From contig JAFVRE010000051.1 of NCBI GenBank assembly GCA_017504465.1, positions 5,218-69,217 on the forward strand: a stretch of 64,000 nt of DNA, in the 5' to 3' direction. Source of the DNA: Clostridia bacterium. Its GTDB lineage: Bacteria; Bacillota; Clostridia; Christensenellales; Borkfalkiaceae. The notes below the pieces were generated by a model, which did no database searches, had not been told where the DNA came from, and worked only from the letters and a program-made list of their open reading frames with translations. A program made the position numbers and the translations under genes. Below, piece by piece: positions 1 through 64,000 of this stretch. Position 1 is the stretch's first letter; each line of letters begins with the position of its first letter.

Positions 1-2
1 AC

Positions 3-1202
3 GTGCTCAACGAACAGCTTTACCACGACAGCGAACGCGCGCACGTGTTTGGGAATATCCTTGGCCCTATCATCAATAATATCGGCAACTTCAATTACGT
101 GTTACTCGCTACCGTTGGCGGAGCGCTCTTCACCTTCGGTGCGCCGAATATCGGCATTGAAAGCATTAAAATAGGCATTGTTCCCATCACTATCGGTACG
201 GTGCTCGCGTTCTTATCCATTTCCAAGAACTTCACGCGAACGATCAATCAGCTTTCTCATCAGGTATCCATGATAGCGATGGGGCTTGCAGGCGCGTCGC
301 GTATTTTCGAGCTTATGGACGAAGAACCCGAAAAGGACGAAGGTTACGTCACGCTCGTGAACGCAAAACACGGCGAAGACGGTCAGCTCATAGAAACGTC
401 CGAACGTACGGGGCTTTGGGCTTGGAAACACTATCATCAGTCGGACGATACGACAACCTACGTCGAGCTTAAAGGGGATATCGTCATGGAGAACGTGGAC
501 TTTGGTTACGTACCCGAAAAGCAAGTCTTAAAAGACGTTTCGCTGTACGCAAGACCGGGACAAAAAATCGCGTTCGTCGGCGCGACGGGCGCAGGTAAGA
601 CCACGATTACAAATCTTATCAACCGTTTTTATGATATTGCGGATGGGAAAATCCGTTACGACGGTATTAACGTCAATAAAATTAAAAAGTCCGACCTTCG
701 CCGTTCCTTAGGCGTGGTTTTGCAGGACGTAAATTTATTTACGGGCACGGTTATGGATAATATCCGTTACGGCAGATTGGACGCGACGGACGAAGAATGT
801 ATGGAAGCAGCAAAGCTTGCGAACGCAGACGACTTTATCCGCCGCCTTCCCGAAGGCTACAACACCATGCTCACGAACAACGGCGCAAACCTTTCCCAAG
901 GTCAACGCCAACTCCTCTCAATAGCAAGAGCCGCCGTTGCGGATCCCCCCGTTATGATTTTGGACGAAGCGACCTCTTCCATTGACACACACACCGAAGC
1001 GCTCGTTCAAGACGGTATGGATAAACTTATGCACGGCAGAACAGTTTTCGTTATCGCGCACCGTCTTTCCACCGTTCGTAACTCCGACGCGATCATGGTT
1101 CTTGATAAAGGCGAGATTATCGAACGCGGTACGCACGAACAGCTTATCGAGCAAAAGGGGACGTATTATCAGTTATACACTGGCGCCTTTGAGCTGGAAT
1201 AA
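3..1202 (+). CDS. ABC exporter, fused permease/ATPase, C-terminal part (true 5' end lies outside the window)
   Basis: ORF open to the left edge. Walker A GATGAGKTT, ABC signature LSQGQRQ, Walker B VMILDEATS, H-loop AHRLST. Confidence 0.9.
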   Translation: MLNEQLYHDSERAHVFGNILGPIINNIGNFNYVLLATVGGALFTFGAPNIGIESIKIGIVPITIGTVLAFLSISKNFTRTINQLSHQVSMIAMGLAGASRIFELMDEEPEKDEGYVTLVNAKHGEDGQLIETSERTGLWAWKHYHQSDDTTTYVELKGDIVMENVDFGYVPEKQVLKDVSLYARPGQKIAFVGATGAGKTTITNLINRFYDIADGKIRYDGINVNKIKKSDLRRSLGVVLQDVNLFTGTVMDNIRYGRLDATDEECMEAAKLANADDFIRRLPEGYNTMLTNNGANLSQGQRQLLSIARAAVADPPVMILDEATSSIDTHTEALVQDGMDKLMHGRTVFVIAHRLSTVRNSDAIMVLDKGEIIERGTHEQLIEQKGTYYQLYTGAFELE

Positions 1203-1290
1203 AGTCGCGTTTGAAGTCGCGTTGTATATACGTCGCAATACTTCGTTGTCGCTCGGTTACGAACAGTTACATTTTTCCTCCCAGTGAAAG
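1203..1290 (+). repeat. weaker member of the post-stop-codon repeat family (after the ABC gene)
   Basis: cgcgttgtatatacgtcgcaatacttcgttgtcgct resembles acgcgtatatactacgcatttcttcgttgcgct at 3921. Confidence 0.5.
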
Positions 1291-1325
1291 ATAGAAAATT
1301 TAGGTCAAAGGGTTATCGCCCCACG

Positions 1326-1360
1326 AAAAAAACCACAGGTTTTTTGCCTGCGGTTTTTTC
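1326..1360 (+). terminator. rho-independent terminator after the ABC gene
   Basis: Stem ccacagg/cctgcgg (one mismatch) followed by a T6 run. Confidence 0.7.
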
Positions 1361-1394
1361 GTTCGAAAACGACGAAATTCGTTTGGAAATACGC

Positions 1395-1423
1395 TTGCCA
1401 AAATTCCAGTTGTATGGTATAAT
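1395..1423 (+). promoter_or_regulatory. promoter of pcrA
   Basis: TTGCCA, 17-nt spacer, TGG-TATAAT. Confidence 0.6.
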
Positions 1424-1432
1424 AATAGGACT

Positions 1433-3913
1433 ATGAACGCAATGCATGAAATACTTGAACAACTTAATGAAGAACAAATCAAACCCGTCTTACAAACGGA
1501 AGGGCCCGTGCTTGTTCTTGCGGGCGCGGGTAGCGGAAAAACCCGCGTTTTGACGTCGCGTATTGCTTACCTCATCGGCGAAAAGCGCATACCTGCCGAG
1601 GCGATACTCGCCATTACCTTCACAAATAAGGCGGCGGCGGAAATGAAAGAGCGTATCGAAAAAATCGCGGACGCGCGCGGTATGTGGGTATGTACTATCC
1701 ATAGCATGTGCGTACGCATTTTGAGAATGTTTGCCGCTGAAGCGGGCGTTACGCCGAATTTTTCTATTTATAGTGAAACCGAACGCAACAACATTATCAA
1801 AAAATCTTTTCAAGAATGTGATTACGACGATGAAAAACTTTTAAAAAGCGTAAAATATCACATCGCGAACGCGAAGATGCTCGGTTACGCTCCTGAACGC
1901 TATGCAAACGAATTTGCGGGAGAGCGGGATATTGAAGATATCGTAAAAATTTACGCGCAGTATCAAAAGCACTTAAAGGAAAACAACGCGCTCGACTTTG
2001 ACGATTTATTAAACGAAACGCGTAACCTTTTATATCGCGACGACAACGCGCGTGAATATCTTGCGGGCCGTTTTCGTTATATTCTCGTTGACGAGTTTCA
2101 GGATACGAACGTCGTGCAGTACGAGATAGTAAAACTGCTTTCGTCCGTACACGGTAACTTATTCGCGGTTGGCGACGACGACCAGTCGATTTACGGTTGG
2201 CGTGGCGCGAAGATAGAAAATATCCTGCATTTTGAAAAGGATTTTAAGGACGCAAAAGTCTTTAAATTAGAGCGAAATTACCGCTCCACAAAAGGCATAT
2301 TAAAGCTTGCAAATACCGTTATTAAAAACAACGGTAGGCGCAAGGATAAAACGCTTTGGACGGAGAACGAAGAAGGGGACAAACCCAAAGCGCACGAAGC
2401 GGAAGAAGAGAGCGGAGAAGCTCGGTTTGTGGCGCACACAATCGCAGGGTTGATGCGGTATGGGTATAAATACTCCGATTTTGCCGTTTTGATGCGGCTC
2501 AACGCACTTACGCGTTCCTTCGAACAAGAATTCACTTCGGACGGCATTCCCTACAAGGTATTCGGGGGCTTTAAGTTCTTTGAAAGAAAGGAAATTAAAG
2601 ACCTGCTTGCATATCTCCGTCTTATCAACAACCCGTTCGACAGCGAGGCGGCGGTGCGTGTTATCAACTTCCCTAAGCGCGGAATCGGCGCAAAGACGGT
2701 TGAAACGCTCCAAAATTACGCCTATGAAACGGAATTATCCGTTTACGACGCTCTTTTGGATGTGGACGAAATAGGATTCAATAGCGGTACCAAGCAAAAA
2801 CTCAACGAGTTCACCGCGCTCGTTAAAAAATGGATTATAGAAAGCCAGGAACTTCCCGTCAACGAGCTTGTAAAACATATCGTTATCGACACGAATATGC
2901 GTGGCGCGTATTCGGACAACAGCGACGAGAGTATTAACAAACTTGCAAATATCGAAGAATTTATCAATTCCGTGGACGAATATTGCAGACTCAATCAAGG
3001 CGCGACGTTGACCGATTATCTCAATCAAGTCACTTTGAGTTCGGATACAGACGAAATGGACGATAGCGATTACGTAACGCTCGCCACCATTCACTCGGTC
3101 AAGGGCTTGGAATTCAAATGCGTATTTATCATAGGCATGGAAGAGAATATTTTGCCTGTATCACGCAGTGTGGAGAATCCCGACGATTTAGAAGAAGAAA
3201 GGCGTCTTACCTACGTTGCAATCACGCGTGCAAAGGAACGCTTATATCTTACTCGATCCAAGAGCCGTTATTTATACGGCAAACGCGAACCGACGATGCG
3301 TTCAAGATTTTTAAAAGAACTCGCTTCGGAAATCGAATTGCCCAAAGAATCCTTGAGAAACGGCTACGGAAATTACGGTAGTTACGGTTACGGTTCGGAC
3401 GGTTACGGCGACGACGATCCCGAAGCCTACGGAAATTCTGCCTACGGCGCGGCGCGTTACGACGATAATTCCGCTTACCGCTCCTACGGTACGGGCACTT
3501 CTTCACGAAACGGATACGCTTCTTCTACGCCTAAGCGTAGCACGTGGACAGGTTACGGAAATTCGTCTTACGGCGGAGCAGGTTACGGAAATTCAGCCGC
3601 CAAACGCACGGGTACGTACACGGGCAGTTACGGCTCGGGAACGTACGGAGCTTCGCAATCAAGCTCGGCGAATAGACAATCAGGTGGCAGCGTATATGGC
3701 GGAATCGGTAGCTTAAACAAAGCCAAGGCAGGCGCAGGAAAGGATTTAAGCGCTTTCAAAATCGGCGTAAAGGTCAAGCATCCAAAGTTTGGCGAAGGCA
3801 CGATCGTCGGTATGCGCGGTGTTGGCGCGAATATGATTTTAGACATTGCGTTCGTGGGCTTGGGGATAAAACAGCTTTCAGCCTCATTAGCGCCTTTAAC
3901 TGTGTTGAATTGA
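1433..3913 (+). CDS. pcrA: ATP-dependent DNA helicase PcrA/UvrD family with a long Y/G/S-rich linker before the C-terminal Tudor-like domain
   Basis: Motifs AGAGSGKT, DEFQDTN, LERNYRS, TIHSVKGLEF. C-terminal KFGEGTIV segment typical of PcrA. Confidence 0.93.
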   Translation: MNAMHEILEQLNEEQIKPVLQTEGPVLVLAGAGSGKTRVLTSRIAYLIGEKRIPAEAILAITFTNKAAAEMKERIEKIADARGMWVCTIHSMCVRILRMFAAEAGVTPNFSIYSETERNNIIKKSFQECDYDDEKLLKSVKYHIANAKMLGYAPERYANEFAGERDIEDIVKIYAQYQKHLKENNALDFDDLLNETRNLLYRDDNAREYLAGRFRYILVDEFQDTNVVQYEIVKLLSSVHGNLFAVGDDDQSIYGWRGAKIENILHFEKDFKDAKVFKLERNYRSTKGILKLANTVIKNNGRRKDKTLWTENEEGDKPKAHEAEEESGEARFVAHTIAGLMRYGYKYSDFAVLMRLNALTRSFEQEFTSDGIPYKVFGGFKFFERKEIKDLLAYLRLINNPFDSEAAVRVINFPKRGIGAKTVETLQNYAYETELSVYDALLDVDEIGFNSGTKQKLNEFTALVKKWIIESQELPVNELVKHIVIDTNMRGAYSDNSDESINKLANIEEFINSVDEYCRLNQGATLTDYLNQVTLSSDTDEMDDSDYVTLATIHSVKGLEFKCVFIIGMEENILPVSRSVENPDDLEEERRLTYVAITRAKERLYLTRSKSRYLYGKREPTMRSRFLKELASEIELPKESLRNGYGNYGSYGYGSDGYGDDDPEAYGNSAYGAARYDDNSAYRSYGTGTSSRNGYASSTPKRSTWTGYGNSSYGGAGYGNSAAKRTGTYTGSYGSGTYGASQSSSANRQSGGSVYGGIGSLNKAKAGAGKDLSAFKIGVKVKHPKFGEGTIVGMRGVGANMILDIAFVGLGIKQLSASLAPLTVLN

Positions 3914-3920
3914 AGAAGTT

Positions 3921-4050
3921 AAACGCGTATATACTACGCATTTCTTCGTTGCGCTACGTTTTTCTAAGTCGTGTACGTTCGTGTACACTTCTGTCGAAAA
4001 GCCTCGCGCGCCTTGAACTGCTTGTATCTCCGCGTTTGATGGTAGTCAGT
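3921..4050 (+). repeat. post-stop-codon repeat element, copy after pcrA
   Basis: About 70 percent identity by eye with 28231-28365 (shared aaacgcgtat, cgcatttcttcgt, gcttgta.ctccgcgttt...tagtc). Confidence 0.8.
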
Positions 4051-4066
4051 TACAGGATAACGGATT

Positions 4067-4095
4067 CCACAATGCAAGCTTTGCTTGCAATTCAT
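4067..4095 (-). repeat. solitary copy of the ATGAATTG-hairpin-CATTRTGG unit, upstream of ligA
   Basis: Reverse complement reads ATGAATTG-CAAGC-AAA-GCTTG-CATTGTGG. Copy at 10762-10790 reads ATGAATTG-CAAAC-GCT-GTTTG-CATTATGG. Confidence 0.8.
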
Positions 4096-4106
4096 TTTGG
4101 AGAATT

Positions 4107-6056
4107 ATGAACAGACAAAGAGAATTAACAGATATCTTAAACAAATGGGCATATGAATATTACGTTCTCGACAACCCCACCGTTTCCGACGGCGAATACG
4201 ATAAGCTCTACGACGAACTCCGCAAGCTTGAAGAACAAACGGGAGTGGTTTTTCCCGATTCTCCTACGCGCAGAGTAGGGGGCGAGCCCATCAAGGCATT
4301 TGAACGCCACGAACACGTTGCGCGTCTTTTCAGCCTTGATAAAGCGGTGACGAAGGAAGAATTGGAAGCTTTTGTGACGCGCGTAGAAAAGGCGGGCGGA
4401 GCGGACGTTGATTATACCGTTGAATATAAATTCGACGGACTTACCGTTTGTCTCACTTATGACAACGGCGAGTTTATCCGCGCGACGACGCGCGGTAACG
4501 GCATAGTCGGTGAAGACGTTACGGCGCAGGTGTTGACCATAAAATCCTTCCCTTTAAAAATCAAATATCCCCACCTTTTAGAAGTGCGCGGCGAAGCGGT
4601 GATTCGTTTGTCCGTGCTTGAAAAATATAACCAAACGGCGAGTGAGCCCTTGAAGAACGCGCGCAACGCGGTGGCAGGCGCTATCCGCAATCTTGATCCT
4701 AAAATCACCGCCGAAAGAAAACCGGATATTTATTTTTATGATATCAATTTCATGGGAGGCGGAGAGAGTCTTTCGCAAATTGAGGCGCATGATTTTCTAA
4801 TCGAGCAGGGATTTAAAGTTTTTCCGTATTTCAAAATTTGCAAGGGAAAAGAACTCTTTTCCGCAATCGAAGAAATTGAAAAAGGCAGAAAGGCGTTGGA
4901 CGTTTTAACGGACGGCGCAGTCGTCAAAGTGAGTGATGATAAACTTCGAGATTTCATGGGCGCAACCGATAAATTTCCGCGCTGGGCGACAGCGTATAAA
5001 TTTGAGGCGGAAGAAGTAACAACCATTTTAAAAGAAGTAATTTGGCAAGTTGGGAGAACGGGCAAGCTTACTCCGCTTGCACTTTTAGAGCCTGTCGATT
5101 TGGGCGGAGCAACCGTTTCAAGAGCCACTTTGAATAATTACGGCGACATTCAAAGAAAAAACGTTAAAATAGGAAGCCGTGTGCTCGTGCGTCGTTCTAA
5201 CGAAGTAATCCCTGAAATTTTAGGTGCAACCGAGCATTTTGAAAAGAGCCAAGAAGTGCAAAAACCTCGTACCTGCCCCGCATGTAACTCTATTTTAGAC
5301 GAAGTTGGGGCGCATCTATTTTGTCCAAATAAGTCTTGCGAGCCTCGAATTGCGGCAAAGCTTGACCATTTTGCGTCCAAAAACGCCATGGACATAGACG
5401 GATTTTCGGAAAGTACGGCTTGCGCGCTCATAGAACGGAAGCAGGTTAGAGAATTTTCCGATTTGTATCGCTTAACAGAAGAAGATTTGAAAGAGCTTGA
5501 CGGGTTTAAGGACAAAAAGATCCGCAATTTGCTTAGCGCAATCGAGAAAAGCAAACGCCCGACGCTTGACGCGTTTATCTACGCGATCGGCGTGGACGGG
5601 GTAGGCAGGGTAGCGGCGAAGGACCTTGCAAAGACTTTTAAGAGCATTGAAAAACTTAAAAACGCGACGATGGAAGAGCTTGTCGGTATGGAAAATATCG
5701 GCGAGATTACAGCGAGCGGTATTACTCAATATTTCTCGGACGAAGACAACCTGAAAGAGATTGATGATCTTTTCGCGCTCGGCGTAACGCCCGTGTGGGA
5801 AGAAAAGGGAGATATCGAAGGTGTTTTCAAGGGCGAATCAGTAGTTTTGACAGGCACGCTGAAAAATTTTAAGCGAAGCGAAGCGCAAAAACTAATTGAA
5901 GCGCAGGGCGGAACTTGTCAAAGCTCGGTCACGTCCAAAACCACGCTTGTTATCGCGGGCGAAGAGGCTGGAAGTAAGCTTGAAAAAGCGAAAAAATTAG
6001 GCATAAAGATCATCGACGAAGAGAGTTTTTCTCAAATACTCGAAAAAAAGGACTAA
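4107..6056 (+). CDS. ligA: NAD-dependent DNA ligase
   Basis: Adenylation motif EYKFDGL, four-Cys zinc finger (CPACNS...C..C), HhH region and BRCT-like C-terminus. 649 aa. Confidence 0.95.
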   Translation: MNRQRELTDILNKWAYEYYVLDNPTVSDGEYDKLYDELRKLEEQTGVVFPDSPTRRVGGEPIKAFERHEHVARLFSLDKAVTKEELEAFVTRVEKAGGADVDYTVEYKFDGLTVCLTYDNGEFIRATTRGNGIVGEDVTAQVLTIKSFPLKIKYPHLLEVRGEAVIRLSVLEKYNQTASEPLKNARNAVAGAIRNLDPKITAERKPDIYFYDINFMGGGESLSQIEAHDFLIEQGFKVFPYFKICKGKELFSAIEEIEKGRKALDVLTDGAVVKVSDDKLRDFMGATDKFPRWATAYKFEAEEVTTILKEVIWQVGRTGKLTPLALLEPVDLGGATVSRATLNNYGDIQRKNVKIGSRVLVRRSNEVIPEILGATEHFEKSQEVQKPRTCPACNSILDEVGAHLFCPNKSCEPRIAAKLDHFASKNAMDIDGFSESTACALIERKQVREFSDLYRLTEEDLKELDGFKDKKIRNLLSAIEKSKRPTLDAFIYAIGVDGVGRVAAKDLAKTFKSIEKLKNATMEELVGMENIGEITASGITQYFSDEDNLKEIDDLFALGVTPVWEEKGDIEGVFKGESVVLTGTLKNFKRSEAQKLIEAQGGTCQSSVTSKTTLVIAGEEAGSKLEKAKKLGIKIIDEESFSQILEKKD

Positions 6057-6104
6057 AAAAGCTTAAAATTCCTTGAAAAAACGGTAAATAATTCCTTTAA
6101 CTAC

Positions 6105-6133
6105 TTGAAAAAAGATAAAAAGTTTGTTATAAT
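6105..6133 (+). promoter_or_regulatory. promoter of yicC-gmk-rpoZ
   Basis: TTGAAA, 17-nt spacer, TGT-TATAAT. Confidence 0.6.
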
Positions 6134-6174
6134 GGAATACGATAAATTCTAAAGAATTTAATTTTGCAGAAGAA

Positions 6175-7062
6175 ATGGGTGAAAGTATGTTAAGTATGAC
6201 AGGCTACGGCAAAGGCGAATATAAGGAAGGCGGCATTGAACTGACCTGCGAAATCAAGACGGTCAATAACCGTTATTTAGACGTTTCTTTAAAGATGCCG
6301 AGAATTTTCGTTGCGTACGAAGAGATGATTCGTTCTTTAATTCGCGGTAAGCTCACGCGCGGTCACGCGGACGTCTTTGTTTCTTTCAAAGACAAGCGAG
6401 AAAAACCGACCTCTCTCACCGCTGATTTGGCGCTTGCGCAAGCGTACGTAAACGCAGCGAACGCGATTAAAGAGAAATTCCCCGAGCTTGAAAACGACGT
6501 AACGGTAGCAAAGGTACTTCGTTACCCCGAAGTATTGCACCAAGACGAAGTAGCGGTTGCAGACGACGAGCTTATTCAGGCTCTCAAAACAGCGGTTTCG
6601 GTCGCGCTTGAGAATTTGAACGCAATGCGTAGTGTGGAAGGCGAAAAGCTCAAAGCGGATATGCTTTCAAGAATGGCGACCATTGAAACTCTAGTCAAAG
6701 AGGTTTCTTTGCGTGCTCCCCAAGTGGCCGAAGAATACAAGCAAAAACTTTTAAACCGCGTCAAAGAATACCTCGACGGCGTAAACCCTGACGAGAGCCG
6801 ATTACTCACGGAAGTGGCGATATTTACCGATAAATCGAATATCGACGAGGAGCTTACGAGACTGTATTCGCATATCGAGCAATTCCGTGATATTTGCGAA
6901 GAGGGGATCGTCGGCAGAAAGCTGGATTTTCTCGTTCAAGAATTTAACCGCGAAGCGAATACGACTTGCTCAAAGAGTAACGACGTAGCGATTACAAGGC
7001 TCGGGCTTGCTCTTAAAAACGAGATTGAAAAGATTAGAGAACAGGTCCAAAACTTGGAATAA
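6175..7062 (+). CDS. YicC/YloC-family stress-induced protein (start could be the ATG at 6187)
   Basis: N-terminal SMTGYG and C-terminal EFNREANT motifs. Sits upstream of gmk-rpoZ, as in Firmicutes. Confidence 0.85.
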   Translation: MGESMLSMTGYGKGEYKEGGIELTCEIKTVNNRYLDVSLKMPRIFVAYEEMIRSLIRGKLTRGHADVFVSFKDKREKPTSLTADLALAQAYVNAANAIKEKFPELENDVTVAKVLRYPEVLHQDEVAVADDELIQALKTAVSVALENLNAMRSVEGEKLKADMLSRMATIETLVKEVSLRAPQVAEEYKQKLLNRVKEYLDGVNPDESRLLTEVAIFTDKSNIDEELTRLYSHIEQFRDICEEGIVGRKLDFLVQEFNREANTTCSKSNDVAITRLGLALKNEIEKIREQVQNLE

Positions 7063-7092
7063 GAAGGAAGATTTGCAAAGGAGAAATGGCAA

Positions 7093-7653
7093 ATGAGAAA
7101 CGTATTGATGGTGGTGTCCGGCCCGTCGGGCGTAGGAAAAGGTACGCTTGTAAAACGTTTATGCGCCGAGCGCGAAGACGTGGTGGAATCGGTATCCTGC
7201 ACCACTCGTGAGCCGAGAAAGGGCGAAATTCACGGTAGAGAATATTATTTTATTTCCATGTCCGAGTTTCAACGCCGTATTAAAGAAGGAGATTTTCTTG
7301 AATACGACGAGCATTTTGGAAATTTTTACGGCACGCCCATTTCTTTCGTTCGGGAACAGCTCAAAACCCGTTCCGTCGTTTTAGAGATCGACGTCGTGGG
7401 CGGAAAAATTGCGAAAGAAGCCTTCCCCGAATGTATCCTTATTATGATCGCGCCCCCTTCGTTAGAAGCGTTGAAAGGCAGATTGATTTCCCGTAATTCC
7501 GAAACGGCGGAAGAGATCGAAAATAGACTTTCACGTTTGGAATATGAGCTTTCACAGGCAAGTTCTTACGATTACGTAATTGTGAACGACGACTTGGAAA
7601 CGGCGTACCGCGATCTTAACGAGCTTATTGACGCGGAAAAATTAAAAGCATAA
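7093..7653 (+). CDS. gmk: guanylate kinase
   Basis: P-loop GPSGVGKGT, TTREPRKGE motif, 186 aa. Confidence 0.93.
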   Translation: MRNVLMVVSGPSGVGKGTLVKRLCAEREDVVESVSCTTREPRKGEIHGREYYFISMSEFQRRIKEGDFLEYDEHFGNFYGTPISFVREQLKTRSVVLEIDVVGGKIAKEAFPECILIMIAPPSLEALKGRLISRNSETAEEIENRLSRLEYELSQASSYDYVIVNDDLETAYRDLNELIDAEKLKA

Positions 7654-7696
7654 ACAAAATCGAAAAAATAAACCAAAAAAGGAGTATATAAAAATT

Positions 7697-7915
7697 ATGA
7701 TTAACGAACCTGCAGTTGACGTTTTAATCAGAAAACTTGGAACGGAGGAAGAACCGGTAAGCCGTTACGCGCTTTGCACGGTGGTAGCAAAACGCGCTCG
7801 TCAAATCATTGAAACGGAAAGAAATCTCGGTCACACTTCCGCTGGCAGAGATAAAGAAATCTTGGCGGCTTGCAAAGATATTGCGGACGGAAAAGTAGTT
7901 ATCGCAAAGGATTGA
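7697..7915 (+). CDS. rpoZ: DNA-directed RNA polymerase subunit omega
   Basis: 72 aa, RYALCTVVAKRARQI core, located after gmk. Confidence 0.85.
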   Translation: MINEPAVDVLIRKLGTEEEPVSRYALCTVVAKRARQIIETERNLGHTSAGRDKEILAACKDIADGKVVIAKD

Positions 7916-8040
7916 TTTGATTGCCAAGTCAGCGTTGACAGACTTTGTTAAGGCTTGCCTCGAACGAACTTCGAGGCATTTTCTCTAACGCATGGAAACC
8001 CCATAAAAATTCAGCAAAAAACGAAAAGGAGGGTTGCGGT

Positions 8041-10212
8041 ATGATTGCGGAAGTAATCGTGGATATCGCGTCGAGCGAAACGGATAGAATTTTCGAATAT
8101 CTCTGCGACGACGATACCGTCGTAGGCAGTCGCGTTCGCGCGCCCTTCGGCAACACCGTTTTACCCGGTTTCGTTATGAAACTGAAAGAGAAGTCGGAAT
8201 ATCCTGTGCATAAGCTTAAAAAGCTTTATAAGACTTCCGACGAACTTGCTGCGCTCACGCCCGAGTGCTTACGGCTCGCGAATAAAATGGCGGATAGATA
8301 CAAAGTGCCCAAAGCTCTGACCTTGCGCTTGTTTTTACCGTCGGAAATGCGTACGGGCAAGGTTAGACAGCTGACGAAAAATTACGCGGAACTTGTAGGC
8401 GATATAGACATAGAACTCCCCAAAACCGCAAAGAATCAACGGGGCATGGTCGAGTTTTTAAAGGAAAACGGCAAGACCGATTGCGCATATTTAAACAAGG
8501 CGTTTCCGGGCGCGGTCAACGCGCTTTTGAAAAAAGGCTTTATTCTTGTGACAAAAGAACAGCTTCGCCGCGATCCTTACAAACTTGTAGAAGGCGAGAA
8601 GCTTGAACGCACCTTGACCATAGACCAAGCGCGCGCGGTGCAGTCGATTGAAAACGATTCAAGGATAGCGCAGCTTTTACACGGCGTTACGGGCAGCGGA
8701 AAAACGGAGATTTATTTAACGCTGATCGGGCGTTGTTTGCGTGAAGGAAAGAGCTCGATTTTCCTTGTTCCGGAAATTTCTTTAACCCCGCAAATGCTTT
8801 CTCAACTCCGTTCTCGATTCGGGAAAAACGCGGCGATTTTACACAGCGGACTTTCCGCCGGCGAGAGATTTGACGAGTGGTGGAGATTGAGGACGGGAGA
8901 AGCGAAAATAGCCATCGGCGCAAGAAGCGCAATTTTTGCACCTCTTGAAAATTTAGGGGTAATCATCATTGACGAAGAGCATGATTCGAGCTATTTTAGC
9001 GAATCTTCGCCCCGTTACAGCACCTATGACGTTGCGCTTTTTCGCGCGAAGTATAACGGCTGTAAGCTCGTTTTAGGCAGTGCGACGCCTGCGGTAGAAA
9101 CGTATAAAAAAGCGCAGGATGGGGAGTTGAATTTAATACGTCTTACCAAACGCATCAACCAACGCCCTTTGCCTGAAATCACTATAGCAGATATGCGCCG
9201 AGAAGTACGTCGCGGGAATAATTCCACATTTTCAACAGCATTAAAAGAAGAGCTTGAATGTTGTCTTGAAAACGGGAATCAAGCGATTTTATTCTTGAAT
9301 AGAAGAGGGTATTCGCAGTCGGTTATTTGCAAGGAATGCGGATACGTAGCCAAGTGCGAAGCTTGCGACGTTTCGCTCACCTATCACAAGGAAGAAAAAT
9401 GTTTGAAATGCCACTATTGCGGCGCGAAATATAAAATGCTTACCGCCTGTCCTGAATGCGGCGGGTACAAACTCTCCTATGCAGGCACGGGCACGCAACG
9501 CATTGTTGACGAACTGCAAAAGCTCTATCCAAACGCTCGGATTTTGCGTATGGACAACGATACCACGCGCGGCAAGGAAGGGCATTATAAAATCTTAAAG
9601 GCGTTTGGGGAAAAGAGGGCGGATATTTTGGTTGGAACGCAAATGATTGCAAAAGGGCACGATTTCCCTTCGGTCACGCTCGTTGGAATACTCGACGCGG
9701 ACATGGGGTTGCATTTTTCCGATTATCGCAGCGGAGAACGCACCTTCCAGCTAATTACGCAGGTCGCGGGAAGAAGCGGTCGCGCGGAAGAAAAGGGAAA
9801 GGTCGTATTGCAGACGTTCAGCCCTGAAAACGACGTATTACGTTTTGCAATTGCATACGATTACGAAGGCTTTTACAAAAACGAAATCTCGCGGAGAGCA
9901 GCGACGGCATTCCCGCCTTTTTCCAAAATCGTCAGGGTTTTGGTTTCAGGTTTAGACGAGCAAAAAACGCTCGAAGCGTTAAAAACGGTATATTTTGGGT
10001 TAAAGGATTTATACACCGATCAAACGGAAAAATTCCTATTCTTTGATAAGATGCACGCGCCGATTAAACGGATAGAAAACAAATACCGATACCAAGTCCT
10101 GATGAGGCTTGCGGAAAACTCGGTTTTGCCTACAATCTATGAAATTTGCGCTTCGGCGAGAACCCGCGACGTGCTCATATCCGTCGAAGAAAATCCCGTC
10201 AATTTATCGTAA
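8041..10212 (+). CDS. priA: primosomal replication restart helicase PriA (start moved to the ATG at 8041, which follows AAGGAGGG)
   Basis: Walker A GVTGSGKTE, DEEH box, paired CxxC zinc-binding motifs, QVAGRSGR. Confidence 0.92.
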   Translation: MIAEVIVDIASSETDRIFEYLCDDDTVVGSRVRAPFGNTVLPGFVMKLKEKSEYPVHKLKKLYKTSDELAALTPECLRLANKMADRYKVPKALTLRLFLPSEMRTGKVRQLTKNYAELVGDIDIELPKTAKNQRGMVEFLKENGKTDCAYLNKAFPGAVNALLKKGFILVTKEQLRRDPYKLVEGEKLERTLTIDQARAVQSIENDSRIAQLLHGVTGSGKTEIYLTLIGRCLREGKSSIFLVPEISLTPQMLSQLRSRFGKNAAILHSGLSAGERFDEWWRLRTGEAKIAIGARSAIFAPLENLGVIIIDEEHDSSYFSESSPRYSTYDVALFRAKYNGCKLVLGSATPAVETYKKAQDGELNLIRLTKRINQRPLPEITIADMRREVRRGNNSTFSTALKEELECCLENGNQAILFLNRRGYSQSVICKECGYVAKCEACDVSLTYHKEEKCLKCHYCGAKYKMLTACPECGGYKLSYAGTGTQRIVDELQKLYPNARILRMDNDTTRGKEGHYKILKAFGEKRADILVGTQMIAKGHDFPSVTLVGILDADMGLHFSDYRSGERTFQLITQVAGRSGRAEEKGKVVLQTFSPENDVLRFAIAYDYEGFYKNEISRRAATAFPPFSKIVRVLVSGLDEQKTLEALKTVYFGLKDLYTDQTEKFLFFDKMHAPIKRIENKYRYQVLMRLAENSVLPTIYEICASARTRDVLISVEENPVNLS

Positions 10213-10243
10213 AGTTATACAAACATAAAAGGAAAAAAATATT

Positions 10244-10696
10244 ATGGCAATTAGAAATATCGTACAAGTCGGCGACGACGTATTAAGACAGAGATGCGCG
10301 GAAGTAGAAACTTTTGATGAAAAGCTTTGGTCGCTTTTAGACGACATGAAAGACACGGTCAAAAAAGAACAAGGCGCAGGGCTTGCCGCTCCGCAGGTCG
10401 GCGTACTCCGCCGCGTTGTCGTTGTGGACGTTGAACAAGGCTATTTTGAGTTTATCAACCCCGTAATCTTGTCCCAAAAGGGCGAGCAAAGCGGCTGGGA
10501 AGGCTGTTTGTCAGTAGTAGGCAAAAGCGGAATCGTATCCCGTCCCATGAAAGTAAAACTCGCTTACCAAGACCGTTACGGTGAAAAATATCTTCTTCAA
10601 GCCAAAGGCTTTTTCGCTCGCGCCATCTGTCACGAACTCGATCACTTGGACGGCGTGTTATATATAGACAAGGCTACGCACATTCAAAAGGTTTGA
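10244..10696 (+). CDS. def: peptide deformylase
   Basis: Three signature motifs GLAAPQVG, EGCLS, HELDH. Confidence 0.95.
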   Translation: MAIRNIVQVGDDVLRQRCAEVETFDEKLWSLLDDMKDTVKKEQGAGLAAPQVGVLRRVVVVDVEQGYFEFINPVILSQKGEQSGWEGCLSVVGKSGIVSRPMKVKLAYQDRYGEKYLLQAKGFFARAICHELDHLDGVLYIDKATHIQKV

Positions 10697-10698
10697 TT

Positions 10699-10790
10699 GA
10701 AATGAATTGACGGCTTTGCCGTCATGAATTGAAATCAAAATTTCATGAATTGGTTATACCATGAATTGCAAACGCTGTTTGCATTATGGA
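10699..10790 (+). repeat. array of four direct (C)ATGAATTG words separated by short hairpins, upstream of the four-helix-bundle ORF
   Basis: ATGAATTG at 10703, 10725, 10746 and 10762. Intervening stems are acggc/gccgt, aaat/attt and caaac/gtttg. Confidence 0.85.
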
Positions 10791-10810
10791 AATATTAAGG
10801 AAATAAAAAA

Positions 10811-11176
10811 ATGAAACAAAACGCGTTAGTTGTCTTATCAAAGGAATTTGCCGTTCAAACGATAAATTTGTGCGAAAAACTTAAAGAAAACGGACGGGCA
10901 AACGTTTTAATCAGTCAATTATTACGAAGCGCAACAAGTATTGGCGCAAATATTCACGAAGCGAACTATGCGGCAAGTAAAGCTGATTTTATCAATAAGC
11001 TCCAAATTGCGCTTAAAGAGTGTTACGAAACAGACTATTGGCTTGATGTTTTTAAAAGCGCTAGTGTTATAACGGAACACGAGTATCAAGACTCTTTCTC
11101 AAAATGCAGTAAATTAAGAAGGCCGTTGATATCTTCCATTAACACGGCAAAAAGCCAGGAAAACACTTTTTTATAA
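10811..11176 (+). CDS. four-helix-bundle protein (23S rRNA intervening-sequence protein / Avd-like family)
   Basis: 121 aa, helical. Family-like core RSATSIGANIHEA...KADFINKLQIALKECYET.YWL. Confidence 0.75.
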   Translation: MKQNALVVLSKEFAVQTINLCEKLKENGRANVLISQLLRSATSIGANIHEANYAASKADFINKLQIALKECYETDYWLDVFKSASVITEHEYQDSFSKCSKLRRPLISSINTAKSQENTFL

Positions 11177-11185
11177 GTTCTACCG

Positions 11186-11290
11186 CAATGAATTTTACTT
11201 TTAAAATTCAATTCATGTAGAAAACGCCGTTTTCTACAATTCATGAATGCGCAGCGTTCTATTCACGACGAGTATTCGTCAATTCATTAA
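11186..11290 (+). repeat. inverse array of CAATTCAT(G) words with interspersed hairpins, downstream of the four-helix-bundle ORF
   Basis: CAATTCAT at 11209, 11237 and 11280. Perfect 9-bp hairpin gtagaaaac/gttttctac lies between two of them. Confidence 0.85.
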
Positions 11291-11308
11291 CCACGCTTGG
11301 AGGTTATT

Positions 11309-12436
11309 ATGGCAGGAATTTATATTCATATCCCTTTTTGTAGGCACAAATGTTCCTATTGCGATTTCGCATCTTTTCCTGACAAGATAGACTACGCGGA
11401 AGCGTATATGGCATGTCTATACAAAGAATTAAAAATGCGCGGTGACGAGCTGAAAGATTACGTCTTTGACACCGTATATTTCGGTGGCGGTACGCCTTCG
11501 TATATTCCGCCTAAGCTTATTTTAGGCGCAATGAATCAAATTAAAAAATGTTTTACGCTTAGCGAAAATCCCGAGATTACGCTGGAACTCAATCCCGGGA
11601 CGATAGGTCAAGCAAAGGTGGATACCTATAAACAAGCGGGAATTAACCGCTTCTCCATCGGGCTTCAAACGGCAATTGACGAACAACTCGAAGACCTTGG
11701 CAGAATCCACAACGCGCGCGATTACGTGTACGCAACCAGCCTTTTGAAAGGCGAAAATTTCTCTACCGACGTAATGCTCGGGCTTAAAAATCAGACCAAA
11801 GAAGACGTACGCAAAACGATTGAGCTTGCAGTCAAATGCGGATCAAAGCACATATCCATGTACGCGTTGACGGTGGAAGACGGCACGCCGATCTATACTG
11901 ATTACTTAAACGGCGAACTGCCCGATTCCGACGAGGTGGCGGAACTTTACGATTACGGTTACGCGCTGTTAAAAGACTACGGCTACGAGCGTTACGAGGT
12001 TTCCAACTTTGCAAAAGACGGTTTTGAAAGCAAGCATAATTTGAACTACTGGAAACGTGGAGAATATATCGGCGTAGGGCTTTCGGCAAGCTCGTTCATG
12101 CGCGGAAAACGATTCACAAACACGTTCAATCTTGACGAGTATATGAAATGTATCATTTCAGGCTTCTATCCCGCAGTTACGAGCGAAGACGTGAAGGGAT
12201 GGGACGCGAAATTCGAGTACGTCATGCTCGCTTTACGCACCAAGTACGGCGTTTGTATGTCCGAATATAAACAAGCATTCGGCACGACGCTCGCTGAAGA
12301 TTTCCCCGTCGCGCTCAAAAAAACTGTTAAATATTTGCAGCTCGACGGCGACAATTTGCGGATCAAGGACGAATATCTTTACACACAAAACAGTATTCTT
12401 ATATATTTCATGGAAGAACCCCATGAGAATGGTTAA
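11309..12436 (+). CDS. hemW: radical SAM heme chaperone HemW / coproporphyrinogen III oxidase-like protein (start at the ATG after GGAGG)
   Basis: CxxxCxxC cluster motif CRHKCSYC near the N-terminus. GGGTPS motif and HemN-like C-terminal domain. Confidence 0.88.
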   Translation: MAGIYIHIPFCRHKCSYCDFASFPDKIDYAEAYMACLYKELKMRGDELKDYVFDTVYFGGGTPSYIPPKLILGAMNQIKKCFTLSENPEITLELNPGTIGQAKVDTYKQAGINRFSIGLQTAIDEQLEDLGRIHNARDYVYATSLLKGENFSTDVMLGLKNQTKEDVRKTIELAVKCGSKHISMYALTVEDGTPIYTDYLNGELPDSDEVAELYDYGYALLKDYGYERYEVSNFAKDGFESKHNLNYWKRGEYIGVGLSASSFMRGKRFTNTFNLDEYMKCIISGFYPAVTSEDVKGWDAKFEYVMLALRTKYGVCMSEYKQAFGTTLAEDFPVALKKTVKYLQLDGDNLRIKDEYLYTQNSILIYFMEEPHENG

Positions 12437-12520
12437 TTTCGTTTGATACTGCGTTGAAGCCTTTGACGTTTTATCAAAACGTTCGATTTTTAAATAATTA
12501 TTTTAAGGAAGAAAGAAATT

Positions 12521-13561
12521 ATGATTTCCGAAAAAAATTACGAAAAATATATGCTTGACAGTCTAAAAGAAATTTTAGCGGTGGATAGTCCGACGGGCTT
12601 TTCCAAATCGATCAATGAAAAACTTGTCGAAATGCTTACAAAGCTTGGTTATAAAGTGGAAGTTACCAACAAACGCGCGGTACGCGTTGGCGTAAAAGGC
12701 AAGTGCTCGGAGAAAAAACTGGCGGTTTCCGCGCACGTGGATACGCTTGGCGCAATGGTGAAAAGTATTTCCGGCAACGGAGAATTGAGATTTACCCGTC
12801 TTGGCGGTCCTATTCTTGCCACGTTAGACGGCGAATATTGTAAAATTTACGCGGACGGCGGGAAGGTATATACAGGCACTTTCCTTTCCGATTCTCCTTC
12901 TTGCCACGTCTACAAGGACGCAGGTACGAAAGAGAGAAATGAAGATACCATGTACGTGCGTATTGACGAAGAAGTAAGCTCGAAAGCGGACGTAGAAAAG
13001 CTTGGTATCCGCGTAGGAAGCCTGATTGCGATTGACACCAAAACCACGATTACCGACAGCGGATACGTGAAATCCCGTTTCCTTGACGATAAGGCGGGCA
13101 GCGCTTGTTTGCTTGCTGTTTTGTACGCGTTAAAGAGTGAAAATCTCGTACCTGCCTATGACGTTGATTTCTATTTTACAAACTATGAAGAGGTTGGACA
13201 CGGTGCGGCAACGATCGCAAAGGACGCGGACGAGTTGCTTGCCGTGGATATGGGTTGCGTCGGAAACGGACTTTCCTGCAAAGAAACACAAGTTTCGGTA
13301 TGCGTAAAGGACGGTCACGGTCCGTACGATTATGAAATGGTTGAAAGATTGCTTTCTATCGCTAAGGCAAACGGAATAGATTATGCAGCGGACGTATATC
13401 CTTACTACGGTTCGGACGTTGGTGCGGCATGGTCGGCAGGCGCGGACGTTAAAGGCGGGTTAATCGGCCCGGGCGTACACGCTTCGCACGGCATGGAACG
13501 CACGCATAAAAAGGGCTTGGTGGCAACCGTGTCCTTGATCAGCGCATATTTGGGGTTATAA
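12521..13561 (+). CDS. M42 family metallopeptidase (glutamyl aminopeptidase-like)
   Basis: AHVDTLG, FLDDKAG and NYEEVGHG metal-ligand motifs. 346 aa. Confidence 0.85.
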   Translation: MISEKNYEKYMLDSLKEILAVDSPTGFSKSINEKLVEMLTKLGYKVEVTNKRAVRVGVKGKCSEKKLAVSAHVDTLGAMVKSISGNGELRFTRLGGPILATLDGEYCKIYADGGKVYTGTFLSDSPSCHVYKDAGTKERNEDTMYVRIDEEVSSKADVEKLGIRVGSLIAIDTKTTITDSGYVKSRFLDDKAGSACLLAVLYALKSENLVPAYDVDFYFTNYEEVGHGAATIAKDADELLAVDMGCVGNGLSCKETQVSVCVKDGHGPYDYEMVERLLSIAKANGIDYAADVYPYYGSDVGAAWSAGADVKGGLIGPGVHASHGMERTHKKGLVATVSLISAYLGL

Positions 13562-13562
13562 T

Positions 13563-13970
13563 ATGAAAAAGGAAGTACGTGTTTCCGCCGCGATGATTTT
13601 TGAAAACGGCAAGGTTTTTGCGACAAGACGGGGAGAAAGTAAGTATGCGTATTTGGCACATAAATACGAATTTCCGGGCGGAAAAGTCGAAGCGGGCGAA
13701 AGCGGAGAAGACTGCGTAAAGCGCGAGCTTAAAGAAGAATTAAATATGGACGTCAAAGTTGGAGGACTATTTGCAGTCGAGCGTTTTGAGTATCCTGATT
13801 TTATCGTGCAGTTATCTTTATACGAATGCGAGCGGCTTTCCGAATTTACCTTGACGGAGCATGAAAATTACGCGTGGCTTCGTCCGTGCGAGCTTGAGCC
13901 TTTCGAATGGGCTCCTGCGGACGCAGAAATCCTGTGCTCGATTAAAAGAGTGTTTGGGGCGGAAGAATAA
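13563..13970 (+). CDS. Nudix hydrolase (MutT-like)
   Basis: Nudix box GGKVEAGESGEDCVKRELKEELNM. Confidence 0.85.
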   Translation: MKKEVRVSAAMIFENGKVFATRRGESKYAYLAHKYEFPGGKVEAGESGEDCVKRELKEELNMDVKVGGLFAVERFEYPDFIVQLSLYECERLSEFTLTEHENYAWLRPCELEPFEWAPADAEILCSIKRVFGAEE

Positions 13971-14008
13971 TCTTCAAAGACACACCGAAAACTACGGAGG
14001 GCAAAACA

Positions 14009-15055
14009 ATGCCTAATCTTAAAAGACCAAAAATAGCCGTTTACGGCGCAGGCGCGATGGGCACGGTGCTTGGCGCGTTGCTTACTAAAACGGGCGCGGA
14101 CGTTACCTTAATCACGAGAAACCAAGCGCACGTGGACGGGCTAAATAACGACGGCGCGAAAATAATATGCACGGCGGCTGGAACGCAAATGACCATACCC
14201 GTGTCCGCGATTACGCCTTCTCAAATGACGGAAAAGTATCATTTAATTTTCCTGATGACCAAGCAACGCGAGAATGAAAAGACAGCGCAATTTTTGCTGG
14301 ATTATTTAGAAGAAGACGGCATTCTTTGCACTACGCAAAACGGTTTACCTGAACAGCTTTTATCGGAAATTATCGGGACGGAAAAAACCTACGGTGCGGT
14401 GATGAGCTGGGGCGCTACCTTTGTAGGAGAGGGCGCTGTCGAGTTGACGTCTATGCCTGCGTCTATGACCGTTGAGGTTGGCGGGTATGAGAACGACAAC
14501 GCGAAAACGGAATGGATTGCGAATATCTTAAAACCGATAGGTGAACTTATCCAAAACGAAAATTTTGTAAAGACGACGGATAATCTTGCAGGGGTTAGAT
14601 GGAGCAAACTTGCGCTCAACGCAAGCTTTTCAGGGCTTTCCTGCGTGACGGGCTTGAAATTCGGCGAGATAGCAAAACGTTTTAAGACAAGAAAAGTCGC
14701 TTTGAAAATTTTACAAGAAAGCTTTTCCGTTGCCAACGCATTGGGCGTAAGGCTGGCTCCGATGCAAGGCCACGATATGCAAAAACTTCTCGGCGGAACA
14801 GGATTTTTTAATTACGTAAAGGGTATGATTTTATTGCCGATTGCAATGAAAAATCATCGTGAACTCGTATCTGGTATGCTCAAAGACCTCGAAAAAGGAA
14901 GAAAATGCGAGATAGATTTCATTGACGGCGTCGTTGCTGACCTCGCCAAGCAAGCGGGCGTACAAACCCCTTGCGCCGAGCGAGTTGTGGAAATTGTGCA
15001 CGGCATAGAAAACGGATTATACGAGCTGTCCTATGACAATATAAATTTTTTCTAA
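14009..15055 (+). CDS. ketopantoate reductase (PanE/ApbA) family oxidoreductase
   Basis: N-terminal Rossmann motif IAVYGAGAMGTVLG. Length and C-terminal helical domain are typical of the family. Confidence 0.7.
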   Translation: MPNLKRPKIAVYGAGAMGTVLGALLTKTGADVTLITRNQAHVDGLNNDGAKIICTAAGTQMTIPVSAITPSQMTEKYHLIFLMTKQRENEKTAQFLLDYLEEDGILCTTQNGLPEQLLSEIIGTEKTYGAVMSWGATFVGEGAVELTSMPASMTVEVGGYENDNAKTEWIANILKPIGELIQNENFVKTTDNLAGVRWSKLALNASFSGLSCVTGLKFGEIAKRFKTRKVALKILQESFSVANALGVRLAPMQGHDMQKLLGGTGFFNYVKGMILLPIAMKNHRELVSGMLKDLEKGRKCEIDFIDGVVADLAKQAGVQTPCAERVVEIVHGIENGLYELSYDNINFF

Positions 15056-15112
15056 TATAACGCGAATAAAAAGAATTTCAAATACGAAAAAAACACAAAG
15101 AAGGATAAAAAT

Positions 15113-16756
15113 ATGGATTTAATCAAATTAGCAAACGCTCTGATTCCCGACGAGAACGTAAAACCGCTTTCCTATTACGAGGAAAGATATCCTGAGCGCA
15201 GCCTTGAAAAAGGCGCGGAAGTTACCCGTCTTGCGCCCAGCCCTACGGGATTTATGCATCTTGGCAACTTATACGTTGCGCTCGCAAACGAGAGAATCGC
15301 GCATCAAAGCGGCGGGGTTTTCTATCTCCGTATTGAAGACACGGACGAAAAGCGTAAAGTGGAAGGCGCGGTGGAAGTTATCCACTCCTCGCTCAAATAT
15401 TTTGGCGTTGCCTTTGACGAAGGCGCCGATCTTTGCGGGGAATACGGCCCGTATTATCAACGTCAACGCGCGGAAGTCTATCACGCATACGCAAAAGAAC
15501 TCATTAAAAAAGGCTTGGCGTACCCTTGTTTTTGTGGAGAAGAGGAGCTTGAAAAGACGAGAGAATACCAAACGGAAAACAAGCTTTTGCCCGGCTATTA
15601 CGGCGAGTTTGCGAAATGCAGAAATTTAACGGAAGAAGAAATTTATGAAAATTTGAAGGCGGGTAAGCCTTACGTTATCCGTTTGAAATCCCAAGGCGAC
15701 GTGGAGAAAAAGCATCCTTTCCGCGACGCCGTAAAGGGCGAAATCACCGTCACCGAAAATAACCAAGACGTTGTTATTTTGAAATCGGACGGAATCCCCA
15801 CCTACCATTTTGCGCACGCGATTGACGATCATTTCATGCGTACAACGCTCGTTATTCGCGGTGAGGAGTGGCTTTCTTCACTTCCTATCCATATCGAACT
15901 TTTCAACGTACTCGGTTTCAAATTACCCAGATACGGCCATAATTGTTCTATCCAAAAAATCGACGGAGATACCCGCCGTAAGCTTTCCAAACGTAAAGAT
16001 CCCGAAGCGTCGCTTACCTTCTATCGTGAGCAGGGGTATTTGCCCGAAGCGGTTAGAACGTATATGATGACGCTCTTAAACTCAAACTTTGAAGAATGGC
16101 TCTTGAAGTTCCCCGACAAGCCTTTGGACGAATTTAAATACTCTATCGGCAAGATGGGCAAAAGCGGCGCACTGTTTGATATTTTGAAACTCAACGACAT
16201 TTCCAAGAATTGTATGGCAAAGCTTTCCGAGAAAGAAATGTACGAATTCTTGAAAACGTGGGCGGACGAATACGGCACGGACGAACAAAAGACGTATTTT
16301 AAAAACGAAGAATATTTATTGAAAGTTCTCACGCTTTGCATGGGTATCGGCGGAAAGAAACGCAGAAAAGACTTCATTTGCGCAAAACAAGCGGTAGAAA
16401 TGATCGGATACTTCTTCGACGCTTCCTTCTCGCCCGAATACAGCTACCGTTTTGATAGCGAAATCGTTAAAAAGATACTTGGCGATTTCAAGGCGGTATA
16501 TACTTACGCGGACGATTGCTCGGCATGGTTTGATAAGATGAAAGGAGTAGCGGCAGAGAACGGTTTTGCTACCGATATGAAAGCGTACAAGGCAAACCCT
16601 GAAAACTATCCCGGCAACGTTTCCGACGTCGCGGAGATGCTCCGCGTTGCAACAACCGGACTTTCCAACACCCCTGATCTTTGGACGATTATGCAAATTT
16701 TAGGCGAGGAAAGAACGCTCGCAAGACTTAACAAAGCACTTAGTTTTTTATCGTAA
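15113..16756 (+). CDS. gltX: glutamate--tRNA ligase
   Basis: RLAPSPTGFMHLGN (HIGH region), KLSKRK (KMSKS region), PTYHFAHAIDD. Confidence 0.9.
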   Translation: MDLIKLANALIPDENVKPLSYYEERYPERSLEKGAEVTRLAPSPTGFMHLGNLYVALANERIAHQSGGVFYLRIEDTDEKRKVEGAVEVIHSSLKYFGVAFDEGADLCGEYGPYYQRQRAEVYHAYAKELIKKGLAYPCFCGEEELEKTREYQTENKLLPGYYGEFAKCRNLTEEEIYENLKAGKPYVIRLKSQGDVEKKHPFRDAVKGEITVTENNQDVVILKSDGIPTYHFAHAIDDHFMRTTLVIRGEEWLSSLPIHIELFNVLGFKLPRYGHNCSIQKIDGDTRRKLSKRKDPEASLTFYREQGYLPEAVRTYMMTLLNSNFEEWLLKFPDKPLDEFKYSIGKMGKSGALFDILKLNDISKNCMAKLSEKEMYEFLKTWADEYGTDEQKTYFKNEEYLLKVLTLCMGIGGKKRRKDFICAKQAVEMIGYFFDASFSPEYSYRFDSEIVKKILGDFKAVYTYADDCSAWFDKMKGVAAENGFATDMKAYKANPENYPGNVSDVAEMLRVATTGLSNTPDLWTIMQILGEERTLARLNKALSFLS

Positions 16757-16763
16757 TGTACGG

Positions 16764-16773
16764 GGCAGGTACG
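16764..16773 (+). repeat. intergenic copy of the over-represented word GGCAGGTACG (gltX-cysK spacer)
   Basis: Extended match GGGGCAGGTACGAGAGT is identical to 54766-54782. Confidence 0.9.
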
Positions 16774-16823
16774 AGAGTTTTGTCAAAACTTTCTTACTTT
16801 AGCATATTATAAAAGGTGGAAGA

Positions 16824-17741
16824 ATGGAAATTTTATCAGGTGCGGAACGGCTGATTGGCAATACGCCGATGGTCAGGCTGCAAAAAACTGAACGGGACTT
16901 GAATTTAAGAGCCGAGCTGTACGCAAAGCTCGAAAGCGCAAACCCCACGGGTTCGAGCAAGGACCGCGCTGCGCTGTTTATGCTTGCGGCGGCGGAACAA
17001 AGCGGGGAGCTTTCAAAGGGCGGGACCGTCATTGAGCCGACGAGCGGCAATACAGGCATTGCGCTCGCTGCGCTTTGTGCAGTCAAAGGCTATAAAGCGG
17101 TAATCGTCATGCCCGAAACCATGAGCGAAGAACGAAAAAACCTCATGCGCGTTTATGGTGCAAAGCTTGTTTTAACGGACGGCGCGCTCGGTATGGCAGG
17201 CTCGATTGAAAAAGCAAAAGAGCTTTGCGCAAAAACCCCGAATTCTATCATTTTAGGACAGTTTGAAAACCCTGCGAACGCCAAGGCGCATTACCATACG
17301 ACAGGCCCTGAAATTCATACGCAGATGGGGGGCAGGTACGAGATTTTCGTTGCAGGCGTAGGTACGGGCGGTACGTTTACGGGCACGGTAAAATACCTTA
17401 AAGAACAAAAAAGCGACGTATATGCAGTAGCGGTTGAACCCAAAAGCTCAGCTGTACTGTCAGGCGAAAAGAGTGGTCCGCACGGATTGCAAGGCATAGG
17501 CGCAGGATTTATTCCAAGCGTTTTGGACACCAGCCTAATCGACGAGATTGTAAAAATTGACGACGAATCGGCATACTTTGCCGTTCGATATCTTCTTGAA
17601 AAGGAAGGTTTATTCGTTGGGATTTCCTCAGGCGCGGCATTTGCGGCGGCGGTGGAGCTTGCCAAGCGCGAAGAGAACGCAGGCAAGAAAATCGTGACCG
17701 TCTTCCCGGATTCCGGCACGAAATATTTATCCGTGCTTTAA
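16824..17741 (+). CDS. cysK: cysteine synthase A (O-acetylserine sulfhydrylase)
   Basis: PLP-lysine region NPTGSSKDR, GTGGT loop, SSGA motif. Confidence 0.9.
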   Translation: MEILSGAERLIGNTPMVRLQKTERDLNLRAELYAKLESANPTGSSKDRAALFMLAAAEQSGELSKGGTVIEPTSGNTGIALAALCAVKGYKAVIVMPETMSEERKNLMRVYGAKLVLTDGALGMAGSIEKAKELCAKTPNSIILGQFENPANAKAHYHTTGPEIHTQMGGRYEIFVAGVGTGGTFTGTVKYLKEQKSDVYAVAVEPKSSAVLSGEKSGPHGLQGIGAGFIPSVLDTSLIDEIVKIDDESAYFAVRYLLEKEGLFVGISSGAAFAAAVELAKREENAGKKIVTVFPDSGTKYLSVL

Positions 17742-17765
17742 GGGCGGAAGGTAAGGAGAAAAATT

Positions 17766-18620
17766 ATGGTGGATTTTGAAAAATTAAAAGCGCAGCTTAA
17801 AAGCGGTTACGCGAAAAACGTTGCGAACTATAACGAAAAACTTGTTTTGCCCGAATTGCAAGAAGTAATACGGATTTTAAAGGACTTACGCAAACTTTTT
17901 TATCCCGCATTTTTTTCGCGTTCAGAAATGCACGACGACGCGGACGGATTTATCGAACATCTTTCCAGTTCCATCTATTTCCGTCTTAAAAAGCAAATTT
18001 CTCTTTCATTGACTTGCAATGGAACGGAAAGCGACAAGAACGCGGAACGTATCACGGACGGATTTTTTGATAAGCTGCCCGAAATTCAAAGGGTACTCGC
18101 AACGGACGTTCAAGCCTCCTTTGACGGCGATCCGGCAGCCAAATGCAAGGAAGAAATCATACTCTCTTATCCCGGTTTCTTTGCGATTTTCGTATATCGC
18201 ATCGCGCACGTTTTGTATGAATACGGCGTACCCTTCTTGCCAAGAATGATGACGGAATACGCGCACGGCAAAACAGGCGTTGACATAAACCCCGGCGCGA
18301 CGATAGGCGAATATTTCTTTATTGACCACGGCACAGGTATTGTTATCGGTGAAACGGCAATTATCGGCAAAGGGGTTAAACTCTATCAAGGCGTAACGCT
18401 TGGCGCTCTTTCGCCCCGCCACGGTCAAACGCTTTCGGGCGTAAAACGTCATCCTACCGTTGAAGACAACGTCACGGTATATTCCGGGGCAAGTATTTTA
18501 GGCGGAGAAACGGTAATCGGCGAAGGTGCGGTAATCGGCGGTAACGCGTTCATTTGTGAAAACGTGGAAAGCGGCGCGAAAGTCAGCCCGAAAATCCCCG
18601 AACATATTGTAAAAAAATAG
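17766..18620 (+). CDS. cysE: serine O-acetyltransferase
   Basis: Left-handed beta-helix hexapeptide repeats (GTGIVIGETAIIGKGVKLYQGVTLG). Adjacent to cysK. Confidence 0.85.
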   Translation: MVDFEKLKAQLKSGYAKNVANYNEKLVLPELQEVIRILKDLRKLFYPAFFSRSEMHDDADGFIEHLSSSIYFRLKKQISLSLTCNGTESDKNAERITDGFFDKLPEIQRVLATDVQASFDGDPAAKCKEEIILSYPGFFAIFVYRIAHVLYEYGVPFLPRMMTEYAHGKTGVDINPGATIGEYFFIDHGTGIVIGETAIIGKGVKLYQGVTLGALSPRHGQTLSGVKRHPTVEDNVTVYSGASILGGETVIGEGAVIGGNAFICENVESGAKVSPKIPEHIVKK

Positions 18621-18640
18621 GAATATTACGTTGATAAAAA

Positions 18641-18669
18641 ATTCAAGCGGCAATCGCTTGAATTTTTTT
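18641..18669 (+). terminator. rho-independent terminator after cysE
   Basis: 9-bp stem attcaagcg/cgcttgaat followed by a T7 run. Confidence 0.85.
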
Positions 18670-18698
18670 GGAAATCGAGAAAAAATTACTTTCGTTGC

Positions 18699-18728
18699 TT
18701 TACAAATTAAGGGCGAATGTGATATAAT
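18699..18728 (+). promoter_or_regulatory. sigma-70-type promoter of the pyr operon
   Basis: TTTACA, 18-nt spacer, TGA-TATAAT (extended -10). Confidence 0.6.
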
Positions 18729-18868
18729 TAAAAGAGATATTTAAAAGCGGTTTGAATAATGCCGACAAGGCGAAAAAGTAGATATGCGCTTTAAGTAATT
18801 AGGCGCTGGAAAAGACGAAACATTTATCGTCAAGTGCTCATTTTGAAAGACTATTAAGGAGTAAATAT

Positions 18869-19798
18869 ATGTTGAACAGAAAGGACATGCTTGGCTTGAT
18901 CGACGCGAGTGCGGACGAGATTTATGAAATTCTTGATACCGCCGCGAAAATGAAAAAGCTCTTGAAAGAAGGCAATAAAAAATTGCCTTATTTAGAGGGC
19001 TCTACGGCGACAATACTCTTTTACGAGAACAGTACGAGAACGCGGACGAGCTTTGAGCTTGCCGCAAAGTACATGGGCGCAACAGTAGTAAACATTTCCG
19101 CAGGCTCGTCGTCGGTAGCGAAGGGCGAAACGCTTGTGGACACGGGTAAAACGCTCGACGCGCAAAAAAATGATTTCATCATCATTCGTCATCCCATGGG
19201 CGGCGCGCCGTATTTACTTGCAAAAACGGTTAAAGCGAGCGTACTCAACGCAGGAGACGGTATGAACGAGCATCCCACGCAAGCCCTGCTGGATATGCTT
19301 ACAATGAAAGAAAGATTTGGAGAAATCGAAGGCTTAAAGGTTGCAATTTTAGGCGATATTAAGCACTCGCGCGTGGCGAAATCCAACCTGTTCGGTTTAA
19401 AAAAGCTTGGTGCGGAAGTGAGAATGTTCGCACCTGAAACGCTGATTCCTAAAGGAATGGACAAGCTTGGCGCAAAACTTTGTAAATCCCGCGAAGAAGC
19501 GGTGGACGGCGCGGACGTCGTAATGGGCTTGAGAATTCAGCTCGAACGTCAGCAAGCAGGTAATTTCCCTTCGCTTGCTGAATACGCCGATTTTTACGGT
19601 GTGGACGATAAGATTTTGTCCTACGCAAACCCGAATGCAATCATTATGCACCCCGGTCCTGTCAATCGCGGCGTAGAGCTTACAAGCAGTATGATCGACC
19701 ATGACAGAAGTCGGATAGAAGACCAAGTTCTTTCCGGCGTAGCCGTGAGAATGGCGCTCTTGTTCTTATTGCAACAACACAGAAAATCTTTGAAATAA
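18869..19798 (+). CDS. pyrB: aspartate carbamoyltransferase catalytic subunit
   Basis: STRTR and HPTQ motifs. 309 aa. Confidence 0.93.
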   Translation: MLNRKDMLGLIDASADEIYEILDTAAKMKKLLKEGNKKLPYLEGSTATILFYENSTRTRTSFELAAKYMGATVVNISAGSSSVAKGETLVDTGKTLDAQKNDFIIIRHPMGGAPYLLAKTVKASVLNAGDGMNEHPTQALLDMLTMKERFGEIEGLKVAILGDIKHSRVAKSNLFGLKKLGAEVRMFAPETLIPKGMDKLGAKLCKSREEAVDGADVVMGLRIQLERQQAGNFPSLAEYADFYGVDDKILSYANPNAIIMHPGPVNRGVELTSSMIDHDRSRIEDQVLSGVAVRMALLFLLQQHRKSLK

Positions 19799-19822
19799 CC
19801 TGAAATAAGCGAGGTAAAAAAT

Positions 19823-21085
19823 ATGATTATCAGAAACGGAAAGTTAGTTTTAGAAAATGGCGTTGAGCAAAAAGACCTTCTCATCGAGAACGGAAAAATT
19901 GTAAAAATCGCGGACATGCTCCCCGCAAACGGCGAAAAAGAGATAGATGCGAGCGGGCTTTACGTCTTCCCCGGACTCATTGATATGCACGTGCATCTTC
20001 GCGAACCGGGCTTTGAACACAAGGAAGATATCGAAAGCGGTTCAAAGGCGGCGGTCAAGGGCGGCTTCACGCAAATTTGCTGTATGCCCAACACCGATCC
20101 TGTAGCCGACAACAAAGTGGTGGTAAGCTATATCCGCCACCGCGGCGAAGAAGTAGGGTTATGCAAAGTGCGTCCTATCGGCGCGATTACCAAAGGTGAA
20201 AAAGGCGAGTTCCTTGCTGACGTAGGCGAAATGAAAAAGGTCGGCGCGGTAGCCATTTCCGACGATGGTAAAACGGTAAAAAATACCCGTCTTATGCGTC
20301 TTGCTATGGAATACGCAAGCGGCTTTGATATGAAATGCTTGTGCCATTGTGAAGATATAGATCTTGCCAACGGCGGCGTCGTGAACGAAGGCTTAAATTC
20401 GACGGTGGCAGGCTTGAACGGTATCCAACGTGCAGCGGAAGACATCATTATCGCGCGTGAGATTTGCCTTGCGGAAAGCTTAAACGTACCCGCGCACATC
20501 TGCCACGTATCCACGCATAGCGGCGTTAGACTTATCCGCGACGCAAAACGCGCAGGCGTAAAGATTACGGCGGAAACCTGTCCTCACTATTTCGCGCTCA
20601 CCGACGACGTGATTTGTGATTTCAATACCAACACGAAAGTTAATCCGCCTATCCGTGAAGAGATTGACAAACAAGCGATTATCGAAGGCTTAAAAGACGG
20701 CACGCTGGACTGTATTGTAACCGATCACGCGCCCCATCACGCAGACGATAAGAACGTAGAATATAACCTTGCGGCGTTTGGTATCAGCGGTTTGGAAACC
20801 TCTTTCGCGTTGACGATTACCCACCTTTACAAAACGGGCGTTTTGACGTTGCCCCAAATCGCAGACAGAATGTCCGCCGCACCCGCTCGTATTTTGAACT
20901 TGGAAGGCGGCAAGATTGCTGAAGGCGAAGTTGCCGATCTCATGATCGCAGACTTAGATAAAAAATGGACGGTTGATTCCGCGAAATTCCTTTCCAAAGG
21001 AAAGAACACGCCCTTTGAAGGACACGAACTTTACGGCGAAGTGAAATACACGATCGTTGACGGCGAAGTGAAATATAACGGTTAA
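19823..21085 (+). CDS. pyrC: dihydroorotase
   Basis: DMHVHLREPG metal-binding motif, DHAPH motif. Confidence 0.92.
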   Translation: MIIRNGKLVLENGVEQKDLLIENGKIVKIADMLPANGEKEIDASGLYVFPGLIDMHVHLREPGFEHKEDIESGSKAAVKGGFTQICCMPNTDPVADNKVVVSYIRHRGEEVGLCKVRPIGAITKGEKGEFLADVGEMKKVGAVAISDDGKTVKNTRLMRLAMEYASGFDMKCLCHCEDIDLANGGVVNEGLNSTVAGLNGIQRAAEDIIIAREICLAESLNVPAHICHVSTHSGVRLIRDAKRAGVKITAETCPHYFALTDDVICDFNTNTKVNPPIREEIDKQAIIEGLKDGTLDCIVTDHAPHHADDKNVEYNLAAFGISGLETSFALTITHLYKTGVLTLPQIADRMSAAPARILNLEGGKIAEGEVADLMIADLDKKWTVDSAKFLSKGKNTPFEGHELYGEVKYTIVDGEVKYNG

Positions 21086-21099
21086 TATAGGAGAAAAAT

Positions 21100-21999
21100 A
21101 TGATTACCGATCAATTGATAGAACAAATTAAAGGCATGAAGAACCCTACGTGCGTAGGGCTTGATACGTTGTTTGATTATTTGCCCGAGAATATGAAAGA
21201 GGGCGTAACGAATTTTGAACAAGTTTCCGAACGTGTTTTCGAATTCAATAAAAAAATTATCGACACCGTTCGCGATATCGTACCTTCCGTGAAAGTGCAA
21301 ATCGCGTACTATGAAATGTACGGCGTGGCTGGTATGAAAGCATACGAAGAAACTTTAAAATACGCGGCGGAAAAGGGCATGGTCGTAATCGCAGACGCAA
21401 AACGTAACGATATCGGCTCAACCGCGTCTTGCTACGCAAAGACCTTCCTTGGCGAAACGGAAGTCAACGGCAATTCCTTCAAACCTTTCCCTGCGGACTA
21501 CGTTACCGTAAACGGATATCTTGGTACGGACGGTATTGCGCCTTTCGTTGAACAATGCGAAAAGAACGACAAGGGTATTTTCGTTTTGGTTAAAACTTCC
21601 AACCCTTCAAGCGGCGAACTCCAAAACCTCGTGCTTGAAAACGGCAAACCCGTGTACGAGTATATGGGCGGTTTGGTTGAGAAATGGGGCGAAAGCACGA
21701 TTGGAAAATACGGCTATTCGGCGGTCGGCGCGGTAGTAGGCGCAACCCACCCGACCGAAGCAAAACGCCTTCGTGAAGTATTACCGCACACCTTCTTCTT
21801 AATTCCCGGCTACGGCGCGCAAGGCGGAAACGCGGAAATGCTTAAAAGCTGTTTTGCGGAAAACGGTCTTGGCGGGGTAGTCAATAACTCCCGTGGAATT
21901 TTGTGCGCGTACAAAAAACTCGGCGGCATCTATTATGAAGCGGCGCGCGCGGCTTGCGTTGCAATGAAGGAAGATTTATGCAGCGTATTAAAGCTTTGA
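21100..21999 (+). CDS. pyrF: orotidine 5'-phosphate decarboxylase (long, type 2 form)
   Basis: DAKRNDIGST active-site motif. Position within the pyr operon. Confidence 0.85.
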   Translation: MITDQLIEQIKGMKNPTCVGLDTLFDYLPENMKEGVTNFEQVSERVFEFNKKIIDTVRDIVPSVKVQIAYYEMYGVAGMKAYEETLKYAAEKGMVVIADAKRNDIGSTASCYAKTFLGETEVNGNSFKPFPADYVTVNGYLGTDGIAPFVEQCEKNDKGIFVLVKTSNPSSGELQNLVLENGKPVYEYMGGLVEKWGESTIGKYGYSAVGAVVGATHPTEAKRLREVLPHTFFLIPGYGAQGGNAEMLKSCFAENGLGGVVNNSRGILCAYKKLGGIYYEAARAACVAMKEDLCSVLKL

Positions 22000-22008
22000 G
22001 GTTGGAGA

Positions 22009-22764
22009 ATGAAAGATTATTTAGCAACGATCGTTAAAAACGAACAAATAGCGGAAAACATCTACGAAATCACCTTTGACGTGGGCGAAGAAGTAAACGT
22101 CCGCGCAGGTCAATTCGGAGAAATTTCAGTTGGCGGTACGCACCTTTTACGCCGCCCGATTGCGATTTGCAAAGTGGAAAAAAATCTCGTTACTTATTGT
22201 TATCAATTAAAGGGTGCAGGCACTCGTGAATTAGCAACGATGGGGGCAGGTACGCGTTTAAACGTACTTATGCCGCTCGGAAACGGATTTTTTGTGGAAG
22301 AAAATGAACCAAAAATTGCGCTCGTTGCAGGAGGAGTGGGAATTTTCCCTATTATTTCCGTGCTTCGCGAATATGCGGGCAAAAAACAAATTTCCGCGTA
22401 CGTTGGGTTTAGAAACAAAGGCGCTGTTTGCGGACTTGACGAATTTAAAAAAGCGGATAAGTTCGTTGCGGTAACGGACGACGGAAGCTTTGGCGAAAAG
22501 ATGAACTCCGTTCAAGCCTTCGTTGCAGACTTAAAAAACGGTAACCGTCCCGACGTCGTGCTTGCTTGCGGACCTACGCCTATGCTCCGCGCTTTGAAAA
22601 AGGTAGTGGAAGAAGAAAACTTGAACTGTTACGTTTCTTTGGAAGAGAGAATGGGTTGCGGACTCGGCGCGTGCGTAGTATGCGTATGCGCGTTGACGAA
22701 CGGCAAGAACGCGCGCGTATGTAAAGACGGGCCAGTTTTTAACGCGTTAGACGTCGTGCTTTAA
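22009..22764 (+). CDS. pyrK: dihydroorotate dehydrogenase electron-transfer subunit
   Basis: FAD-binding RRPIAI motif. C-terminal 2Fe-2S cysteines CGLGACVVCVC. Confidence 0.88.
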   Translation: MKDYLATIVKNEQIAENIYEITFDVGEEVNVRAGQFGEISVGGTHLLRRPIAICKVEKNLVTYCYQLKGAGTRELATMGAGTRLNVLMPLGNGFFVEENEPKIALVAGGVGIFPIISVLREYAGKKQISAYVGFRNKGAVCGLDEFKKADKFVAVTDDGSFGEKMNSVQAFVADLKNGNRPDVVLACGPTPMLRALKKVVEEENLNCYVSLEERMGCGLGACVVCVCALTNGKNARVCKDGPVFNALDVVL

Positions 22765-22776
22765 GGGAGGTGTATT

Positions 22777-23694
22777 ATGGCGAATTTATCGGTGAATCTT
22801 TGTGGAGTAGAATTAAAGAACCCTGTCATCACCGCTTCGGGAACGTTCGGGTTTGGCAGAGAATTTAACGAATTATACGATATCGGCGTACTTGGCGGCG
22901 TTTCGACGAAAGGCTTAACGTTGGAAGCTCGGCTTGGCAATCCCGTGCCCCGTATCGCAGAATCCCGCGGCGTAATTTTGAATGCGGTAGGGCTTCAAAA
23001 TCCCGGTGTGGAATACTTCCTTAAAAAAGACCTTGAATGGCTGAAATCGACAGGTACGGCGGTGATTGCAAACGTTGCAGGAAAAACGCTTGACGATTAC
23101 AAGAATATTTGCAAAAAATTAGACGGCAAGGTGGACATGGTTGAGTTAAACATATCCTGCCCCAACGTAAAGAGTGGCGGTATGGCGTTCGGGATTAAAC
23201 CCGAGACAGTGGAAGAAGTAACTCGATATGCAAAGAGCGGACTTAAACGTACACCTCTCATGGTCAAGCTTTCCCCGAACGTAGAAAGCATTGCGGCCAA
23301 CGCTTCAGCGGCGGAACGCGGCGGCGCGGATTGCGTATCCCTTATCAATACTTTGACGGGTATGGCGATTGACATTGAAAGAAGAAGACCGATTATCGCC
23401 AACAACACGGGCGGCGTATCGGGCGCAGGCGTGAAACCGATCGCGGTGAGAATGGTTTACGAAGTAGCGCAAGCAGTAAAAATCCCCGTAGTAGGTATGG
23501 GTGGAATCACCTGTGCGGAAGACGCGATAGAATTTTTGATGGCGGGTGCGACGGCAGTCCAAGTCGGCACGGCGAATTTTACCGATCCGCTGGTTTGTCC
23601 GAAAATTATCGAAGGTCTAAACGCTTGGTGCGACCGTCACGGCATAGAAAATATTTCTGAACTGACGGGTACGTTACAGCTTAACGGCAAATAA
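22777..23694 (+). CDS. pyrD: dihydroorotate dehydrogenase B catalytic subunit
   Basis: ASGTFG, NISCPN and GGISGA-like motifs. Paired with pyrK. Confidence 0.92.
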   Translation: MANLSVNLCGVELKNPVITASGTFGFGREFNELYDIGVLGGVSTKGLTLEARLGNPVPRIAESRGVILNAVGLQNPGVEYFLKKDLEWLKSTGTAVIANVAGKTLDDYKNICKKLDGKVDMVELNISCPNVKSGGMAFGIKPETVEEVTRYAKSGLKRTPLMVKLSPNVESIAANASAAERGGADCVSLINTLTGMAIDIERRRPIIANNTGGVSGAGVKPIAVRMVYEVAQAVKIPVVGMGGITCAEDAIEFLMAGATAVQVGTANFTDPLVCPKIIEGLNAWCDRHGIENISELTGTLQLNGK

Positions 23695-23705
23695 AAAAGG
23701 GCAGG

Positions 23706-23715
23706 GGCAGGTACG
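23706..23715 (+). repeat. intergenic copy of GGCAGGTACG (pyrD-pyrE spacer), preceded by a partial tandem GGGCAGG
   Basis: Sequence is aaGGGCAGGGGCAGGTACGCTC. Confidence 0.9.
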
Positions 23716-23753
23716 CTCTGAACGAAGATTTAATGAAAGGAGAAAAGGAAAAA

Positions 23754-24413
23754 ATGGCACTCACGTACAAGGAAGAGTTTATTAAATTCATGGTAGAAAA
23801 TAACGTATTGAGATTCGGTGAATTTACCCTTAAAAGCGGTAGAAAAGCGCCTTATTTTATCAATACGGGCAACTATAAAACGGGCAAACAGCTTGCAAAG
23901 CTCGGCGAATATTACGCGCAATGTATCGTAGAAAACGGATTGCAACCTGAAACGCTTGTCGGCCCTGCGTATAAGGGGATTCCCCTGTCCGTAACGACTG
24001 CAATCGCGCTCTTTAACGATCACGGAAAAGAGGTAAACTACTGCTTTGACAGAAAAGAAGTAAAGGACCACGGCGAAGGCGGGCTTTTCGTAGGCCAACA
24101 GCTTTCCGACGGCGAAAAAGTCGTTATCATCGAAGACGTTATGACGTCTGGCAAAGCACTTCGCGAAATTTTACCCAAACTCGAAGCGGCGGCAAAGGTT
24201 GAAGTTGTCGGTATGATCATCTCGGTTGACCGTATGGAAAAGGCGCTCAATAGCGATTTATCCGCAGTCAAAGAAGCGAAAAAACAATTTGGAATCGACG
24301 TATATTCAGTCGTTACCATGACGGACATCATTTCCGCAATTGAAAACGGCGTAATCGACGGCAAAGAGCATTTGCCTGCAATGTACGCATACCGCGAAAC
24401 CTACGGCGCGTAA
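23754..24413 (+). CDS. pyrE: orotate phosphoribosyltransferase (start at the ATG after AAAGGAGAAAAGG)
   Basis: PRPP-binding loop VVIIEDVMTSG. Confidence 0.9.
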   Translation: MALTYKEEFIKFMVENNVLRFGEFTLKSGRKAPYFINTGNYKTGKQLAKLGEYYAQCIVENGLQPETLVGPAYKGIPLSVTTAIALFNDHGKEVNYCFDRKEVKDHGEGGLFVGQQLSDGEKVVIIEDVMTSGKALREILPKLEAAAKVEVVGMIISVDRMEKALNSDLSAVKEAKKQFGIDVYSVVTMTDIISAIENGVIDGKEHLPAMYAYRETYGA

Positions 24414-24493
24414 AGATGAGAAAAAGGACAAAATGAAACCAGAATTTTTAGAGCATTGTAGTATTAATATCTTTAACTCCAGATAAAAATCAA

Positions 24494-24694
24494 TTAATCA
24501 AAATTAGGAAACAAATCTTTAATACGTTTCACGAAAGCAGGCGCGGTTTGTATGCGTTCTGCTTTTTGTTTTTTATTGTGGTCGGCAGCAAAGAAAATAA
24601 TAGCGGTTGCGCAAGAAAAGAGTACTGAGAAAAGAAAAATAGCCAAAAAATTACGTTTCATGAAATTATTTTGTGTAAAAACCGCGTTCTTCAT
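24494..24694 (-). CDS. possible small membrane protein (alternative start at 24661)
   Basis: One hydrophobic helix FLAIFLFSVLFSCATAIIFFAA. No convincing Shine-Dalgarno (SD) ribosome-binding site. Confidence 0.3.
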   Translation of the reverse strand: MKNAVFTQNNFMKRNFLAIFLFSVLFSCATAIIFFAADHNKKQKAERIQTAPAFVKRIKDLFPNFD

Positions 24695-24722
24695 TTACAA
24701 AAGGAAAAAAAGATGATATAAT
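24694..24722 (+). promoter_or_regulatory. sigma-70-type promoter of trpS
   Basis: TTTACA, 17-nt spacer, TATAAT. Confidence 0.6.
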
Positions 24723-24776
24723 ATTATGGTGGTGTGGTTTAGTCGCCCGCCAGTTTATCAAACGAATAGGTGTATT

Positions 24777-25823
24777 ATGAAAAATATCATTTTAACCGGA
24801 GACAGACCTACCGGGAAATTGCATATCGGACACTACGTAGGCTCGCTCAAGCGCCGTGTAGAACTTCAAAACAGCGATAAATTCGACGAAATTTACGTAA
24901 TGATCGCAGACGCGCAAGCGCTTACTGACAACTTCGATAATCCCGATAAAGTCCGCGCGAACATTACCGAAGTAGCGCTCGATTATCTTGCGTGCGGTAT
25001 TGATCCTAAAAAATCCACGATTTTCGTGCAGTCGCACGTGGCGGAGCTGACGGAACTTACTTTTTATTATATGAATCTTGTTACGCTCGCAAGGCTTGAA
25101 AGAAACCCGACCGTTAAAACGGAAATCAGGCAAAAGGGCTTCGGCGCATCTCTGCCTATGGGCTTTTTGACGTACCCTGTATCGCAGACCGCGGATATCA
25201 CGGCGTTTAAAGCAAACGTTGTGCCCGTTGGAGAAGACCAACTTCCCATGCTTGAACAAGCCCGCGAAATCGTGAGAAGCTTCAACGGTTTATACGGCGA
25301 AACGTTGGTTGAACCCAAGGCGGTTTTGCCTGAAAACAAGTCTTGTTTGAGATTGCCCGGTACGGACGGTATGGCAAAGATGAGCAAATCTCTCGGCAAC
25401 TGCATCTACCTTTCCGACTCAGCGGACGAAATCAAGCGCAAAGTTATGGGTATGTACACCGATCCTAATCACGTAAAAGTGACGGATCCCGGTAACACCA
25501 GCGAGAACCCGACCTTCATTTATCTCGACGCTTTTTCTACGGACGAGCATTTTGCCAAATATTTACCCGAATACGCAAATCTTTCGGAAATGAAAGCGCA
25601 TTACGAACGCGGCGGGCTCGGCGATATGAAGGTTAAAAAATTGCTCAATAACGTAATGCAAGAAACGTTAGAGCCTATCCGTATACGCCGTGAAGAGTTT
25701 GCAAAGGATATTCCGGCTGTATGGGAAATGTTAAAGCAGGGCAGCGAATACGCAAAATCCGTAGCCGCTCAAACGCTTTCGGAAGTTAAGCGCGCGATGA
25801 AAATTAACTATTTCGAAAAATAA
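24777..25823 (+). CDS. trpS: tryptophan--tRNA ligase (start at the ATG after AGGTG)
   Basis: GKLHIGHY (HIGH) and KMSKS motifs. Confidence 0.95.
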
Positions 25824-25840
25824 AATCACGGGGGTAGGTT

Positions 25841-26698
25841 ATGATTTACGGCATTTCAAACGGGATTTTAACGGCAATGATATCCTCGCTTGGCGGTGAA
25901 CTTATCAGCGTAAGAAAGGACGGTCAAGAACGGCTTTGGCAAAACGATAACGGTAGTTGGAGTGGCCACGCCCCGATTTTATTCCCTGTTTGCGGGGATT
26001 GCACAATGATCGTGGACGGCAAGCAATATCCCATCAAAAAACACGGTTTTGCGAAAAAGAGCGAATTTTATTTGGTCGGCACGTCCAAAGAAGAGATCAC
26101 CTTGGGCTTCAAGTCAAACGACGAAACGAAATGCGTCTATCCATACGATTTTGAGTTTCACGTAACTTACCGTGTAAAAGGCGCAACGCTTGAGATTTTT
26201 TACGATGTTTTCAACCCGTCCGACCTACCCATGTACGCGATGTGCGGTTGTCATGAGTCCTATGCGCTCAAGGAAGAAGTCGGGAAATACGAAGCCGTAT
26301 TCAATCAAAAGGAGTGCTTTGATTCCTATATTTACCAAGAGGAAAAGTGCGGCATAAAACATAAAATCGTCAATTTTGGCGAAGGGAAGCGTATTCAGCT
26401 CCCTCAAAAATTTCTCAACACCGAATGTCTTATTTTTAAGGACTTGAACTCCACGGAAGTCGAGCTGAAAAAGATAGGCGGTAAGAAAATAGCAAAGCTT
26501 AAATTCGAAGGCTTTAAAAATTTCCTGTTCTGGCATCCGCTCGGCAGTAAGATGATTTGCATGGAGCCGTGGCATAATTTGCCCGATTTCATTGATGAAA
26601 AGGACGTGGAATTCTCTGTTAAAGAGGGCGCGCAGGAAATTCCGCCTAAATCCAAAAAAAGATTTATCCACTCAATCGAATATTTCGACTTTGAATAA
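25841..26698 (+). CDS. aldose 1-epimerase family protein
   Basis: Length and motifs (LFPVCG..., HGFA, CGCHE) resemble LacX/galactose mutarotase-like proteins. Recognition is by memory only. Confidence 0.55.
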   Translation: MIYGISNGILTAMISSLGGELISVRKDGQERLWQNDNGSWSGHAPILFPVCGDCTMIVDGKQYPIKKHGFAKKSEFYLVGTSKEEITLGFKSNDETKCVYPYDFEFHVTYRVKGATLEIFYDVFNPSDLPMYAMCGCHESYALKEEVGKYEAVFNQKECFDSYIYQEEKCGIKHKIVNFGEGKRIQLPQKFLNTECLIFKDLNSTEVELKKIGGKKIAKLKFEGFKNFLFWHPLGSKMICMEPWHNLPDFIDEKDVEFSVKEGAQEIPPKSKKRFIHSIEYFDFE

Positions 26699-26786
26699 AC
26701 GCTTGCTTTAATCAGCACGGATAAAATTCAAACGAAAAACAACGAAAACACTGACACAACAGTTTACGAAAATAAAGAGGTGCGTT

Positions 26787-28217
26787 ATGGCAAAAGAAAA
26801 TCAATTTGTTGAACAAATCGCGGACATTGAAAAGGACTTTCCGCAGTGGTACACAGACGTCGTTTTAAAGACTAAACTCGTTGACTACGGCCCTGTAAAA
26901 GGCACGATGGTTATTCGTCCTTACGGCTATGCGATTTGGGAAAATATCCAAAGAGAAATGGATCGCCGTTTCAAAGCGCGCGGTGTGGAAAATGCATATT
27001 TCCCCTTGCTTATTCCGATGAGCTTTTTCACGAAAGAAGCAGAACACGTCGAGGGGTTTGCGCCCGAGCTTGCGGTCGTTACCGTAGGCGGCGGCGAAGA
27101 ACTTTCCGAACCGCTTGCAATCCGTCCTACGTCAGAAACGATTATCGGCACAATGATGTCGAAATGGTTGCAATCTTATCGAGAACTACCCATGAAAATT
27201 AATCAATGGTGCAACGTTATGCGTTGGGAAAAGACGACTCGTCCCTTCCTTCGTACCAGCGAATTTTTATGGCAAGAAGGCCACACGGCGCACGCAACGG
27301 CAGCTGAGGCGGAAGAAGAAACGCAAGCAATGCTCGGCGTTTATAAAGAATTTGCGGAAAATTGCCTTGCGATTCCCGTACTGACCGGCAAAAAGACGGA
27401 AAAGGAACGCTTTGCAGGCGCGGTTGCGACCTATACCATGGAAGCGATGATGCATGACGGAAAAAGCTTGCAGGCAGGTACTTCGCATTACTTAGGACAA
27501 AACTTCTCTAAGGCGTTTGATATTCAATATTTAGGACAAGACGGCGTACTTGAAAACGCATACACGACCTCTTGGGGTGTATCCACGAGATTGATCGGCG
27601 CAGTCGTAATGACGCACGGCGACGAGAGAGGCTTGAAGCTTCCGCCCGTCGTTGCACCCGTACAATGCGTAATCGTACCTATCGCAGCGCGTAAGCCCGG
27701 CGTAGTCGAGGCTTGCGAAGCGCTCAAAACTGAACTTGAAAAGGCAGGCGTTCGCGTAAAGCTCGACAATTCCGATAACAGCCCCGGCTGGAAATTCAAC
27801 GAATGGGAAATGAAAGGCGTACCCCTTCGTATCGAGCTTGGCCCTCGCGATATCGAAGCAGGAAAAATGCTTTGCGCCCGTCGCGACACCTATGAAAAGC
27901 TTGAGCGTCCTCTTGCAAATGCTGCGGATAGCGTAAAGGAATTGCTTGACGAAATCCAAAAGAATATGCTCGAAACGGCGAGAAAGCATAGAGATGAAAG
28001 AATCGTTTATGCGGACGACATGAAAGGAATTTTAGACGCTGTTGACGACGGTAAGTTTGTTAAAGCGGGCTGGTGCGGTTGCAGAGCTTGCGAAGACAAA
28101 GTGAAGGAAGAAACAGGCGCGACTGCCCGTGTCCGCGCGGAAGGCGAAAGCACGGATAAATGCGCTGTTTGCGGCGAAAAAGCGGAAAGCGTTATCATTT
28201 TCGCTAGGGCTTATTAA
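26787..28217 (+). CDS. proS: proline--tRNA ligase (short archaeal/eukaryote-like type)
   Basis: Class II motifs (RPTSET, FLRTSEFLWQEGHT, GTSHYLGQNF). C-terminal zinc-binding domain. Confidence 0.9.
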   Translation: MAKENQFVEQIADIEKDFPQWYTDVVLKTKLVDYGPVKGTMVIRPYGYAIWENIQREMDRRFKARGVENAYFPLLIPMSFFTKEAEHVEGFAPELAVVTVGGGEELSEPLAIRPTSETIIGTMMSKWLQSYRELPMKINQWCNVMRWEKTTRPFLRTSEFLWQEGHTAHATAAEAEEETQAMLGVYKEFAENCLAIPVLTGKKTEKERFAGAVATYTMEAMMHDGKSLQAGTSHYLGQNFSKAFDIQYLGQDGVLENAYTTSWGVSTRLIGAVVMTHGDERGLKLPPVVAPVQCVIVPIAARKPGVVEACEALKTELEKAGVRVKLDNSDNSPGWKFNEWEMKGVPLRIELGPRDIEAGKMLCARRDTYEKLERPLANAADSVKELLDEIQKNMLETARKHRDERIVYADDMKGILDAVDDGKFVKAGWCGCRACEDKVKEETGATARVRAEGESTDKCAVCGEKAESVIIFARAY

Positions 28218-28230
28218 GTTTTACCTAACT

Positions 28231-28365
28231 AAACGCGTATCTGCTTCGCATTTCTTCGTCACGGCTTCGTGCGTTTTGGTCGCGTACGCTTTAGTACGCT
28301 CCCTGCATCGTACTCGCTGTTCCTTAAACCGCTTGTAGCTCCGCGTTTTAACAATAGTCGTTTTG
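28231..28365 (+). repeat. post-stop-codon repeat element, copy after proS
   Basis: See 3921-4050. Internal hairpin gcgtac-gcttta-gtacgc corresponds to gtgtac-gttcgt-gtacac in the pcrA copy. Confidence 0.8.
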
Positions 28366-28405
28366 CTTTGAAGAGCCAAACGTTAAAATTAAATAACGTT
28401 CAAAA

Positions 28406-28439
28406 GTCATTCCTTGGTGTAAGGGAATGGCTTTTTTTG
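28406..28439 (+). terminator. rho-independent terminator about 190 nt after the proS stop
   Basis: Stem cattcc/ggaatg followed by a T7 run. Confidence 0.75.
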
Positions 28440-28521
28440 CCGAAAAGGGCGAAAAATCGGCAAATTCTTTTTCTTGGAAAAAGAAAGATAACGACAAATA
28501 CCAAAAAAATGGCAATATGGC

Positions 28522-28550
28522 TTGACGAACGGACTAAAAAATGTTATAGT
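28522..28550 (+). promoter_or_regulatory. promoter of the XRE-membrane gene; -10 ends 6 nt before the ATG (leaderless-type)
   Basis: TTGACG, 17-nt spacer, TGT-TATAGT. No SD before the ATG at 28557. Confidence 0.6.
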
Positions 28551-28556
28551 AGTATT

Positions 28557-29276
28557 ATGGAAAATTTACAACTTGTTAATAAGACTATTGCAAAAAATTT
28601 AGCGTATTACAGAAAGAACGCAGGGATGACGCAGGCGGAGGTAGCCGAGAAGATAAATTACTCGGATAAATCCATCTCGAAATGGGAATCCGGCAACGGT
28701 GTTCCCGATATTTACGTGCTCATTCAGCTTTCTTCGCTCTTCGATGTTACGGTCAACGACATTATCGGTATTTCGACGAGTCAAACAGCGGAAAAGAATA
28801 GAAAAAACCGTGATAGACTGCGTTTACTTATTATGCTTTTGTCAAGCGGGATCGTGTGGCTCGTAGCCACTTTGGGCTTTGTCATTTGCGAAATCGTTGC
28901 GCCGCAAAGACAGTGGTGGTTGTTCTTTATGTTCGCAGTTCCCGTCAACGCGATTTTGTTAATCGTATTTTCAGGGGTTTGGAAATATAAACTTCTCAAT
29001 TTCTTCTCCATATCCGTCTTGGTTTGGACGCTGATAGTATCCGTTGACTTAACTATGGCAATCGTCTATCCCGACCTTGAATTATGGCTGTTGTACTTAC
29101 TCGGCGTACCCTTGCAAATTCTTGCAACCCTTTGGCACTTTTTCCGTTACCAACTTATTCGCTTGAAGAATAGTTCAATGGCATTTTTAAAGGTCAAGGG
29201 TAGAAAAAACAAACGCGGCAAGGAAAGAAAAGAACCGACCGAGCCTACGCAATTAAACTTAACCAACAAAAAATAA
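28557..29276 (+). CDS. XRE-family helix-turn-helix protein fused to four predicted transmembrane helices
   Basis: HTH segment LAYYRKNAGMTQAEVAEKINYSDKSISKWESG followed by four hydrophobic helices. The N-terminal 96 aa of the track ORF are rejected because they cover the repeat element. Confidence 0.8.
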   Translation: MENLQLVNKTIAKNLAYYRKNAGMTQAEVAEKINYSDKSISKWESGNGVPDIYVLIQLSSLFDVTVNDIIGISTSQTAEKNRKNRDRLRLLIMLLSSGIVWLVATLGFVICEIVAPQRQWWLFFMFAVPVNAILLIVFSGVWKYKLLNFFSISVLVWTLIVSVDLTMAIVYPDLELWLLYLLGVPLQILATLWHFFRYQLIRLKNSSMAFLKVKGRKNKRGKERKEPTEPTQLNLTNKK

Positions 29277-29327
29277 CCGTTCGCTTACTTAGCGATTTGA
29301 ACGGTGAAATAAAAAAGGAGTTTGGAT

Positions 29328-29801
29328 ATGGAAAATCAGATTTGCTTTCGGTGTAAAAAGCGCCCTGCCGTGAAGACACGCAAGTGGACGACCGACGGGG
29401 TTACGCGCGCTTTTTATTACTGCGCAAACTGCTACGAAGAAGTTTTCTTGTCGAATGAAGAAGAGACAGTCGAGGAAAACAACTCTTCTTCCGTGGGGGT
29501 ATGTCCCGAATGCGGCACGACGTCGCAAGAATTTTTCGCGATCGGGCTTGTGGGTTGCGCAAGCTGTTATAAGTATCTTGAAAAGGACGTTTTGCCGACC
29601 ATTGTCAAACTCCAAGTCGGGCGAGCGCACTGCGGGAAACGTACCGCGCTCACGGAAGAGCGCGAAGTGCTCATTTTAAAACGCAACAACGAACGCGAAC
29701 AGGTAGAGCGCTGCCTTGCCGAGCATCGTTACGAACAGGCGCAAGGACACTTAAAAAATCTCAAAGAACTGAATAAGCTTTTATACGGAGGGGAGTCGTA
29801 A
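29328..29801 (+). CDS. mcsA: McsA-like protein (CxxC zinc fingers plus UVR-like C-terminus)
   Basis: CFRCKK...CANC and CPECG...CASC pairs. Located directly upstream of mcsB with a TAATG overlap. ATG follows AAGGAG. Confidence 0.7.
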   Translation: MENQICFRCKKRPAVKTRKWTTDGVTRAFYYCANCYEEVFLSNEEETVEENNSSSVGVCPECGTTSQEFFAIGLVGCASCYKYLEKDVLPTIVKLQVGRAHCGKRTALTEEREVLILKRNNEREQVERCLAEHRYEQAQGHLKNLKELNKLLYGGES

Positions 29802-30937
29802 TGTATAGTGAAAAACAAAAGAGTCCCTATTTCCGTGCAGGCGCGAGCGTTGCAAGCAATACAAACGGTACGCAATGGCGGGAAAGGGTAAACGCTTTGA
29901 GCGGTGATAGCGGACTTTTGGCAAAAGACGTTGACAGCATCGTCACCTCGACAAGAATCAGACTTGCAAGGAATATCGCCACCTATCCCTTCCCAGCAAA
30001 GCTCAATAAGAAACAGGCGGAAGAAATCGTGCGGTCGGTTCGTTATGAACTCAACCATTTACAGCATTTCACCACCTACGATATAGACGAACTCGGCGAC
30101 GATGAAGCCACTCTTTTACAGGAACGGCATTTAATCAGCCCCGCGCTCATTCACAACCGCGCCATATCGGTAGCGTTTATTACCGAGAACAAAGAAATTT
30201 CCGTTATGGTCAACGAAGAAGACCACCTTCGCGAACAGTTTATTACGCGCGGTTTACGCTTAAACGAGGCGTACGAGGGGTTGGGGAAAATTGACGACGC
30301 GCTCGATAAAGCCTTGACGTTCGCCTACGATAAAAAGTTTGGATATCTTACCGCTTGTCCAAGCAATCTTGGTACGGGTATGCGCGCTTCCGTGCAAATG
30401 TTCTTACCGGGTATAGCGAAATACAACTATTTCGAAGTATTGATGCCCACCCTAAAAGCCAACGGTATGACGGTACGCGGCGTGTACGGGGAAGGCTCGG
30501 CGGCGGAAGGTTACGAGTATCAGGTCAGCAATCAAAAAACGTTAGGGGTATCCGAGCAGGAAATTTTAGTGGAAACGCAGGAAATCGTGAAATGTGTTTG
30601 CGAACGAGAAGTTGCCTTACGCGACCGTATGTTACGCGAAGAAGGGCTTGCCTTGCGCGATTCGTGTATGCGCGCTTACGGGCTTCTTACCAACAGCGTA
30701 CTTCTTAGCGAAAAAGAGCTGGAATCGGCAATGGTGCGCATCAAACTTGGCATAGCGCTTGGTTTTTTCAAAACGCACGACGCGGCGTCCTTAAACGATT
30801 TTATTGCAAATATGCGTCCCGCGTCCTTTAAAGTGGAGAACTGCGAAAAGGGTATGACCGAACAGGACCAAGCGGTACTTAGAGCGGATATTACGCAAAA
30901 GGTACTTGCGGAACTCATTGAAAAAACAGTCGTTTAA
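29801..30937 (+). CDS. mcsB: protein arginine kinase
   Basis: Phosphagen-kinase signature CPSNLGTGMRAS. Located between mcsA and clpC. Confidence 0.88.
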   Translation: MYSEKQKSPYFRAGASVASNTNGTQWRERVNALSGDSGLLAKDVDSIVTSTRIRLARNIATYPFPAKLNKKQAEEIVRSVRYELNHLQHFTTYDIDELGDDEATLLQERHLISPALIHNRAISVAFITENKEISVMVNEEDHLREQFITRGLRLNEAYEGLGKIDDALDKALTFAYDKKFGYLTACPSNLGTGMRASVQMFLPGIAKYNYFEVLMPTLKANGMTVRGVYGEGSAAEGYEYQVSNQKTLGVSEQEILVETQEIVKCVCEREVALRDRMLREEGLALRDSCMRAYGLLTNSVLLSEKELESAMVRIKLGIALGFFKTHDAASLNDFIANMRPASFKVENCEKGMTEQDQAVLRADITQKVLAELIEKTVV

Positions 30938-30940
30938 CTG

Positions 30941-30970
30941 TTGACTGTAAAAGCCCAACGCGCATATAAT
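30941..30970 (+). promoter_or_regulatory. possible internal promoter before clpC
   Basis: TTGACT, 18-nt spacer, TATAAT. Inverted cgcgca/tgcgcg repeat flanks the -10. Confidence 0.45.
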
Positions 30971-31081
30971 GCAATAACGCAAGTTGCGCGATAATAGTAG
31001 AAATAGGCAAAAAATTATAGAGAGAAAAGCAAAAAGGGAACGCTGAATAGATTAAATCTTAAGCGGGCAAGGGTTAAAGAG

Positions 31082-33700
31082 ATGTCTTATTACGAAAATA
31101 TGACGGAAAATTTAAAGACGGCAATGGAAGTCGCCAATCAAATCACGGCGAATTTATCCGCAACGTATATCGGGAGCGAGCATTTAGTCTTCGGCTTTTT
31201 AAAGACGGAGAATTGTACCGCATACCGTCTTTTAACGGAATGCGGAGTAAAGCCGAGAGAGTACGAAAAGGTATTTATAAACAGTATCGATCCTAACTAC
31301 GCGCCCCAAGGTATGACCACGCGCACAATGCAAATGTTTAAAACGGCAATGCGCTTTTCCGACCAAACGAAAACGCCGACGGGTACGGCGCATTTCTTGC
31401 TCGCAGTGCTTGACAGCGAAAGCTGTATGGCGGTTAAAATTTTAAAAAGCTTAGGCGCGGACATCGAGCTGATTCGTGAAAAAACCCACGCAGAGCTTTG
31501 CCGTCAAAAGAGTCATGGCACGGAAACTCCCATACCTGCCCCCACCCTTTCAAATGAAAATCAAAGCTTAAACGATTATACGGCTATCGAACTTGAAAAG
31601 AAAGAACAGGAACGCTTAAAGGAAGAAGCGCGTAAAAAAGCCGAACGCGAAGAAGAAGAGAAACGCCAAGCCCGTGTTGCCGCAAAGCTTAAACAGATCA
31701 GCTTTAACCATAACTACGAAAGAAAAAGCTCGGACAAAATGCTCATGTACGGAACCGACCTTACCGAGCGTGCGCGTCAAGGTAAGATAGATCCCGTCAT
31801 CGGTAGAAAAAAAGAGATAGAAAAACTCACGCAAGTACTTTCCAGACGCTCAAAAAACAATCCCGTACTCATAGGCGAGCCGGGCGTTGGTAAAAGCGCG
31901 ATCGTGGAAGGCTTAGCTCAACTCATAGTCGAGGGCAACGTTCCCGAACAACTTTTAAATAAGACCTTATTCTCAGTGGATTTACCGGGCATGATTGCAG
32001 GCGCGAGATATAGAGGCGACTTTGAAGAACGCTTAAAGGATTTGATAGAAACGGTCACTTCGGACGGCGACGTATTATTGTTTATCGACGAAATTCACGG
32101 TATCGTCGGCGCAGGCGCGTCAACGGAAAATAATATGGACGCGGCGAATATTTTAAAGCCGTTGCTTGCGCGCGGGGATTTACAGGTAATCGGCGCAACG
32201 ACAATAGAAGAATACCGCAAATACATTGAAAAGGACGCCGCGTTAGAGCGTAGATTTACGCCCGTTCAGGTTGATGAACCCAAAGCGCAAGACGCTATAG
32301 AGATTTTAAAAGGACTTCGCGCAAAATACGAAGAACATCACGGCTTAGTCATCACCGACCAAGCGATAGAAGCGGCGGTACAGCTCTCCACGCGCTATAT
32401 CACCGATCGTTTTTTACCCGATAAGGCAATCGACCTTATCGACGAGGCAGCGGCAAGAGTTCGGCTGACCGAGTCGGACAGCGCGGAAATTTCCGATTTA
32501 AAGGCTGAACTTTCCTCAATACAAGACAAAATCGAAATGCACAAATCCCGTCGCGAATACGCGGCGGCGCAAGAGCTTCTTTCGGTGTACGCCGAACTCG
32601 AAAACAAGATATACACGCTTAAAAAAGCGCAAGCCCCGCTTCGTTTATCGGATGGTAGATTAGCGCTCGGCAGGGAACAGGTCGCGGCAATCGTCAGTTC
32701 GAGAGTGAAAATTCCACTTACAAAAATCACGCAAGAGGAAGGGGAAAAACTCATGCGTTTGGAAGCGGATTTACGCAAGCGCATTATCGGTCAAGAAGAG
32801 GGCGTAAGCGCGGTCGCTAAGGCGATTAGGCGTGCCCGCGCCGGATTAAAAGATCCGTCAAGACCTATCGGTTCCTTTATTTTCGTAGGGCCGACGGGGG
32901 TTGGTAAAACCGATCTTTGCAAAGCACTTGCGGAAGCGTTGTTTGGCTCGGAAGAACAAATGATACGCTTGGATATGAGCGAATTTATGGAAAAGCAATC
33001 AGTTTCCAAGCTCATCGGCGCGCCCCCGGGCTACGTAGGGTATGAGGACTCGAAAGGACAACTCACGGATAAGGTACGCACCAACCCCTATTCGCTCGTA
33101 CTTTTCGACGAAATTGAAAAAGCGCATCCCGACGTGTTTAACTTATTGCTTCAAATTTTAGACGACGGACGTTTGACGGACAGCAGGGGAAGAACGGTCG
33201 ATTTCAAAAACACCGTGATTATCCTTACCTCCAACGTCGGCGCATCCACGAAAACGGAAAAGACGGGCGTCTATGGCTTTGGCAGCGACGTCGAAGACGT
33301 GGCAACCGACGAAGCGCAATACGAGCGTATGAAATCGGAAATCACGAACGCCTTAAAAGAAAAATTCCGTCCTGAATTTTTAAATAGACTTGACGAAGTG
33401 GTGGTGTTCCGACGTTTAACGCAGGAAAATTTAGCCAAGATCGCGGAAAAGATGATAGACGGCCTTTCCAAGCGTTTGGTAGAACAACGCGGAATCGCGC
33501 TTGTCGTAACGAGTAGCGCGCTTGAAAAACTCGTTAGCGAGGGCTATGACGTTCAATACGGCGCAAGACCGTTAAAGCGGGTTATCCAAAGACGCATTCA
33601 AGACAAGCTTTCCGAAGAAATCTTGCTTGGCCGTATTAAAAACGGACAAAAAGTCACGCTCGACTATATAAACGGAGAGTTCGTATTTACAAGCTATTAA
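31082..33700 (+). CDS. clpC: ATP-dependent Clp protease ATPase subunit ClpC
   Basis: Two Clp_N repeats and two AAA+ modules (GEPGVGKS; GPTGVGKT). Follows mcsB. Confidence 0.93.
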
Positions 33701-33719
33701 CGGTAGGAGGTCGCGAAAT

Positions 33720-34856
33720 ATGAAACTGACGACGGCAGGTGAATCTCACGGTAAAGCGCTCGTGGCGATCATTGAAGGCGTACCTGCCCACCTGAAAATC
33801 AATTTAGACAAGATAAACACGGAGCTTGCCTTGCGTCAAAAAGGCTACGGTAGGGGGGCTCGCCAAAAAATAGAACAGGACAAAGCAGAGCTTTTATCAG
33901 GCGTAAGAAACGGCGAAACGCTGGGTAGCCCGATTGCCCTTTGCATTTGGAATAAGGACTATGTAAATTGCTTAGAGTATATGTCCGACGGGAAATGCGA
34001 CAAAGCGAAAACGCTTGAGAAATCAGTCACAAAGCTTCGTCCGGGGCACGCGGATTTGGCAGGCGTTCTCAAGTTCGAGCAAACGGACGCGCGCAACGTC
34101 TTGGAACGCGCTTCTGCTCGTGAAACGGCAATTCGCGTTGCCGCAGGCTCAGTTTTCAAGGAATACTTGTCCGCGCTCGGCGTAGAAATCAGCGGTTACG
34201 TGCGTGAAATCTATTCGGTAAAAGATCAAAAGGAATATACTTTCGACGAGATAAAACTCGCAAAAACTACCGAGCTTGGTATGTTAGATCATGGAAAAAG
34301 CGAGCTTGCAAAACTGCAAATCGACGCCCTTAAAGAAAACGGCGACACGGCAGGCGGAGTGGTAGAAATCCGTGTACGCGGCTTAAAAAGCGGATTTGGC
34401 AGTATGATGACTTATGCAGAAAAGCTGGATGCGCGTTTAGCGGGCGCGCTTATGGGCATACAAGCGGTCAAGGGTGTGGAAATCGGTATGGGCTTTGACT
34501 GCGCGCGGACAAGCGGTAAACAAGTCCACGACGAAATCTTATACGGCGAAAACGGCTTTTCACGCAAAACCAACCGCGCCGGCGGGATTGAAGGCGGAAC
34601 GTCGAACGGAGAAGAAATCGTTGTGAGGCTCGCAATGAAACCCATTCCCACTTTAATGCAAGGTTTGCAAACGGTGGACTATTTAACGAAAGAAAAGGCT
34701 GTGGCGGACGCTCAGCGCAGTGACGTATGTGCAATTTTTGCGCTTGAAATTATTGCGGAAGCGGTAGTTTCCGAAGTGCTTGCAAACGCCGTTTCTGAGC
34801 GTTTGGGTGGAGATACTATGTCGCAGGTTATAGCGCGCTACAATCAATTAGCATAA
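33720..34856 (+). CDS. aroC: chorismate synthase
   Basis: N-terminal TAGESHG, LRPGHAD and RSD(V/T)CA motifs. Confidence 0.92.
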   Translation: MKLTTAGESHGKALVAIIEGVPAHLKINLDKINTELALRQKGYGRGARQKIEQDKAELLSGVRNGETLGSPIALCIWNKDYVNCLEYMSDGKCDKAKTLEKSVTKLRPGHADLAGVLKFEQTDARNVLERASARETAIRVAAGSVFKEYLSALGVEISGYVREIYSVKDQKEYTFDEIKLAKTTELGMLDHGKSELAKLQIDALKENGDTAGGVVEIRVRGLKSGFGSMMTYAEKLDARLAGALMGIQAVKGVEIGMGFDCARTSGKQVHDEILYGENGFSRKTNRAGGIEGGTSNGEEIVVRLAMKPIPTLMQGLQTVDYLTKEKAVADAQRSDVCAIFALEIIAEAVVSEVLANAVSERLGGDTMSQVIARYNQLA

Positions 34857-34863
34857 GGCGGTC

Positions 34864-35940
34864 ATGGTCGCTATGAAGGAAATTTTACTAAAAACAACGA
34901 CGTTAGAAAGCAGGATTTTTGTGGGGGATAATTCTCTTGAACGCATACCTGCCCTTACGAAAACGCAAAAAAACTTTGTAATTACCGATAAAAACGTATA
35001 TTCTTTGCATTCGGAGTGCTTTAAGGAATATTTTTTAGATACTGCAATTTTTGTGCTGCAAGCAGGGGAAGAAAATAAAAATTTCCAAACCCTTTCAAAA
35101 ATCCTTGAAAGAATGCTTGAAAGCGGTTTGAATAGAGAGTCGCGAGTGTTCGCTGTCGGCGGCGGTATGGTTGGGGACGTAGCAGGGTTAGCGTCCGCGC
35201 TGTTTATGCGCGGAATTTCTTACGTGCAAATCCCTACCACGTTGCTTGCGCAAATTGATAGCGGCGTCGGCGGAAAAACGGCGCTTAATCACGGCGGAGT
35301 AAAAAATTCTATCGGCGCATTCCATCAACCGATGGAAGTGTTAATCGCTCCGCAGTTTTTGAAAACTCTGCCAGCCCGAGAAATAAAATGCGGAATGGGC
35401 GAGCTTGTCAAATACGCCGCGCTCGATCATAAAATTTTCCACGGATTATTAGGAAATGAACAAATTTTGACTCAACCAACGGGGCAATTAGAAACCCTTA
35501 TCACGCGTTGCATAGAGCTTAAAGCGCGCGTAGTGGAGCGGGACGAAAAGGAGCGAGGGGAGAGAAAATCTCTCAACGTTGGGCATACGACGGGGCACGC
35601 AATCGAGCTTTCATTTGGTTTTTCACACGGCGAAAGCGTACTTTACGGAATGGCGTTTGAAACGCTGATAGCCATGAATAAAGGTGTGTGCGACCGCGCT
35701 TATGGCGAAAAACTGCTCTCTATTATATGGTCGGCGTTAGATATTTCTCCCAAAACGCAGTTGAAAGTTCAAGATATTGAAAAATTTGCGGATAAGGCGA
35801 AATTTGACAAAAAAAATGCATCTGACGAAAAAATCGTTATGGCGGTTGCAAAAGCGGAAGGCGAGTGGGAGTTGCTCGCTTTAGACTATGAAGAATACGT
35901 CCACCAGCTTCGTTTTGCGATGGAGCAATTTTCTCTTTAA
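34864..35940 (+). CDS. aroB: 3-dehydroquinate synthase
   Basis: GGGMVGDVAG nucleotide-binding motif, NVGHTTGHA metal site. Confidence 0.88.
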   Translation: MVAMKEILLKTTTLESRIFVGDNSLERIPALTKTQKNFVITDKNVYSLHSECFKEYFLDTAIFVLQAGEENKNFQTLSKILERMLESGLNRESRVFAVGGGMVGDVAGLASALFMRGISYVQIPTTLLAQIDSGVGGKTALNHGGVKNSIGAFHQPMEVLIAPQFLKTLPAREIKCGMGELVKYAALDHKIFHGLLGNEQILTQPTGQLETLITRCIELKARVVERDEKERGERKSLNVGHTTGHAIELSFGFSHGESVLYGMAFETLIAMNKGVCDRAYGEKLLSIIWSALDISPKTQLKVQDIEKFADKAKFDKKNASDEKIVMAVAKAEGEWELLALDYEEYVHQLRFAMEQFSL

Positions 35941-35963
35941 ATGCTAAAAGGAGCATAGCAGGT

Positions 35964-37211
35964 ATGCGAGTAATCAAACCGAGAACTCAATTTGAGGGAG
36001 AGTTTACTCTCCCGGGAGATAAGTCCGTCACGCACAGGGCTTTGATGCTGAACGCCGTTTCACGCGGCGAAGCAATTGTGACGAACGCGCTCACGGGCGA
36101 AGATAGTCTTTCCACCGCGCGATGTATGCGCGAACTCGGCGCGAAGATTGAGCAAGACGGAACAACCTTCCGCGTAGTAGGCAGGCAAGAGTTGTTAAGC
36201 GAAAAAACGCTCGATTGCGGAAATTCAGCTACGACCATGCGGTTATTGACGGGCTTGCTTTCGGGCAAGGGCGTAAAAGCCAAACTGTACGGTGACAAAT
36301 CGCTTTCATCAAGACCTATGGCGCGTGTTGCCGAGCCTTTATCCTTGCTTGGCGCGAAGATAAAAACGTCATCGGGAAAACCGCCCGTTGAACTTTTCCC
36401 GGTAAATCTAATAGGTGTGGACGTGCGTTTAGAAATTTCTTCCGCGCAAGTCAAGAGCGCAGTTTTGCTTGCGGGAGTATCCGCTGAAGGCGAAACTCGA
36501 GTAAGCGAGCCTATAAAATCTCGCGATCATACCGAGCGCATGCTCAAAAATATGGGCGCGGATTTACGCGTAGAAGGAAATACGGTTACCGTTAAAAAAA
36601 GCAGTTTGAATGCTGTTGACGTAGAAGTACCAGCGGATATTTCTTCCGCCACCTATTTTATGGCGCTTGGCGCATTGAAAGGCAAAACGCTTTGCAAAAA
36701 CGTCGGCGTGAACGCAACGCGCACAGGAATTTTGCGCGCTTTTGATAAACTTGGCGTTAAATATTCCCTGCTCAATCGACGTATTTGCTCGGGAGAAGAT
36801 ATTGCGGATATTCTCGTAGAGAAATCAAATTTAAAGGGGATAGAGCTTGACGGTGCAGACGTTCCGTCAATGATAGATGAATTACCCCTTATTGCGCTCT
36901 TATGCGCTTTTGCCGACGGCGAGAGTCATATTCGTGGCGCACAAGAATTAAAGATAAAGGAAAGCGATAGAATTTCGGCAACGGCGGAGCTTATAAACGG
37001 GCTTGGCGGAGCGTGTATTCCAACAGAAGACGGATTTATTATTCAGGGCAAAAAAACACTTTTGGGCGGAGAAGTGAATAGTCGTTTTGATCATAGAATT
37101 GCAATGACGGGCGCGGTTGCGTTGCTCGCTTCAAAAAATGGCGGGGTTATTCACGGCGCAGAAAGTTGTGCTGTTTCCTTCCCGAACTTTTTTGAAAATT
37201 TGGAAGTTTAA
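35964..37211 (+). CDS. aroA: 3-phosphoshikimate 1-carboxyvinyltransferase (EPSP synthase)
   Basis: LPGDKS(V/I)THR, GNSATTMRLL and KESDR motifs. Confidence 0.93.
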   Translation: MRVIKPRTQFEGEFTLPGDKSVTHRALMLNAVSRGEAIVTNALTGEDSLSTARCMRELGAKIEQDGTTFRVVGRQELLSEKTLDCGNSATTMRLLTGLLSGKGVKAKLYGDKSLSSRPMARVAEPLSLLGAKIKTSSGKPPVELFPVNLIGVDVRLEISSAQVKSAVLLAGVSAEGETRVSEPIKSRDHTERMLKNMGADLRVEGNTVTVKKSSLNAVDVEVPADISSATYFMALGALKGKTLCKNVGVNATRTGILRAFDKLGVKYSLLNRRICSGEDIADILVEKSNLKGIELDGADVPSMIDELPLIALLCAFADGESHIRGAQELKIKESDRISATAELINGLGGACIPTEDGFIIQGKKTLLGGEVNSRFDHRIAMTGAVALLASKNGGVIHGAESCAVSFPNFFENLEV

Positions 37212-37215
37212 GGGG

Positions 37216-37225
37216 GGCAGGTACG
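37216..37225 (+). repeat. intergenic copy of GGCAGGTACG directly in front of the aroE start codon
   Basis: Sequence is aaGGGGGGCAGGTACGAG-ATG. The G-run doubles as the only SD-like element. Confidence 0.9.
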
Positions 37226-37227
37226 AG

Positions 37228-38031
37228 ATGAATAACTTAAAACTTGCCTTAATCGGCAAGGACGTATCCAAATCTCAAAGCGGGATTATTCACAAATTTA
37301 TTCTGCAAAAATTCGGTTGCGATTGCGACTTTGAATACCTTTCGGTATCTAACGAGAATTTTTTTGACGAAACGACGAGGTTGTTGGATTCATTCGACGG
37401 ATTCAGCGTCACCATTCCCTACAAACAAGAGATTATAAATAGGTTAGACGAAATTTGCGGCGATGCCGTAGATTTTAATGCGGTAAACACCGTTGTGTGC
37501 GCAAGTAAAAAAGGGTATAACACCGACGGCGTAGGGTTGCTGTTGATGTTAAAGACTGCAGGCGTTTGTCTAAAAGGCAAAAAAGCGCTTATCCTCGGCG
37601 CAGGCGGCGCAGGGAGCAGCGCGGCGCTCGTCTTTAAAAAGCAGGGCGCGGACGTATATTTATATCGTCGAAATCAACAAGAACTTGAAAAAACCTGTGC
37701 GTTTTTAGGCGTAAATAAAGCGACAGAGTTTGAAAAGGGCGGGTATGATATCGTACTCAATGCAACGGGCGTTGGAATGCACGAAAGCGTTGGCGTTTCG
37801 CCTGTTGGTGCGGGAACTTTCCGCGGCGCAAAGCTTGCGATAGACTTGATTTATTACCCGTTTGAAAGTGAGTTTTTACGGCTTGCAAGGGGGGCAGGGT
37901 TGAGAGTTTTGAACGGCGCGCCCATGCTTTTCTATCAAGCGTATTTTGCGGATTGTATCTATTTAGGCAAAGAGCCAAGCGAACTCGAAGCAAAGGAATT
38001 TTACGCAGATTATTTAAACGCACAAAGTTAA
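37228..38031 (+). CDS. aroE: shikimate dehydrogenase (start moved to 37228; the upstream part of the track ORF overlaps aroA)
   Basis: SVTIPYK and NTDG motifs, GAGGA(G/A)S Rossmann loop. Confidence 0.85.
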   Translation: MNNLKLALIGKDVSKSQSGIIHKFILQKFGCDCDFEYLSVSNENFFDETTRLLDSFDGFSVTIPYKQEIINRLDEICGDAVDFNAVNTVVCASKKGYNTDGVGLLLMLKTAGVCLKGKKALILGAGGAGSSAALVFKKQGADVYLYRRNQQELEKTCAFLGVNKATEFEKGGYDIVLNATGVGMHESVGVSPVGAGTFRGAKLAIDLIYYPFESEFLRLARGAGLRVLNGAPMLFYQAYFADCIYLGKEPSELEAKEFYADYLNAQS

Positions 38032-38056
38032 AAGGAAAAATTAAGGAGAAAACCTT

Positions 38057-38503
38057 ATGAAATTTTTAATCATAAACGGCGTCAACTTAAACTTAACAGG
38101 CAAGCGTGAACAAAACGTTTACGGCACGAATACGCTTGAAGAAATCAACGCGTATATTAAGGCGTACTGCGAAGTGGGTTGCGACCAAGTAGATTTTTAT
38201 CAAAGCAATATCGAAGGCGAGATTTGCAATAAGCTCCACGAGGCGTACTTAAACGGCGGATACGACGGAATTTTATTAAACGCAGGCGCATACACGCACT
38301 ATAGCTATGCCATACGCGACGCGATCGCGGCGATTGATATTCCTGTTGTTGAGGTTCATATGTCCAACGTCCACGCCCGCGAAGAATTCCGCCACACGAG
38401 CGTGCTTTCAGCCGTTTGCAAAGGCACGGTAAGCGGATTTGGCGCAGGAAGCTATATTGCAGGGCTTGTGGGACTTAATGAAGTGCTTACGAAAACGGAA
38501 TAA
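38057..38503 (+). CDS. aroQ: type II 3-dehydroquinate dehydratase
   Basis: INGVNLN(L)TG(K)RE and HMSN(V)HAREEFR motifs. 148 aa. Confidence 0.9.
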   Translation: MKFLIINGVNLNLTGKREQNVYGTNTLEEINAYIKAYCEVGCDQVDFYQSNIEGEICNKLHEAYLNGGYDGILLNAGAYTHYSYAIRDAIAAIDIPVVEVHMSNVHAREEFRHTSVLSAVCKGTVSGFGAGSYIAGLVGLNEVLTKTE

Positions 38504-38524
38504 ACTCTAAAAGGGGAGAAAAAG

Positions 38525-39034
38525 ATGAATTACGTTTTATGCGGAATGCCGGGATCGGGAAAATCGGCGCTCGGGAAAAGAATAGCGGCTTTAGCAGGTA
38601 TGGAATGGGTGGACGTTGACGACGTCATTACCTCTAAATACGGTGAAATCCCATTGCTGTTTTCTGAGCGCGGCGAAGTATATTTTCGTTCCTTGGAAAC
38701 GGTAGAGATCGCGGAACTTTGCAAGCGCGACGGAATCGTTTTATCGACGGGTGGCGGCGCGGTTTTACGTAAAAAGAACGTCGAACTGCTCAAAGAAAAC
38801 GGAAAAATTCTCTATTTGAAAGCGAGCGTAGAAACGCTCACCGAGCGGCTTTTCGACGACGTCGAACGTCCAATTTTAAAGGGCGACGATCCGCTCGAAG
38901 AAACGGTAGCAAGAATTTTACACGAGCGCGCACCCGTGTACGAGGAAATCGCCGATTATATCCTTGAAGTAGATAGAAGAAGCAAAGAAGAAAACGCCAA
39001 ACTTGCGTTGGCGTTGTTTGAAGGTGAAAAATAA
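38525..39034 (+). CDS. aroK: shikimate kinase
   Basis: P-loop GMPGSGKS, STGGG motif. Confidence 0.85.
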   Translation: MNYVLCGMPGSGKSALGKRIAALAGMEWVDVDDVITSKYGEIPLLFSERGEVYFRSLETVEIAELCKRDGIVLSTGGGAVLRKKNVELLKENGKILYLKASVETLTERLFDDVERPILKGDDPLEETVARILHERAPVYEEIADYILEVDRRSKEENAKLALALFEGEK

Positions 39035-39035
39035 A

Positions 39036-39731
39036 ATGAAAACGGTATTGATAACGGGCGGTACGCGCGGCATAGGCAAAGCAATTGTAACCGCTTTCCA
39101 AAAAAAAGGGTATCGAGTAGCGGTGACTTATTCCAAAGACGATAAATCCGCAACGGAAGCTAAGCAAGCAGGCTTGGAAGTCTATCGCGCAGACGTACGC
39201 GACGAGAATGCGATAACGGAACTTTTTAAAAAGCTTGGCGCGGTAGATATTCTTATAAACAATGCAGGCGTGTCGCTTGTCAAGCAAATCCAAGACACCA
39301 CGAAAGAAGAATGGGACGATTTATTCGCTGTCAACGTCACGGGCGCATTCCTGTGCGCAAGAGAAGCGGCGAAAACGATGATCTCCAACCAAAGCGGTTT
39401 GATTATTAATATTTCGTCTATTTGGGGCGAAGTGGGGGGGAGCTGCGAAGTGGCGTATTCGGCAAGCAAAGGCGCGCTGATCGCGTTTACAAAAGCGCTT
39501 GCAAAAGAACTTGCCCCCTCAAAAATCCGCGTGAACTGCATTTCCCCCGGCGCAATCCAAACGCAAATGAACGCCTGTTTTTCCAAAGACGAGATTCAAG
39601 CCCTTGAAGAAGAAATCCACATCGGGAGAATGGGGTTTCCCGAAGAAGTCGCTTCAGCGGCGTTGTTCCTTGAAGAAAACGAGTACGTTACAGGCATCGA
39701 TTTAGCCGTCAACGGCGGATTTTGTCTTTGA
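39036..39731 (+). CDS. short-chain dehydrogenase/reductase (FabG-like)
   Basis: TGGTRGIGKA cofactor loop, NNAG, catalytic YSASK. Confidence 0.85.
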   Translation: MKTVLITGGTRGIGKAIVTAFQKKGYRVAVTYSKDDKSATEAKQAGLEVYRADVRDENAITELFKKLGAVDILINNAGVSLVKQIQDTTKEEWDDLFAVNVTGAFLCAREAAKTMISNQSGLIINISSIWGEVGGSCEVAYSASKGALIAFTKALAKELAPSKIRVNCISPGAIQTQMNACFSKDEIQALEEEIHIGRMGFPEEVASAALFLEENEYVTGIDLAVNGGFCL

Positions 39732-39747
39732 AAATTAACGTTCATCT

Positions 39748-39757
39748 CATACCTGCC
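39748..39757 (-). repeat. intergenic copy of the word (reverse orientation) in the convergent spacer after the SDR gene
   Basis: Reverse complement GGGCAGGTATGAGATGAA is close to the aroE copy GGGCAGGTACGAGATGAA. Confidence 0.9.
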
Positions 39758-39778
39758 CTATGTATAACGCATACACGC

Positions 39779-40135
39779 TTATCTGTTTTTAAAATAATTT
39801 TGCAAACAACGCTCGATAAATTCGTCCGCAATGCCTTCGGTGGCGGTGGACGGATTTTTTTCTTGCTTAGTTTCGTTATGGGAAGCGGAATTCACTGGCT
39901 TTTCGTTGCAGGCGTTGGAATTTTTCGTTTTCGTTTGATTTTGCTCGCAAGAACCATTTTCCTTATCGTTTTTTTGATTAAACAAAGAAAACATTTCCGA
40001 AAAATGCGAAAGCTCGTTCATAAATTTCAAAATTTCTTCGGAATTTTTCAAACTCCCGAAAATAGGCTTCATGCTTTGCGAAAAATCAGGGTGCTGAGAA
40101 AGATAATATAAACAAAAAAGAAAGATGATTTCCAT
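39779..40135 (-). CDS. hypothetical protein, polar low-complexity centre
   Basis: Third-position codon usage (acg, tcg, gcc, ggc) resembles the core genes, unlike the overlapping + strand ORF. No clear SD. Confidence 0.4.
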   Translation of the reverse strand: MEIIFLFCLYYLSQHPDFSQSMKPIFGSLKNSEEILKFMNELSHFSEMFSLFNQKNDKENGSCEQNQTKTKNSNACNEKPVNSASHNETKQEKNPSTATEGIADEFIERCLQNYFKNR

Positions 40136-40219
40136 ACCACAGTATATGAAAGGAGTAGCACAAAAATTTCCAAGCGGAATAGAATAGTAGAGAAGAAATT
40201 AAAGGAGCGCAACAAAAAC

Positions 40220-40525
40220 ATGAAAACTTTTAAAAACTACTCGCCCGAACAATCGCCTCCCATAAATACTGTGGATAGAGAGCAACCTTCTTCGCCCGTT
40301 TCGCCTGATATTGAGAACTTTGCAAAGCAAATGCTTGGTCAATACGAAGGCAAAAGCGGTATGGAAATGTTCCGCGCGCTTTTACGGCAAGCGGAAGAAT
40401 CCAAGCGCGCAGGTACGCTCACGAACGAACAAATCGACGAATTTTATGAGCAATTTTCCCCCATGTTAAACAGTATTCAACGCAAAAAACTCCAAGAAAT
40501 TATTTCAGATTTGAAAAAGTTATAA
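40220..40525 (+). CDS. hypothetical 101-aa protein
   Basis: AAAGGAG about 13 nt upstream. Helical C-terminal half. No family recognised. Confidence 0.5.
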   Translation: MKTFKNYSPEQSPPINTVDREQPSSPVSPDIENFAKQMLGQYEGKSGMEMFRALLRQAEESKRAGTLTNEQIDEFYEQFSPMLNSIQRKKLQEIISDLKKL

Positions 40526-40610
40526 TCTCTTTTGCCAACTCACTTTCTCGCCGTAAGCTCCGCGCTCGCCAAAAGCGCGCCTTGCGGCGTTTTCTGATTT
40601 AAAAATCATA

Positions 40611-40640
40611 AAAAAAGACGGACGAAAATTACGCACCGTC
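40611..40640 (-). terminator. rho-independent terminator of the small XRE gene (overlaps its stop codon)
   Basis: Minus strand reads gacggtgcgtaattttcgtccgtc followed by a T7 run. Confidence 0.75.
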
Positions 40641-40851
40641 AATCATTTATTGAAAAAAGCTCGTTCGGAGTTACGTCAAATAAATCGCAAAGGAACAAAA
40701 TTTGTTCATAATTAAGCTGAAACACACCGTTTTCAAAGCGACTATACTGCTGTTGGGTCATTTTCATCTGCGAAGCAACTTCTCTTTGTGTAAGCCCTTT
40801 AAATTTTCTTGCCTCTTTTAAATTGTTCCCGATTATCTTAGATATTTCCAT
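40639..40851 (-). CDS. small XRE/Cro-CI-type HTH transcriptional regulator (70 aa; start at MEISKIIG)
   Basis: HTH segment LKEARKFKGLTQREVASQMKMTQQQYSRFENG. Extended -10 TGGTATATT ends 6 nt before the ATG and there is no SD. Confidence 0.8.
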   Translation of the reverse strand: MEISKIIGNNLKEARKFKGLTQREVASQMKMTQQQYSRFENGVFQLNYEQILFLCDLFDVTPNELFSIND

Positions 40852-40861
40852 ACTAAAAATA

Positions 40862-40910
40862 TACCACAAAATGATGTAAAAATACTTGACATACATCACA
40901 AAATGGTGTA
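40862..40910 (+). promoter_or_regulatory. two copies of a candidate operator, TACnnCACAAAATGnTGTA, overlapping divergent promoters
   Basis: taccacaaaatgatgta at 40862-40878 and tacatcacaaaatggtgta at 40892-40910. The second covers the spacer and -10 of the + strand promoter TTGACA(40886)-17-TACTAT(40909). Confidence 0.5.
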
Positions 40911-41025
40911 CTATTTATTTAACAATGGGGGGTAGAAACAGCCAAAGTATAAAAAAATAGAAGCGAAAATGCCATATTTATAGAAGGAAAAATAGGCGTT
41001 TTTATTATAAATTAATCTAAATCAT

Positions 41026-41054
41026 TTGACATTACGATATAGGAGTGCTACAAT
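41026..41054 (+). promoter_or_regulatory. consensus-like promoter of the LRR lipoprotein genes
   Basis: TTGACA, 17-nt spacer, TACAAT. Confidence 0.65.
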
Positions 41055-41184
41055 AAATGTACAAGCGCATACTCGGCGATTAAAATTGTTTAATAAGGAA
41101 CATTGTCAAAACTTTTGACGGAGCTGGAAAACAAATTCAATTGAAAAGCCGAGAAAACATTATAAAAAGGAGAACGTTAGCTGA

Positions 41185-42738
41185 ATGAAAAAAGAAATCT
41201 TACAACTTAATGAGAAAAACACTTGCAACTGCGAGCACCAAAAACAACAATTGTTTGCGTCATTAAAGAGTAGGCGTAAAAAAATCCTTGCGCTTGGAGG
41301 AATTTTCTGTGCTCTTGTTGGTAGCGCATCACTCCTTACATTTACGGGGTGCGATTCGCAGGGCGATTCAATCGGTTGTATCTTTGAATTGTCTGAAAAT
41401 AGGAGATATTACGTAGTGGCAGGCGCGAAAGATCAAGATATTAAGGAAATAGTTATCCCTGCTACCTACAAGTTGAAACCAGTAAAAGAAATTAAGGAAG
41501 AAGCTTTCATGAACTTTGATAGCTTAACGAGCGTAAAAATTCCCGATAGCATAACTGTTATTCGAGAGTTGGCGTTCTTTGGTTGCAATAGCCTAGTTGA
41601 TGTGAAAATCCCTAATAGTGTAACTACGATAGGTCAACAAGCGCTTAGTTATTGCGATAGCTTAGAGAGTGTGACAATTCCTGACAGTGTAACGACAATA
41701 GGGGATAGTTTGTTCTTTAAGAGCAATAATTTATCGAATGTTAGAATCGGGAAGAATGTACCGGCTCTTCCCAATAATATGTTCAACGGTTGTGAAAAAT
41801 TAGAAAAGGTGGAAATTCCTGATAGTGTAGAAATGATAGATTCGTATGCATTCTATGGTTGTAAAAGCCTGTCGCGTGTAGTAATAGGGAACTGCGTAAC
41901 AACTATTGGGAGATATGCGTTCGCGGGTTGCTCTGAATTAAAAAATATAAAAATCCCTAATAGTGTAACCGCGATTGGCGGGTCGGTGTTTTCTAATTGT
42001 GTTAAATTAGAAAATGTGGAAATTCCTGATAGTGTAGAAATGATAGATTCGTATGCATTCTATGGTTGTAAAAGCCTGTCGCGTGTAGTAATAGGGAACT
42101 GCGTAACAACTATTGGGGGATATGCGTTCGCGGGTTGCTCTGAATTAAAAAATATAAAAATCCCTAATAGTGTAACCGCGATTGGCGGGTCGGTGTTTTC
42201 TAATTGTGTTAAATTAGAAAATGTGGAAATTCCCAATAGGGTTACTTCTATTGGTGATTATGCGTTCAGCGGTTGTGGAAGTTTAACGTCTTTGAAACTT
42301 CCAAGAGCTATTACTACCATTAGCACTGGGCTTTTTGAAGGATGCAGAAATTTAACCAACATAGTAGTCCCCAATAGTGTTGTTTCTATCGATCAAAATG
42401 CGTTCCGTAGGTGTGAAAACTTGACGAGCATAACTTTCCCGGATACTCTTACTTCTATCGGTAGATATGCATTCGATAGATGTAGAAATTTGACAAATAT
42501 AGTCCTTCCTAAAAAGATAGCTACTATTGAAGCCAATGCTTTTGAAGGATGTAACAGTTTGGCAAGTGTATATTATAAAGGCGGGTTTCTTGATTGGACG
42601 CAAATTCGCTTTGAATATGGGAATGATGATTTGATTAACGCAACGCGTTATTACTACAGTGAAAACAAAGAAAACGAGCTTGTGCAAACGGCAAATTATT
42701 GGCATTACGGCAAAAACGGTAATATTGTAATTTGGTGA
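41185..42738 (+). CDS. BspA-type leucine-rich-repeat surface lipoprotein
   Basis: About 23-aa repeats of the form IP.SVT.IG..AF..C..L. Lipobox-like LTFTGC after a hydrophobic segment. C-terminal NYWHY..GNIVIW. Confidence 0.85.
   Translation: MKKEILQLNEKNTCNCEHQKQQLFASLKSRRKKILALGGIFCALVGSASLLTFTGCDSQGDSIGCIFELSENRRYYVVAGAKDQDIKEIVIPATYKLKPVKEIKEEAFMNFDSLTSVKIPDSITVIRELAFFGCNSLVDVKIPNSVTTIGQQALSYCDSLESVTIPDSVTTIGDSLFFKSNNLSNVRIGKNVPALPNNMFNGCEKLEKVEIPDSVEMIDSYAFYGCKSLSRVVIGNCVTTIGRYAFAGCSELKNIKIPNSVTAIGGSVFSNCVKLENVEIPDSVEMIDSYAFYGCKSLSRVVIGNCVTTIGGYAFAGCSELKNIKIPNSVTAIGGSVFSNCVKLENVEIPNRVTSIGDYAFSGCGSLTSLKLPRAITTISTGLFEGCRNLTNIVVPNSVVSIDQNAFRRCENLTSITFPDTLTSIGRYAFDRCRNLTNIVLPKKIATIEANAFEGCNSLASVYYKGGFLDWTQIRFEYGNDDLINATRYYYSENKENELVQTANYWHYGKNGNIVIW
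41809..42222 (+). repeat. two tandem 207-bp copies (three LRR units each) inside the first LRR gene
   Basis: 41809-42015 and 42016-42222 differ at one position by eye (gggagatat versus gggggatat). Confidence 0.9.
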
Positions 42739-42782
42739 AAAATACGCGAATAAAAAAGGGTGTAAGAATAAGAGGTGTATTT

Positions 42783-44528
42783 ATGAAGAGAACGCAAGGA
42801 TCCTGTCAAATTAATGAAGAAAAGTATTGTAACGATAAAAAACAACATTCTCGTTCACATTTAAGAAGACGCAGGAAGATACCGCTTGGCGGAATCGTCT
42901 GTGCAAGTCTTTGCGCGATATTCGTTTTAGCTTTTACGTCATGTACTGGTCTATTTGATTTTTTGAATACAGACTCGAACAATTGTATTTTCAAATTGTC
43001 TATGGACAAAGAATATTACATAGTAACGGGTGTAAAAGATAAAGACGTTACGGAAATTACGATTCCTGATACTTATAGGGGAAAACCAGTAAAAGAAATT
43101 ACGGAAGGCGCGCTTAGCGGGTGTAGTAAGTTGATTGATTTAACGTTGCCGTTTGTTGGGTTGGGCGAAGGATCTGAAATCAGTGGGATGGCAGGTGTGT
43201 TTGGAGTGGGACGTGACTTATATGGTACGTACTATTCAGTAGGGTATAGGGACTACCAAATTCCGAGTGCGTTGAAAAAAGTAACCGTTACTGGCGGAGA
43301 GATAGGCTCTCGAGCGTTTAAGGGGTGTAGAAACTTAACTCGCATTGTCGTTCCCAACGGGATAACTTCGATTGGTGATTATGCGTTTAAGGAGTGCGAA
43401 AACCTGCAAGAAATTGAAATTCCTGACACTGTAACTTCTATTGCTAATGGAGCGTTTGAGGATTGTAAAAGTTTAGAGAGTATAAAAATTCCAGATGGAG
43501 TAACTTCTATCAGTAACGGGGTGTTTGAAGGTTGTGTGAGCTTGAATAGTATAGAAATTCCAGATGGAGTAACTTGTATTGAAGGGTGGGCGTTTGCTCA
43601 TTGCGAAAGCTTGAAAGAAATTGAAATCCCTAACAGTGTAACGGCTATTGGCCAGCATGCATTTAATAGCTGTAAAACATTGAAGACTGTTACGATTCCT
43701 GACGGGGTAACCGTAATTGAGTTGAGTACGTTCGAAAATTGCTATAGTTTGAAGAGCGTTATGATTCCTGACGGGGTAACTGCAATCGGCGGGGGAGCCT
43801 TTGATGGTTGTGGTGAATTAAGGGGCATACGGTTACCTGACGGCTTAACTTCTATTGGATATAGCGCGTTCAAAGATTGTCATGCTCTAAAAGAGATACG
43901 TATTCCAGATGGGGTAAATTCTATCGAAAGGTGGGCGTTCATAGGGGCTAAAAACTTGGCGAATGTTCTACTCCCTAACGGCTTAACTTCTATCGGTAGT
44001 ATGGCTTTTATGGGCTGTATCGGATTAGAGAATATACAATTGCCTAACACCCTGACCTCTATCGGCGATAATGCATTCACAATGAGTGGTTTGACGAGTA
44101 TTGAGATTCCCAACAGTGTAACTTCTATCGGTCAGAATGCATTTGAAAGTTGTAAAGGTTTAAGTAGTGTAATAATACCCAGCAGTGTGACTTCTATTGG
44201 ACGGAGCGCTTTTGGATATTGCAGTGGTTTGACGAGAGTTGTAATATACGCTCGCATAACGGCACTTGGGGATCAATTCCAGGGATGTGAGAACTTGACG
44301 AGTATTATAATTCCTGATAGTATAACGTCTATCTCTTATAGCGCGTTTGAATTTTGCGATAAGTTGACCAACATATATTATGAAGGAACGAAAAGCGACT
44401 GGGCTAATATATCGGGGTCTTCGAACTCAAAATTAAACTCTATGACGTATTGTTACAGTGAAACCGCGCCGACGGAAGACGGGAATTATTGGCATTATAG
44501 CCCCAAAGGCAATATTGTAGTTTGGTAA
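42783..44528 (+). CDS. BspA-type leucine-rich-repeat surface lipoprotein, paralog (start at the ATG after AGAGGTG)
   Basis: Same repeat type, lipobox-like LAFTSC, C-terminal NYWHYSPKGNIVVW. Confidence 0.85.
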   Translation: MKRTQGSCQINEEKYCNDKKQHSRSHLRRRRKIPLGGIVCASLCAIFVLAFTSCTGLFDFLNTDSNNCIFKLSMDKEYYIVTGVKDKDVTEITIPDTYRGKPVKEITEGALSGCSKLIDLTLPFVGLGEGSEISGMAGVFGVGRDLYGTYYSVGYRDYQIPSALKKVTVTGGEIGSRAFKGCRNLTRIVVPNGITSIGDYAFKECENLQEIEIPDTVTSIANGAFEDCKSLESIKIPDGVTSISNGVFEGCVSLNSIEIPDGVTCIEGWAFAHCESLKEIEIPNSVTAIGQHAFNSCKTLKTVTIPDGVTVIELSTFENCYSLKSVMIPDGVTAIGGGAFDGCGELRGIRLPDGLTSIGYSAFKDCHALKEIRIPDGVNSIERWAFIGAKNLANVLLPNGLTSIGSMAFMGCIGLENIQLPNTLTSIGDNAFTMSGLTSIEIPNSVTSIGQNAFESCKGLSSVIIPSSVTSIGRSAFGYCSGLTRVVIYARITALGDQFQGCENLTSIIIPDSITSISYSAFEFCDKLTNIYYEGTKSDWANISGSSNSKLNSMTYCYSETAPTEDGNYWHYSPKGNIVVW

Positions 44529-44669
44529 AAAGACGGATTCTTTGAAAAGAAAAAATATAGAAATCAATTTAAAAAATACAAACGGCGGCGGAGAGTTTTC
44601 CGCCACCGAAATTTTTAGCAAAATTCCCCAAAAAACTCCAAAAAAAACGCAAAAAGCGATAAAAAACGG

Positions 44670-44698
44670 TTGCAATAGTTTGTAGGTTATGGTAAAAT
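44670..44698 (+). promoter_or_regulatory. promoter of rpsB-tsf
   Basis: TTGCAA, 17-nt spacer, TGG-TAAAAT. Confidence 0.6.
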
Positions 44699-44814
44699 AG
44701 AAAGGCTGAAAATTCACACTCGGTTATTGTGCGTAATCCGTGTCCGTAAAATCTTTCAATGCGGATAAGTTACGAGCCAACGCAAGCCGAGGCGGAAAAA
44801 CGGAGGTTTGAATT

Positions 44815-45576
44815 ATGGCAGTTATCACTATGAAACAGCTTTTAGAAGCAGGCGTACACTTTGGTCACCAAACCAGAAAGTGGAATCCCAAAATGAAGAA
44901 GTACATCTTCGCAGCAAGAAACGACATTCACATTATCGACTTGCAAATCACGGCTAACTTGATCGAAGAAGCGTACAAATTCGTTTGCGAAAGCGTAAAA
45001 GCAGGCAAGAGCGTACTTTTCGTAGGTACGAAGAAGCAAGCTCAAGAAGCAATCAAAGAAGAAGCGGAAAGATGCGGACAATATTACGTAAATTCCCGTT
45101 GGCTTGGCGGCTGCTTGACCAACTTCAAGACGATGAGATCGAGAGTTGAAAGACTTGAAAAGCTCGAAGCAATGGAAGCAAACGGCGATTTCGACCTTTT
45201 GCCCAAGAAAGAAGTAATGCTTCTCAAAAAAGAAATGGGAAAACTTCAAACGAATCTTGGCGGTATCAAGAAGATGAAGGCAATGCCCGGCGTTATGTTC
45301 GTTGTAGATCCCCACAACGAAGACATCGCAATCAAGGAAGCAAAGAAGCTTGGCATCAAGATCGTAGCAATCACGGACACGAACTGTGATCCCGACGTTG
45401 TAGATTACGTAATCCCCGGCAACGACGACGCAATCCGTGCAATCAAATTAATCGCAAGCGTAATGGCAAATGCAGTAATCGAAGCAAACCAAGGCGAAGA
45501 AGCGGTAGCGCAAGAAGTAGAAGCAAAAGAAGTTGCAACGGATATCGAAGAAGTAGTTGCAAGCGAAAACGCATAA
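44815..45576 (+). CDS. rpsB: 30S ribosomal protein S2
   Basis: [20 protein letters not shown]-terminus is diagnostic. Confidence 0.96.
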
Positions 45577-45623
45577 GCGTATAAAACCAAACTAAAAAAT
45601 CAAATCGAATAGGAGAAAAAATT

Positions 45624-46523
45624 ATGGCATTCACTGCAAAAGACGTAATGGCGCTCCGTGAAAAGACCGGCGCAGGCGTAATGGATTGTAAAAAGGCATT
45701 GACGGACGCAGACGGCGATATGACGAAAGCTGCAGAACTCTTGAGAGAAAGAGGCATCGCGAAAGCAGATAAGAAAGCATCGAGAATCGCAGCAGAAGGT
45801 ATCGTAGCATGCTACGTAGAAGGCAACGTAGGCGTTCTTATCGAAATCAACTGCGAATCTGACTTCGTAGCAAAGAACCCTCGTTTCACTGAAATCGCAA
45901 ACGAAATTGCAAAGGTAGTCGTAGCAAAGAACCCTGCAGACGTAGAAACGTTGCTTAGCTCGGAAATCGAAGGCGCAGCAAACGTAGAAGAATACTTGAA
46001 GAGCCAAATCGCAGTAATCGGCGAAAAGATCGCAATTAGAAGATTCACGAGATATGAAACGGCAGGCTTTGTAGAAAGCTATATCCACCTTGGCGGCAAG
46101 CTCGGCGTAATGCTCGATATGGCAGGCGCAGCAGACGAAACGACGAAGTCGGTTGCACACGAAGTAACCCTTCAAATCGCATTCACAAAACCTAGCTACT
46201 TGACTGAAGCAGAAGTTCCCACAGAAGTTCTTGAAAAGGAAAAGGAAGTATTGAAGCAACAAGCAATGAACGAAGGCAAACCCGAAGCTATCGCAGAAAA
46301 GATGGTAATGGGCAGAATCAAGAAGTTCTACGAAGAAAACTGCTTGCTTAAGCAAGCGTTCATCAAGGACGACAAGCAAACGATTGCAGGCCTTTTGAAA
46401 GCAGCAAACAACGCTGAAATCAACCGTTTCACGTTCTACGTAATGGGCGAAGGCTTGGAAAAGAAGAGCGAAGACTTGAGCGAAGAAGTAGCAAAACAAG
46501 TTGCAGCAGCAAAGAACAACTAA
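45624..46523 (+). CDS. tsf: translation elongation factor Ts
   Basis: LREKTGAGVMDCKKAL N-terminal UBA-like motif. Follows rpsB. Confidence 0.96.
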   Translation: MAFTAKDVMALREKTGAGVMDCKKALTDADGDMTKAAELLRERGIAKADKKASRIAAEGIVACYVEGNVGVLIEINCESDFVAKNPRFTEIANEIAKVVVAKNPADVETLLSSEIEGAANVEEYLKSQIAVIGEKIAIRRFTRYETAGFVESYIHLGGKLGVMLDMAGAADETTKSVAHEVTLQIAFTKPSYLTEAEVPTEVLEKEKEVLKQQAMNEGKPEAIAEKMVMGRIKKFYEENCLLKQAFIKDDKQTIAGLLKAANNAEINRFTFYVMGEGLEKKSEDLSEEVAKQVAAAKNN

Positions 46524-46542
46524 TCATCGAGTAAATACTCAA

Positions 46543-46577
46543 CCCCCGAATTTCCTTTCGAAATTCGGGGGTTTTTC
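46543..46577 (+). terminator. rho-independent terminator after tsf
   Basis: 12-bp stem cccccgaatttc/gaaattcggggg followed by a T5 run. Confidence 0.9.
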
Positions 46578-46630
46578 TATGCGTAAAAGGCAGTGATAGG
46601 GTGCAGGGAATTCCATATTTAATCATTAAA

Positions 46631-46660
46631 AAAGTCGGACGATTCCTCGCCCGACTTTTC
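46631..46660 (-). terminator. terminator of the minus-strand surface-protein operon (A/T runs on both sides)
   Basis: Stem gtcgg/ccgac with extensions, flanked by an A-run and a T-run. Confidence 0.65.
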
Positions 46661-46686
46661 CGTTATTGAGTTTTAGCATTAAGGGC

Positions 46687-49600
46687 TTACACGATTTGAT
46701 TGTTTTCATTGAGTACAAATTGATTGATTAGACTAATGATATAGTCTTTCGTGTATAAGCCTTTTTCAACACCGATCTTCATAATAGGAATATTATATTC
46801 GTCAAAGACGGAAATGCCGCAATATTCTTCCCATTCGTCATAAGTGTACAATCCATAGAACGCAATATCTGCTTGCATTTTAGCGCTATCATAAACCAAG
46901 TTATCGCCAAAATCAAAAGTATTGATAATATCAACCAAAACGTGAGTAACGCTTAAGGTATCTTCGGCAACGTAGTTCAATGTTCCTTCGCTTACAATAT
47001 CGTACTTATAGCCGTCATCATGGTATTCTGAAACAACGTTAACTAATTTCTTAGTGGTAATATTGCCTTGCGTGTCAATCGCAACAAAATCGTGTCCTAT
47101 AAATTCATGATAATTTTCATGGGAAATATTAACGTATTTGTTGAGATTTAAGTCAAAGATACCATGTTCGTTAATGGTCGCCAATTTCGTACCGTCGTCA
47201 AATACAAAGGTGTTCTTATAATATGCGCTTTGCGTTCTAACAACAATAATAACTTGCCGATAAACGATTTGACCTGTTAAGTGGTCGAAAGACATAACCA
47301 TATTACCCTTGCGCAAATCTTCGACCGCTTTTTTACTGCCGTCCGCAAGCGTAATCAATGTCCCAGCTGCAAGACAGGTGTTAGATTTATCAGTTCCAAT
47401 TATGGTGTAGCTATAGGTTTTGCCAGACTCAATTTTTACATTATTAACGGTAGGGGGAGGGGAAGAGGTAGAAGTATTTTTCAAGTTTGTAATCGAAAGA
47501 GTTGAATCTGGTAACAAATAAAGTTCATATGTTTTTGATTCCACTTTTAGATTGTGAGATATGTCCGTTGAGCTACCGTTTTGAACGTAAGTAATGGTAA
47601 AGGTAGGATAGTCGCCGCTACTACCTTGGTTGGCGATGATTTCCACAGTGCCTTTCTTGGGCCAAAGAGCATAAAGATTAAGGGTAAGACAATTGTAGGG
47701 ATTTAATTCGGCATTATCAAATGTTACGAAATTGGTAGTTGCTATTGTTTCAACTTTCTTCGTCGCATCTCCGCTTACTGTCGTCCAACCATCAAAGTAG
47801 TTGGCAATACCAGTATTCGTATTATCGGCTGTTAGCGTGGATTTGAGCTCAGTTAAATAACCATTTATTTCAGTGGGAAATTGGCTTTCCATAAGATATA
47901 CGTCTTTGCCTGTAACTTTTTGCGAAGAGGATGTAGGATCTCCCTCTGAAGGGTATAAGATGAAATGATATTTAAGAGCCCAACTTGCGTATAACGTGAT
48001 ATCACTCGTTAAATGCTGAGCCTTATCAAAAAGAACTTCTTCTCCCGTGGCTTCGTCTATAATATACCACCCAAGGAATTGCTTTGGATAGGTGGTTGTT
48101 TCATTTAAGGTTTTTGTTTTATCTACAGGGTTATAAAACGAAGGCGGGGCGTACGTGTCAGCTTTCGTGCTGGCAACGCTCTCTTCTAAAGGCGTGTTTG
48201 CCACTTCGTCGTCATCGTTATTAAGCACGTAAGTGATGTTATAAATTACTGCGTTTTTGTCAAGCCAAGCACCGTAAAGGGTAAGAGGATTTGCCGTTGC
48301 ATCTTCTTCGCTTACGCCTTCAAGAAGAGCCTCTCCGTCAATTGCGGTAATCTTCTGCGTTAATGCTTCGTCTAAATACCAACCGTCAAACTTAAATTCT
48401 TCCCACGTTGGAGCTACGAGTCTTTCAAAGAAGTCTGCGTGATATTCGGTGGGGTTGGGGTTTGTAGGCGTGGACGTAATACCCGTCGTATCAACAAATT
48501 CTGAAGTAATTACGTAATTGATATTATAGTAGGGTTCCTTAGGTTTCCAGTTTGCCCAAAGGTCAGCGTTTACATACGTTACCTGTCCGACGGGATCTTC
48601 GCCGTTTAAGGTCCACCCGTCGAAAGTGTAATGTTCGCGTGTAGGCGTAACGGTGGGAAGGTCACTTTCCTGAATGGTATAACCGCCGTCAACAGTATGT
48701 TCGATGGTGTTAGGTGCGGTAGCGAAAGTACCGCCGTTTGCGTTGTAAGAAATAACTTTTGTTTTTGAATACCATTTTCCATTCAATACGTTATATTCTC
48801 CCTTGGGGAGAATTGTGTCGTCAAGGGCAACGGTATCTCCTTGGGCAGTCAAAGTACTTTCTTTATTGGTAAAATATTCAATACCAGTATAACCCATAGA
48901 AACATTATAAGTTATAAAAAGGACGGTAACAGGTATTTTTATGGATTGTCCAGTGATTACACCGCGGATTTCTTTAGAAATAACAGAGTTGGATTCCGTG
49001 ATGTTTAAAACAGCATTTTCATTGCTTGTGTCTATCGAACCGCCAATATTCGCAACGTTTAAAATCCCGTTCATCATAAACAGCGCGGGTGTTTGGGTTG
49101 TATAGTGATTATCATAACCATTCTTAAACAAATCGTTGTTTGCGTAAACGGCAATCGAGCTTGCATTGAGCGTTACCCCTTCGTTGACCGTTAATTTGGA
49201 TCCAGGGAGCAATTTAAATTTTTGTTTCGTAGCATCTACCGTGGTGGCTACTACGTTATTGTTTTCATCTACGGTAGGGTTTAAACTAACGTCGAAATAG
49301 TCGGAGATAGGGAAGAAGACGCTTGTCGTTGCAAGTGTAACGTTCATATTTACCGTAATACTTGAAGCTGTTTTCGTAACCTTTAAAGTTAAGCCCATAG
49401 GGTTTAACTGCATATCCCCATAAATATCCAAATCCATTTTACGGGTAGAATAATCGTATTTGCTGACAAGGTAGCTGCTTTCTTTTTGTAGGGTGATTAA
49501 CGCTGTTGAGCTGGAGATAACGTCAACAATGATATCATTGTCTTCGCCGTTTGCATACAAGTTTGCAAGGGCTTTAACGTTTGCATTATAGTTCACGGTT

Positions 49601-50757
49601 GTTTTAGCCGTAATAGTGGCAATGAAGAAACGGTTAAAGGGTGGGGTTTGTAAACTGTCGTAATCATACGTTCCCACGTTTGGATCAATACCCTTCACTG
49701 CAGCTTCACCAATTTTTTTACGAACGGTTGCATTTCCAGGATCAATCAAACCAAAATAAGCCGAGCCGCCACGGTGTTCCACTACGGAGAAGACAACTGT
49801 TACCGCGCCGCTTTCTGCGATAAATTCCGAACCATTATCTTTGGACGTCTCGTTAATAAAGCCGTAGCAAGTGATTGTTCCCGTATTTGTTAAAATGGAG
49901 CTTGCCCCTAAATTGATTTGTCCGTGCCTACCTGCCGTAACGGAGTTTGCGCTTTCAGGTTCACTTCTATGCATTTCAGCGCTACCGCCCGAAACTTCGC
50001 CTGCTATATTAATCGTACCGGCGTTTGAAATTTGAAGTCCGTCCGCTACGTAAAGCTGGTTATTCAAATAAATGGAATTACCAAAAGAGCTTTTTCGATA
50101 AGCGGTAGAAGACGTGGTAACGAACGCAAGTGTCGTATCCATCGCGTCGGTTGCATAGGGCAAAGCCAAAGTAACACCGGACTTAATTTCCGTTGTCGTT
50201 TCAATAGTTTTTGCGCTTTTTGCCCGAAGTGTATCGACTTCATATCCCAAAGGCAAAGAATATACAGTACCCGGGCTTGCATTTGCCGCTGCCAACGCTC
50301 CGTCTATTGTGGAATAGTACGTGTCGCCAAATTTTGCAACGGGAAGTAGAGTAGTGGTAATACTCGTAGAAATAGGAAGAGCGAGATAACCGTCAGGGGC
50401 AGGTGTTTCCGTGGAAAAAGTAAGTTTTACCGTTTGATTTTCAATGGATTCACTCGTTGAAGAAGCGCTAACTTTTTCTACTGTCCAAGTACCCTTGCTA
50501 ATGGTGGACGTATCGCTGTCATTACTATATTGAACAACAACCCCCGAAACCGTTGTTCCTTCCGAAGAAATTTTTTCGCCTGCATAACAGCTACTTACAA
50601 CAGGGGTACCTTGGATTTTAAGCGTATAAACGGAGAGTTGGTTAGGATTTCCCGAAAGGGGTGGAATTGTTATCGGGGAAAACCAAACAGCCCCGCCGAT
50701 AGAACACAGCAGAGCTAAAATGGAAAAACAAATTATAAGAAAGTACTTTTTCTTCAT
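46687..50757 (-). CDS. 1356-aa secreted/surface protein: N-terminal signal-anchor, beta-rich region, Listeria-Bacteroides (Flg_new) repeats, C-terminal Hint (bacterial intein-like) domain plus an 84-aa tail
   Basis: N-terminus MKKKYFLIICFSILALLC. Repeats of the form Y.ANGG...P.R..Y.FDGW at aa 667-1033. Hint block A CLAAGTLITLADG (Cys1128) and block B TINEHGIF. Confidence 0.85.
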   Translation of the reverse strand: MKKKYFLIICFSILALLCSIGGAVWFSPITIPPLSGNPNQLSVYTLKIQGTPVVSSCYAGEKISSEGTTVSGVVVQYSNDSDTSTISKGTWTVEKVSASSTSESIENQTVKLTFSTETPAPDGYLALPISTSITTTLLPVAKFGDTYYSTIDGALAAANASPGTVYSLPLGYEVDTLRAKSAKTIETTTEIKSGVTLALPYATDAMDTTLAFVTTSSTAYRKSSFGNSIYLNNQLYVADGLQISNAGTINIAGEVSGGSAEMHRSEPESANSVTAGRHGQINLGASSILTNTGTITCYGFINETSKDNGSEFIAESGAVTVVFSVVEHRGGSAYFGLIDPGNATVRKKIGEAAVKGIDPNVGTYDYDSLQTPPFNRFFIATITAKTTVNYNANVKALANLYANGEDNDIIVDVISSSTALITLQKESSYLVSKYDYSTRKMDLDIYGDMQLNPMGLTLKVTKTASSITVNMNVTLATTSVFFPISDYFDVSLNPTVDENNNVVATTVDATKQKFKLLPGSKLTVNEGVTLNASSIAVYANNDLFKNGYDNHYTTQTPALFMMNGILNVANIGGSIDTSNENAVLNITESNSVISKEIRGVITGQSIKIPVTVLFITYNVSMGYTGIEYFTNKESTLTAQGDTVALDDTILPKGEYNVLNGKWYSKTKVISYNANGGTFATAPNTIEHTVDGGYTIQESDLPTVTPTREHYTFDGWTLNGEDPVGQVTYVNADLWANWKPKEPYYNINYVITSEFVDTTGITSTPTNPNPTEYHADFFERLVAPTWEEFKFDGWYLDEALTQKITAIDGEALLEGVSEEDATANPLTLYGAWLDKNAVIYNITYVLNNDDDEVANTPLEESVASTKADTYAPPSFYNPVDKTKTLNETTTYPKQFLGWYIIDEATGEEVLFDKAQHLTSDITLYASWALKYHFILYPSEGDPTSSSQKVTGKDVYLMESQFPTEINGYLTELKSTLTADNTNTGIANYFDGWTTVSGDATKKVETIATTNFVTFDNAELNPYNCLTLNLYALWPKKGTVEIIANQGSSGDYPTFTITYVQNGSSTDISHNLKVESKTYELYLLPDSTLSITNLKNTSTSSPPPTVNNVKIESGKTYSYTIIGTDKSNTCLAAGTLITLADGSKKAVEDLRKGNMVMSFDHLTGQIVYRQVIIVVRTQSAYYKNTFVFDDGTKLATINEHGIFDLNLNKYVNISHENYHEFIGHDFVAIDTQGNITTKKLVNVVSEYHDDGYKYDIVSEGTLNYVAEDTLSVTHVLVDIINTFDFGDNLVYDSAKMQADIAFYGLYTYDEWEEYCGISVFDEYNIPIMKIGVEKGLYTKDYIISLINQFVLNENNQIV

Positions 50758-50769
50758 AATATTCCCTCG

Positions 50770-51417
50770 TTAAACAGCCGTTTCGGTGTGCATAAGCCGT
50801 GACGAAACGTAAAATTCGAAATTATCAAGATCGCCGATTGCTTCGTAAAAGGCGGAGTAGTTTTTAATCGTGAAAGTAAAGTTCATCGCAAGAGTAACTT
50901 TTTCTTCCGTAGAATTTAAAATATCATTCAAAACTGCCGTAAAACGATAGCTTACGTTGGAATAGGCAGCGGATTGACAGGTTAACGTGGTAGTGCCAAG
51001 GCTTGCGCTTTGGGCGTACGTGCAGTTTTCGCCGAATAGAGATTCGGTTGTGCCTGAATACGTTAAAGTTGATTCAACGGAAACAGACGTTAAATCATAG
51101 CCTTCAAAATGCGTTTTCAAGGCTTGCGGATATACTGAAAAATATGCCGTAACCGTAGCCGTTGTATCGATACTTCCATGCGTTCCGTCAGCGTTTTTAT
51201 GTACAATCCCGTTTGCGTTATAGTCAAAGCATTCAACCGCATCAAGCGTGACAAGCTTAGTGACGTCGTCAGGCGGAGACATGATAGCGTCCGAATTAAT
51301 CGTACCATTGACAGTTTCAACGATCTTATTTGTAATTGACCACGACGAAAAGCCGACGCTAAACAGCGTCAGGGAAATCAAAAAGGCTATTAAGCTGATT
51401 TTCCATTTACTTATCAT
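50770..51417 (-). CDS. 215-aa exported or membrane-anchored protein, first gene of the operon
   Basis: N-terminal helix ISLIAFLISLTLFSVGF. Only 12 nt before the giant gene. T/S-rich beta-type sequence. Confidence 0.65.
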   Translation of the reverse strand: MISKWKISLIAFLISLTLFSVGFSSWSITNKIVETVNGTINSDAIMSPPDDVTKLVTLDAVECFDYNANGIVHKNADGTHGSIDTTATVTAYFSVYPQALKTHFEGYDLTSVSVESTLTYSGTTESLFGENCTYAQSASLGTTTLTCQSAAYSNVSYRFTAVLNDILNSTEEKVTLAMNFTFTIKNYSAFYEAIGDLDNFEFYVSSRLMHTETAV

Positions 51418-51500
51418 GTCGTTCTCCGTTTGTTGCCGAGTCGTTTTTTTGGAAAAAATTTCCTTTTCACGTTATACGCAGTATAACATGAATTTTATTT

Positions 51501-51530
51501 ATTATAGCATGATGAAATCCACGTTGTCAA
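51501..51530 (-). promoter_or_regulatory. promoter of the minus-strand operon
   Basis: Minus strand reads TTGACA, 18-nt spacer, TATAAT. Confidence 0.6.
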
Positions 51531-51580
51531 GTGAAAATACAAAAAAATTGTAATTTCCATTTTTTTCATTGCCGACCGTG

Positions 51581-51610
51581 TTGACTTTTTAGATGAAAAT
51601 GTTGTATAAT
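51581..51610 (+). promoter_or_regulatory. promoter of mutY
   Basis: TTGACT, 18-nt spacer, TATAAT. Confidence 0.6.
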
Positions 51611-51643
51611 TTTATATGTAAAGCGTAGATTTTAGGAGTTGAA

Positions 51644-52696
51644 ATGTTATTCACGACCGACAATTTTGAGTTTAGTCGCATACCTGCCCCCTTGATTTCG
51701 TGGTATCACGAGAATAAGCGGGATCTTCTTTGGCGAAAGAGCGCCGATCCTTACAAGGTATGGGTGTCCGAGATTATGTTACAGCAAACGCGCGTGGAAG
51801 CGGTAAAAGAATATTACGCGAGATTTTTAAACGCCTTGCCCGACGTTTTTGCTTTGGCGAGTTGTCAAGAAGAGCTTTTATTGAAGCTTTGGGAAGGTTT
51901 GGGGTATTACAGTCGGGCGCGGAATTTACAAAAAACCGCAAAAATAATCGTATCGGAATACGCGGGGAAATTCCCTGAAAGCAAAGCGGAGTTATTGAAA
52001 TTACCGGGCGTGGGGGAATACACGGCAGGCGCGATTGCCTCGATTGCTTTATATAAGCGCGAGCCGGCGGTGGACGGGAACGTTTTTCGCGTGATTTCGC
52101 GTTTGAGCGAGAATCCAACGGATATTTCCGAGCCGAAATACCGCGGATATATTACCGAGAAATTACGAGAAGTTTATCCGCCTGAAGGCGTTCTTTGCAG
52201 CGACTTTACGCAGGCACTAATGGAGCTTGGCGCGACTGTTTGTAAACCGCAATCGCCCGAGTGCGAGCGTTGCCCGCTTGCCGAGATTTGTTTGAGCAGG
52301 GCGAACGGAACGCAGGAAAAATTCCCTGTTTTGCCCGAGAAAAAATCAAAACGCAGGGAGCAGGTATGCGTTCTTTTAATAAAAACTCCGTTTGGGATCG
52401 CCATTCGCAAACGTGAACAAGGGGTTTTGAAGGGTATGTACGAATTTCCGTCTTTTGTGGGATTAAGCGCGGAAGAAGGATTAAAGGAACTCGGTATTTC
52501 AAGTTATAAACTGATAAAAAAATCCAAAGCCACGCATATTTTCACGCATATTGTATGGGATCTGCAAATTTCGCTTATCGAAACGGAAAAAGTGAATTTA
52601 CCGACGTATTCACTTACGGAAATTAAAGAAAAAATCTCATTGCCGACGGCATTTCGTCAATGCTTAAAGGTTTTCGACGGACTGGAAGGTGTATGA
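51644..52696 (+). CDS. mutY: A/G-specific adenine DNA glycosylase
   Basis: HhH-GPD region LPGVGEYTAGAI. 4Fe-4S cluster C.{6}C..C.{5}C (CKPQSPECERCPLAEIC). Nudix-like C-terminal domain. Confidence 0.9.
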   Translation: MLFTTDNFEFSRIPAPLISWYHENKRDLLWRKSADPYKVWVSEIMLQQTRVEAVKEYYARFLNALPDVFALASCQEELLLKLWEGLGYYSRARNLQKTAKIIVSEYAGKFPESKAELLKLPGVGEYTAGAIASIALYKREPAVDGNVFRVISRLSENPTDISEPKYRGYITEKLREVYPPEGVLCSDFTQALMELGATVCKPQSPECERCPLAEICLSRANGTQEKFPVLPEKKSKRREQVCVLLIKTPFGIAIRKREQGVLKGMYEFPSFVGLSAEEGLKELGISSYKLIKKSKATHIFTHIVWDLQISLIETEKVNLPTYSLTEIKEKISLPTAFRQCLKVFDGLEGV

Positions 52697-53160
52697 TGAA
52701 GAAACTTAAGCTTGATTTTGAACTTGTACCCGAAGAGCTTTGGTATGCAAATCTCCGCAGTATGCTTTCGCCTCAAGACTGGGACGTGGTACGCCGCGAC
52801 GCATACAAACGTGCGGGGCATAAGTGCAGGATTTGCGGCGCGGGCGGTAGAATGGAAGCGCACGAAAAGTGGAGTTATGACGATGAGCTTGCTTTGCAAA
52901 AGCTTGACGACGTGTTGGCGCTTTGTCATAACTGTCACTTGGTTAAACATATCGGCAGAGCCCAACTCGTTGGACAAGAAGGCGCGGCGATGGAGCATTT
53001 TATGAAAGTAAATCGCTGTTCGCAAATGGATTATCACGAGGCGCTTGCAAAAGTCAATGAAGAGTATGCGCGTCGCAATAAAATTGAAGGCTGGACGACG
53101 GACGTATCTTGGCTAAAAACAAGATTTGGCTTGGATATTAGACTGTCGTATAGGAGATAA
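52693..53160 (+). CDS. HNH-like zinc-finger protein of unknown function (ATGA overlap with the mutY stop)
   Basis: CRICG...EAHEKWSYDD...LCHNCHLVKH arrangement resembles HNH/His-Me finger nucleases. Confidence 0.6.
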   Translation: MMKKLKLDFELVPEELWYANLRSMLSPQDWDVVRRDAYKRAGHKCRICGAGGRMEAHEKWSYDDELALQKLDDVLALCHNCHLVKHIGRAQLVGQEGAAMEHFMKVNRCSQMDYHEALAKVNEEYARRNKIEGWTTDVSWLKTRFGLDIRLSYRR

Positions 53161-53176
53161 TAGGAGGAAATTTATT

Positions 53177-53797
53177 ATGAAAGTTATGTTAGTGAACGGT
53201 AGCCCTCACGAAAAGGGCTGCACATATACCGCGCTTTGCGAAATTGCAAAGGCATTGAACGGCGAGGGCGTGGAAACGGAAATCTTTTGGATAGGTAAGC
53301 AAGCGATCGGCGGCTGTTGGGGTTGCGGAGCATGCAGAAAAGGTGCGGGGAAATGCGTGCAAAAAGATTGCGTAAACGAGTTCGTAGAAAAAGCAAAGAC
53401 GAGCGACGGATTCGTCTTCGGTTCACCTGTGCATTACGCGTCTATGTCCGGCGCGCTCACTTCCTTTATGGACAGAGCGTTTTACAGCGGCAGTAAGGCG
53501 TTTCAATACAAACCCGGGGCAGCAGTGGCGAGTTGTCGTCGCGGCGGCGCAAGCGCAACCTTTGATCAAATGAATAAATACTTCACAATTTCAAATATGC
53601 CTATCGTTTCGGGGAATTACTGGAATCAGGTCCACGGCAACACCCCTGAAGAAGTTTTGCAGGATTTAGAAGGCTTACAAACCATGCGCTATTTAGGTTA
53701 TAATATGGCTTGGCTTTTGAAATGTATGGAGCTTGGGAAGCAGTCTGGGCTCACCCCCAAAAAAGAAGAAAAAATCCGCACGAATTTTATTCGCTAA
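53177..53797 (+). CDS. flavodoxin-like fold FMN reductase / iron-sulfur flavoprotein-like protein (start after AGGAGG)
   Basis: N-terminal MLVNGSPHEKG, cysteine cluster CWGCGAC..C, GSPVHY motif. Confidence 0.8.
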   Translation: MKVMLVNGSPHEKGCTYTALCEIAKALNGEGVETEIFWIGKQAIGGCWGCGACRKGAGKCVQKDCVNEFVEKAKTSDGFVFGSPVHYASMSGALTSFMDRAFYSGSKAFQYKPGAAVASCRRGGASATFDQMNKYFTISNMPIVSGNYWNQVHGNTPEEVLQDLEGLQTMRYLGYNMAWLLKCMELGKQSGLTPKKEEKIRTNFIR

Positions 53798-53834
53798 TAA
53801 AAAGGCTCTTACGTAGCCGTAAAACCTTAACGGA

Positions 53835-53880
53835 AACAGTCTTGAACGACAAAAAACGCGCGTTCAGGGCTGTTTTTATT
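53835..53880 (+). terminator. rho-independent terminator after the flavoprotein gene
   Basis: 14-bp stem (two G-U pairs) aacagtcttgaacg/cgttcagggctgtt followed by a T-run. Confidence 0.75.
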
Positions 53881-53909
53881 TTGAAATCGTAAAAAGATAG
53901 CGCAAAGTA

Positions 53910-53938
53910 TTGCATTTTATAAAAAAGTATGCTAAAAT
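53910..53938 (+). promoter_or_regulatory. promoter of the acyltransferase gene
   Basis: TTGCAT, 17-nt spacer, TAAAAT. Confidence 0.55.
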
Positions 53939-53979
53939 AATATTAAGTATGCTTAACAAAACAATAAAAGAGGAAGAAT

Positions 53980-55245
53980 ATGAAAGTTAAGGTAAAAGAA
54001 GCGAATATAGAGCAGGTTTTAGCGATAAAGCCAAAGAAGAAAAGGGTGAAAAAGCCGAATATTATTTTTCGAACGCTATTAAAAATAATCTCACTGCCCA
54101 GTCTGATGTCCGTTAAATTCAAGTGTGAAAGGGTAGGAATGGAACGGCTTGGAAAAAAGGAACAATGTTTGATTTTAATGAATCATTCAAGCTTTATTGA
54201 CCTTGAAATTCTTTCGTCGATTTTCTATCCCCGTCCGATCAATATAGTAACGACGTTCGACGCGTTTATCGGGAAGGATTGGCTAATGCGTCAAATCGGC
54301 TGTCTTGAAACGAAAAAATTTACCACGGGCGCAGGGCTTTTGCGAGATATGTCTTATGCATTAAACAAATTGAAAACGTCCATTTTAATCTTCCCGGAAG
54401 CCGGGTATTCCTTGGACGGAAGAGCAACGGTTTTGCCTGATAGCTTGGGGAAATGCTTAAAGTTCTTTAAAGTACCAGTTGTGACGGTAATCACGGACGG
54501 TGCGTTTGCAAGACAACCTCTGTATAACAATTTACGAAAAAGAAAAGTGCCCGTTACCGCAAAGATGGAATATCTCTTCTCCCCTGAAGATATTAAAGAA
54601 AAAAGCGTAGAGCAATTAAATGCAATCATTCGCGAAAAATTCTCTTTTGACAACTTTAAGAATCAAAAAGAGAACGGACTGATCATCGCCGACGAGAACC
54701 GTGCGGAAGGTTTACATAGAGTTCTCTATAAATGCCCGAACTGTCTTACCGAAGGGGAAACGGTGGGGGCAGGTACGAGAGTAACGTGTAAACACTGTCA
54801 AAAGGAATATGAACTTACCGAGCTTGGCGAAATTCAAGCAGTAGGGGCGGATACAGAGTTTTCGAGTGTTTCTGAGTGGGTTGACTGGGAACGCGATTGC
54901 GTAAAAAGGGAAATCGAAGGGGGCAGGTACGCGTTCAATGAGCCTGTTGATATTCGAGTCATGGTGGATACAAAGACGATTTATTCGGTGGGCGAAGGTG
55001 CGCTTAAACACGACGAGAACGGATTTGTATTGACGGGCTGTGGCGGAAAGCTGGAGTATAAGCAAAGCGCGACGGCGATTTACACAATCAACGCGGATTT
55101 TTACTGGTATCAAATTGCAGACACCATTAATATCGGGGATTTGAACGTGCAATATTTCTGCTTCCCGAAATCTGACAAAGTGAGCGTCTTTAAAGCAAGG
55201 CTTGCAACCGAAGAACTTTATAAACTCAAAAGACAAAATCCATAA
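53980..55245 (+). CDS. lysophospholipid (PlsC-type) acyltransferase family protein with a C-terminal zinc-ribbon extension
   Basis: HX4D motif NHSSFID, FPEAG motif, CPNC...CKHC ribbon. Confidence 0.8.
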   Translation: MKVKVKEANIEQVLAIKPKKKRVKKPNIIFRTLLKIISLPSLMSVKFKCERVGMERLGKKEQCLILMNHSSFIDLEILSSIFYPRPINIVTTFDAFIGKDWLMRQIGCLETKKFTTGAGLLRDMSYALNKLKTSILIFPEAGYSLDGRATVLPDSLGKCLKFFKVPVVTVITDGAFARQPLYNNLRKRKVPVTAKMEYLFSPEDIKEKSVEQLNAIIREKFSFDNFKNQKENGLIIADENRAEGLHRVLYKCPNCLTEGETVGAGTRVTCKHCQKEYELTELGEIQAVGADTEFSSVSEWVDWERDCVKREIEGGRYAFNEPVDIRVMVDTKTIYSVGEGALKHDENGFVLTGCGGKLEYKQSATAIYTINADFYWYQIADTINIGDLNVQYFCFPKSDKVSVFKARLATEELYKLKRQNP

Positions 55246-55340
55246 AAGTTGCATAAAGAATAGATAAAAAAGAAAGCCTTGGCGATTCGCCGAGGCTTTC
55301 CATATTCAATTATGCGAACAAGCTGATTATAAGAAATCAG

Positions 55341-55508
55341 TTATTCGTTCGCGGGTACGGTTTTTAGACGCTCAATCGTTCGCTTGACGGTTCGTCGAAC
55401 GGTTATCAATTTCTTGATAAGCGCGCCCAAAATCCGTTTGAGTAACTCCAAAAGGAGTACGTCAACTTTGCACAACCGTAAAACCTTAACAACTTCGAGA
55501 ACTTTCAT
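55341..55508 (-). CDS. unannotated 55-aa basic helical small protein (below the 60-aa cut-off of the supplied track)
   Basis: Minus strand reads AAAGGAGGTAAACTT-ATG. Translation is MKVLEVVKVLRLCKVDVLLLELLKRILGALIKKLITVRRTVKRTIERLKTVPANE. A hairpin overlaps the stop. TTGACA with a TATACT-like -10 lies upstream. Confidence 0.5.
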   Translation of the reverse strand: MKVLEVVKVLRLCKVDVLLLELLKRILGALIKKLITVRRTVKRTIERLKTVPANE

Positions 55509-55703
55509 AAGTTTACCTCCTTTGACGGGTACTACAAGGAGATATCGGTTTTCGGTCGTTGGTTTTCGCTTATGGAGCTTGTCGTTTGATTATAGTATAT
55601 ACCTTATTTTTCCTTTGTCAATAACCTACTGCCAAGTTTTTTTAAAAAGATAAGCAAAACGACGCCGTGGTTACACGCGCTTTTTTATAAAAATACAGTT
55701 CGC

Positions 55704-57083
55704 TTAATAGCGGAGTTTTTTAAGTCGGGATTTAATACTTTTAATACCTGCCCTAGCCGAAGCGCGGCTACTGCCGCCTACGCTCGTTCTTGCGTTTGCG
55801 GAATTTTTCGCTTTGACAACGCTCAAAATATCTTCTTCAAAGATTTCGCAGTGCATTTTATATTCAGCCAAAGACATATTTTCAAGCGTCTTATTTTCAT
55901 CTAAGCAATAACGCACGATTTTCCCAACGACGCCGTGCGCGGTACGGAAGGGTACGCCGCGTTTTGCAAGATAATCAGCAACGTCGGTTGCGCAGGTAAA
56001 ATCTTCCGCAGCGGCAATTTCCATACGCTTTACGTTGAGCGTAATTTGTTGAAGCATAGACGTATAGATTGCTATGCAGTCCTTCACCGTCTTTTCGGCG
56101 TCGAACAAGCCTTCCTTGTCCTCTTGGAAATCCTTATTATACGCAAGGGGAACCCCCTTAATCGTCGTTAAAATCGCCATCAAATGCCCGTAAACGCGAC
56201 CTGTTTTACCGCGCACAAGCTCGGAGATATCTGGATTTTTCTTTTGCGGCATAATCGACGAGCCCGTGGAATATGCGTCAGGCATTTCCCAAAATCCAAA
56301 TTCCGTCGAGGTATAGAGAATCGTGTCTTCGCAAAGACGGGAAAGATGCGCCATAACGAGCGAGCAGTCGAATAAATACTCCGCGACAAAATCTCTGTCG
56401 GAAACACCGTCAAGAGAGTTTTGGGATACGCAATCAAAGGCTAAAAGTTCGCGCGTAATTTCTCGGTCAATGGGATAACTCGTACCTGCCAAGGCGCCGC
56501 TGCCCAAAGGCATAACGTTGATACGCTTCAAACCGTCGCAAAATCTTTGCGCGTCGCGAAGGAACATTTCCGAATACGCATTGAAATATTGAGCGCAGTT
56601 AATCGGCTGCGCTTTACGCAAATGCGTGTAGCCGGGCATGATATGGTGAACGTGCTTTTGCGCCATGTCAACGAGGGTAGCAACAAGGTTTTTAAGCAAC
56701 GAAATAATCTCTTTGGAAGACTCTCTCACGTACAATCTGAAATCGGTAGCAACTTGGTCGTTGCGGCTTCTTGCGGTGTGTAAACGCTTACCTGCCTCCC
56801 CGATTCTGCAAACGAGCTCGTTTTCCACGAAGGAATGAATGTCCTCTTGTCCCTCGATAATAAGCGTTCCGTTTTCAATGTCGGAAAGAATCCCCTTCAA
56901 CCCGTCGTGGATAGCGATTTTGTCACTTTCAGAGATTACGTTACAACGGCACAGCATTTCCGAGTGCGCGAGAGAGGCGGTAATATCCGCTTTATAGAGT
57001 TTTTTGTCGAAAGAAAGAGATTCGTTAAACGCATCGGCGTCCGCCGCAATCGGCGTAGCGAATCTGCCTTGCCATAATTTCAT
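55704..57083 (-). CDS. argH: argininosuccinate lyase
   Basis: Fumarate-lyase signature GSSIMPQKKNP, TARSRNDQV motif. Confidence 0.95.
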   Translation of the reverse strand: MKLWQGRFATPIAADADAFNESLSFDKKLYKADITASLAHSEMLCRCNVISESDKIAIHDGLKGILSDIENGTLIIEGQEDIHSFVENELVCRIGEAGKRLHTARSRNDQVATDFRLYVRESSKEIISLLKNLVATLVDMAQKHVHHIMPGYTHLRKAQPINCAQYFNAYSEMFLRDAQRFCDGLKRINVMPLGSGALAGTSYPIDREITRELLAFDCVSQNSLDGVSDRDFVAEYLFDCSLVMAHLSRLCEDTILYTSTEFGFWEMPDAYSTGSSIMPQKKNPDISELVRGKTGRVYGHLMAILTTIKGVPLAYNKDFQEDKEGLFDAEKTVKDCIAIYTSMLQQITLNVKRMEIAAAEDFTCATDVADYLAKRGVPFRTAHGVVGKIVRYCLDENKTLENMSLAEYKMHCEIFEEDILSVVKAKNSANARTSVGGSSRASARAGIKSIKSRLKKLRY

Positions 57084-57142
57084 ATTTTTTCTTCCTTTTT
57101 ATAAGAGTTTTCAAACTTTTGGTCGCATTCGTCTATTTCGAC

Positions 57143-57171
57143 TTGACATTTTTCCGCTTTTGCGTTAAAAT
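57143..57171 (+). promoter_or_regulatory. promoter of ruvC
   Basis: TTGACA, 17-nt spacer, TAAAAT. The divergent argH promoter TTGATA-17-TACAAT lies at 57191-57219 on the minus strand. Confidence 0.6.
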
Positions 57172-57325
57172 AGAAATAGCGATTATTTATATTGTACATT
57201 TTTTTCATTCTTTTATCAAGTATTTTGCGCCTTGAAAACGCAAGTATTTCAAGCATTTAGGCATAATTTTTTTTCGCGAAATAATTTGTGTGGGATTGAG
57301 AAAAAATCAAGTAGGGAAAGGCAAG

Positions 57326-58030
57326 ATGATTATTTTAGGCATAGACCCCGGTATAGCGACGCTTGGCTTTGGGGTAATTGAAAAAGACAATAACGGCGTA
57401 TGCAAGGCAGTCGATTACGGCGTCGTAAAAACGCCCAAAGAAGAAAGCTTGCCCGTCCGTCTTGCCATACTCGAAGAGGGCGTAACCAAGGTTATTGAGA
57501 AATATAAGCCCGATGAAATCGCAATGGAAGAACTGTTTTTTACCAAAAACATCACTACAGGTATCGCGGTAGCGCACGCAAGAGGGGTTGCCATGCTTTG
57601 CGCGGTCAAGCATTGTGGAAAACTTTTCGAATACACCCCTATGCAAATCAAACAAGCGCTCACAGGCTACGGTAGAGCGGATAAGCAACAAATTCAACAA
57701 GTCGTAGCGTCGCTTTTGAAACTCAAATCCATTCCCAAACCCGACGACGCGGCGGACGCGCTTGCGATTGCGCTGTGTCAAGCCTTCACTTCTCGGTTTA
57801 ATAATCTATTCGCGGTTGGGAACACGACGAGAACGCAGGGCAACAATGCCGTTTCAGGCAGTAGCTTTGCAGAGCTGATGGCGGAAGAAGAAAAACGCTC
57901 GAAAAAATCTAAACCCAAAGCCGCATTTTCCAGCGCGACAAGCGCAAACGCTCTGTTTAAAAGTACGGGTTTAAGCGGAATTACGGGCGTGGGCAGGGCT
58001 GGTTCAATAAAGCCAAGCGATAAAAAATAA
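57326..58030 (+). CDS. ruvC: Holliday junction resolvase RuvC with an ~80-aa low-complexity C-terminal extension
   Basis: N-terminal ILGIDPG, catalytic E(E)LFF and DAADALAIA motifs. Confidence 0.88.
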   Translation: MIILGIDPGIATLGFGVIEKDNNGVCKAVDYGVVKTPKEESLPVRLAILEEGVTKVIEKYKPDEIAMEELFFTKNITTGIAVAHARGVAMLCAVKHCGKLFEYTPMQIKQALTGYGRADKQQIQQVVASLLKLKSIPKPDDAADALAIALCQAFTSRFNNLFAVGNTTRTQGNNAVSGSSFAELMAEEEKRSKKSKPKAAFSSATSANALFKSTGLSGITGVGRAGSIKPSDKK

Positions 58031-58048
58031 ATACGGAGTAAATAAACA

Positions 58049-58654
58049 ATGATAGCGTATTTAAGAGGAAAAGTAATGGCAATCACCGACGAAACGGTGA
58101 TTTTAGATGTGAACGGAGTAGGGTATGAAGCGTATTGCTCTGGCGAAGCCTTCCGTAAAACTTCCATCGGCGAAATAGCGGAACTTTATACCTATTTACA
58201 GGTCAAAGAAGACGGCGTTACGCTGTTCGGATTCGCGTCGCCAAAGGAAAAGGAATTGTTTTTAAAAGTCACGAGCGTTTCGGGCGTGGGCCCTAAACTC
58301 GGCATTTCTATCCTGACGGGTATGAGCGCGGACGAAGTCGCGATAGCCATTCAGACGGCGGACGTAAAACGCCTGAGCGCAGTCAAGGGCTTGGGCAAAA
58401 AGACGGCGGAAAAGCTCGTACTTGAATTACACGGCAAGATTTCCGCAGCGGAAGTAATGAGCGCAAGCGGAGAAAATCCTGTTAGTGTTTCAAATACCGA
58501 AAAACTTTCGCCTATTGACGAAGACGCGGTTGAGGCGTTGATGGGATTAGGGTTTAGCAAATCGGAAAGCGTTCAGGCAGTCAAACGCGCCAAAGACCAA
58601 GGCGCGAAAAGCGTGGAAGATATCATTATGCGAGCTCTGCAAGGCGGCTTTTAA
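58049..58654 (+). CDS. ruvA: Holliday junction branch migration complex subunit RuvA
   Basis: MIAYLRGKV N-terminus, two HhH motifs (VSGVGPK; VKGLGKKTAEK). Confidence 0.92.
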   Translation: MIAYLRGKVMAITDETVILDVNGVGYEAYCSGEAFRKTSIGEIAELYTYLQVKEDGVTLFGFASPKEKELFLKVTSVSGVGPKLGISILTGMSADEVAIAIQTADVKRLSAVKGLGKKTAEKLVLELHGKISAAEVMSASGENPVSVSNTEKLSPIDEDAVEALMGLGFSKSESVQAVKRAKDQGAKSVEDIIMRALQGGF

Positions 58655-58750
58655 ACTGTTGGTTATCTATGCGTTTCTGCGTTGTCGTTCGGCTGCGCAC
58701 CACGCGTACGCTCCTTCGCTCCGCTTTGACTTGCTTGTATAACCAAGCTG
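58655..58750 (+). repeat. post-stop-codon repeat element, copy after ruvA
   Basis: Shares cgcgtacgctcc and tttgacttgcttgta with the proS and pcrA copies, and gctccttcgctccgctttg with the queA copy. Confidence 0.65.
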
Positions 58751-58784
58751 AAATTCACACTGATGAAACCAAAAGGACGATATT

Positions 58785-59837
58785 ATGTTTGATGAAGAAT
58801 ATGAAAAAGAAGACCTTATCGTAAGCACGAAAACGGAGTACGACGCCGAAGAAAACGTGCTTAGACCAAAGACCATGGCGGACTACGTCGGTCAGCAAAA
58901 GGTCAAAGAAAATTTAGACGTATATATCTCGGCGGCGAAACATCGCGGCGAGGCGCTTGACCACGTGCTTTTATACGGTCCTCCCGGATTAGGAAAAACC
59001 ACGCTCGCGCATATTATTGCGAACGAGCTTGGCGTTTCCATTAAACTCACGAGCGGACCTGCCATTGAGCGTTCAGGGGATTTGGCGGCAATTTTGACAA
59101 ACCTCAACGAAGGCGACGTTTTGTTTATCGACGAAATCCACCGCTTGAACCGTTCGGTAGAAGAAATTTTATATTCCGCGATGGAAGATTACGCGCTCGA
59201 TATTATCGTCGGTAAAGGCCCGTCTGCGAGAAATATCCGTTTCTCGCTCAAAAAATTCACGCTGATCGGCGCGACGACAAGGGCAGGTATGCTTGCATCG
59301 CCCTTACGTGACCGTTTTGGAATCATCAACCGTCTTGAAATGTACACGCCCGACGAATTAACGCAAATCGTAACCCGTTCTGCAAACGCGTTGGGAATTG
59401 AAATCGACGGGGCAGGTGCGAGAGAAATCGCTTGCCGCAGCCGCGGAACCCCGAGAATTGCCAACCGTTTATTAAAGCGCGTTCGCGACTTTTCCATTGT
59501 AAACGGCAGCGCGGTAGTTACCCGCGAAGACGCACGCTTTGCGCTTGGCAGATTAGAAATAGACGAGCTTGGCTTAGACGAAACCGACCGTAACTTACTC
59601 CGCGCGCTAATTGAAAAATTCGGCGGCGGTCCTGCGGGGCTTGAAACGCTGTCGGCGACTATAAACGAAGACGCAAACACCATCGAAGACGTTTACGAAC
59701 CTTACCTTTTACAGCTTGGATTTATCGCTCGTACGCCGCGCGGAAGAATTTGCTTAAAAGACGGCTACGCGCACATGGGCTACGAGCCGAGCATGAAAGC
59801 AAAACGCCAAATTTCCATTTTTGAGGACGCTGACTAA
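58785..59837 (+). CDS. ruvB: Holliday junction branch migration DNA helicase RuvB
   Basis: GPPGLGKTT Walker [26 protein letters not shown]. Confidence 0.96.
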
Positions 59838-60880
59838 TGGACGCAAAAGAAAAAATACAGTACAAAAAAAGTGATTTTTATTACGATTTGCCCGAGCGAT
59901 TAATCGCGCAAACGCCTGCCATGCCGAGAGATTCTTCTCGGCTTTTGGTCTACCATACAGCAGAAAAACGTATCGAAAATAAAATTTTCCGCGACGTTAT
60001 TGACTACTTAAACGAAGGCGACGTGCTCGTCGTCAACAACACGAAAGTTATCCCCGCAAGAATGTATGCAACAACGGAGCATGGGGGCATGGTCGAGGTT
60101 TTGCTCTTAAAACGCTACGATTTAAACACGTGGGAAGTGCTTATGCGTCCCGGGAAAAAAGGCAAAATCGGCGTTAAAATGAAGATTTCCGACGAGCTTT
60201 CTTTTACGGTCAAAGACGTTACGGAAACGGGCGAAAGAATTATTGAATTTGAATGGGAAGGCGTTTTTGAAGACGTACTTTCCAAAGTCGGTACAATGCC
60301 CTTGCCTCCCTATATCAAGGAAAAGCTTGCCGATCAATCAAGATATAACACGGTGTATAGCAAAATAGACGGCTCTGCTGCAGCGCCGACAGCGGGCTTG
60401 CATTTTACGCCCGAACTTTTGCAAAAAATCAAAGCCAAGGGCGTGCAGGTCGCCGAAGTGTTACTCCACGTAGGATTAGGCACCTTCCGTCCAGTTAGTG
60501 AAGATATTATCACCGACCATAAAATGCACTCCGAATACTATTCAATCGGCGAAGAATCGGCGGAGATTATCAACAAAGCAAAACGCGAAGGAAGAAGGGT
60601 AATCGCAGTTGGCACGACGTCCGTGCGCACTCTCGAAAGCGTGGCAAACGAAGGGGGCATGGTCGAGGCGAAGAGCGGAAACACCGAAATTTTCCTCTAT
60701 CCGCCCTATAAGATGAAATGCGTTGACGCGCTCATCACCAACTTCCATTTACCCGAATCTACCTTGATTATGTTAGTATCCTGCTTGACCGGCAGAGAAG
60801 AAATCCTGTCAGTGTACGAATATGCAGTGGAAAACGAGTACCGCTTTTTCAGTTTTGGCGACAGTATGCTAATCGTATAG
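59837..60880 (+). CDS. queA: tRNA preQ1(34) S-adenosylmethionine ribosyltransferase-isomerase
   Basis: DFDYDLPE-like start FYYDLPERLIAQ, GTTSVRTLES, NFHLPEST motifs. Confidence 0.95.
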   Translation: MDAKEKIQYKKSDFYYDLPERLIAQTPAMPRDSSRLLVYHTAEKRIENKIFRDVIDYLNEGDVLVVNNTKVIPARMYATTEHGGMVEVLLLKRYDLNTWEVLMRPGKKGKIGVKMKISDELSFTVKDVTETGERIIEFEWEGVFEDVLSKVGTMPLPPYIKEKLADQSRYNTVYSKIDGSAAAPTAGLHFTPELLQKIKAKGVQVAEVLLHVGLGTFRPVSEDIITDHKMHSEYYSIGEESAEIINKAKREGRRVIAVGTTSVRTLESVANEGGMVEAKSGNTEIFLYPPYKMKCVDALITNFHLPESTLIMLVSCLTGREEILSVYEYAVENEYRFFSFGDSMLIV

Positions 60881-60965
60881 GCGTCGCCTCTCCAATTAGC
60901 ATTTCGCCTTGAAGAGCTATCGGTATGCTCCTTTGCGCCGCTTTGTCTTTCTCGGTTCTAACCCC
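60881..60965 (+). repeat. post-stop-codon repeat element, copy after queA
   Basis: tatgctcctttgcgccgctttgtctttctcggttctaacc resembles gtacgctccttcgctccgctttgacttgcttgtataacc at 58700. Confidence 0.6.
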
Positions 60966-61011
60966 AAATAATTTAACGGCAAAAAGCAAATATTTTAGAT
61001 ATATTTTAACA

Positions 61012-61040
61012 CGCTCGTCTTTTCAAAGACGAGTTTTTCT
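61012..61040 (+). terminator. rho-independent terminator after queA
   Basis: Stem ctcgtct/agacgag followed by a T5 run. Confidence 0.8.
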
Positions 61041-61060
61041 TATTTTCCGGCAGAAAGGGA

Positions 61061-61089
61061 TTGATTTTTATAAAAAGCTATGATATAAT
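61061..61089 (+). promoter_or_regulatory. promoter of the terminal LRR gene
   Basis: TTGATT, 17-nt spacer, TGA-TATAAT. Confidence 0.6.
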
Positions 61090-61175
61090 ATAAGATACGC
61101 ATGGCGCGCCTTCTTTGTTGTTGTACAACAAAGAAGAGCTTTTAAAAGAAAATCTTATCATTGTGAGGAAAACGT

Positions 61176-64000
61176 ATGTCGTTAGACCTTTTTCAAATGG
61201 AATGTCAAAATTGCGGCGCGATAATGGATCGCGACAATGCCGTTCGCGGTGTGCTCCGTTGTGAGTATTGTCGTAGAAGCTACGTCTTACCCAAAGAAGA
61301 CCAAGTTTCCGAAGTGCTCGTCGAATTAGAGCTTGGTAAAACAAATCTCAACGCCTGCGCGTTCACCAAAGCATACGGTGCGTATGCAAAAGCCGTCGAG
61401 CTTGATCCCAGCGAGCCCGAGGGATATTTTGGTATGGCGCTTGCTGAGAATAAAATTCAGTATTTAAAGGACGTGGTGCTCGATAAGCTTACCCCCGTTC
61501 GTTACGAAAGAAGCGGCGGAAAGTTTTCCGAAAACGCACATTATAAAAAGGCGGTTTCGCTGGCTACGAAGGAACAGGCGAGTGTGTATAAGGAATACGC
61601 CAAGGAAATCGACGAAGTGTTTGCCGAGTTTGAAAAATTATATTCGGCAGGCGCGGAATACGATTGCTATTTAGGTGCGCCCGCTGACGACAAATGCGAA
61701 GAGCAAAAGGTAGTTTCCGAGCTTTATGAAAGGCTGAAAACGGACGGCTATAAACCTTTCTCGTCTCGCGAAGAGAAAAAGCGCTTTCCCAAGTTTTCCT
61801 CTTCCGTCCTTGAACTGTTCGCGCTCGTCAGCGCAAAGTGTTTCGTGACCGTTTGTTTTGACGAAGGGAAATTAAAAAACAAAGAATTTAGAAATAGCTA
61901 TTCGAGATTTATCGACGTCAATAAATCGGTACGTAAACCCAAAAACAACTTGACTGTTTTGTTCAAGGATAAGCCCGTTGAACAAATCCCCGGCATTTAC
62001 GGTAAATTGCAAGGTATCCGTTACGGCGACGCATTCGCTTACCGCGATTTAACCAGATACGTGGACGTAATGCTCGGCAGAGTCAAACCTGCGACCGAGG
62101 GTATGAACAAGCGTAAAATCGGCGCGATTGCGGCGGCGGCAGCCGTACTTGTAATCGGCGGTACGGTCACAGGTATCGTGCTCGGCACGCAAAATGACAA
62201 CGGAACGCAAGGCGGCGGAACAAAACCTGCGGAATTCGTATATACCGAAAACGGCACGGACGGCTACAAACTCAGTTCGGTTGTACTCAATGGCAATACG
62301 ACGCTCGTTTTGCCCGGCGAATATAACGGCTTGCCCGTCACTGCAATCGGAGAGGCCGCGCTCAGCGGTTGTTCGGATTTGACAAAACTGACCTTGCCCG
62401 ATTGCTTACTTTCTATCGGCGATAACGCCTTTTCAAATTGTAGTAAGCTCAGCGAAATCGTTTTACCTCAAAATCTCGTTCAAATCGGCGATAACGCCTT
62501 TTCGGGCTGTTCTTCTCTTTCCGAAATCGTATTGCCGTCAAGCTTAACCAACCTCGGAGACGGCGCGTTCAACGGTTGTACTTCGTTGACTTCCTTCGTC
62601 TTACCGCAAACGCTCAGCGCGCTTGGTGGCGGAGTATTTTCAGGCTGTTCTTCGCTTGAAAGTTTGAACGTGGATTTTGGCTTAGTCGATTACACGTTCG
62701 GCGGATTTTTCGGTACGGAATATTTCAGCGGTTCAACCGCAGTTTATCAAAGAAATACCGCTTACTATTTACCCGACTCTCTCAAAACTGTAACGGTTAC
62801 GGGGGAAGATTTACCCTTTGGCGCATTCCAAAACTGCGCGAAGTTGACCGCCGTTCATTTTACGGGCGAAGTAAGCGCTATCCCCAACAACGCCTTCCAA
62901 GGTTGCTCGGCTCTTACGGGTTTGACCTTACCCCAAACGCTGACGGAAGTGGGAATCGGCGCTTTTAAGGACTGTTCTTCGCTGGAACAAATCCAGCTTT
63001 CCGAGCTGGTTGCAACGGTTGGAAACGAAGCGTTTATGAACTGTTCTTCCCTCGCGTCCGCGTCCATTTTAAACGATTCGGTTACTATCGGCGAAGACGT
63101 ATTTTACGGTTGTACGGAGTTAAAGACCTTAACCGCGCCCTGCAACATGAAAAAGCTTGCCGAATACTTTGGCAGGGAATCCATACCCCAAACAACCCCC
63201 ATCGAGTTCGAGACGGTTACTTATTATGTTCCCGCGCTTGAAAAGGTAACCTTAATCGGTGAGAAAATCGTTGAAAAAGGGGTATATGGGTTCGTAAATT
63301 TAAAAGAAGCGAACTTGTCTTCGGACTTGACTGAAATCGGCGAGCAAGCCTTTTTGAACTGCGTATCCCTTCAAGGCGTGGATTTCACACACGTCACGTC
63401 GATAGGGGATAAGGCGTTCGAGGACTGTACTTCGATTACCCAAATCGAACTCCCCACGACCATTCAAAACTACGGCGCAGAAATTTTTAAAGGCTGTTCG
63501 GAAATTGAAAATCTCACGTTCTCGTTCTTTAACGGCAACGATACGTTTGGAAACTTATTCGAAAAAACACAAGCGACGGGCTCACCTGAACCTGCGCCGA
63601 TCAGCGAGTCGGAAATCACCTACGTATCCATACAGCGTGAAAACGGTGCGTATGCTTTACCTGTTTCTCTTTCTAACGTTTCCGTCATCGGTAACGTTCT
63701 TCCTGTAGGCGCGTTTGAAAATTGTTCGTTTATAGACAAAGTGAATTTGGGTTCTGAAATTTCTTCCATTCTCGCGAGAACTTTCTACGGCTGCACCGAG
63801 CTTACCAACTTCACGGCGGAAACGAAAATTACGAGCATTGGTTACGAAGCCTTTTACGAATGTGAAAGCTTGGTGGACTATCCGCTTTCCGAAAGCGCGA
63901 CCTTGCTCGGATATAGCGCCTTCTACGGCTGTAAAGCATTGAAGGAAATCTTTATCCCTACCGCCATTACTTACGTTTCAAATTCTACCTTCCAAAACTG
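61176..64000 (+). CDS. zinc-ribbon / TIR-like / single-TM / BspA-type LRR protein; 3' end outside the window; not in the supplied ORF track
   Basis: My own translation from the ATG at 61176 stays open to position 64000. It shows CQNCG...CEYC, then EYDCYLG...SAKCFVTVCF...SYSRF, then KRKIGAIAAAAAVLVIGGTVTGIVLG, then more than 20 LRR units (LP..L..IG..AF..C..L). Confidence 0.8.
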   Translation, partial: MSLDLFQMECQNCGAIMDRDNAVRGVLRCEYCRRSYVLPKEDQVSEVLVELELGKTNLNACAFTKAYGAYAKAVELDPSEPEGYFGMALAENKIQYLKDVVLDKLTPVRYERSGGKFSENAHYKKAVSLATKEQASVYKEYAKEIDEVFAEFEKLYSAGAEYDCYLGAPADDKCEEQKVVSELYERLKTDGYKPFSSREEKKRFPKFSSSVLELFALVSAKCFVTVCFDEGKLKNKEFRNSYSRFIDVNKSVRKPKNNLTVLFKDKPVEQIPGIYGKLQGIRYGDAFAYRDLTRYVDVMLGRVKPATEGMNKRKIGAIAAAAAVLVIGGTVTGIVLGTQNDNGTQGGGTKPAEFVYTENGTDGYKLSSVVLNGNTTLVLPGEYNGLPVTAIGEAALSGCSDLTKLTLPDCLLSIGDNAFSNCSKLSEIVLPQNLVQIGDNAFSGCSSLSEIVLPSSLTNLGDGAFNGCTSLTSFVLPQTLSALGGGVFSGCSSLESLNVDFGLVDYTFGGFFGTEYFSGSTAVYQRNTAYYLPDSLKTVTVTGEDLPFGAFQNCAKLTAVHFTGEVSAIPNNAFQGCSALTGLTLPQTLTEVGIGAFKDCSSLEQIQLSELVATVGNEAFMNCSSLASASILNDSVTIGEDVFYGCTELKTLTAPCNMKKLAEYFGRESIPQTTPIEFETVTYYVPALEKVTLIGEKIVEKGVYGFVNLKEANLSSDLTEIGEQAFLNCVSLQGVDFTHVTSIGDKAFEDCTSITQIELPTTIQNYGAEIFKGCSEIENLTFSFFNGNDTFGNLFEKTQATGSPEPAPISESEITYVSIQRENGAYALPVSLSNVSVIGNVLPVGAFENCSFIDKVNLGSEISSILARTFYGCTELTNFTAETKITSIGYEAFYECESLVDYPLSESATLLGYSAFYGCKALKEIFIPTAITYVSNSTFQN

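Follow-up and report, generated by a model that had tools for sequence, protein, structure and literature searches.

A hyper-abundant asymmetric DNA word in an uncultured Clostridia lineage, with features of DNA uptake signal sequences

A stretch of 64 kb from an uncultured gut Clostridia genome, referred to here as the window, carries the word GGCAGGTAYG in one unrelated gene after another, which raises the question of what creates and keeps the copies. A preliminary description had counted 17 exact copies, 8 on the plus and 9 on the minus strand, and had roughly estimated chance at well below one. A recount on both strands gave the same numbers, and 100 dinucleotide shuffles gave an expected count of 0.06 with a maximum of 1, an enrichment of about 280-fold. 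With up to one mismatch allowed, the window contained 35 matches against 3.28 expected. One-mismatch copies (n = 18) were about as frequent as perfect ones (n = 17); the ten that had been listed earlier are all real, but the figure of "about 10" was too low. The comparison with a Markov model that had been proposed was run on the window at third order, and GGCAGGTAYG was the top over-represented word in de novo scans at each k from 9 to 12. The hyper-abundance in the window is confirmed as real and corresponds to one copy per 3.8 kb. The copies are given below, together with one example of a one-mismatch copy. The host genes named previously were borne out by Pfam, the four intergenic copies were as claimed, and every coordinate was correct save a typing error that had placed the start of the argH copy at 56491.

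1588..1597, minus strand: GGCAGGTATG core within pcrA, antisense, I-P-A
5268..5277, minus strand: core within ligA, antisense, at the zinc-finger peptide R-T-C-P-A-C
13147..13156, minus strand: core within the M42 peptidase gene, antisense, V-P-A
16764..16773, plus strand: intergenic, 8 nt past the stop codon of a tRNA-synt_1c (gltX-like) gene and upstream of cysK
17331..17340, plus strand: core within cysK, sense, G-R-Y with the rare Arg codon AGG
22245..22254, plus strand: core within pyrK, sense, A-G-T
23706..23715, plus strand: intergenic, pyrD/pyrE spacer
31531..31540, minus strand: core within clpC, antisense, I-P-A
33779..33788, minus strand: core in aroC, 59 nt into the gene, antisense, V-P-A
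34944..34953, minus strand: core in aroB, 80 nt into the gene, antisense, I-P-A
37216..37225, plus strand: intergenic, aroA/aroE spacer
39748..39757, minus strand: intergenic, 17 nt past the stop codon of an SDR gene, antisense to the flanking genes
51679..51688, minus strand: copy at the 5' end of mutY, antisense, I-P-A
54768..54777, plus strand: core within an acyltransferase gene, sense, A-G-T
54922..54931, plus strand: core, second copy within the same acyltransferase gene, sense, G-R-Y
56481..56490, minus strand: core within argH (a minus-strand gene), sense, A-G-T
59282..59291, plus strand: core within ruvB, sense, A-G-M
52359..52368, plus strand: one-mismatch copy AGCAGGTATG with typical flanks, GGG before and CGTTC after

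The claim that the word is read in several frames held up, with four reading frames in use when both orientations are combined. The codons that it brings in are rare (AGG, 7% of Arg; GCC, 12% of Ala; ATA, 16% of Ile), and the word encodes four of seven IPA, two of five VPA and two of four GRY tripeptides. GGCAGGTAYG is a DNA-level word, kept in several frames against codon preference. It is also enriched in short intergenic spacers, which accounted for about 40% in a manual tally of 31 independent sites. At the aroA/aroE junction the copy has its AGG 6 nt ahead of the aroE ATG (37228) and therefore doubles as a ribosome-binding site.

The ten letters are the core of a longer asymmetric element of about 20 bp, with the consensus gGGGCAGGTAYG-MG-wTt-WW-y, in which a G-rich core, GGGGCAGGTAYG, is followed by MG and then by an A/T-rich stretch. 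In the 3' flank, W occupies position +15 in 31 of 32 sites and +16 in 30 of 32. The most mismatch-tolerant base is core position 1, and the degenerate Y sits midway in GTAC, the only palindromic tetramer in the word. The longer matches reported between individual copies were also found: GGGGCAGGTACGAGAGT is shared by 16762 and 54766, positions 13139-13156 are 100% complementary to 17331-17348, and 33769-33789 are 95% complementary to 54921-54941, the near-match that had been claimed.

Dispersed copies in both orientations could in principle derive from duplication, or, as insertions or remnants, from a mobile element of small size (a MITE, a REP or an in-frame RPE-like element). However, the longest stretch common to copies is only 18-28 nt, and the word is therefore not a mobile element; no similarity among copies was found beyond about -8 to +18. 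The copies have neither hairpin potential nor target-site duplications, and they sit in conserved peptides, for instance the LigA zinc finger. Where relatives lack the word, the orthologous gene is of equal length there and differs by substitutions only. With such short shared stretches and substitution-only differences, a mobile or duplicative origin is effectively refuted, and we give it almost no credence. Instead, these alignments show that copies form through point substitutions within housekeeping genes. The pcrA site, for example, reads GGCAGGTACG in species E and GGCAGGCACG in species C and has diverged in species B and D; it follows that the copy at 1588 arose by point substitution. 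New copies form wherever a coding sequence or spacer tolerates substitution.

Once formed, copies outlast the neighboring sequence by far. In species B, at about 81% nucleotide identity, seven of nine window copies are retained, compared to 17% of random 10-mers, and in species C the figures are two of five and 6%. The core and positions +10 to +18 each diverge by 4.9%, against 19 to 26% further out (P = 0.0003 for each), whereas the degenerate Y position diverges by 33%; conservation is sharply bounded and extends from -2 to +17. Within genes, antisense copies are no less conserved than sense ones. The M42 peptidase and aroC copies match species B at 24 of 24 bases, the cysK copy is identical there (locus L207), the aroB copy is retained, and the copy at 16764 is kept in the same locus despite a diverged spacer around it. 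The copy at 39748 likewise has an ortholog in species B (L225, 14450). The ligA copy is retained in both B and C with a difference at the Y position only, and the clpC site reads GGCAGGTGTG in species B between conserved flanks. The aroA/aroE junction copy is retained in B, C and G and has decayed to GGCAGGTGTG in lineage H.

The word is confined to a clade. Sister species B, C and G carry it as densely as the window species, with the word top or near-top in independent de novo scans, and an unrelated genomic region (L126, rluD-lspA-pncB-lgt-tkt) has 4 copies in 10.8 kb. The preferred variant differs by species, being TATGAG in C and TATGCGTTCAA in G, and a second, minor variant, GGGGCATGGTCGAG, stands alongside the main word in one genome. 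Lineage H has decayed copies, or relics, at orthologous places, and the word is not enriched in lineages D, E and F. Unrelated bacteria had 4 copies in 1.35 Mb (80 loci), which is the chance level, and viral contigs gave single chance matches only. The chromosome carries the word as a "self" tag particular to this lineage, the tag being an asymmetric site of about 20 bp in double-stranded DNA.

Orientation bears on whether the word is a polar signal, either a Chi-like hotspot for AddAB or RecBCD or a signal such as KOPS or SRS. GC skew is positive throughout the window, which therefore lies on one replichore, and the strand check that had been proposed showed no polarity there, the 8 plus and 9 minus copies being interleaved. 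If 75% were co-oriented, the probability of 8 or fewer of 17 would be about 0.01. Among 29 orientable independent clade sites there is a sense- or leading-strand lean of about 20:9 (manual tally), and in species G six of six copies are on the plus strand, both of which would suit a polar signal; there may be a moderate polarity outside the window. However, the lean exists mainly because of intergenic copies, which are 9:2 for the sense strand in the pooled sites; the C-rich complement would put an anti-Shine-Dalgarno-like sequence into mRNA in spacers. Chi (E. coli GCTGGTGG; AGCGG, GCGCGTG and GAAGCGG for AddAB in Firmicutes) is also G-rich, over-represented in the core genome and present about once per few kilobases, the E. 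coli density being similar to the present one of about 1 per 4 kb. Yet known Chi sites are 5 to 8 nt long, strongly co-oriented with replication and over-represented only a few-fold, far below the enrichment seen here for a 10-nt core in a constrained footprint of about 20 bp, and antisense conservation as good as sense also speaks against Chi. We regard a polar signal as very improbable.

A self-recognition word like the DUS of Neisseriaceae or the USS of Pasteurellaceae is the best fit to the sequence data and may well be the right reading, although we hold it tentatively. Nearly all the testable sequence hallmarks of an uptake signal are present: a non-palindromic word in extreme excess, one replichore with the word in both orientations, unrelated conserved genes, several frames, copies made by substitution, an AT-rich 3' flank, clade restriction with shifts in species preference, and retention at orthologous positions. 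Accessory LRR and surface-protein genes are without copies (0 in 12.3 kb; depletion P of about 0.03, for a region defined after the fact), and both the 39.8-51.6 kb stretch and the terminal LRR gene are free of exact copies, as previously noted. The hallmark that is missing is inverted pairs in terminators: there are no inverted pairs of the word, and terminator-like hairpins overlap none of the copies. The preliminary description had stated that such words are not described for Firmicutes, and the literature searched indeed reports them only in Neisseriaceae and Pasteurellaceae. To our knowledge, no Firmicute has sequence-specific DNA uptake. With a word about every 4 kb on both strands, in unrelated genes and positionally conserved between species, this gut lineage carries, save for the terminator pairs, a genomic signature known till now only for the uptake tags of Neisseria and Haemophilus. 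The search for competence genes that had been suggested covered roughly 70 kb of this species, in which neither competence nor pilin genes were found.

Among the closest known systems are the Pasteurellaceae USS (Hin-type AAGTGCGGT, Apl-type ACAAGCGGT), which have a non-palindromic core of 9 to 10 bp with A/T-rich flanks. The extended USS is a strong core followed by an A/T-rich flank, an architecture similar to that of the word. USS are also mostly intragenic (65% in H. influenzae, 49% in A. pleuropneumoniae), lie in several frames and both orientations with matching tripeptides inflated, and keep stable positions between related species. The 765 copies per genome of A. pleuropneumoniae amount to a density comparable to that of the word. 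Genes without homologs lack uptake sequences (PMC2817400), and the absence of USS from genes without homologs in relatives is paralleled here by the LRR and surface-protein genes. However, the sequences are unrelated, the USS host is a gammaproteobacterium rather than an uncultured member of the Clostridia, and the outer-membrane secretin step where USS act would be absent here if the host is monoderm.

The Neisseriaceae DUS (e.g., ATGCCGTCTGAA), bound by the minor pilin ComP, share with the word an asymmetric 10- to 12-bp form, a flanking preference, enrichment in intergenic spacers and clade restriction with species-level variants, or dialects. Neisseriaceae species without the receptor also lack DUS. 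The coexistence of a minor variant in one genome resembles the two dialects in S. muelleri. However, DUS are several times denser, with 2,245 to 3,603 per genome across the Neisseriaceae tabulated, and overall the copy density here is 3 to 5 times below that of Neisseria or H. influenzae. Terminators hold about half the copies of DUS and USS, DUS often as inverted pairs, unlike the present word. The CTG common to DUS and to the reverse complement of the word, CGTACCTGCC, is a three-base coincidence and no evidence of relation.

Any DNA-binding protein and site that co-evolve should likewise give positional conservation and clade-specific variants. The word might be the binding site of an abundant chromosomal protein unrelated to uptake, such as a nucleoid-organizing, condensin-loading, segregation or defense "self-marking" factor, with sites selected one by one. 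The sharp footprint suits a protein on duplex DNA, and the retention at orthologous positions, the enrichment in short spacers and the clade-specific distribution, with relics where the partner may be lost, would all fit. However, parS, Noc sites, RacA ram sites, matS and SlmA sites are palindromic and number in the tens, and we know of no such system based on an asymmetric word that recurs every 4 kb. Selecting hundreds of intragenic sites against codon preference would be hard without drive, and no candidate protein was identified. We consider this reading unlikely, if still worth weighing.

Another reading takes the cyanobacterial HIP1 word (GCGATCGC) as its model, with a context-specific repair, methylation or gene-conversion bias turning near-matches into the word and no role in uptake. 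HIP1 is likewise hyper-abundant in coding and non-coding DNA and kept at orthologous positions, its function being unsettled, and the near-equality of perfect and one-off copies fits a conversion process. But HIP1, an 8-bp palindrome, and the very-short-patch-repair words are short palindromes tied to methyltransferase sites, whereas the present word is non-palindromic, with a footprint of about 20 bp and a degenerate central position inside GTAC. We know of no repair system whose specificity spans 10 to 20 bp. We judge a bias of this kind improbable.

Returning to uptake, the copies are most likely generated and maintained by the same force as DUS and USS. The DNA receptor of a natural-transformation machinery, for which a ComG-type pilin or minor pilin or ComEA would be candidates in a Firmicute, would preferentially bind the word, conspecific fragments bearing it would enter cells and recombine more frequently, and such biased uptake, or molecular drive, would spread and maintain copies across the core genome. 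If the receptor was lost or altered, this would account for the decay of copies in H and for the absence of an excess in D, E and F. If the uptake reading is true, fragments with GGGGCAGGTAYGMG should be preferred in uptake, in transformation or in binding to a candidate receptor.

The word GGCAGGTAYG is real, statistically overwhelming, evolutionarily maintained, and lineage specific. In the window, this 10-nt core of an asymmetric element of about 20 bp occurred 17 times, 8 times on the + strand and 9 times on the - strand (one copy per 3.8 kb), and 100 dinucleotide-preserving shuffles gave a mean of 0.06 copies and a maximum of 1. With at most one mismatch there were 35 matches, against 3.28 expected, yielding 18 one-mismatch copies. 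Measured against a third-order Markov model, no other words of the window were as over-represented at k = 9 to 12 as this one and its extensions, and CGTACCTGCCCC was found 8 times where 0.01 occurrences were expected. The preliminary description, a hand scan of the sequence alone, had listed the same 17 exact copies with the same strand division, and its proposed comparison with a Markov expectation, run here on the window, bore out the excess. The longer identities it reported were all found again by a repeat finder (families D5, D8, and D11; pairs I3 to I5, I8, and I13), but its "about 10" one-mismatch copies fall short of the actual 18, and its coordinate 56491 is a typographical error for a start at 56481. 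It had also described the two orientations as interleaved, and this holds within one replichore: GC skew is positive and monotonic throughout the window and 46 of the 50 annotated genes are on the + strand, so the window represents a single replichore in which both orientations are intermixed.

Metagenomes are the sole source of sequence for the organism. Contigs of metagenome assemblies match the window, its LigA and AroC have as their closest named homologs proteins labeled "MAG: Clostridia/Clostridiales bacterium," and sample labels suggest ruminant and other gut metagenomes as the source. The relatives of the window species differ strongly in their content of the word.

Exact copies of the word in species B, C, and G, in lineages D, E, F, and H, and at one further locus (L numbers are loci of these relatives).
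Species B (L084, L085, L225, L207): about 81% nucleotide identity to the window; 7 exact copies in 35.7 kb; ranked first or near first among words found de novo
Species C (L086, L227): about 74% nucleotide identity; 5 exact copies in 43 kb; preferred form GCAGGTATGAG
Species G (L231, GCA_045645245.1): AroC 76% identical; 6 exact copies in 19.5 kb; preferred form GGCAGGTATGCGTTCAA
L126: rluD-lspA-pncB-lgt-tkt housekeeping region, absent from the window; 4 exact copies in 10.8 kb, the search seed included
Lineage H (L232, L233): AroC 74% identical; 1 exact copy in 42 kb
Lineages D, E, and F (L088, L228, L229): LigA 75 to 80% identical; one copy each in 22 kb, no enrichment

As L126 represents a region that the window lacks, the word occurs at more than a single locus. 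In lineage H, several one-mismatch copies (GGGGCAGGTGTG, GGGGCAGGTATT) stand where G, C, or the window has perfect copies, and these look like the products of decay after a maintaining force was lost. The sequence GGGGCAGGT is still enriched in H, at 5 copies in 20.7 kb versus a background of about 1.2 (e.g., L233 840, 3835, 5659, 7659, and 18432); its 3' half has diverged, and the copies resemble decaying ones or the outcome of relaxed specificity. The sequence RAGGATATGCTC (5 copies in 21 kb) was considered as a replacement dialect in H and refuted, as two of three orthologous copies are mutated in the 93%-identical L233 and 10 kb of new L233 DNA holds none. No replacement word was found in D, E, and F (L088, L228, L229); words of the type GTGCTYRT from L228 and L229 were rejected as a motif, being derived from one local repeat cluster or incoherent. 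Relative E carries an intergenic cluster of short repeats, GGGGTGCTTATTTGGTGCTCGTGGCCGG, in both orientations at L228 21073-21325, unrelated to the main word.

Outside the clade, the word fell to chance level, with 4 copies in 1.35 Mb over 80 unrelated bacterial loci, namely, the 80 matches of a ClpC search in a genome collection (best match 53% identical, no relatives). Among the matches listed for a metagenome search with GGCAGGTACGAGNTTTTY, single chance hits predominated; clear members of this clade were limited to L126 and L207, and L203 and L122 were doubtful. Matches to viral contigs were single and at chance level and thus give no evidence of phages carrying the word.

The 17 copies in the window are distributed as follows.
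13 intragenic copies: pcrA, ligA, M42 peptidase, cysK, pyrK, clpC, aroC, aroB, mutY, acyltransferase (two), argH, and ruvB
4 copies: short intergenic spacers

These hosts, the four intergenic copies, and the use of several reading frames agree with what had been noted by hand. Four frames are in use over both orientations, and translation of the word gives G-R-Y, A-G-T/M, I/V-P-A, or R-T-C according to frame and strand. The codons it employs are disfavored (AGG, 7% of Arg; GCC, 12% of Ala; ATA, 16% of Ile). Despite these rare codons, ATACCTGCC encodes four of the seven IPA tripeptides in the window, where codon usage alone predicts a share of about 0.6% for ATA-CCT-GCC, and the word likewise encodes 2 of 5 VPA, 2 of 4 GRY, and 4 of 11 AGT tripeptides. 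The pcrA site reads GGCAGGTATG in the window, GGCAGGTACG in E, GGCAGGCACG in C, GGCGGGGACT in B, and GGCGGGCACG in D, with length unchanged throughout. Orthologs that do not contain the word are generally of equal length at the site and differ by substitutions only. Copies arise via substitution at fixed positions, and the word is a DNA-level signal imposed on genes. Between aroA and aroE (37216-37230), the AGG of the intergenic copy at 37216 is the sole Shine-Dalgarno-like sequence and precedes the aroE start codon by 6 nt. A copy in the same role is kept in B (L225 11536), G (L231 11825), and C, and on the basis of this retention the copy seems to double as the ribosome-binding site of aroE.

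An alignment of 32 non-orthologous copies from the window and relatives, with positions numbered relative to the core, showed A at -8 (24 of 32), G at -2 and -1, M at +10, G at +11 (27 of 32), T at +13 and +14, A/T at +15 (31 of 32) and +16 (30 of 32), and Y at +17; GGGGCAGGTACGAGATTTTC is a word-bearing oligonucleotide sequence. Common sequence ends at about -8 and +18, some 27 nt in all, and the longest word-based repeat families detected in the window are 18 to 28 nt. These limits indicate that the word is not the visible portion of a MITE, a REP, or an in-frame insertion element. REP, MITE, and RPE units are at least 30 nt long, have hairpin potential, and are inserted with added length rather than substituted. 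An origin of the copies from a mobile element or by duplication, given the similarity over only about 27 nt and the equal length of orthologs without the word, is effectively refuted. Rfam and tRNA scans of the window returned no matches, and the word thus belongs to no known RNA. No close inverted pairs of the word were found in the window, and no terminator-like hairpin overlapped a copy in the 15-55 kb portion examined.

The element is also non-palindromic, its sole palindromic tetramer, GTAC, being broken in T variants. This bears on two further explanations. The first, a repair-driven word of the HIP1 type, is improbable, since the word is asymmetric, spans about 20 bp, and does not constitute a palindromic methyltransferase site. 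The second, that the word is the binding site of another chromosomal protein, is the more serious competitor and still an unlikely one; the systems of that kind known to us all have palindromic sites in tens of copies.

Copies are retained between species well beyond expectation. Among window copies in DNA that aligns to B, seven of nine are perfect there, versus 17% of all 10-mers in the same alignments (binomial P ~ 3e-4). The 39748 copy, outside those alignments, has a perfect ortholog in B within diverged surroundings; the idea that copies form borders of accessory segments was rejected there, as homology with B runs on past 39748. Against species C, two of five copies are kept, with 6% expected.

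Divergence between the window and species B at and around the word.
Nine non-degenerate core positions: 4/81 changes, 4.9%, P = 0.0003
Positions +10 to +18: 4/81 changes, 4.9%, P = 0.0003
Degenerate Y position: 3/9 changes, 33%
Further out: 19 to 26%

The position that changes is thus the one left free by the consensus, and the low divergence of both the core and the 3' flank places constraint or drive on a unit that spans -2 to +17, about 20 bp in length.

Orientation was further tallied over 31 independent sites pooled from the clade, with counts that refer to sense and not to replication strand or direction. Intergenic sites were 9 sense, 2 antisense, and 2 ambiguous, and intragenic sites were 11 sense and 7 antisense. 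The resulting ratio of about 20 sense to 9 antisense, together with the location of all six species G copies on the + strand, would be the argument for a Chi-like signal. The window itself, however, has 8 copies on + and 9 on -, a division with a probability of about 0.01 under the 75% co-orientation of a Chi, KOPS, or SRS signal; moreover, Chi-type recognition involves 5 to 8 nt versus a 10-nt core and a -2 to +17 footprint here, and enrichment is 280-fold. We regard a Chi-like signal as highly improbable, although a moderate polarity of the word outside the window is possible. We attribute the excess of sense copies in spacers to tolerance, in that the C-rich complement would put an anti-Shine-Dalgarno-like sequence into operon spacers. 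Intergenic enrichment is visible only with the pooled clade sites, and enrichment close to start codons was dropped as a claim for the window, where it is not significant (P = 0.05 to 0.16).

Uptake sequences are one known class of hyper-abundant bacterial word; the others are polar signals (Chi, KOPS, SRS), iterated palindromes (HIP1), and structured intergenic repeats. The word studied here combines an asymmetric 10-nt core, an A/T-rich flank, no polarity in the window, mostly intragenic copies with spacer enrichment, creation by substitution against codon bias, clade-specific variants, positional stability, and absence from LRR and surface-protein genes. Only the DNA uptake sequences (DUS) of Neisseriaceae and the uptake signal sequences (USS) of Pasteurellaceae match this full set. 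For that reason we rank first, while holding it tentatively, the reading of the word as a DUS/USS-like self-recognition word that would be maintained by biased uptake and recombination. DUS and USS are short non-palindromic words over-represented by orders of magnitude, as the word is here (17 versus 0.06); they occur in unrelated genes and several frames, originate by substitution, and inflate the tripeptides they encode, all of which was found here, as were clade restriction, dialects, and retention at orthologous positions. Both orientations of DUS and USS are about equally frequent, with no replichore polarity, and both sequences are rare in recently acquired or lineage-specific genes. They are spaced at roughly one per 1 to 3 kb of chromosome. 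The density of the word is 3 to 5 times below that of Neisseria or H. influenzae. DUS and USS also differ in forming inverted pairs that act as transcription terminators, which are common in these systems but not defining and were not found here. Together with this lack, the lower density, the sense lean of the pooled clade sites, and the absence of competence genes from the roughly 70 kb available of this species count against the uptake reading. The uptake-sequence reading offered in the preliminary description therefore stands, unproven, as the best available fit to the sequence-level properties, without the terminator pairs of its models. Known systems give comparable figures for copy number and for the share in open reading frames, with 65% of 1,471 USS in H. 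influenzae and 49% of 765 in A. pleuropneumoniae (PMC2817400), and 34.5% of 1,892 uptake sequences in N. meningitidis. Neisseriaceae have dialects, and two variants can co-exist in one genome (PMC3630211). In a 2025 survey, the definition of uptake-enhancing sequences still covers the Neisseriaceae DUS plus the Pasteurellaceae USS (bioRxiv 10.1101/2025.10.24.684340). Literature searches on the word itself and on Firmicute uptake sequences found no relevant report.

On these comparisons, the word is provisionally classified as a genomic tag of the uptake-sequence type, in a phylum new for such tags and unrelated in sequence to known ones. Sequence-specific receptors are ComP in Neisseria and the predicted ComN in Pasteurellaceae; here, we infer, the receptor would have to come from Gram-positive-type machinery, as ComEA or as a pilin or minor pilin of the ComG type. 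No com or pil (competence) genes lie within the approximately 70 kb available of this species, and an extension of the contig by 2.3 kb, all of it LRR gene, contained no competence gene. In relative F, a PcrA/UvrD helicase of 1,091 amino acids (L229 6710-9985) has an N-terminal extension with a weak match to CoiA_N, a competence-protein domain. A fuller and more tentative proposal is that an uncultured ruminant/gut Clostridia clade may have independently evolved sequence-specific DNA uptake, with the tag GGGGCAGGTAYGMG plus an A/T-rich flank read by ComEA or by a competence pilin of Gram-positive type. It would then be the first such system outside the Proteobacteria, and lineage H would represent tags decaying in place after receptor loss.

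To our knowledge, sequence-biased DNA uptake is documented in two proteobacterial families only. Biased uptake bears on the debate over transformation as "sex with kin" versus nutrient acquisition, and on molecular drive shaping proteomes. If the uptake reading is correct, the word would mark a third, independent origin, in a Firmicute, making self-preferential uptake a recurrent evolutionary solution that can be built on different machinery. Most Clostridia are monoderm; if the host is as well, there would be no outer-membrane secretin. Such a system would be at work in communities of the gut and rumen, in which gene flow is relevant to resistance and metabolism. Practical handles would follow as well, in the form of a barcode for genome binning and of improved transformation of an uncultured or genetically intractable lineage. 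Gene co-occurrence could serve in a receptor search, given the clean phylogenetic contrast between the word-rich species (B, C, G) on one side and the decayed lineage H and the word-poor lineages (D, E, F) on the other. Even as something other than an uptake signal, the word remains a 20-bp site of the chromosome that is very abundant, is actively maintained, and has no known counterpart.

The LRR and surface-protein genes (12.3 kb) hold none of the 17 copies (P ~ 0.03, for a region defined after the fact), and copies are present in species-specific metabolic genes of B and C. Several further features of the window were recorded.
40500-46530: compared with L225 14475-16548, the rpsB-tsf pair is inverted relative to species B
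41185-44528: two BspA-type LRR genes inserted between an SDR gene and rpsB, with GC down to 0.38 to 0.41
41602-44356 and 62415-63454: BspA-type leucine-rich-repeat genes with tandem units of 69-nt period
41790-42203: 207-nt duplication, 98% identical, within the BspA-type LRR genes
46687-50757 (-): 1,356-amino-acid protein with a Listeria-Bacteroides repeat and a weak Hint (intein/hedgehog-like) module, without the word; followed by a 215-amino-acid ORF with no Pfam match and no word
10811-11176: 23S rRNA intervening-sequence protein gene (PF05635), between def and a radical-SAM HemN-like gene; absent at the corresponding place in species B (L085)
57290-58030: RuvC-type Holliday-junction resolvase, located upstream of ruvA and ruvB in a Clostridia genome

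A weaker second word, GCATGGTCG, is present in 6 exact copies (8444-8452, 13427-13435, 21377-21385, 36232-36240 on the - strand, 60087-60095, and 60657-60665) over a background of about 1 per 64 kb, and its priA and M42 copies are not kept in B. Several of these copies sit in the frame of the main word, GGGGCA-TGGT-CGAG plus a T-run versus GGGGCA-GGTA-CGAG plus a T-run, which gives them the look of a minor variant. The palindrome ATTACGTAAT, with three sites in the window, is mildly over-represented (about 23-fold, Markov model).

Follow-up and report, generated by a model that had tools for sequence, protein, structure and literature searches.

[quoted passage not shown]

In the 64,000-nucleotide stretch of Clostridia bacterium DNA analyzed here (contig JAFVRE010000051.1 of assembly GCA_017504465.1; hereafter, the window), a 588-bp insertion at 10701-11288 lies between def and hemW, and it consists of a gene for a 23S rRNA intervening-sequence (IVS) protein, referred to below as IVP, bounded by inverted arrays of a short word, ATGAATTG. 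The insertion is a real polymorphism, since the whole unit is either present or absent among close relatives. It probably represents a copy of an IVS-type cassette that is mobile or has recently been so, and which was inserted as a single unit in the def-hemW spacer.

The window thereby provides a clean filled/empty pair of an IVS-type gene outside rRNA. It also suggests a testable rule, according to which IVP genes adjoin inverted arrays of a short, lineage-specific word that tracks the protein tree. If this rule is true in complete genomes, the moving unit is defined; moreover, candidate nucleic-acid ligands for IVP would be named, so that binding tests could be designed, and the enigmatic heptamer repeats of bacteria may be tied to a gene. 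At the same time, the cassette view would explain the small "four helix bundle protein" genes that lie between other genes within operons for restriction, CRISPR, and efflux, and a true partnership between IVP and the arrays would give the family a function and explain the spread of IVSs. To our knowledge, structures of the 23S rRNA IVS protein family have been solved since 2006-2007 and its function is still not known, while the way in which IVSs move has been an open question since the early 1990s.

Layout and boundaries of the insertion

The word ATGAATTG occurs eight times in the 64-kb window, against 2.6 copies expected, and seven of the eight are found within 590 bp, where they enclose the 121-aa PF05635/TIGR02436 gene; four copies lie on the + strand (10702, 10724, 10745, and 10761, all within 10702-10768) and three on the - strand (Table 1; all within 11209-11287). 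The original prediction of inverted word arrays with hairpins around an IVS-family gene is thus borne out, its downstream word positions being exact and its upstream ones overstated by one base. Each word measures 8-9 nt, a short palindrome lies between each pair of successive words, and the outermost copies make a perfect 12-nt terminal inverted repeat that forms the ends of the insertion. The left terminal repeat begins 5 nt past the def stop codon (TGA, 10694-10696), and the right one lies 10 nt ahead of the Shine-Dalgarno sequence of hemW (GGAGG, 11299-11303), whose start is at 11309. The forward (F) array ends with a truncated fifth word, cATT (10782-10785), and all four of its inter-word segments are hairpins if the word-final TG and the CA of the next word are counted, in keeping with the earlier statement that each upstream word is followed by a small hairpin. 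By the pairing of its two arms, the inner hairpin joins an inward-facing word to the first word of the reverse (R) array; the same hairpin is present in the related loci L001 (ATGAATTGCG ttct CGCAATTCA) and L333.

Table 1. Positions of the features of the insertion within the window.
Feature	Position	Strand	Description
Left terminal inverted repeat AATGAATTGACG	10701-10712	+	Left insertion boundary; perfect 12-nt complement of 11277-11288
Forward (F) array	10702-10785	+	Four ATGAATTG words, each followed by a TG...CA-closed palindrome
F-array hairpin 1	10708-10724		TGACGGC/GCCGTCA
F-array hairpin 2	10730-10745		TGAAAT/ATTTCA
F-array hairpin 3	10751-10761		TGGT/ACCA
F-array hairpin 4	10767-10783		TGCAAAC/GTTTGCA
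Shine-Dalgarno-like AAGGAA	10797-10802	+	8 nt upstream of the IVP start codon; read from the sequence, putative function
IVP gene (PF05635/TIGR02436)	10811-11176	+	366 nt, 121 aa
Inner (apex-side) hairpin	11188-11216	+	ATGAATTTTACTTT pairs with AAAATTCAATTCAT
Reverse (R) array	11209-11288	-	CAATTCAT words at 11209, 11237, and 11280
R-array hairpin	11216-11238		Arms TGTAGAAAACG/CGTTTTCTACA
R-array hairpin	11245-11259		GAATGC/GCGTTC, GCA loop
Degenerate fourth R word	11260-11266		tATTCAc
R-array hairpin	11267-11280		GACGA/TCGTC
Right terminal inverted repeat CGTCAATTCATT	11277-11288	+	Right insertion boundary

The G+C content is 0.34-0.38 across the cassette, as compared to mostly 0.46-0.50 inside the flanking genes. 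The cassette is surrounded by priA, def, hemW, and an M42 peptidase gene, together with rpoZ and a NUDIX gene when the neighborhood is taken to ~5 kb, and the IVP gene is its only ORF with a family match. A promoter/terminator scan yielded no promoter-like or terminator-like sites on the + strand inside the cassette, and its counts were not above those of shuffled sequence. The reading as a CRISPR-like array was discarded, and so were small ORFs running through the arrays, because successive words are not regularly set apart by multiples of three (L021). A second locus picked out by the inverted-word score, at 29322-29801, is coding sequence with two chance 7-mers.

Filled and empty def-hemW junctions

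The def-hemW junction is filled in the window, L001, and L333, and it is empty in L093, a locus with a 94% identical HemW, where the spacer measures 27 nt and holds neither words nor gene; an insertion at this place had been suggested before. Divergence is about the same between any two of the window, L001, and L093 (hemW dS ~1). At the right junction, filled L333 reads ...gtCAATTCActcacattagg and empty L093 reads TAAaacATTCActcacattagg, and ATTCA is common to the empty L093 site and the right end (last word) of the cassette; a direct repeat matching ATTCA was not found at the left junction, and there is no clear target-site duplication. One further copy (L049) is flanked by an 18-nt direct repeat, in a region that also has a tandem gene duplication. 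The polymorphism may alternatively reflect loss of the cassette by precise deletion instead of insertion. The adjacency of def and hemW is native to this lineage, as L093 illustrates, and more distant relatives have lepA-hemW; the earlier argument that def is normally followed by fmt is therefore irrelevant as evidence for an insertion.

A search for transposase, recombinase, or reverse transcriptase genes within ~5 kb of the cassette returned none, which, along with the lack of a clear target-site duplication, counts against the cassette explanation. Similarly, the flanks of 80 related loci contained no transposase gene; a pair of these loci adjoin a large serine recombinase-like gene.

Proposed origin of the cassette

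Under the cassette explanation, the inserted unit would comprise an IVP gene that lacks a promoter but has a ribosome-binding site of its own, placed between inverted arrays of a lineage-specific word, and it would be transcribed by read-through from the priA-def operon, a view favored by the lack of promoter-like and terminator-like sites on its + strand. In the read-through transcript, the two arrays may pair with each other into a long interrupted helix that sets the IVP cistron apart, in the manner of the ORF-bearing 23S rRNA IVSs, so that an insertion would be tolerated only where the RNA can be cut or structured harmlessly; the tips of rRNA helices and the spacers between cistrons would be such places. 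The palindromes between the words would act in single-stranded DNA during spread or maintenance, and the arrays that have no gene would be non-autonomous derivatives or scars.

The IVP protein

The encoded protein matches PF05635 (E 2.9e-24, 85.8 bits, cut-off 33.8), TIGR02436 (96.7 bits, cut-off 24), and the PDB entry 2RLD (E 2.7e-24). Its AF2 monomer model (pLDDT 90.6) has helices at 5-26, 34-51, 57-83, and 89-118, and Foldseek gave TM values of 0.83-0.87 with 2RLD, 0.70-0.82 with Xcc0516 (2GSC), and 0.71-0.76 with Avd (4DWL); the predicted fold is a four-helix bundle of the IVP/Avd-like family, to which the gene had originally been assigned. The RxxxSxxxNxxE motif, which is conserved in the PF05635/TIGR02436 family (PMC3936711), is present as R39-S43-N47-E50 (LLRSATSIGANIHE), and in an alignment of 36 sequences from several phyla, each of these four columns shows either no variation or at least 90% conservation. 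The dN/dS of the gene against the L001 allele is 0.058, and values of 0.005-0.1 were obtained in three other locus pairs, a fourth pair being saturated at synonymous sites; these ratios show strong purifying selection on the protein. The PADLOC defense-system models gave no match to it, and the family counts at least 7,994 homologues in one search.

IVP genes and lineage-specific words in other phyla

A distant set of 22 IVP genes was drawn from records of plasmids and phages, whose hosts include cyanobacteria, Bacteroidota, Chloroflexota, and Spirochaetota. At 20 of these loci, a lineage-specific word forms inverted arrays, with 16 genes enclosed by the arrays and 4 more having both arrays upstream, and the words stand in tandem, usually in about four 7-nt copies; an inverted-word score as high was reached by ~3 of ~400 other ORFs. 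Across phyla, adjoining inverted short-word arrays were seen at 98 of the 100 IVP loci examined. Protein identity amounts to 82-89% between loci with the same word, 69-84% between related cyanobacterial groups with different words, and 30-63% for more distant loci; the word thus follows the protein phylogeny, which implies that gene and arrays are inherited together. For example, words of the CCCCAAT and TGGTCA types flank IVP genes in Planktothrix and Euhalothece. Among the loci analyzed, there are IVP genes that separate hsdS from hsdR, an RND adaptor gene from that of its permease, and a DUF1156 gene from a Swt1-family HEPN gene, and IVP genes are also reported between cmr3 and cmr2 and between other cas genes (PMC3936711). 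No report of a general link of IVP genes to flanking word arrays was found in the searchable literature, and on the word itself, or on a tie between IVP and heptamer repeats, nothing relevant came up beyond the Coxiella paper cited below.

Such loci also bear on a possible, though clearly less probable, reading that can coexist with the cassette explanation, in which a ring-shaped IVP oligomer binds the words, about one per subunit, on nucleic acid that is either single-stranded or duplex. In that case, the arrays would be operators or substrates, serving the autoregulation of the gene's own or the next cistron or the mobilization of arrays, and IVP with its arrays would be autonomous and the gene-less arrays its dependants, in the manner of RAYT genes and REP sequences. 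Solved members of the family are homopentameric, given the five chains of the 2RLD structure and the pentameric toroid of Xcc0516 that is mentioned in a passage of PMC4990558 citing Lin et al. 2006, and four full words plus a partial fifth are common in the arrays (the window, L337, L341, and L322). Moreover, there is strict conservation of the word across Oscillospirales, in contrast to the drifting hairpin stems; the word changes with the protein lineage; its last R copy lies 10-15 nt ahead of a Shine-Dalgarno sequence, which is that of hemW in the window and that of IVP in canonical loci; across phyla, many of the polar residues do not vary (Q36, T42, S43, S56, K63, E70, E73, Y76, and W77); and the structural relative Avd occurs in an RNA-protein complex with a DGR reverse transcriptase (8UBE). 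However, the word spacing is 7 nt in cyanobacteria versus 16-22 nt in the window, which a single geometry fits only if the hairpins fold out, and some arrays run to 13-40 words (L327, L324, and L321). Simple co-inheritance would likewise lead one to expect word and protein to vary together, and a single-strand binder would recognize only one of the F and R arrays, since these are complementary.

Arrays in Oscillospirales and as dispersed repeats

Arrays stand beside the IVP gene in 77 of 77 species-level Oscillospirales relatives with enough flank, so that other copies of the gene family do carry them, and the outcomes first named as counting against the idea did not arise. In 71 of the 77, the gene is not enclosed, the two arrays standing back to back on its upstream side; the enclosing layout of the window is rare in Oscillospirales. 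An unbiased metagenome scan returned 58 genuine arrays, of which ~5 had an IVP gene on the same stretch and 4 were within ~150 nt of one; the word-plus-hairpin arrays are a dispersed intergenic repeat, mostly without an IVP gene. The idea of an IVS-like mobile cassette stands largely as first put forward with regard to architecture and mobility, and it needs correction in that enclosure is the exception among Oscillospirales and the arrays are not specific to the gene. Gene-less arrays occur before or after unrelated genes and also on phage contigs; solo arrays take both orientations relative to the neighboring genes and are found at the 3' ends of convergent genes as well. Of 94 pattern matches on viral contigs, most were unrelated tandem repeats from giant-virus bins; the hairpin filter left ~10 apparently genuine matches, on eight contigs.

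It is unlikely that the association is incidental, that is, that the arrays are an independent host repeat of the REP/BIME or MITE kind and that the IVP gene simply came to lie within or beside such a repeat. The small share of scanned arrays with a gene and the arrays alone near unrelated genes and on phage contigs would fit this alternative, as would the duplication of array units by slippage (L224 and L221) and the unrelated ~280-nt insert that the def-hemW spacer has also taken (L331). Nevertheless, the empty site is without arrays as well as without the gene, every one of the 77 relatives keeps its arrays, other phyla repeat the same geometry with different words that track the protein tree across different insertion contexts, and control ORFs are almost never so flanked. 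Two features of these surveys do count against the cassette explanation, namely, that the gene lies outside the paired arrays in most Oscillospirales loci and that arrays, in either orientation relative to neighboring genes, far outnumber genes.

Structure of the arrays in RNA and DNA

In the minimum free energy (MFE) fold of 10690-11300, the arrays are paired with each other (z = -2.7). When the arrays alone are co-folded, the gain is -15.6 kcal/mol, as against -6.1 +/- 2.5 if the partners are shuffled, and 38 pairs form between the arrays; they are thus predicted to pair, as had been supposed. The stem sequences, once described as completely different, are in fact homologous between species and covarying in the F-array hairpins, where an explicit structure count gave 95.4% of the cells as paired, with 12 double changes and a covariation score that 0 of 500 shuffles reached. 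This count replaced RNAalifold, which was rejected for the F arrays after choosing a spurious word-to-word helix because of indels. Similarly, the MFE folds of canonical F-R elements were left out as evidence for one structure, being unstable because identical words allow many registers.

The stems are almost purely Watson-Crick, with 26 mismatches in 1501 pairs, 6 of which are G-T, and 267 distinct hairpins were counted. GNA loops are on opposite strands in the F and R arrays, and those of the F array are on the strand opposite to the mRNA; UNCG/GNRA tetraloops were accordingly rejected as evidence for RNA, the loops being mostly triloops. In contrast to the array stems, a neighboring conserved RNA-type hairpin in related loci has frequent G-U pairs. 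The hairpins look more like palindromes at the DNA level than like RNA structure, and the few G-T pairs and strand-symmetric GNA loops leave an RNA-only reading incomplete. We infer that nine-bp helices interrupted by junctions would be poor RNase III substrates. Both points tell against the cassette explanation as well, in that, with a hairpin interrupting them after every 9 bp, the word helices do not resemble a canonical RNase III substrate, and in that the near absence of G-T pairs and the strand symmetry of the loops point to DNA.

A cis-regulatory RNA leader, riboswitch-like or attenuator, that controls IVP and/or hemW is a still more improbable explanation. It would account for arrays in 5' UTR positions beside ribosome-binding sites, for the covariation of the hairpins, and for a fold more stable than that of shuffled sequence. 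However, no Rfam family, rRNA included, matched the window or 20 related loci at gathering score, and a permissive scan (L024) gave only weak matches, none with E below 0.9 and all far below gathering scores. The Watson-Crick stems, the GNA bias on opposite strands, and the solo arrays lying in either orientation, even at the 3' ends of convergent genes, all speak against such a leader.

Comparison with known systems

The ORF-bearing 23S rRNA IVSs of Leptospira, Coxiella, Xanthomonas, and Brucella resemble the cassette in several respects. They encode a PF05635 protein, their ORF is enclosed by inverted repeats that are able to form a stem, and these stems are cut by RNase III (PMC4990558). 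Furthermore, both are sporadic among relatives, have the ORF sense-oriented in the host transcript, and carry short tandem words next to it; in the Coxiella IVS, GACAGAT heptamer repeats are found ahead of the ORF (PMC4990558). Unlike a 23S rRNA IVS, the cassette lies between two protein genes and not in helix 25 or 45, and the window contains no rRNA. Its arms are arrays of 9-nt words interrupted by palindromes, whereas those of an IVS form a continuous stem, and its gene is under strong purifying selection, whereas the Coxiella ORF is decaying.

REP/BIME sequences with RAYT genes, and MITEs such as Correia, ERIC, and BOX, are further families of dispersed repeats. Like the arrays, they consist of short palindromic units that are scattered intergenically, clustered in direct and inverted order, and found also inside operons; like the cassette, the REP/RAYT system has a single-copy gene flanked by repeats, and its gene-less copies far outnumber the gene. 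REPs conserve the hairpin itself, whereas the arrays conserve the linker word and the TG/CA closing pairs and leave the hairpin sequence free. The cassette differs also in that no HUH or DDE enzyme, RAYT-like gene, or clear target-site duplication was seen, and its protein, in contrast to RAYT, is a predicted four-helix bundle without known catalytic activity. Like TIR transposons and MITEs, the cassette has terminal inverted repeats that coincide exactly with the two ends of the inserted unit. An integron gene cassette was rejected, as there is no integrase gene in the neighborhood, and the words do not fit the attC core consensus GTTRRRY.

The STRR repeats of cyanobacteria and the GGGAATC heptamers of Xanthomonas are 7-nt tandem repeats that are intergenic and often in convergent inverted pairs, and their function is not known (PMC4692102); that paper makes no mention of S23p, a four-helix-bundle protein, or intervening sequences. 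The words of the window differ from these heptamers in being 8-9 nt long and separated by hairpins. A broader and rather doubtful proposal is that IVP proteins are dedicated partners of short-word arrays, as binding, maintenance, or mobility factors. The array-flanked IVP gene would then be the autonomous form of a very widespread element, whose gene-less derivatives would include STRR, the Xanthomonas GGGAATC repeats, the arrays of words and hairpins in gut Clostridia and in the phages of these bacteria, and those 23S rRNA IVSs that have no ORF.

Lastly, it is most improbable that the protein is the Avd accessory protein of a diversity-generating retroelement (DGR), for although the two have the four-helix-bundle fold in common and PF05635 is the commonest Pfam family in DGR neighborhoods (PMC10053308), there is no reverse transcriptase among the neighboring genes within ~5 kb and no template/variable repeat pair in 10600-11400, and the sequence identity to Avd is 14%.

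Architecture of the cassette

The word ATGAATTG occurs eight times in the 64-kb window against an expected 2.6, and seven of these copies are confined to 590 bp, where, as the original prediction had described, a forward (F) array and a reverse-complement (R) array enclose an ORF from the family of 23S rRNA intervening-sequence proteins (IVP). The AlphaFold model of the encoded protein (pLDDT 90.6) is a four-helix bundle that superposes on BT_0352 (2RLD, TM 0.83–0.87) and Xcc0516 (2GSC), with the DGR protein Avd as a more distant structural match.

Features of the window cassette and of the IVP locus on Treponema saccharophilum pTS1 (L321)
Feature	Position	Strand	Basis or detail
ATGAATTG words	10702, 10724, 10745, 10761	+	word search of window
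ATGAATTG words	11209, 11237, 11280	−	word search of window
IVP ORF, 366 nt	10811–11176	+	between the two word groups; PF05635 (23S_rRNA_IVP), E 2.9e-24; TIGR02436 match
Perfect 12-nt terminal inverted repeat	10701–10712 with 11277–11288		outermost word copies
Upstream genes, priA–def		+
Downstream genes, hemW and M42 peptidase		+
~40 tandem GAAAGNN, then inverse CTCTCCG-type heptamers	L321:1150–1480		before IVP
Further inverse heptamers	L321:1837–1930		3′ of IVP

The hairpins between the words are not unrelated to them: each stem opens with the word-final TG and closes with the initial CA of the next word, so that the array consists of successive TG...CA-closed palindromes with five-base linkers between them (TGAAT upstream, ATTCA downstream). 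All four inter-word segments of the upstream array are hairpins, the third (TGGT tat ACCA) included, and the downstream array holds three hairpins and one degenerate word. Pairing of the two arrays, a further element of the prediction, is likewise predicted by a 611-nt fold (z = −2.7) and by a co-fold of the arrays alone, in which 38 inter-array pairs form with a gain of −15.6 kcal/mol versus −6.1 ± 2.5 kcal/mol for shuffled partners. The G+C content falls to 0.34–0.38 across the cassette, and a promoter and terminator scan gave no promoter-like or terminator-like site on the + strand inside it; the simplest reading would be expression by read-through from the operon.

Insertion at the def–hemW junction

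Orthologous junctions were located in several metagenome contigs through HemW orthologues of 93–95% identity. In the contig L093, with the order priA–def–hemW–M42, the junction is empty, and the gap of 27 nt (TAAaacattcactcacattaggagattattATG) holds neither word nor IVP gene, while in contigs L001 and L333 the cassette occupies this position. Judged by this comparison, the window cassette is an insertion, as had been proposed, and its boundaries coincide with the outermost words; the supporting argument that fmt usually comes after def is irrelevant here. This lineage natively has def–hemW (lepA–hemW in more distant relatives). Pairwise, the window, L001 and L093 have diverged to about the same extent (hemW dS ~1); gain or loss of the cassette has therefore taken place inside a group of genus level. 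Both the L333 right junction (...gtCAATTCActcacattagg) and the empty site (aacATTCActcacattagg) contain the pentamer ATTCA, so that the insertion lies against a linker copy that was already there, or made use of it; no clear target-site duplication was found between the filled and empty junctions compared. Between L001 and the window, IVP is 77% and HemW 94% identical, and the IVP dN/dS of 0.058 indicates a protein maintained by selection.

In two further contigs the same spacer holds an unrelated insert of ~280 nt (L331:1197–1490, L332:1–90) with a 31-nt tandem duplication, tagaaaatataggtcaagggattatcccttg; because this insert is a different one, the spacer seems to be a hot spot of small insertions. 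The 370-nt spacer of a lepA–hemW relative (L097:1640–1990) has its own repeats (cttgaatatataagctacgcatttctg...; gccttgaactgcttgcttctctattcaagcac twice), unrelated to the ATGAATTG words.

Layouts across the IVP family

Plasmid and phage records supplied a further 22 IVP genes that are more distant (30–56% identical), and 16 of them are enclosed by inverted word arrays, usually of about four 7-nt copies: (CAATTCG)x4–IVP–(CGAATTG)x4 in two Nostoc plasmids, TAATTCG in Nostoc and Dolichospermum, GGTCGGA and AAGTCGC in other Nostoc strains, ATTCAAA in N. flagelliforme, ATTTTAG in Gloeocapsa and Chlorohelix, ACCAGTG/TGGTCAC in Euhalothece, and TAGTGAT in Bernardetia. Both arrays stand upstream at four loci, namely Treponema and three phage records (GTGAAAT, ATGAAAT or GTGATAT with hairpins); a plain inverted repeat is found at one (a Monoglobus IVP pseudogene between hsdS and hsdR) and other repeats only at one. 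With the same score, ~3 of ~400 non-IVP control ORFs reach at least two inverted words. The enclosing layout of the window is therefore typical of the family, and the common Oscillospirales layout looks derived.

Most of these distant loci lie between co-oriented operon genes (RND adaptor/permease, helicase/methylase, DUF1156/Swt1-family HEPN gene), and one is reversed between cas2 and cas1. Protein identity is 82–89% between loci sharing a word, 69–84% between related cyanobacterial groups with different words and 30–63% between more distant loci, a trend that holds across different hosts and insertion contexts. The array of Treponema saccharophilum pTS1 is the longest seen. In phage record MT835815 (L319:870–1000), the GTGATAT word-plus-hairpin unit and IVP gene begin right past an apparent tRNA-gene 3′ end and a terminator hairpin. 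The single clear exception to inverted words is a Pseudanabaena plasmid locus beside cas1 (L343:480–680), where a ~33-nt tandem repeat, ttcaatcttcatttttccgcctttattcttccc, precedes IVP instead.

A scan of one genome per species gave 80 closer loci (IVP 63–72% identical), hosted by uncultured Clostridia/Oscillospirales bins save for one contig assigned to Victivallaceae, and the same words are present at all 77 with enough upstream sequence. Both arrays lie back to back (F-R) upstream of the gene alone at 61 of the 77; a second F array follows the gene at eight and a second F-R unit at two, the gene is enclosed as in the window at two (L049, L091), and R only or F only is found at three and one, respectively. 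The second copy is near-identical to the first and is followed by an unrelated host gene, e.g., AraC-like, HAD, pyruvate kinase or TfoX-like. At L049, the F–IVP–R unit is flanked by an 18-nt direct repeat, TATACAAAAGAAAGAGTG; because the adjoining host gene is itself tandemly duplicated, this may or may not be a target-site duplication.

A PF05958 uracil-C5 methyltransferase gene lies immediately 5′ of 42 of the 80 loci, where the downstream genes are highly variable. At L003, L017, L024, L037, L048 and others, ~40 nt before the first F word, the last codons of this gene (VES...) provide one arm of a hairpin, which covaries and ends just 5′ of the first F unit; at L037 the gene tail is duplicated along with the F-R unit, and at L261 an F-only array without IVP comes after the same gene end. 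The methyltransferase-linked loci also have a conserved non-coding block of ~85–90 nt directly 3′ of the IVP stop codon (roughly GGTTAAGGACAAATGTGA...TTTTACAGCAGT...ACATATCGAAAGGAG; L024:3345–3434, and equivalents in L016, L022, L030, L034, L036, L038–L040, L043, L048, L051, L054, L056, L071, L077 and L079), which matches no Rfam family, holds one small hairpin in which G–U pairs are frequent, and has at its 3′ end a Shine–Dalgarno sequence before the variable genes. Extra leader copies, F-R or R only, lie ~300 nt (L047) and ~740 nt (L053) past the IVP gene and run into the first 10–17 codons of an IVP gene, with different sequence beyond; they are what is left of cassettes that suffered internal deletions. 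A DUF7336 gene and a DMP19 (DNA-mimic family) gene come after IVP in one widespread gut species (L003:3366–4039; same genes in L004–L010), and a DUF7336-like gene recurs 3′ of IVP at L028 and L086. A large serine recombinase gene adjoins two loci upstream of the F-R unit (L031, L057), suggesting that prophages or integrative elements carry some of the copies.

Hairpins in DNA or RNA

The F arrays are homologous across species, and their hairpins are kept by compensatory changes, with 95.4% of cells paired (25–50% in slid controls) and 12 double changes over five pairs; the covariation score is reached by 0 of 500 shuffles. In a set of 267 distinct hairpins, pre-filtered to at most one mismatch per stem, the 1501 pairs include 26 mismatches (6 G–T, 11 A–C); by the hairpin criterion, an earlier tally gave 99 hairpins among 107 F segments and 34 among 39 R segments, compared with ~30% of shuffled controls. 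On the ATTCA-linker strand (the mRNA strand in the R array, its complement in the F array), GNA occupies 78 of 156 triloops and GNNA 39 of 88 tetraloops, a strong bias that is strand-symmetric between F and R arrays. C(GNA)G triloops are very stable DNA minihairpins. In contrast, G–U pairs are frequent in a conserved hairpin just 3′ of IVP in related loci. We conclude from these sequence patterns that the palindromes are shaped in DNA, at least in part, each element end being read alike; an RNA role for word–word pairing is compatible with this.

Nature and dispersal of the element

In ORF-bearing 23S rRNA intervening sequences (IVSs), the same protein family sits in an inverted-repeat stem cut by RNase III, and GACAGAT heptamers precede the ORF in Coxiella (PMC4990558), a likeness to the word arrays here; the defining rRNA location, however, is absent from the window cassette. 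By analogy, the cassette would work like an IVS, yet is not one. The observation itself is confirmed, and the original reading as an IVS-like cassette is partly supported: it keeps its pairing inverted arrays and its insertion, and needs correcting in that the arrays are also dispersed without the gene and the hairpins look more like DNA than RNA structures. On balance, it is moderately probable that the element is an IVS-type cassette, mobile now or until recently, with its own word arrays for ends; it would be tolerated in an intercistronic spacer, with the hairpins probably acting in DNA and the word pairing probably in RNA. The main alternative would be binding of a putative IVP ring to the words, which can coexist with the IVS-type cassette. 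Judged by its repeats and neighbouring genes, the element does not qualify as REP/RAYT, integron cassette or DGR.

Earlier papers place IVP genes within cas operons (PMC3936711) and on insertions carried by CPR rRNA genes (PMC11270868), in both cases as functionally uncharacterised, and heptamer repeats of Xanthomonas and Nostoc, often in convergent pairs, were called enigmatic with IVP unmentioned (PMC4692102). No paper stating a general rule of IVP genes with inverted words was found, which, literature coverage being incomplete, is no proof of novelty.

Word-plus-hairpin arrays also form a dispersed repeat. Unbiased scanning of metagenomes for three words returned at least 120 stretches; among the 120 matches listed, 58 are genuine arrays, and ~5 of these share their stretch with an IVP gene, at a distance of no more than ~150 nt in four cases. 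Some arrays are F alone, reaching seven or eight units, and others are F-R or R then F; they lie past terminators, 5′ of start codons (e.g., of the ribosomal protein L9 gene) and between convergent genes; for solo arrays, co-orientation with the neighbours is only about twice as frequent as the reverse. Adjacent identical units in two stretches (L224, L221) show array growth by slippage. Genuine ATGAATTG arrays without IVP are also present on the phage or viral contigs L180 (− strand, from ~2571), L182, L146, L150, L143 and L115; one F-R unit lies immediately 5′ of a capsid-like gene (L180), another lies 5′ of a small membrane protein gene, and the unit of L115 has an insert of ~90 nt at its apex.

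Follow-up and report, generated by a model that had tools for sequence, protein, structure and literature searches.

According to current understanding, the TIR domains of bacteria are enzymes that cleave NAD in cytoplasmic anti-phage systems, and non-catalytic, scaffold-type TIR domains as well as receptors of TIR-TM-LRR composition are treated as animal inventions. Generally, the BB-loop glycine (G601 in SARM1) and an adjacent conserved motif are needed for the assembly and activity of TIR NADases. The glutamates E100 of RUN1 and E642 of SARM1 are catalytic, and a conserved glutamate is required in all examined prokaryotic TIR NADases (PMC7282519). Many TIR domains of TLRs, MyD88 and TIRAP, in contrast, do without the catalytic glutamate and act as scaffolds (PMC7075850). 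The same residue is missing from the TIR domain of RRS1, a sensor-type plant TNL paired with RPS4, while other members of its family possess it (PMC7282519). Long arrays of LRR_5 repeats are a feature of BspA and of the HupY/LrrG-type adhesins; BspA-like proteins are exported by a signal peptide.

The protein considered here is encoded at the 3' edge of the window (the whole stretch of 64,000 nucleotides of Clostridia DNA that was analysed). The preliminary description of this DNA had pointed to an open reading frame without a stop inside the window, and indeed the frame does not end there: on L078, an independent and near-identical metagenome scaffold (five mismatches in 14,164 bp; 941/941 amino acids identical), it continues without a stop to at least 1,705 codons (scaffold positions 11340-16454), i.e. 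it stays open for at least 764 codons past the window edge, where an interruption had been considered possible. The reading frame is intact. Its product consists, in this order, of a C4 zinc ribbon, a TPR-like helical unit, a TIR-fold domain, one TM helix and at least 1,369 amino acids of BspA-type LRR_5 repeats (Table 1); it comprises at least 1,705 amino acids and is predicted to be a single-pass type II membrane protein with a cytoplasmic N-terminal part of 314 residues.

Table 1. Features of the gene, of its upstream region and of the encoded protein (nucleotide positions in the window; aa, residues of the protein).
Feature	Position	Strand	Evidence or remark
Terminator-like hairpin, closing the upstream ruvCAB-queA unit	61013-61034	+	9-bp stem, then T-run
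Promoter-like site TTGATT-17-TATAAT with extended -10 TG	61061-61089	+	10/12 matches; consensus match only
RBS GAGGA	61165-61169	+	6 nt before ATG; read directly from the sequence
Open reading frame	61176-64000	+	941 codons in the window, open to its edge
C4 zinc ribbon (C10, C13, C29, C32), predicted cytoplasmic	61197-61289	+	Cys conserved in the family
TPR-like three-helix unit, β-hairpin and long helix (aa 45-157)	61308-61646	+	conserved family module
TIR-fold domain (aa 158-300), catalytically degenerate	61647-62075	+	Foldseek, family alignment
BB-loop equivalent	61767-61808	+	family SE(R/E)E...TGADYEA, here SREEKKRFPKFSSSV (E198R, G206K, Y209S, E210S)
Catalytic motif position	61884-61898	+	family W-V-K-N-E, here E-F-R-N-S (W237E, E241S)
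Single TM helix (aa 315-337), predicted signal anchor, N-in/C-out	62118-62186	+	hydropathy, charge bias
Juxtamembrane stalk rich in Gly/Thr/Gln/Asn (aa 338-355)	62187-62240	+	translation; collinear with the stalk of P0138
BspA-type LRR_5 array, predicted extracellular, continuing past the window	62241-64000	+	Pfam LRR_5; 15-16 clear 23-aa units in four blocks

The zinc ribbon of the window protein keeps 5/5 conserved positions, and its AlphaFold (AF2) model shows β-knuckles at residues 26-28 and 35-37; the four-cysteine ribbon of the preliminary description is thus present, but the spacer between the cysteine pairs measures 15 residues instead of 17. What had been taken for a helical linker is actually a conserved TPR-like unit: profile positions 50-90 match consensus TPR proteins, TPR_11 was found in 10/13 members of the family, 20/25 conserved positions are retained in the window protein, and the family motif EPEAYFGMALA reads EPEGYFGMALA.

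The Pfam models TIR_2 (PF13676) and TIR (PF01582) matched the window protein below threshold (E 0.055-0.18; 12.8-14.4 bits versus a cutoff of 28), whereas 12/12 homologs matched TIR_2 at E≤0.01 (best 1.1e-11) and P0138, the closest relative found, scored 38.6 bits; the TIR_2 score amounts to 38-40 bits in relatives compared with 13-14 bits in the window protein. The AF2 models were confident (pLDDT 85.8, and 89.4 for the TIR domain only). With the TIR-only model Foldseek returned 21 PDB matches at E≤1e-3, all of them TIR domains, with SARM1 the best (2.3e-5) and a TMq of 0.72 for the SPARTA TIR; TIR-STING and MyD88 were matched by Foldseek as well, and the probability was 1.0 for the TIR NADases. 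TM-scores against isolated TIR-domain chains, normalised to the target, were 0.53-0.66. The HMM searches and structure predictions proposed in the preliminary description thus bear out the TIR-like module noticed there and assign it to the TIR superfamily at the level of the fold (flavodoxin-like α/β, five parallel strands). The AF2 models rely on an alignment made up of canonical family members, and for the window copy itself retention of the TIR fold appears probable: 37/46 positions of the hydrophobic core are retained and 9/46 are now polar (including W237E, Y209S and I213E), with neither indels nor frameshifts over the 143 TIR residues.

The catalytic apparatus has fared differently. Eight residues constitute an invariant signature of the family (C167, K169, E198, G206, Y209, E210, W237 and E241); the window protein reads GPRKSSES at these positions, i.e. 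0/8 are kept. In the family samples, in which canonical members are over-represented (the 150 best profile scores were taken, and of the two seed patterns one is situated in the TIR domain), CKEGYEWE is carried by 85/90 genomic copies, the Glu and Trp of the catalytic motif are invariant in 156/156 representatives, as are the BB-loop Gly and the GxDYEA motif in 156/156 relatives, and all sampled homologs covering the W-x-x-x-E Glu and the BB-loop Gly keep both. In the window protein, GADYEA of the family has become KFSSSV. Because an hhalign comparison of the family TIR profile with the SARM1 TIR was insignificant (a 29-column fragment only), these residues were mapped to known TIR domains by means of the HMM alignment to RUN1, the spacing of the motif and the match of the fold: family E241 aligns with RUN1 E100 and G206 with the glycine of RUN1 'LRRGEAI' in the profile alignment, and the W+4 spacing is the same as that of SARM1 E642 (checked in the SARM1 sequence). 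The preliminary description had called the module degenerate on account of a serine in place of the acidic residue before Y-S-R-F; this serine, S241, does replace the family-invariant glutamate, but a single residue understates the degeneration, since all eight signature residues are gone. As judged from these substitutions, the catalytic signature is lost, and NAD+ cleavage by the known TIR mechanism would be excluded in the window protein. The identity of its TIR domain to the family consensus is 0.33 versus 0.69 ± 0.05 for the family (z = -7.3), and 18/39 conserved TIR core positions are kept versus 25/30 conserved positions in the zinc-ribbon/helical part (p=0.002). The decay is concentrated in the TIR domain; the zinc ribbon and the helical unit are largely conserved.

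The predicted membrane anchor is a 23-residue stretch of Ala, Val, Ile and Gly with a Kyte-Doolittle hydropathy of 2.33, directly preceded by KRK and flanked by four Lys/Arg in the 15 residues before it and one after it; the single positive-inside helix of the preliminary description is confirmed by these values. No second TM segment was present in the 1,705 amino acids, and no signal peptide at the N-terminus as read from the translation. Judged by hydropathy and the positive-inside rule only, the N-terminus is probably located inside and the LRR array outside the cell. Pfam LRR_5 (PF13306) matched the window protein with E=1e-98 and the extended protein of 1,705 residues with 3.7e-183 in 11 stretches. 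The BspA-type array stated earlier is thereby verified, but the count of more than 20 units in the window has to be lowered (see Table 1); the extended protein contains at least 23 units. The units in the window are spaced 23 amino acids apart. Tandem Repeats Finder detected no DNA-level repeats in the LRR region, which indicates that the LRR repeats are old and diverged.

The N-terminal 311 amino acids belong to a very large, apparently undescribed zinc-ribbon/TPR/TIR family of Clostridia (7,277 matches, with 3,751 clusters among them at E≤1e-30), the module of about 311 residues being homologous from end to end (phmmer 1e-45 to 3e-59 to 12 members, 81-92% query cover). A scan of genome contigs gave 117 genomic relatives with up to seven loci per MAG, none of them above 42% identity. 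The family is characterised by many paralogs per genome with a constant zinc-ribbon/TPR/TIR head and variable C-termini; in most members the LRRs are cytoplasmic or missing (LRR_5 without TM in 48/156 representatives and 37/87 genomic copies). The relatives identified by sequence are without exception bacterial TIR_2 proteins of Clostridia, among which the window protein forms an extreme long branch. P0138 (46.5% identity over 299 amino acids, rank 1/156) shares with it the zinc-ribbon/TPR/TIR module, a TM helix at the same position (316-335), a collinear stalk and the first LRRs, and both P0138 and its tandem neighbours possess a giant LRR_5 ectodomain (TIR_2-TM-LRR_5, 2,618 and 3,167 aa; ENA L085/L086). 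Unlike the window protein, P0138 and these neighbours keep the full CKEGYEWE and score above the Pfam cutoff for TIR_2; the gene of P0138 belongs to a tandem array of three TIR-TM-LRR genes beside genes of sugar metabolism, whereas the window gene follows ruvCAB-queA. The identity between the window protein and P0138 is 56% over residues 1-157 and 36% in the TIR domain, compared with 59% and 79% between P0138 and its tandem neighbour. These relationships suggest a rare TIR-TM-LRR subfamily as the origin of the window protein, which would be a catalytically dead offshoot of it.

A whole-protein search among 5.8 billion proteins revealed no ortholog (the best matches, about 30-33% identical, covered the LRRs only), a back-translated peptide scan found no relatives in metagenome contigs, and a 32-mer from the window end had no exact match in these contigs. 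The 64-kb window, including its upstream part, contains no canonical paralog or partner gene. Copies linked to ruv genes in L054 and L068 were rejected as positional orthologs (ranks 50 and 77 of 89, different C-termini).

Compared with SARM1 and the TIR NADases of bacteria, archaea and plants (e.g. AbTir, ThsB, TIR-STING, SPARTA TIR-APAZ and RUN1), the window protein has the fold in common; the W-x-x-x-E glutamate and the BB-loop glycine are common to these enzymes and the wider family, whereas the window protein has neither the catalytic Glu nor the Trp or BB-loop Gly and falls below the Pfam threshold. None of the PADLOC models of anti-phage defence systems matched the window protein or the canonical members P0004, P0007 and P0138. 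The literature searched contained no account of an N-terminal zinc-ribbon/TPR fusion to TIR with a C-terminal TM-LRR part; a paper on a peptide of Christensenellaceae EB1010 was set aside, as it concerns the TIR of host TLR4 and shows no link to the zinc-ribbon/TPR/TIR family.

The preliminary description had recognised the domain logic of animal TLRs, and the arrangement of LRR ectodomain, single TM helix and cytoplasmic TIR is indeed predicted for both. However, TLRs are type I proteins with a signal peptide, a C-terminal TIR and typical capped LRRs, whereas the window protein is of predicted type II with an N-terminal TIR, BspA-type LRR_5 repeats and, as an extra element, the zinc-ribbon/TPR unit. 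Common descent with the metazoan TIR and LRR families of TLRs is contradicted by the relatives, which are TIR_2 proteins of Clostridia, and by the BspA type of the LRRs. The resemblance is topological with reversed polarity and, because the nearest relatives are bacterial enzyme-type TIRs, to all appearances convergent. The window protein resembles RRS1 in its missing glutamate, and the TIR-TM-LRR subfamily, as in the array of P0138, also occurs as adjacent paralogs in the manner of RRS1/RPS4. In contrast to plant TNLs it is predicted to be membrane-anchored with an extracellular LRR, whereas TNLs contain NB-ARC and have a paired executor, of which none was seen for the window gene. With BspA and the HupY/LrrG-type adhesins it shares the long LRR_5 array (the NCBIfam model HupY/LrrG matched partially at 5e-29, well short of its cutoff), but in place of an exporting signal peptide it would be anchored by the N-terminal cytoplasmic TIR module and the signal-anchor helix; no cell-wall anchor, Ig-like or Flg_new domain was detected in the 1,705 amino acids.

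Its sequence features make it most likely that the window protein acts at the surface as a receptor or adhesin without enzymatic activity, and we consider it moderately probable that it represents a TIR-TM-LRR surface protein with a dead TIR, derived from the rare Clostridia subfamily. Zinc ribbon, TPR-like unit and TIR would constitute its cytoplasmic part, from which the signal anchor leads to the LRRs displayed outside; the TIR fold would have been kept, with E241S, W237E, G206K and five further invariant residues replaced, so that the protein would work non-enzymatically. The LRR ectodomain may bind an external ligand or surface, and the zinc-ribbon/TPR unit together with the TIR-fold scaffold may mediate protein-protein contacts in the cytoplasm. 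The scaffold or sensor function put forward in the preliminary description is plausible. By analogy to RRS1 and its executor partners, these contacts might include hetero-association with catalytically competent paralogs; a precedent for such partners is given by the tandem array of P0138. The locus points to an unannotated family of very large size in gut Clostridia, which comprises thousands of clusters and occurs in several copies in each genome, with hypervariable tails, to a rare subfamily whose tail is a TM helix with a giant, presumably extracellular LRR array, and to one member of this subfamily whose TIR has selectively been deprived of the catalytic apparatus, while the other cytoplasmic parts are conserved. 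Should the dead TIR have a function, bacteria would have made the step from enzyme to scaffold independently, and P0138 and the window protein would form a natural active/inactive pair.

Clearly less probable is a pure surface adhesin, in which the LRRs serve adhesion or aggregation only, the N-terminal module contributes nothing but the signal anchor and the TIR domain decays under relaxed selection; the protein would then simply be an unusually anchored BspA-type surface protein with a vestigial TIR. The TIR-specific loss of the eight invariant residues and the polar replacements in the TIR core agree with this explanation, as do the orphan state of the protein in the protein and metagenome searches, the absence of the gene from sister lineages at the same locus (nucleotide homology to these stops at about 60,890-60,960) and the lack of partner genes upstream. 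On the other hand, the conserved state of zinc ribbon and helical unit speaks for continued selection on the cytoplasmic module, and 80% of the hydrophobic TIR core positions persist in an uninterrupted domain.

A receptor of TLR logic, in which a ligand bound by the extracellular LRRs clusters the scaffold TIR and this recruits or activates catalytic TIR paralogs of its own family, goes beyond the non-enzymatic surface protein favoured here and is rather doubtful; if true, it would be the first case in prokaryotes of a TIR that signals as a scaffold and of sensor and executor TIRs paired across a membrane. That the gene is a decaying, lineage-specific remnant whose long frame is incidental is unlikely: its absence from sister lineages, its long branch and a frame seen only to codon 1,705, before the 3' end, would fit such a pseudogene, but the frame runs through at least 1,705 codons with no stop, the promoter-like site and the RBS are intact (the gene has a promoter-like site of its own, situated 3' of the terminator-like hairpin), well-formed LRR_5 repeats extend over the whole array, and two independent assemblies give an identical protein. 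Slightly less credible still is an active enzyme that cleaves NAD+ or another nucleotide with alternative residues, e.g. E237, four residues before the lost catalytic glutamate, or a nearby acidic residue in place of E241; the confidently predicted fold is compatible with this, but the protein has lost the glutamate required in the prokaryotic NADases together with the GxDYEA motif and the BB-loop Gly, and the TIR_2 score has collapsed. The least probable is a wrong topology, with a re-entrant or not membrane-spanning segment and cytoplasmic LRRs as commonly found in the family and in soluble kinase-LRR_5 fusions, since the hydrophobic stretch, with KRK before it and a polar stalk after it, has an equally placed counterpart in both P0138 and the neighbour of 3,167 aa, and there is no second segment to return the chain inside.

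Pkinase-LRR_5 proteins, regarded as a possible kinase-TM-LRR parallel, turned out to be soluble fusions with no TM segment. The base composition of the window gene is like that of the neighbouring genes; a recent horizontal acquisition was ruled out, as its GC3 matches theirs.

As judged from sequence similarity, the protein encoded from position 61176 (+) belongs to a zinc-ribbon/TPR/TIR family of Clostridia: a search with its N-terminal 340 residues returned 12 proteins (32-39% identity), all with TIR_2, and the module profile had 7,277 matches (3,751 of them at E<=1e-30) in a set of 1.84 billion cluster representatives. The four-Cys ribbon of the preliminary description was found again, all four cysteines being conserved across the family. 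The segment following it, formerly described as a helical linker, is instead a conserved TPR-like helical unit that continues into a beta-hairpin and one long helix: this region of the family profile matched consensus TPR proteins, and TPR_11 was detected in 10 of 13 family members. Within the beta-hairpin the family has a nearly invariant Q-P-I-C-H motif (C109 in 146 of 156 representatives; the next His conserved across 12-member alignments), replaced in the window protein by T-P-V-R-Y; a second metal or interaction site may possibly have gone along with the TIR residues.

Location of the features discussed (residues refer to the window protein; L numbers are genomic loci or metagenome scaffolds; other positions refer to the window)
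Feature	Location	Strand	Basis or remark
C4 zinc ribbon	residues 8-38	+	four Cys all family-conserved
TPR-like helical unit, then beta-hairpin and long helix	residues 45-157	+	family conservation
T-P-V-R-Y segment	residues 106-110 (61491-61505)		
TM helix	residues 315-337	+	hydropathy 2.33
Terminator-like hairpin	61013-61034	+	ends unit 5' of TIR-LRR gene
Promoter-like site TTGATT-17-TATAAT	61061-61089	+	consensus match; 3' of terminator-like hairpin
Ribosome-binding site GAGGA	6 nt 5' of ORF start	+	read from sequence
TIR_2-LRR_5 array of three genes (2,618, 3,167, 656 aa)	L085:6564-24420; L086:1632-19488		adjoins sugar-metabolism genes
Co-directional cluster (examples)	L020:8166-10370; L021:8721-9902; L074:12218-13039		
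Canonical copy between ruvA and ruvB	L054:9953-12445; L068:4866-8711		
Prophage genes (large terminase, portal)	L079:18895-21053; L083:16170-18398		few kb 3' of queA
Two LRR_5-type ORFs (517 and 601 aa)	41185-42735; 42723-44525	+	overlapping or adjacent
1,360-aa ORF	46690-50769	-	

The family consensus of the TIR domain reads YDCFICVKV...GYKPFFSERE...TGADYEA.ILYAL..SECMLVVC...TPWVKNEYTRF. In the TIR-only family profile, W-V-K-N-E aligned with W-C-L-D-E of the RUN1 TIR, the Glu of which (E100) is catalytic and equivalent to SARM1 E642 (PMC7282519); in the SARM1 TIR sequence, checked against the PDB, E642 is the last residue of W-V-H-K-E, again at W+4, and the BB-loop Gly corresponds to G601. 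The window protein keeps none of the eight signature residues (E241S, W237E, G206K, E210S, Y209S, E198R, K169P, C167G), so that the degeneracy first noticed as a serine in place of the usual acidic residue falls on the RUN1 E100-equivalent Glu and extends to the entire signature. In samples skewed to canonical members, the full signature was present in 85 of 90 genomic copies, every copy covering the W and E positions had both residues, and all eight positions were invariant in 156/156 representatives. The decay is centred on the TIR: at positions conserved at >=90% (n=77) the window protein keeps 18/39 in the TIR core versus 25/30 in the zinc-ribbon/helical part (Fisher p=0.002), and it matches the family consensus with an identity of 0.33 over the TIR (family 0.69 +/- 0.05; z = -7.3) and of 0.49 over the N-terminal part (family 0.63; z = -2.7). 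These replacements show, at the level of sequence, a loss of the catalytic apparatus and a TIR predicted to be dead.

The TIR fold is probably kept, since the hydrophobic core is mostly retained (37/46 positions) and indels are absent; set beside the retention of conserved polar positions, the difference is no more than suggestive (p=0.08). Residues 158-300 gave sub-threshold Pfam TIR_2/TIR matches (E 0.055-0.18), but AlphaFold models, which lean on alignments of canonical members, were confident (residues 1-314: pLDDT 85.8, pTM 0.83; residues 153-305: pLDDT 89.4, pTM 0.85). All 21 PDB matches of the TIR-only model at E<=1e-3 were TIR domains, led by SARM1 (2.3e-5), TIR-STING, TIR-1 and MyD88, and the best superposition was on the SPARTA TIR (E=3.7e-3; TMq 0.72, rmsd 2.8 A); the TIR-like module proposed earlier is thereby upheld.

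The nearest protein found, P0138 (2,618 aa; uncharacterised), ranks first of 156 with a module identity of 46.5%. Its TM helix occupies the same position as in the window protein, its stalk and first LRRs are collinear, its TIR_2 match exceeds the threshold, and LRR_5 occurs in 19 stretches. P0138 lies in a tandem array with 3,167-aa and 656-aa TIR_2-LRR_5 genes (gaps 15-18 bp); each of the first two genes has one TM helix and an intact signature, and of the third the first 154 aa alone were read. P0138 and its 3,167-aa neighbour are most alike in the TIR (79% identity versus 59% in residues 1-157); a comparison of P0138 with the window protein gives the reverse (36% versus 56%). By this comparison, the window protein is a derived, putatively dead offshoot of a TIR-TM-LRR subfamily, the other known members of which look enzyme-competent.

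We infer that the window protein would act non-enzymatically. The reading towards which we lean, by a modest preference, is a surface receptor or adhesin in which the conserved zinc-ribbon/TPR unit and the TIR-fold scaffold would retain cytoplasmic contacts, possibly with catalytically competent paralogs; precedents are the sensor-type plant TIRs without the catalytic Glu (PMC7282519) and the tandem arrays of the subfamily. The main rival, in which the protein is purely an adhesin and the TIR vestigial, matches the concentration of the decay in that domain and has to be set against the retained core; it is possible, if somewhat doubtful. Residual enzymatic activity of a TIR that has kept its core and none of its signature residues is unlikely.

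The ORF comprises 941 codons without a stop up to the window edge. An independent metagenome scaffold (L078), found by exact match to the complete QueA protein, has 5 mismatches to the window in 14,164 bases; its product is identical over 941/941 residues and runs without a stop to 1,705 residues, where it exits the scaffold, a lower bound on protein length, the C-terminus and the genes 3' lying beyond. The long frame is intact, and a pseudogene broken past the window edge is unlikely because the frame stays open on L078. Its GC3 (0.53) matches that of the neighbours and so gives no hint of a recent foreign source.

Past the module, the TM helix is the only strong hydrophobic segment in 1,705 residues, with four K/R in the preceding 15 residues and one after, as expected from the positive-inside helix previously described; a G/T/Q/N-rich stalk follows directly. 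The single TM segment, the N-terminal zinc ribbon and the missing signal peptide give a predicted N-in/C-out orientation, and a wrong topology is unlikely. BspA-type LRR_5 makes up the rest (1e-98 within the window; 3.7e-183 in 11 stretches of the extended protein). The array had been put at more than 20 units up to the window edge; the count there was 15-16 clear units of 23 residues, arranged in four blocks, and the extended protein has at least 23 units. The likeness to animal Toll-like receptors holds for topology (LRR, TM, TIR) and the Glu-less TIR; polarity, LRR type and descent differ, and the resemblance is therefore convergence, not homology.

The module always occupies residues 1-311 in proteins of 420-2,618 aa (best 150 of 7,277). 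GTDB species representatives contained 117 relatives, nearly all in MAGs of gut Clostridia (named as Christensenella/Christensenellaceae or as uncultured Clostridia) in rabbit and mouse collections, with up to seven loci per MAG; cultured Pumilibacter muris also has copies. The C-terminal tails of the 156 representatives carried a TM without LRRs (82), LRR_5 without TM or signal peptide (48; LRR_5 members include P0001, P0004, P0009, P0010, P0225) or neither (22); a TM before LRRs occurred in four, plus the window protein. Many Ser/Thr-kinase-LRR_5 fusions (among P0190-P0274) likewise lack signal peptide and TM segment, and the prediction for such "surface-type" arrays is a cytoplasmic location, as sensor-like domains on signalling heads. 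Searches against PADLOC gave no match for the window protein or for canonical family members, and the literature searched held no description of the zinc-ribbon/TPR/TIR-TM-LRR architecture. At about 12-19 of 77 genomic loci (among them L007, L016, L020, L035, L045, L048, L074) a canonical copy lies in a conserved co-directional cluster: an SPFH/Band-7-zinc-ribbon protein, three small proteins (143, 240, 230 aa; no Pfam match), a tandem AAA+ ATPase (best PADLOC match IetA, 3.5e-40; its single-linkage cluster also took in some RuvB or RuvB-like ORFs), the family gene and a trypsin-like peptidase. The arrangement looks like an uncharacterised conflict system.

Upstream of the window gene lie housekeeping genes: mutY, FMN reductase, acyltransferase, argH (minus strand), ruvC, ruvA, ruvB and queA (PF02547 on an identical protein). 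In sister lineages synteny is kept (RuvB >=90% protein identity; ruvB-queA ~85% nucleotide identity), and nucleotide homology ends ~10-80 nt past the queA stop codon; DUF4130, a radical-SAM gene, an 803-aa protein without Pfam match and prophage genes follow, with no TIR-family gene at the locus. In these lineages (L079, L083) prophage genes stand at the TIR-LRR position, and no argH separates the acyltransferase gene from ruvC. The surroundings of the ruv operon are a rearrangement hotspot. No ortholog of the window protein was found in any collection searched. In two MAGs (L054, L068; RuvB 76% identical) ruvA and ruvB are separated by an inserted canonical copy; in the window the family gene sits after queA, within the same operon neighbourhood. 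Because these copies are not the closest relatives of the window protein, insertions may recur at the ruv locus. Elsewhere in the window, the two LRR_5-type ORFs are AT-richer (GC3 0.34-0.37 versus about 0.5 in the rest) and may have been horizontally acquired, and the 1,360-aa ORF, the sole Pfam match of which is the Listeria-Bacteroides repeat (Flg_new) and the position of which is conserved in L078 and L079, likely encodes another large surface protein.
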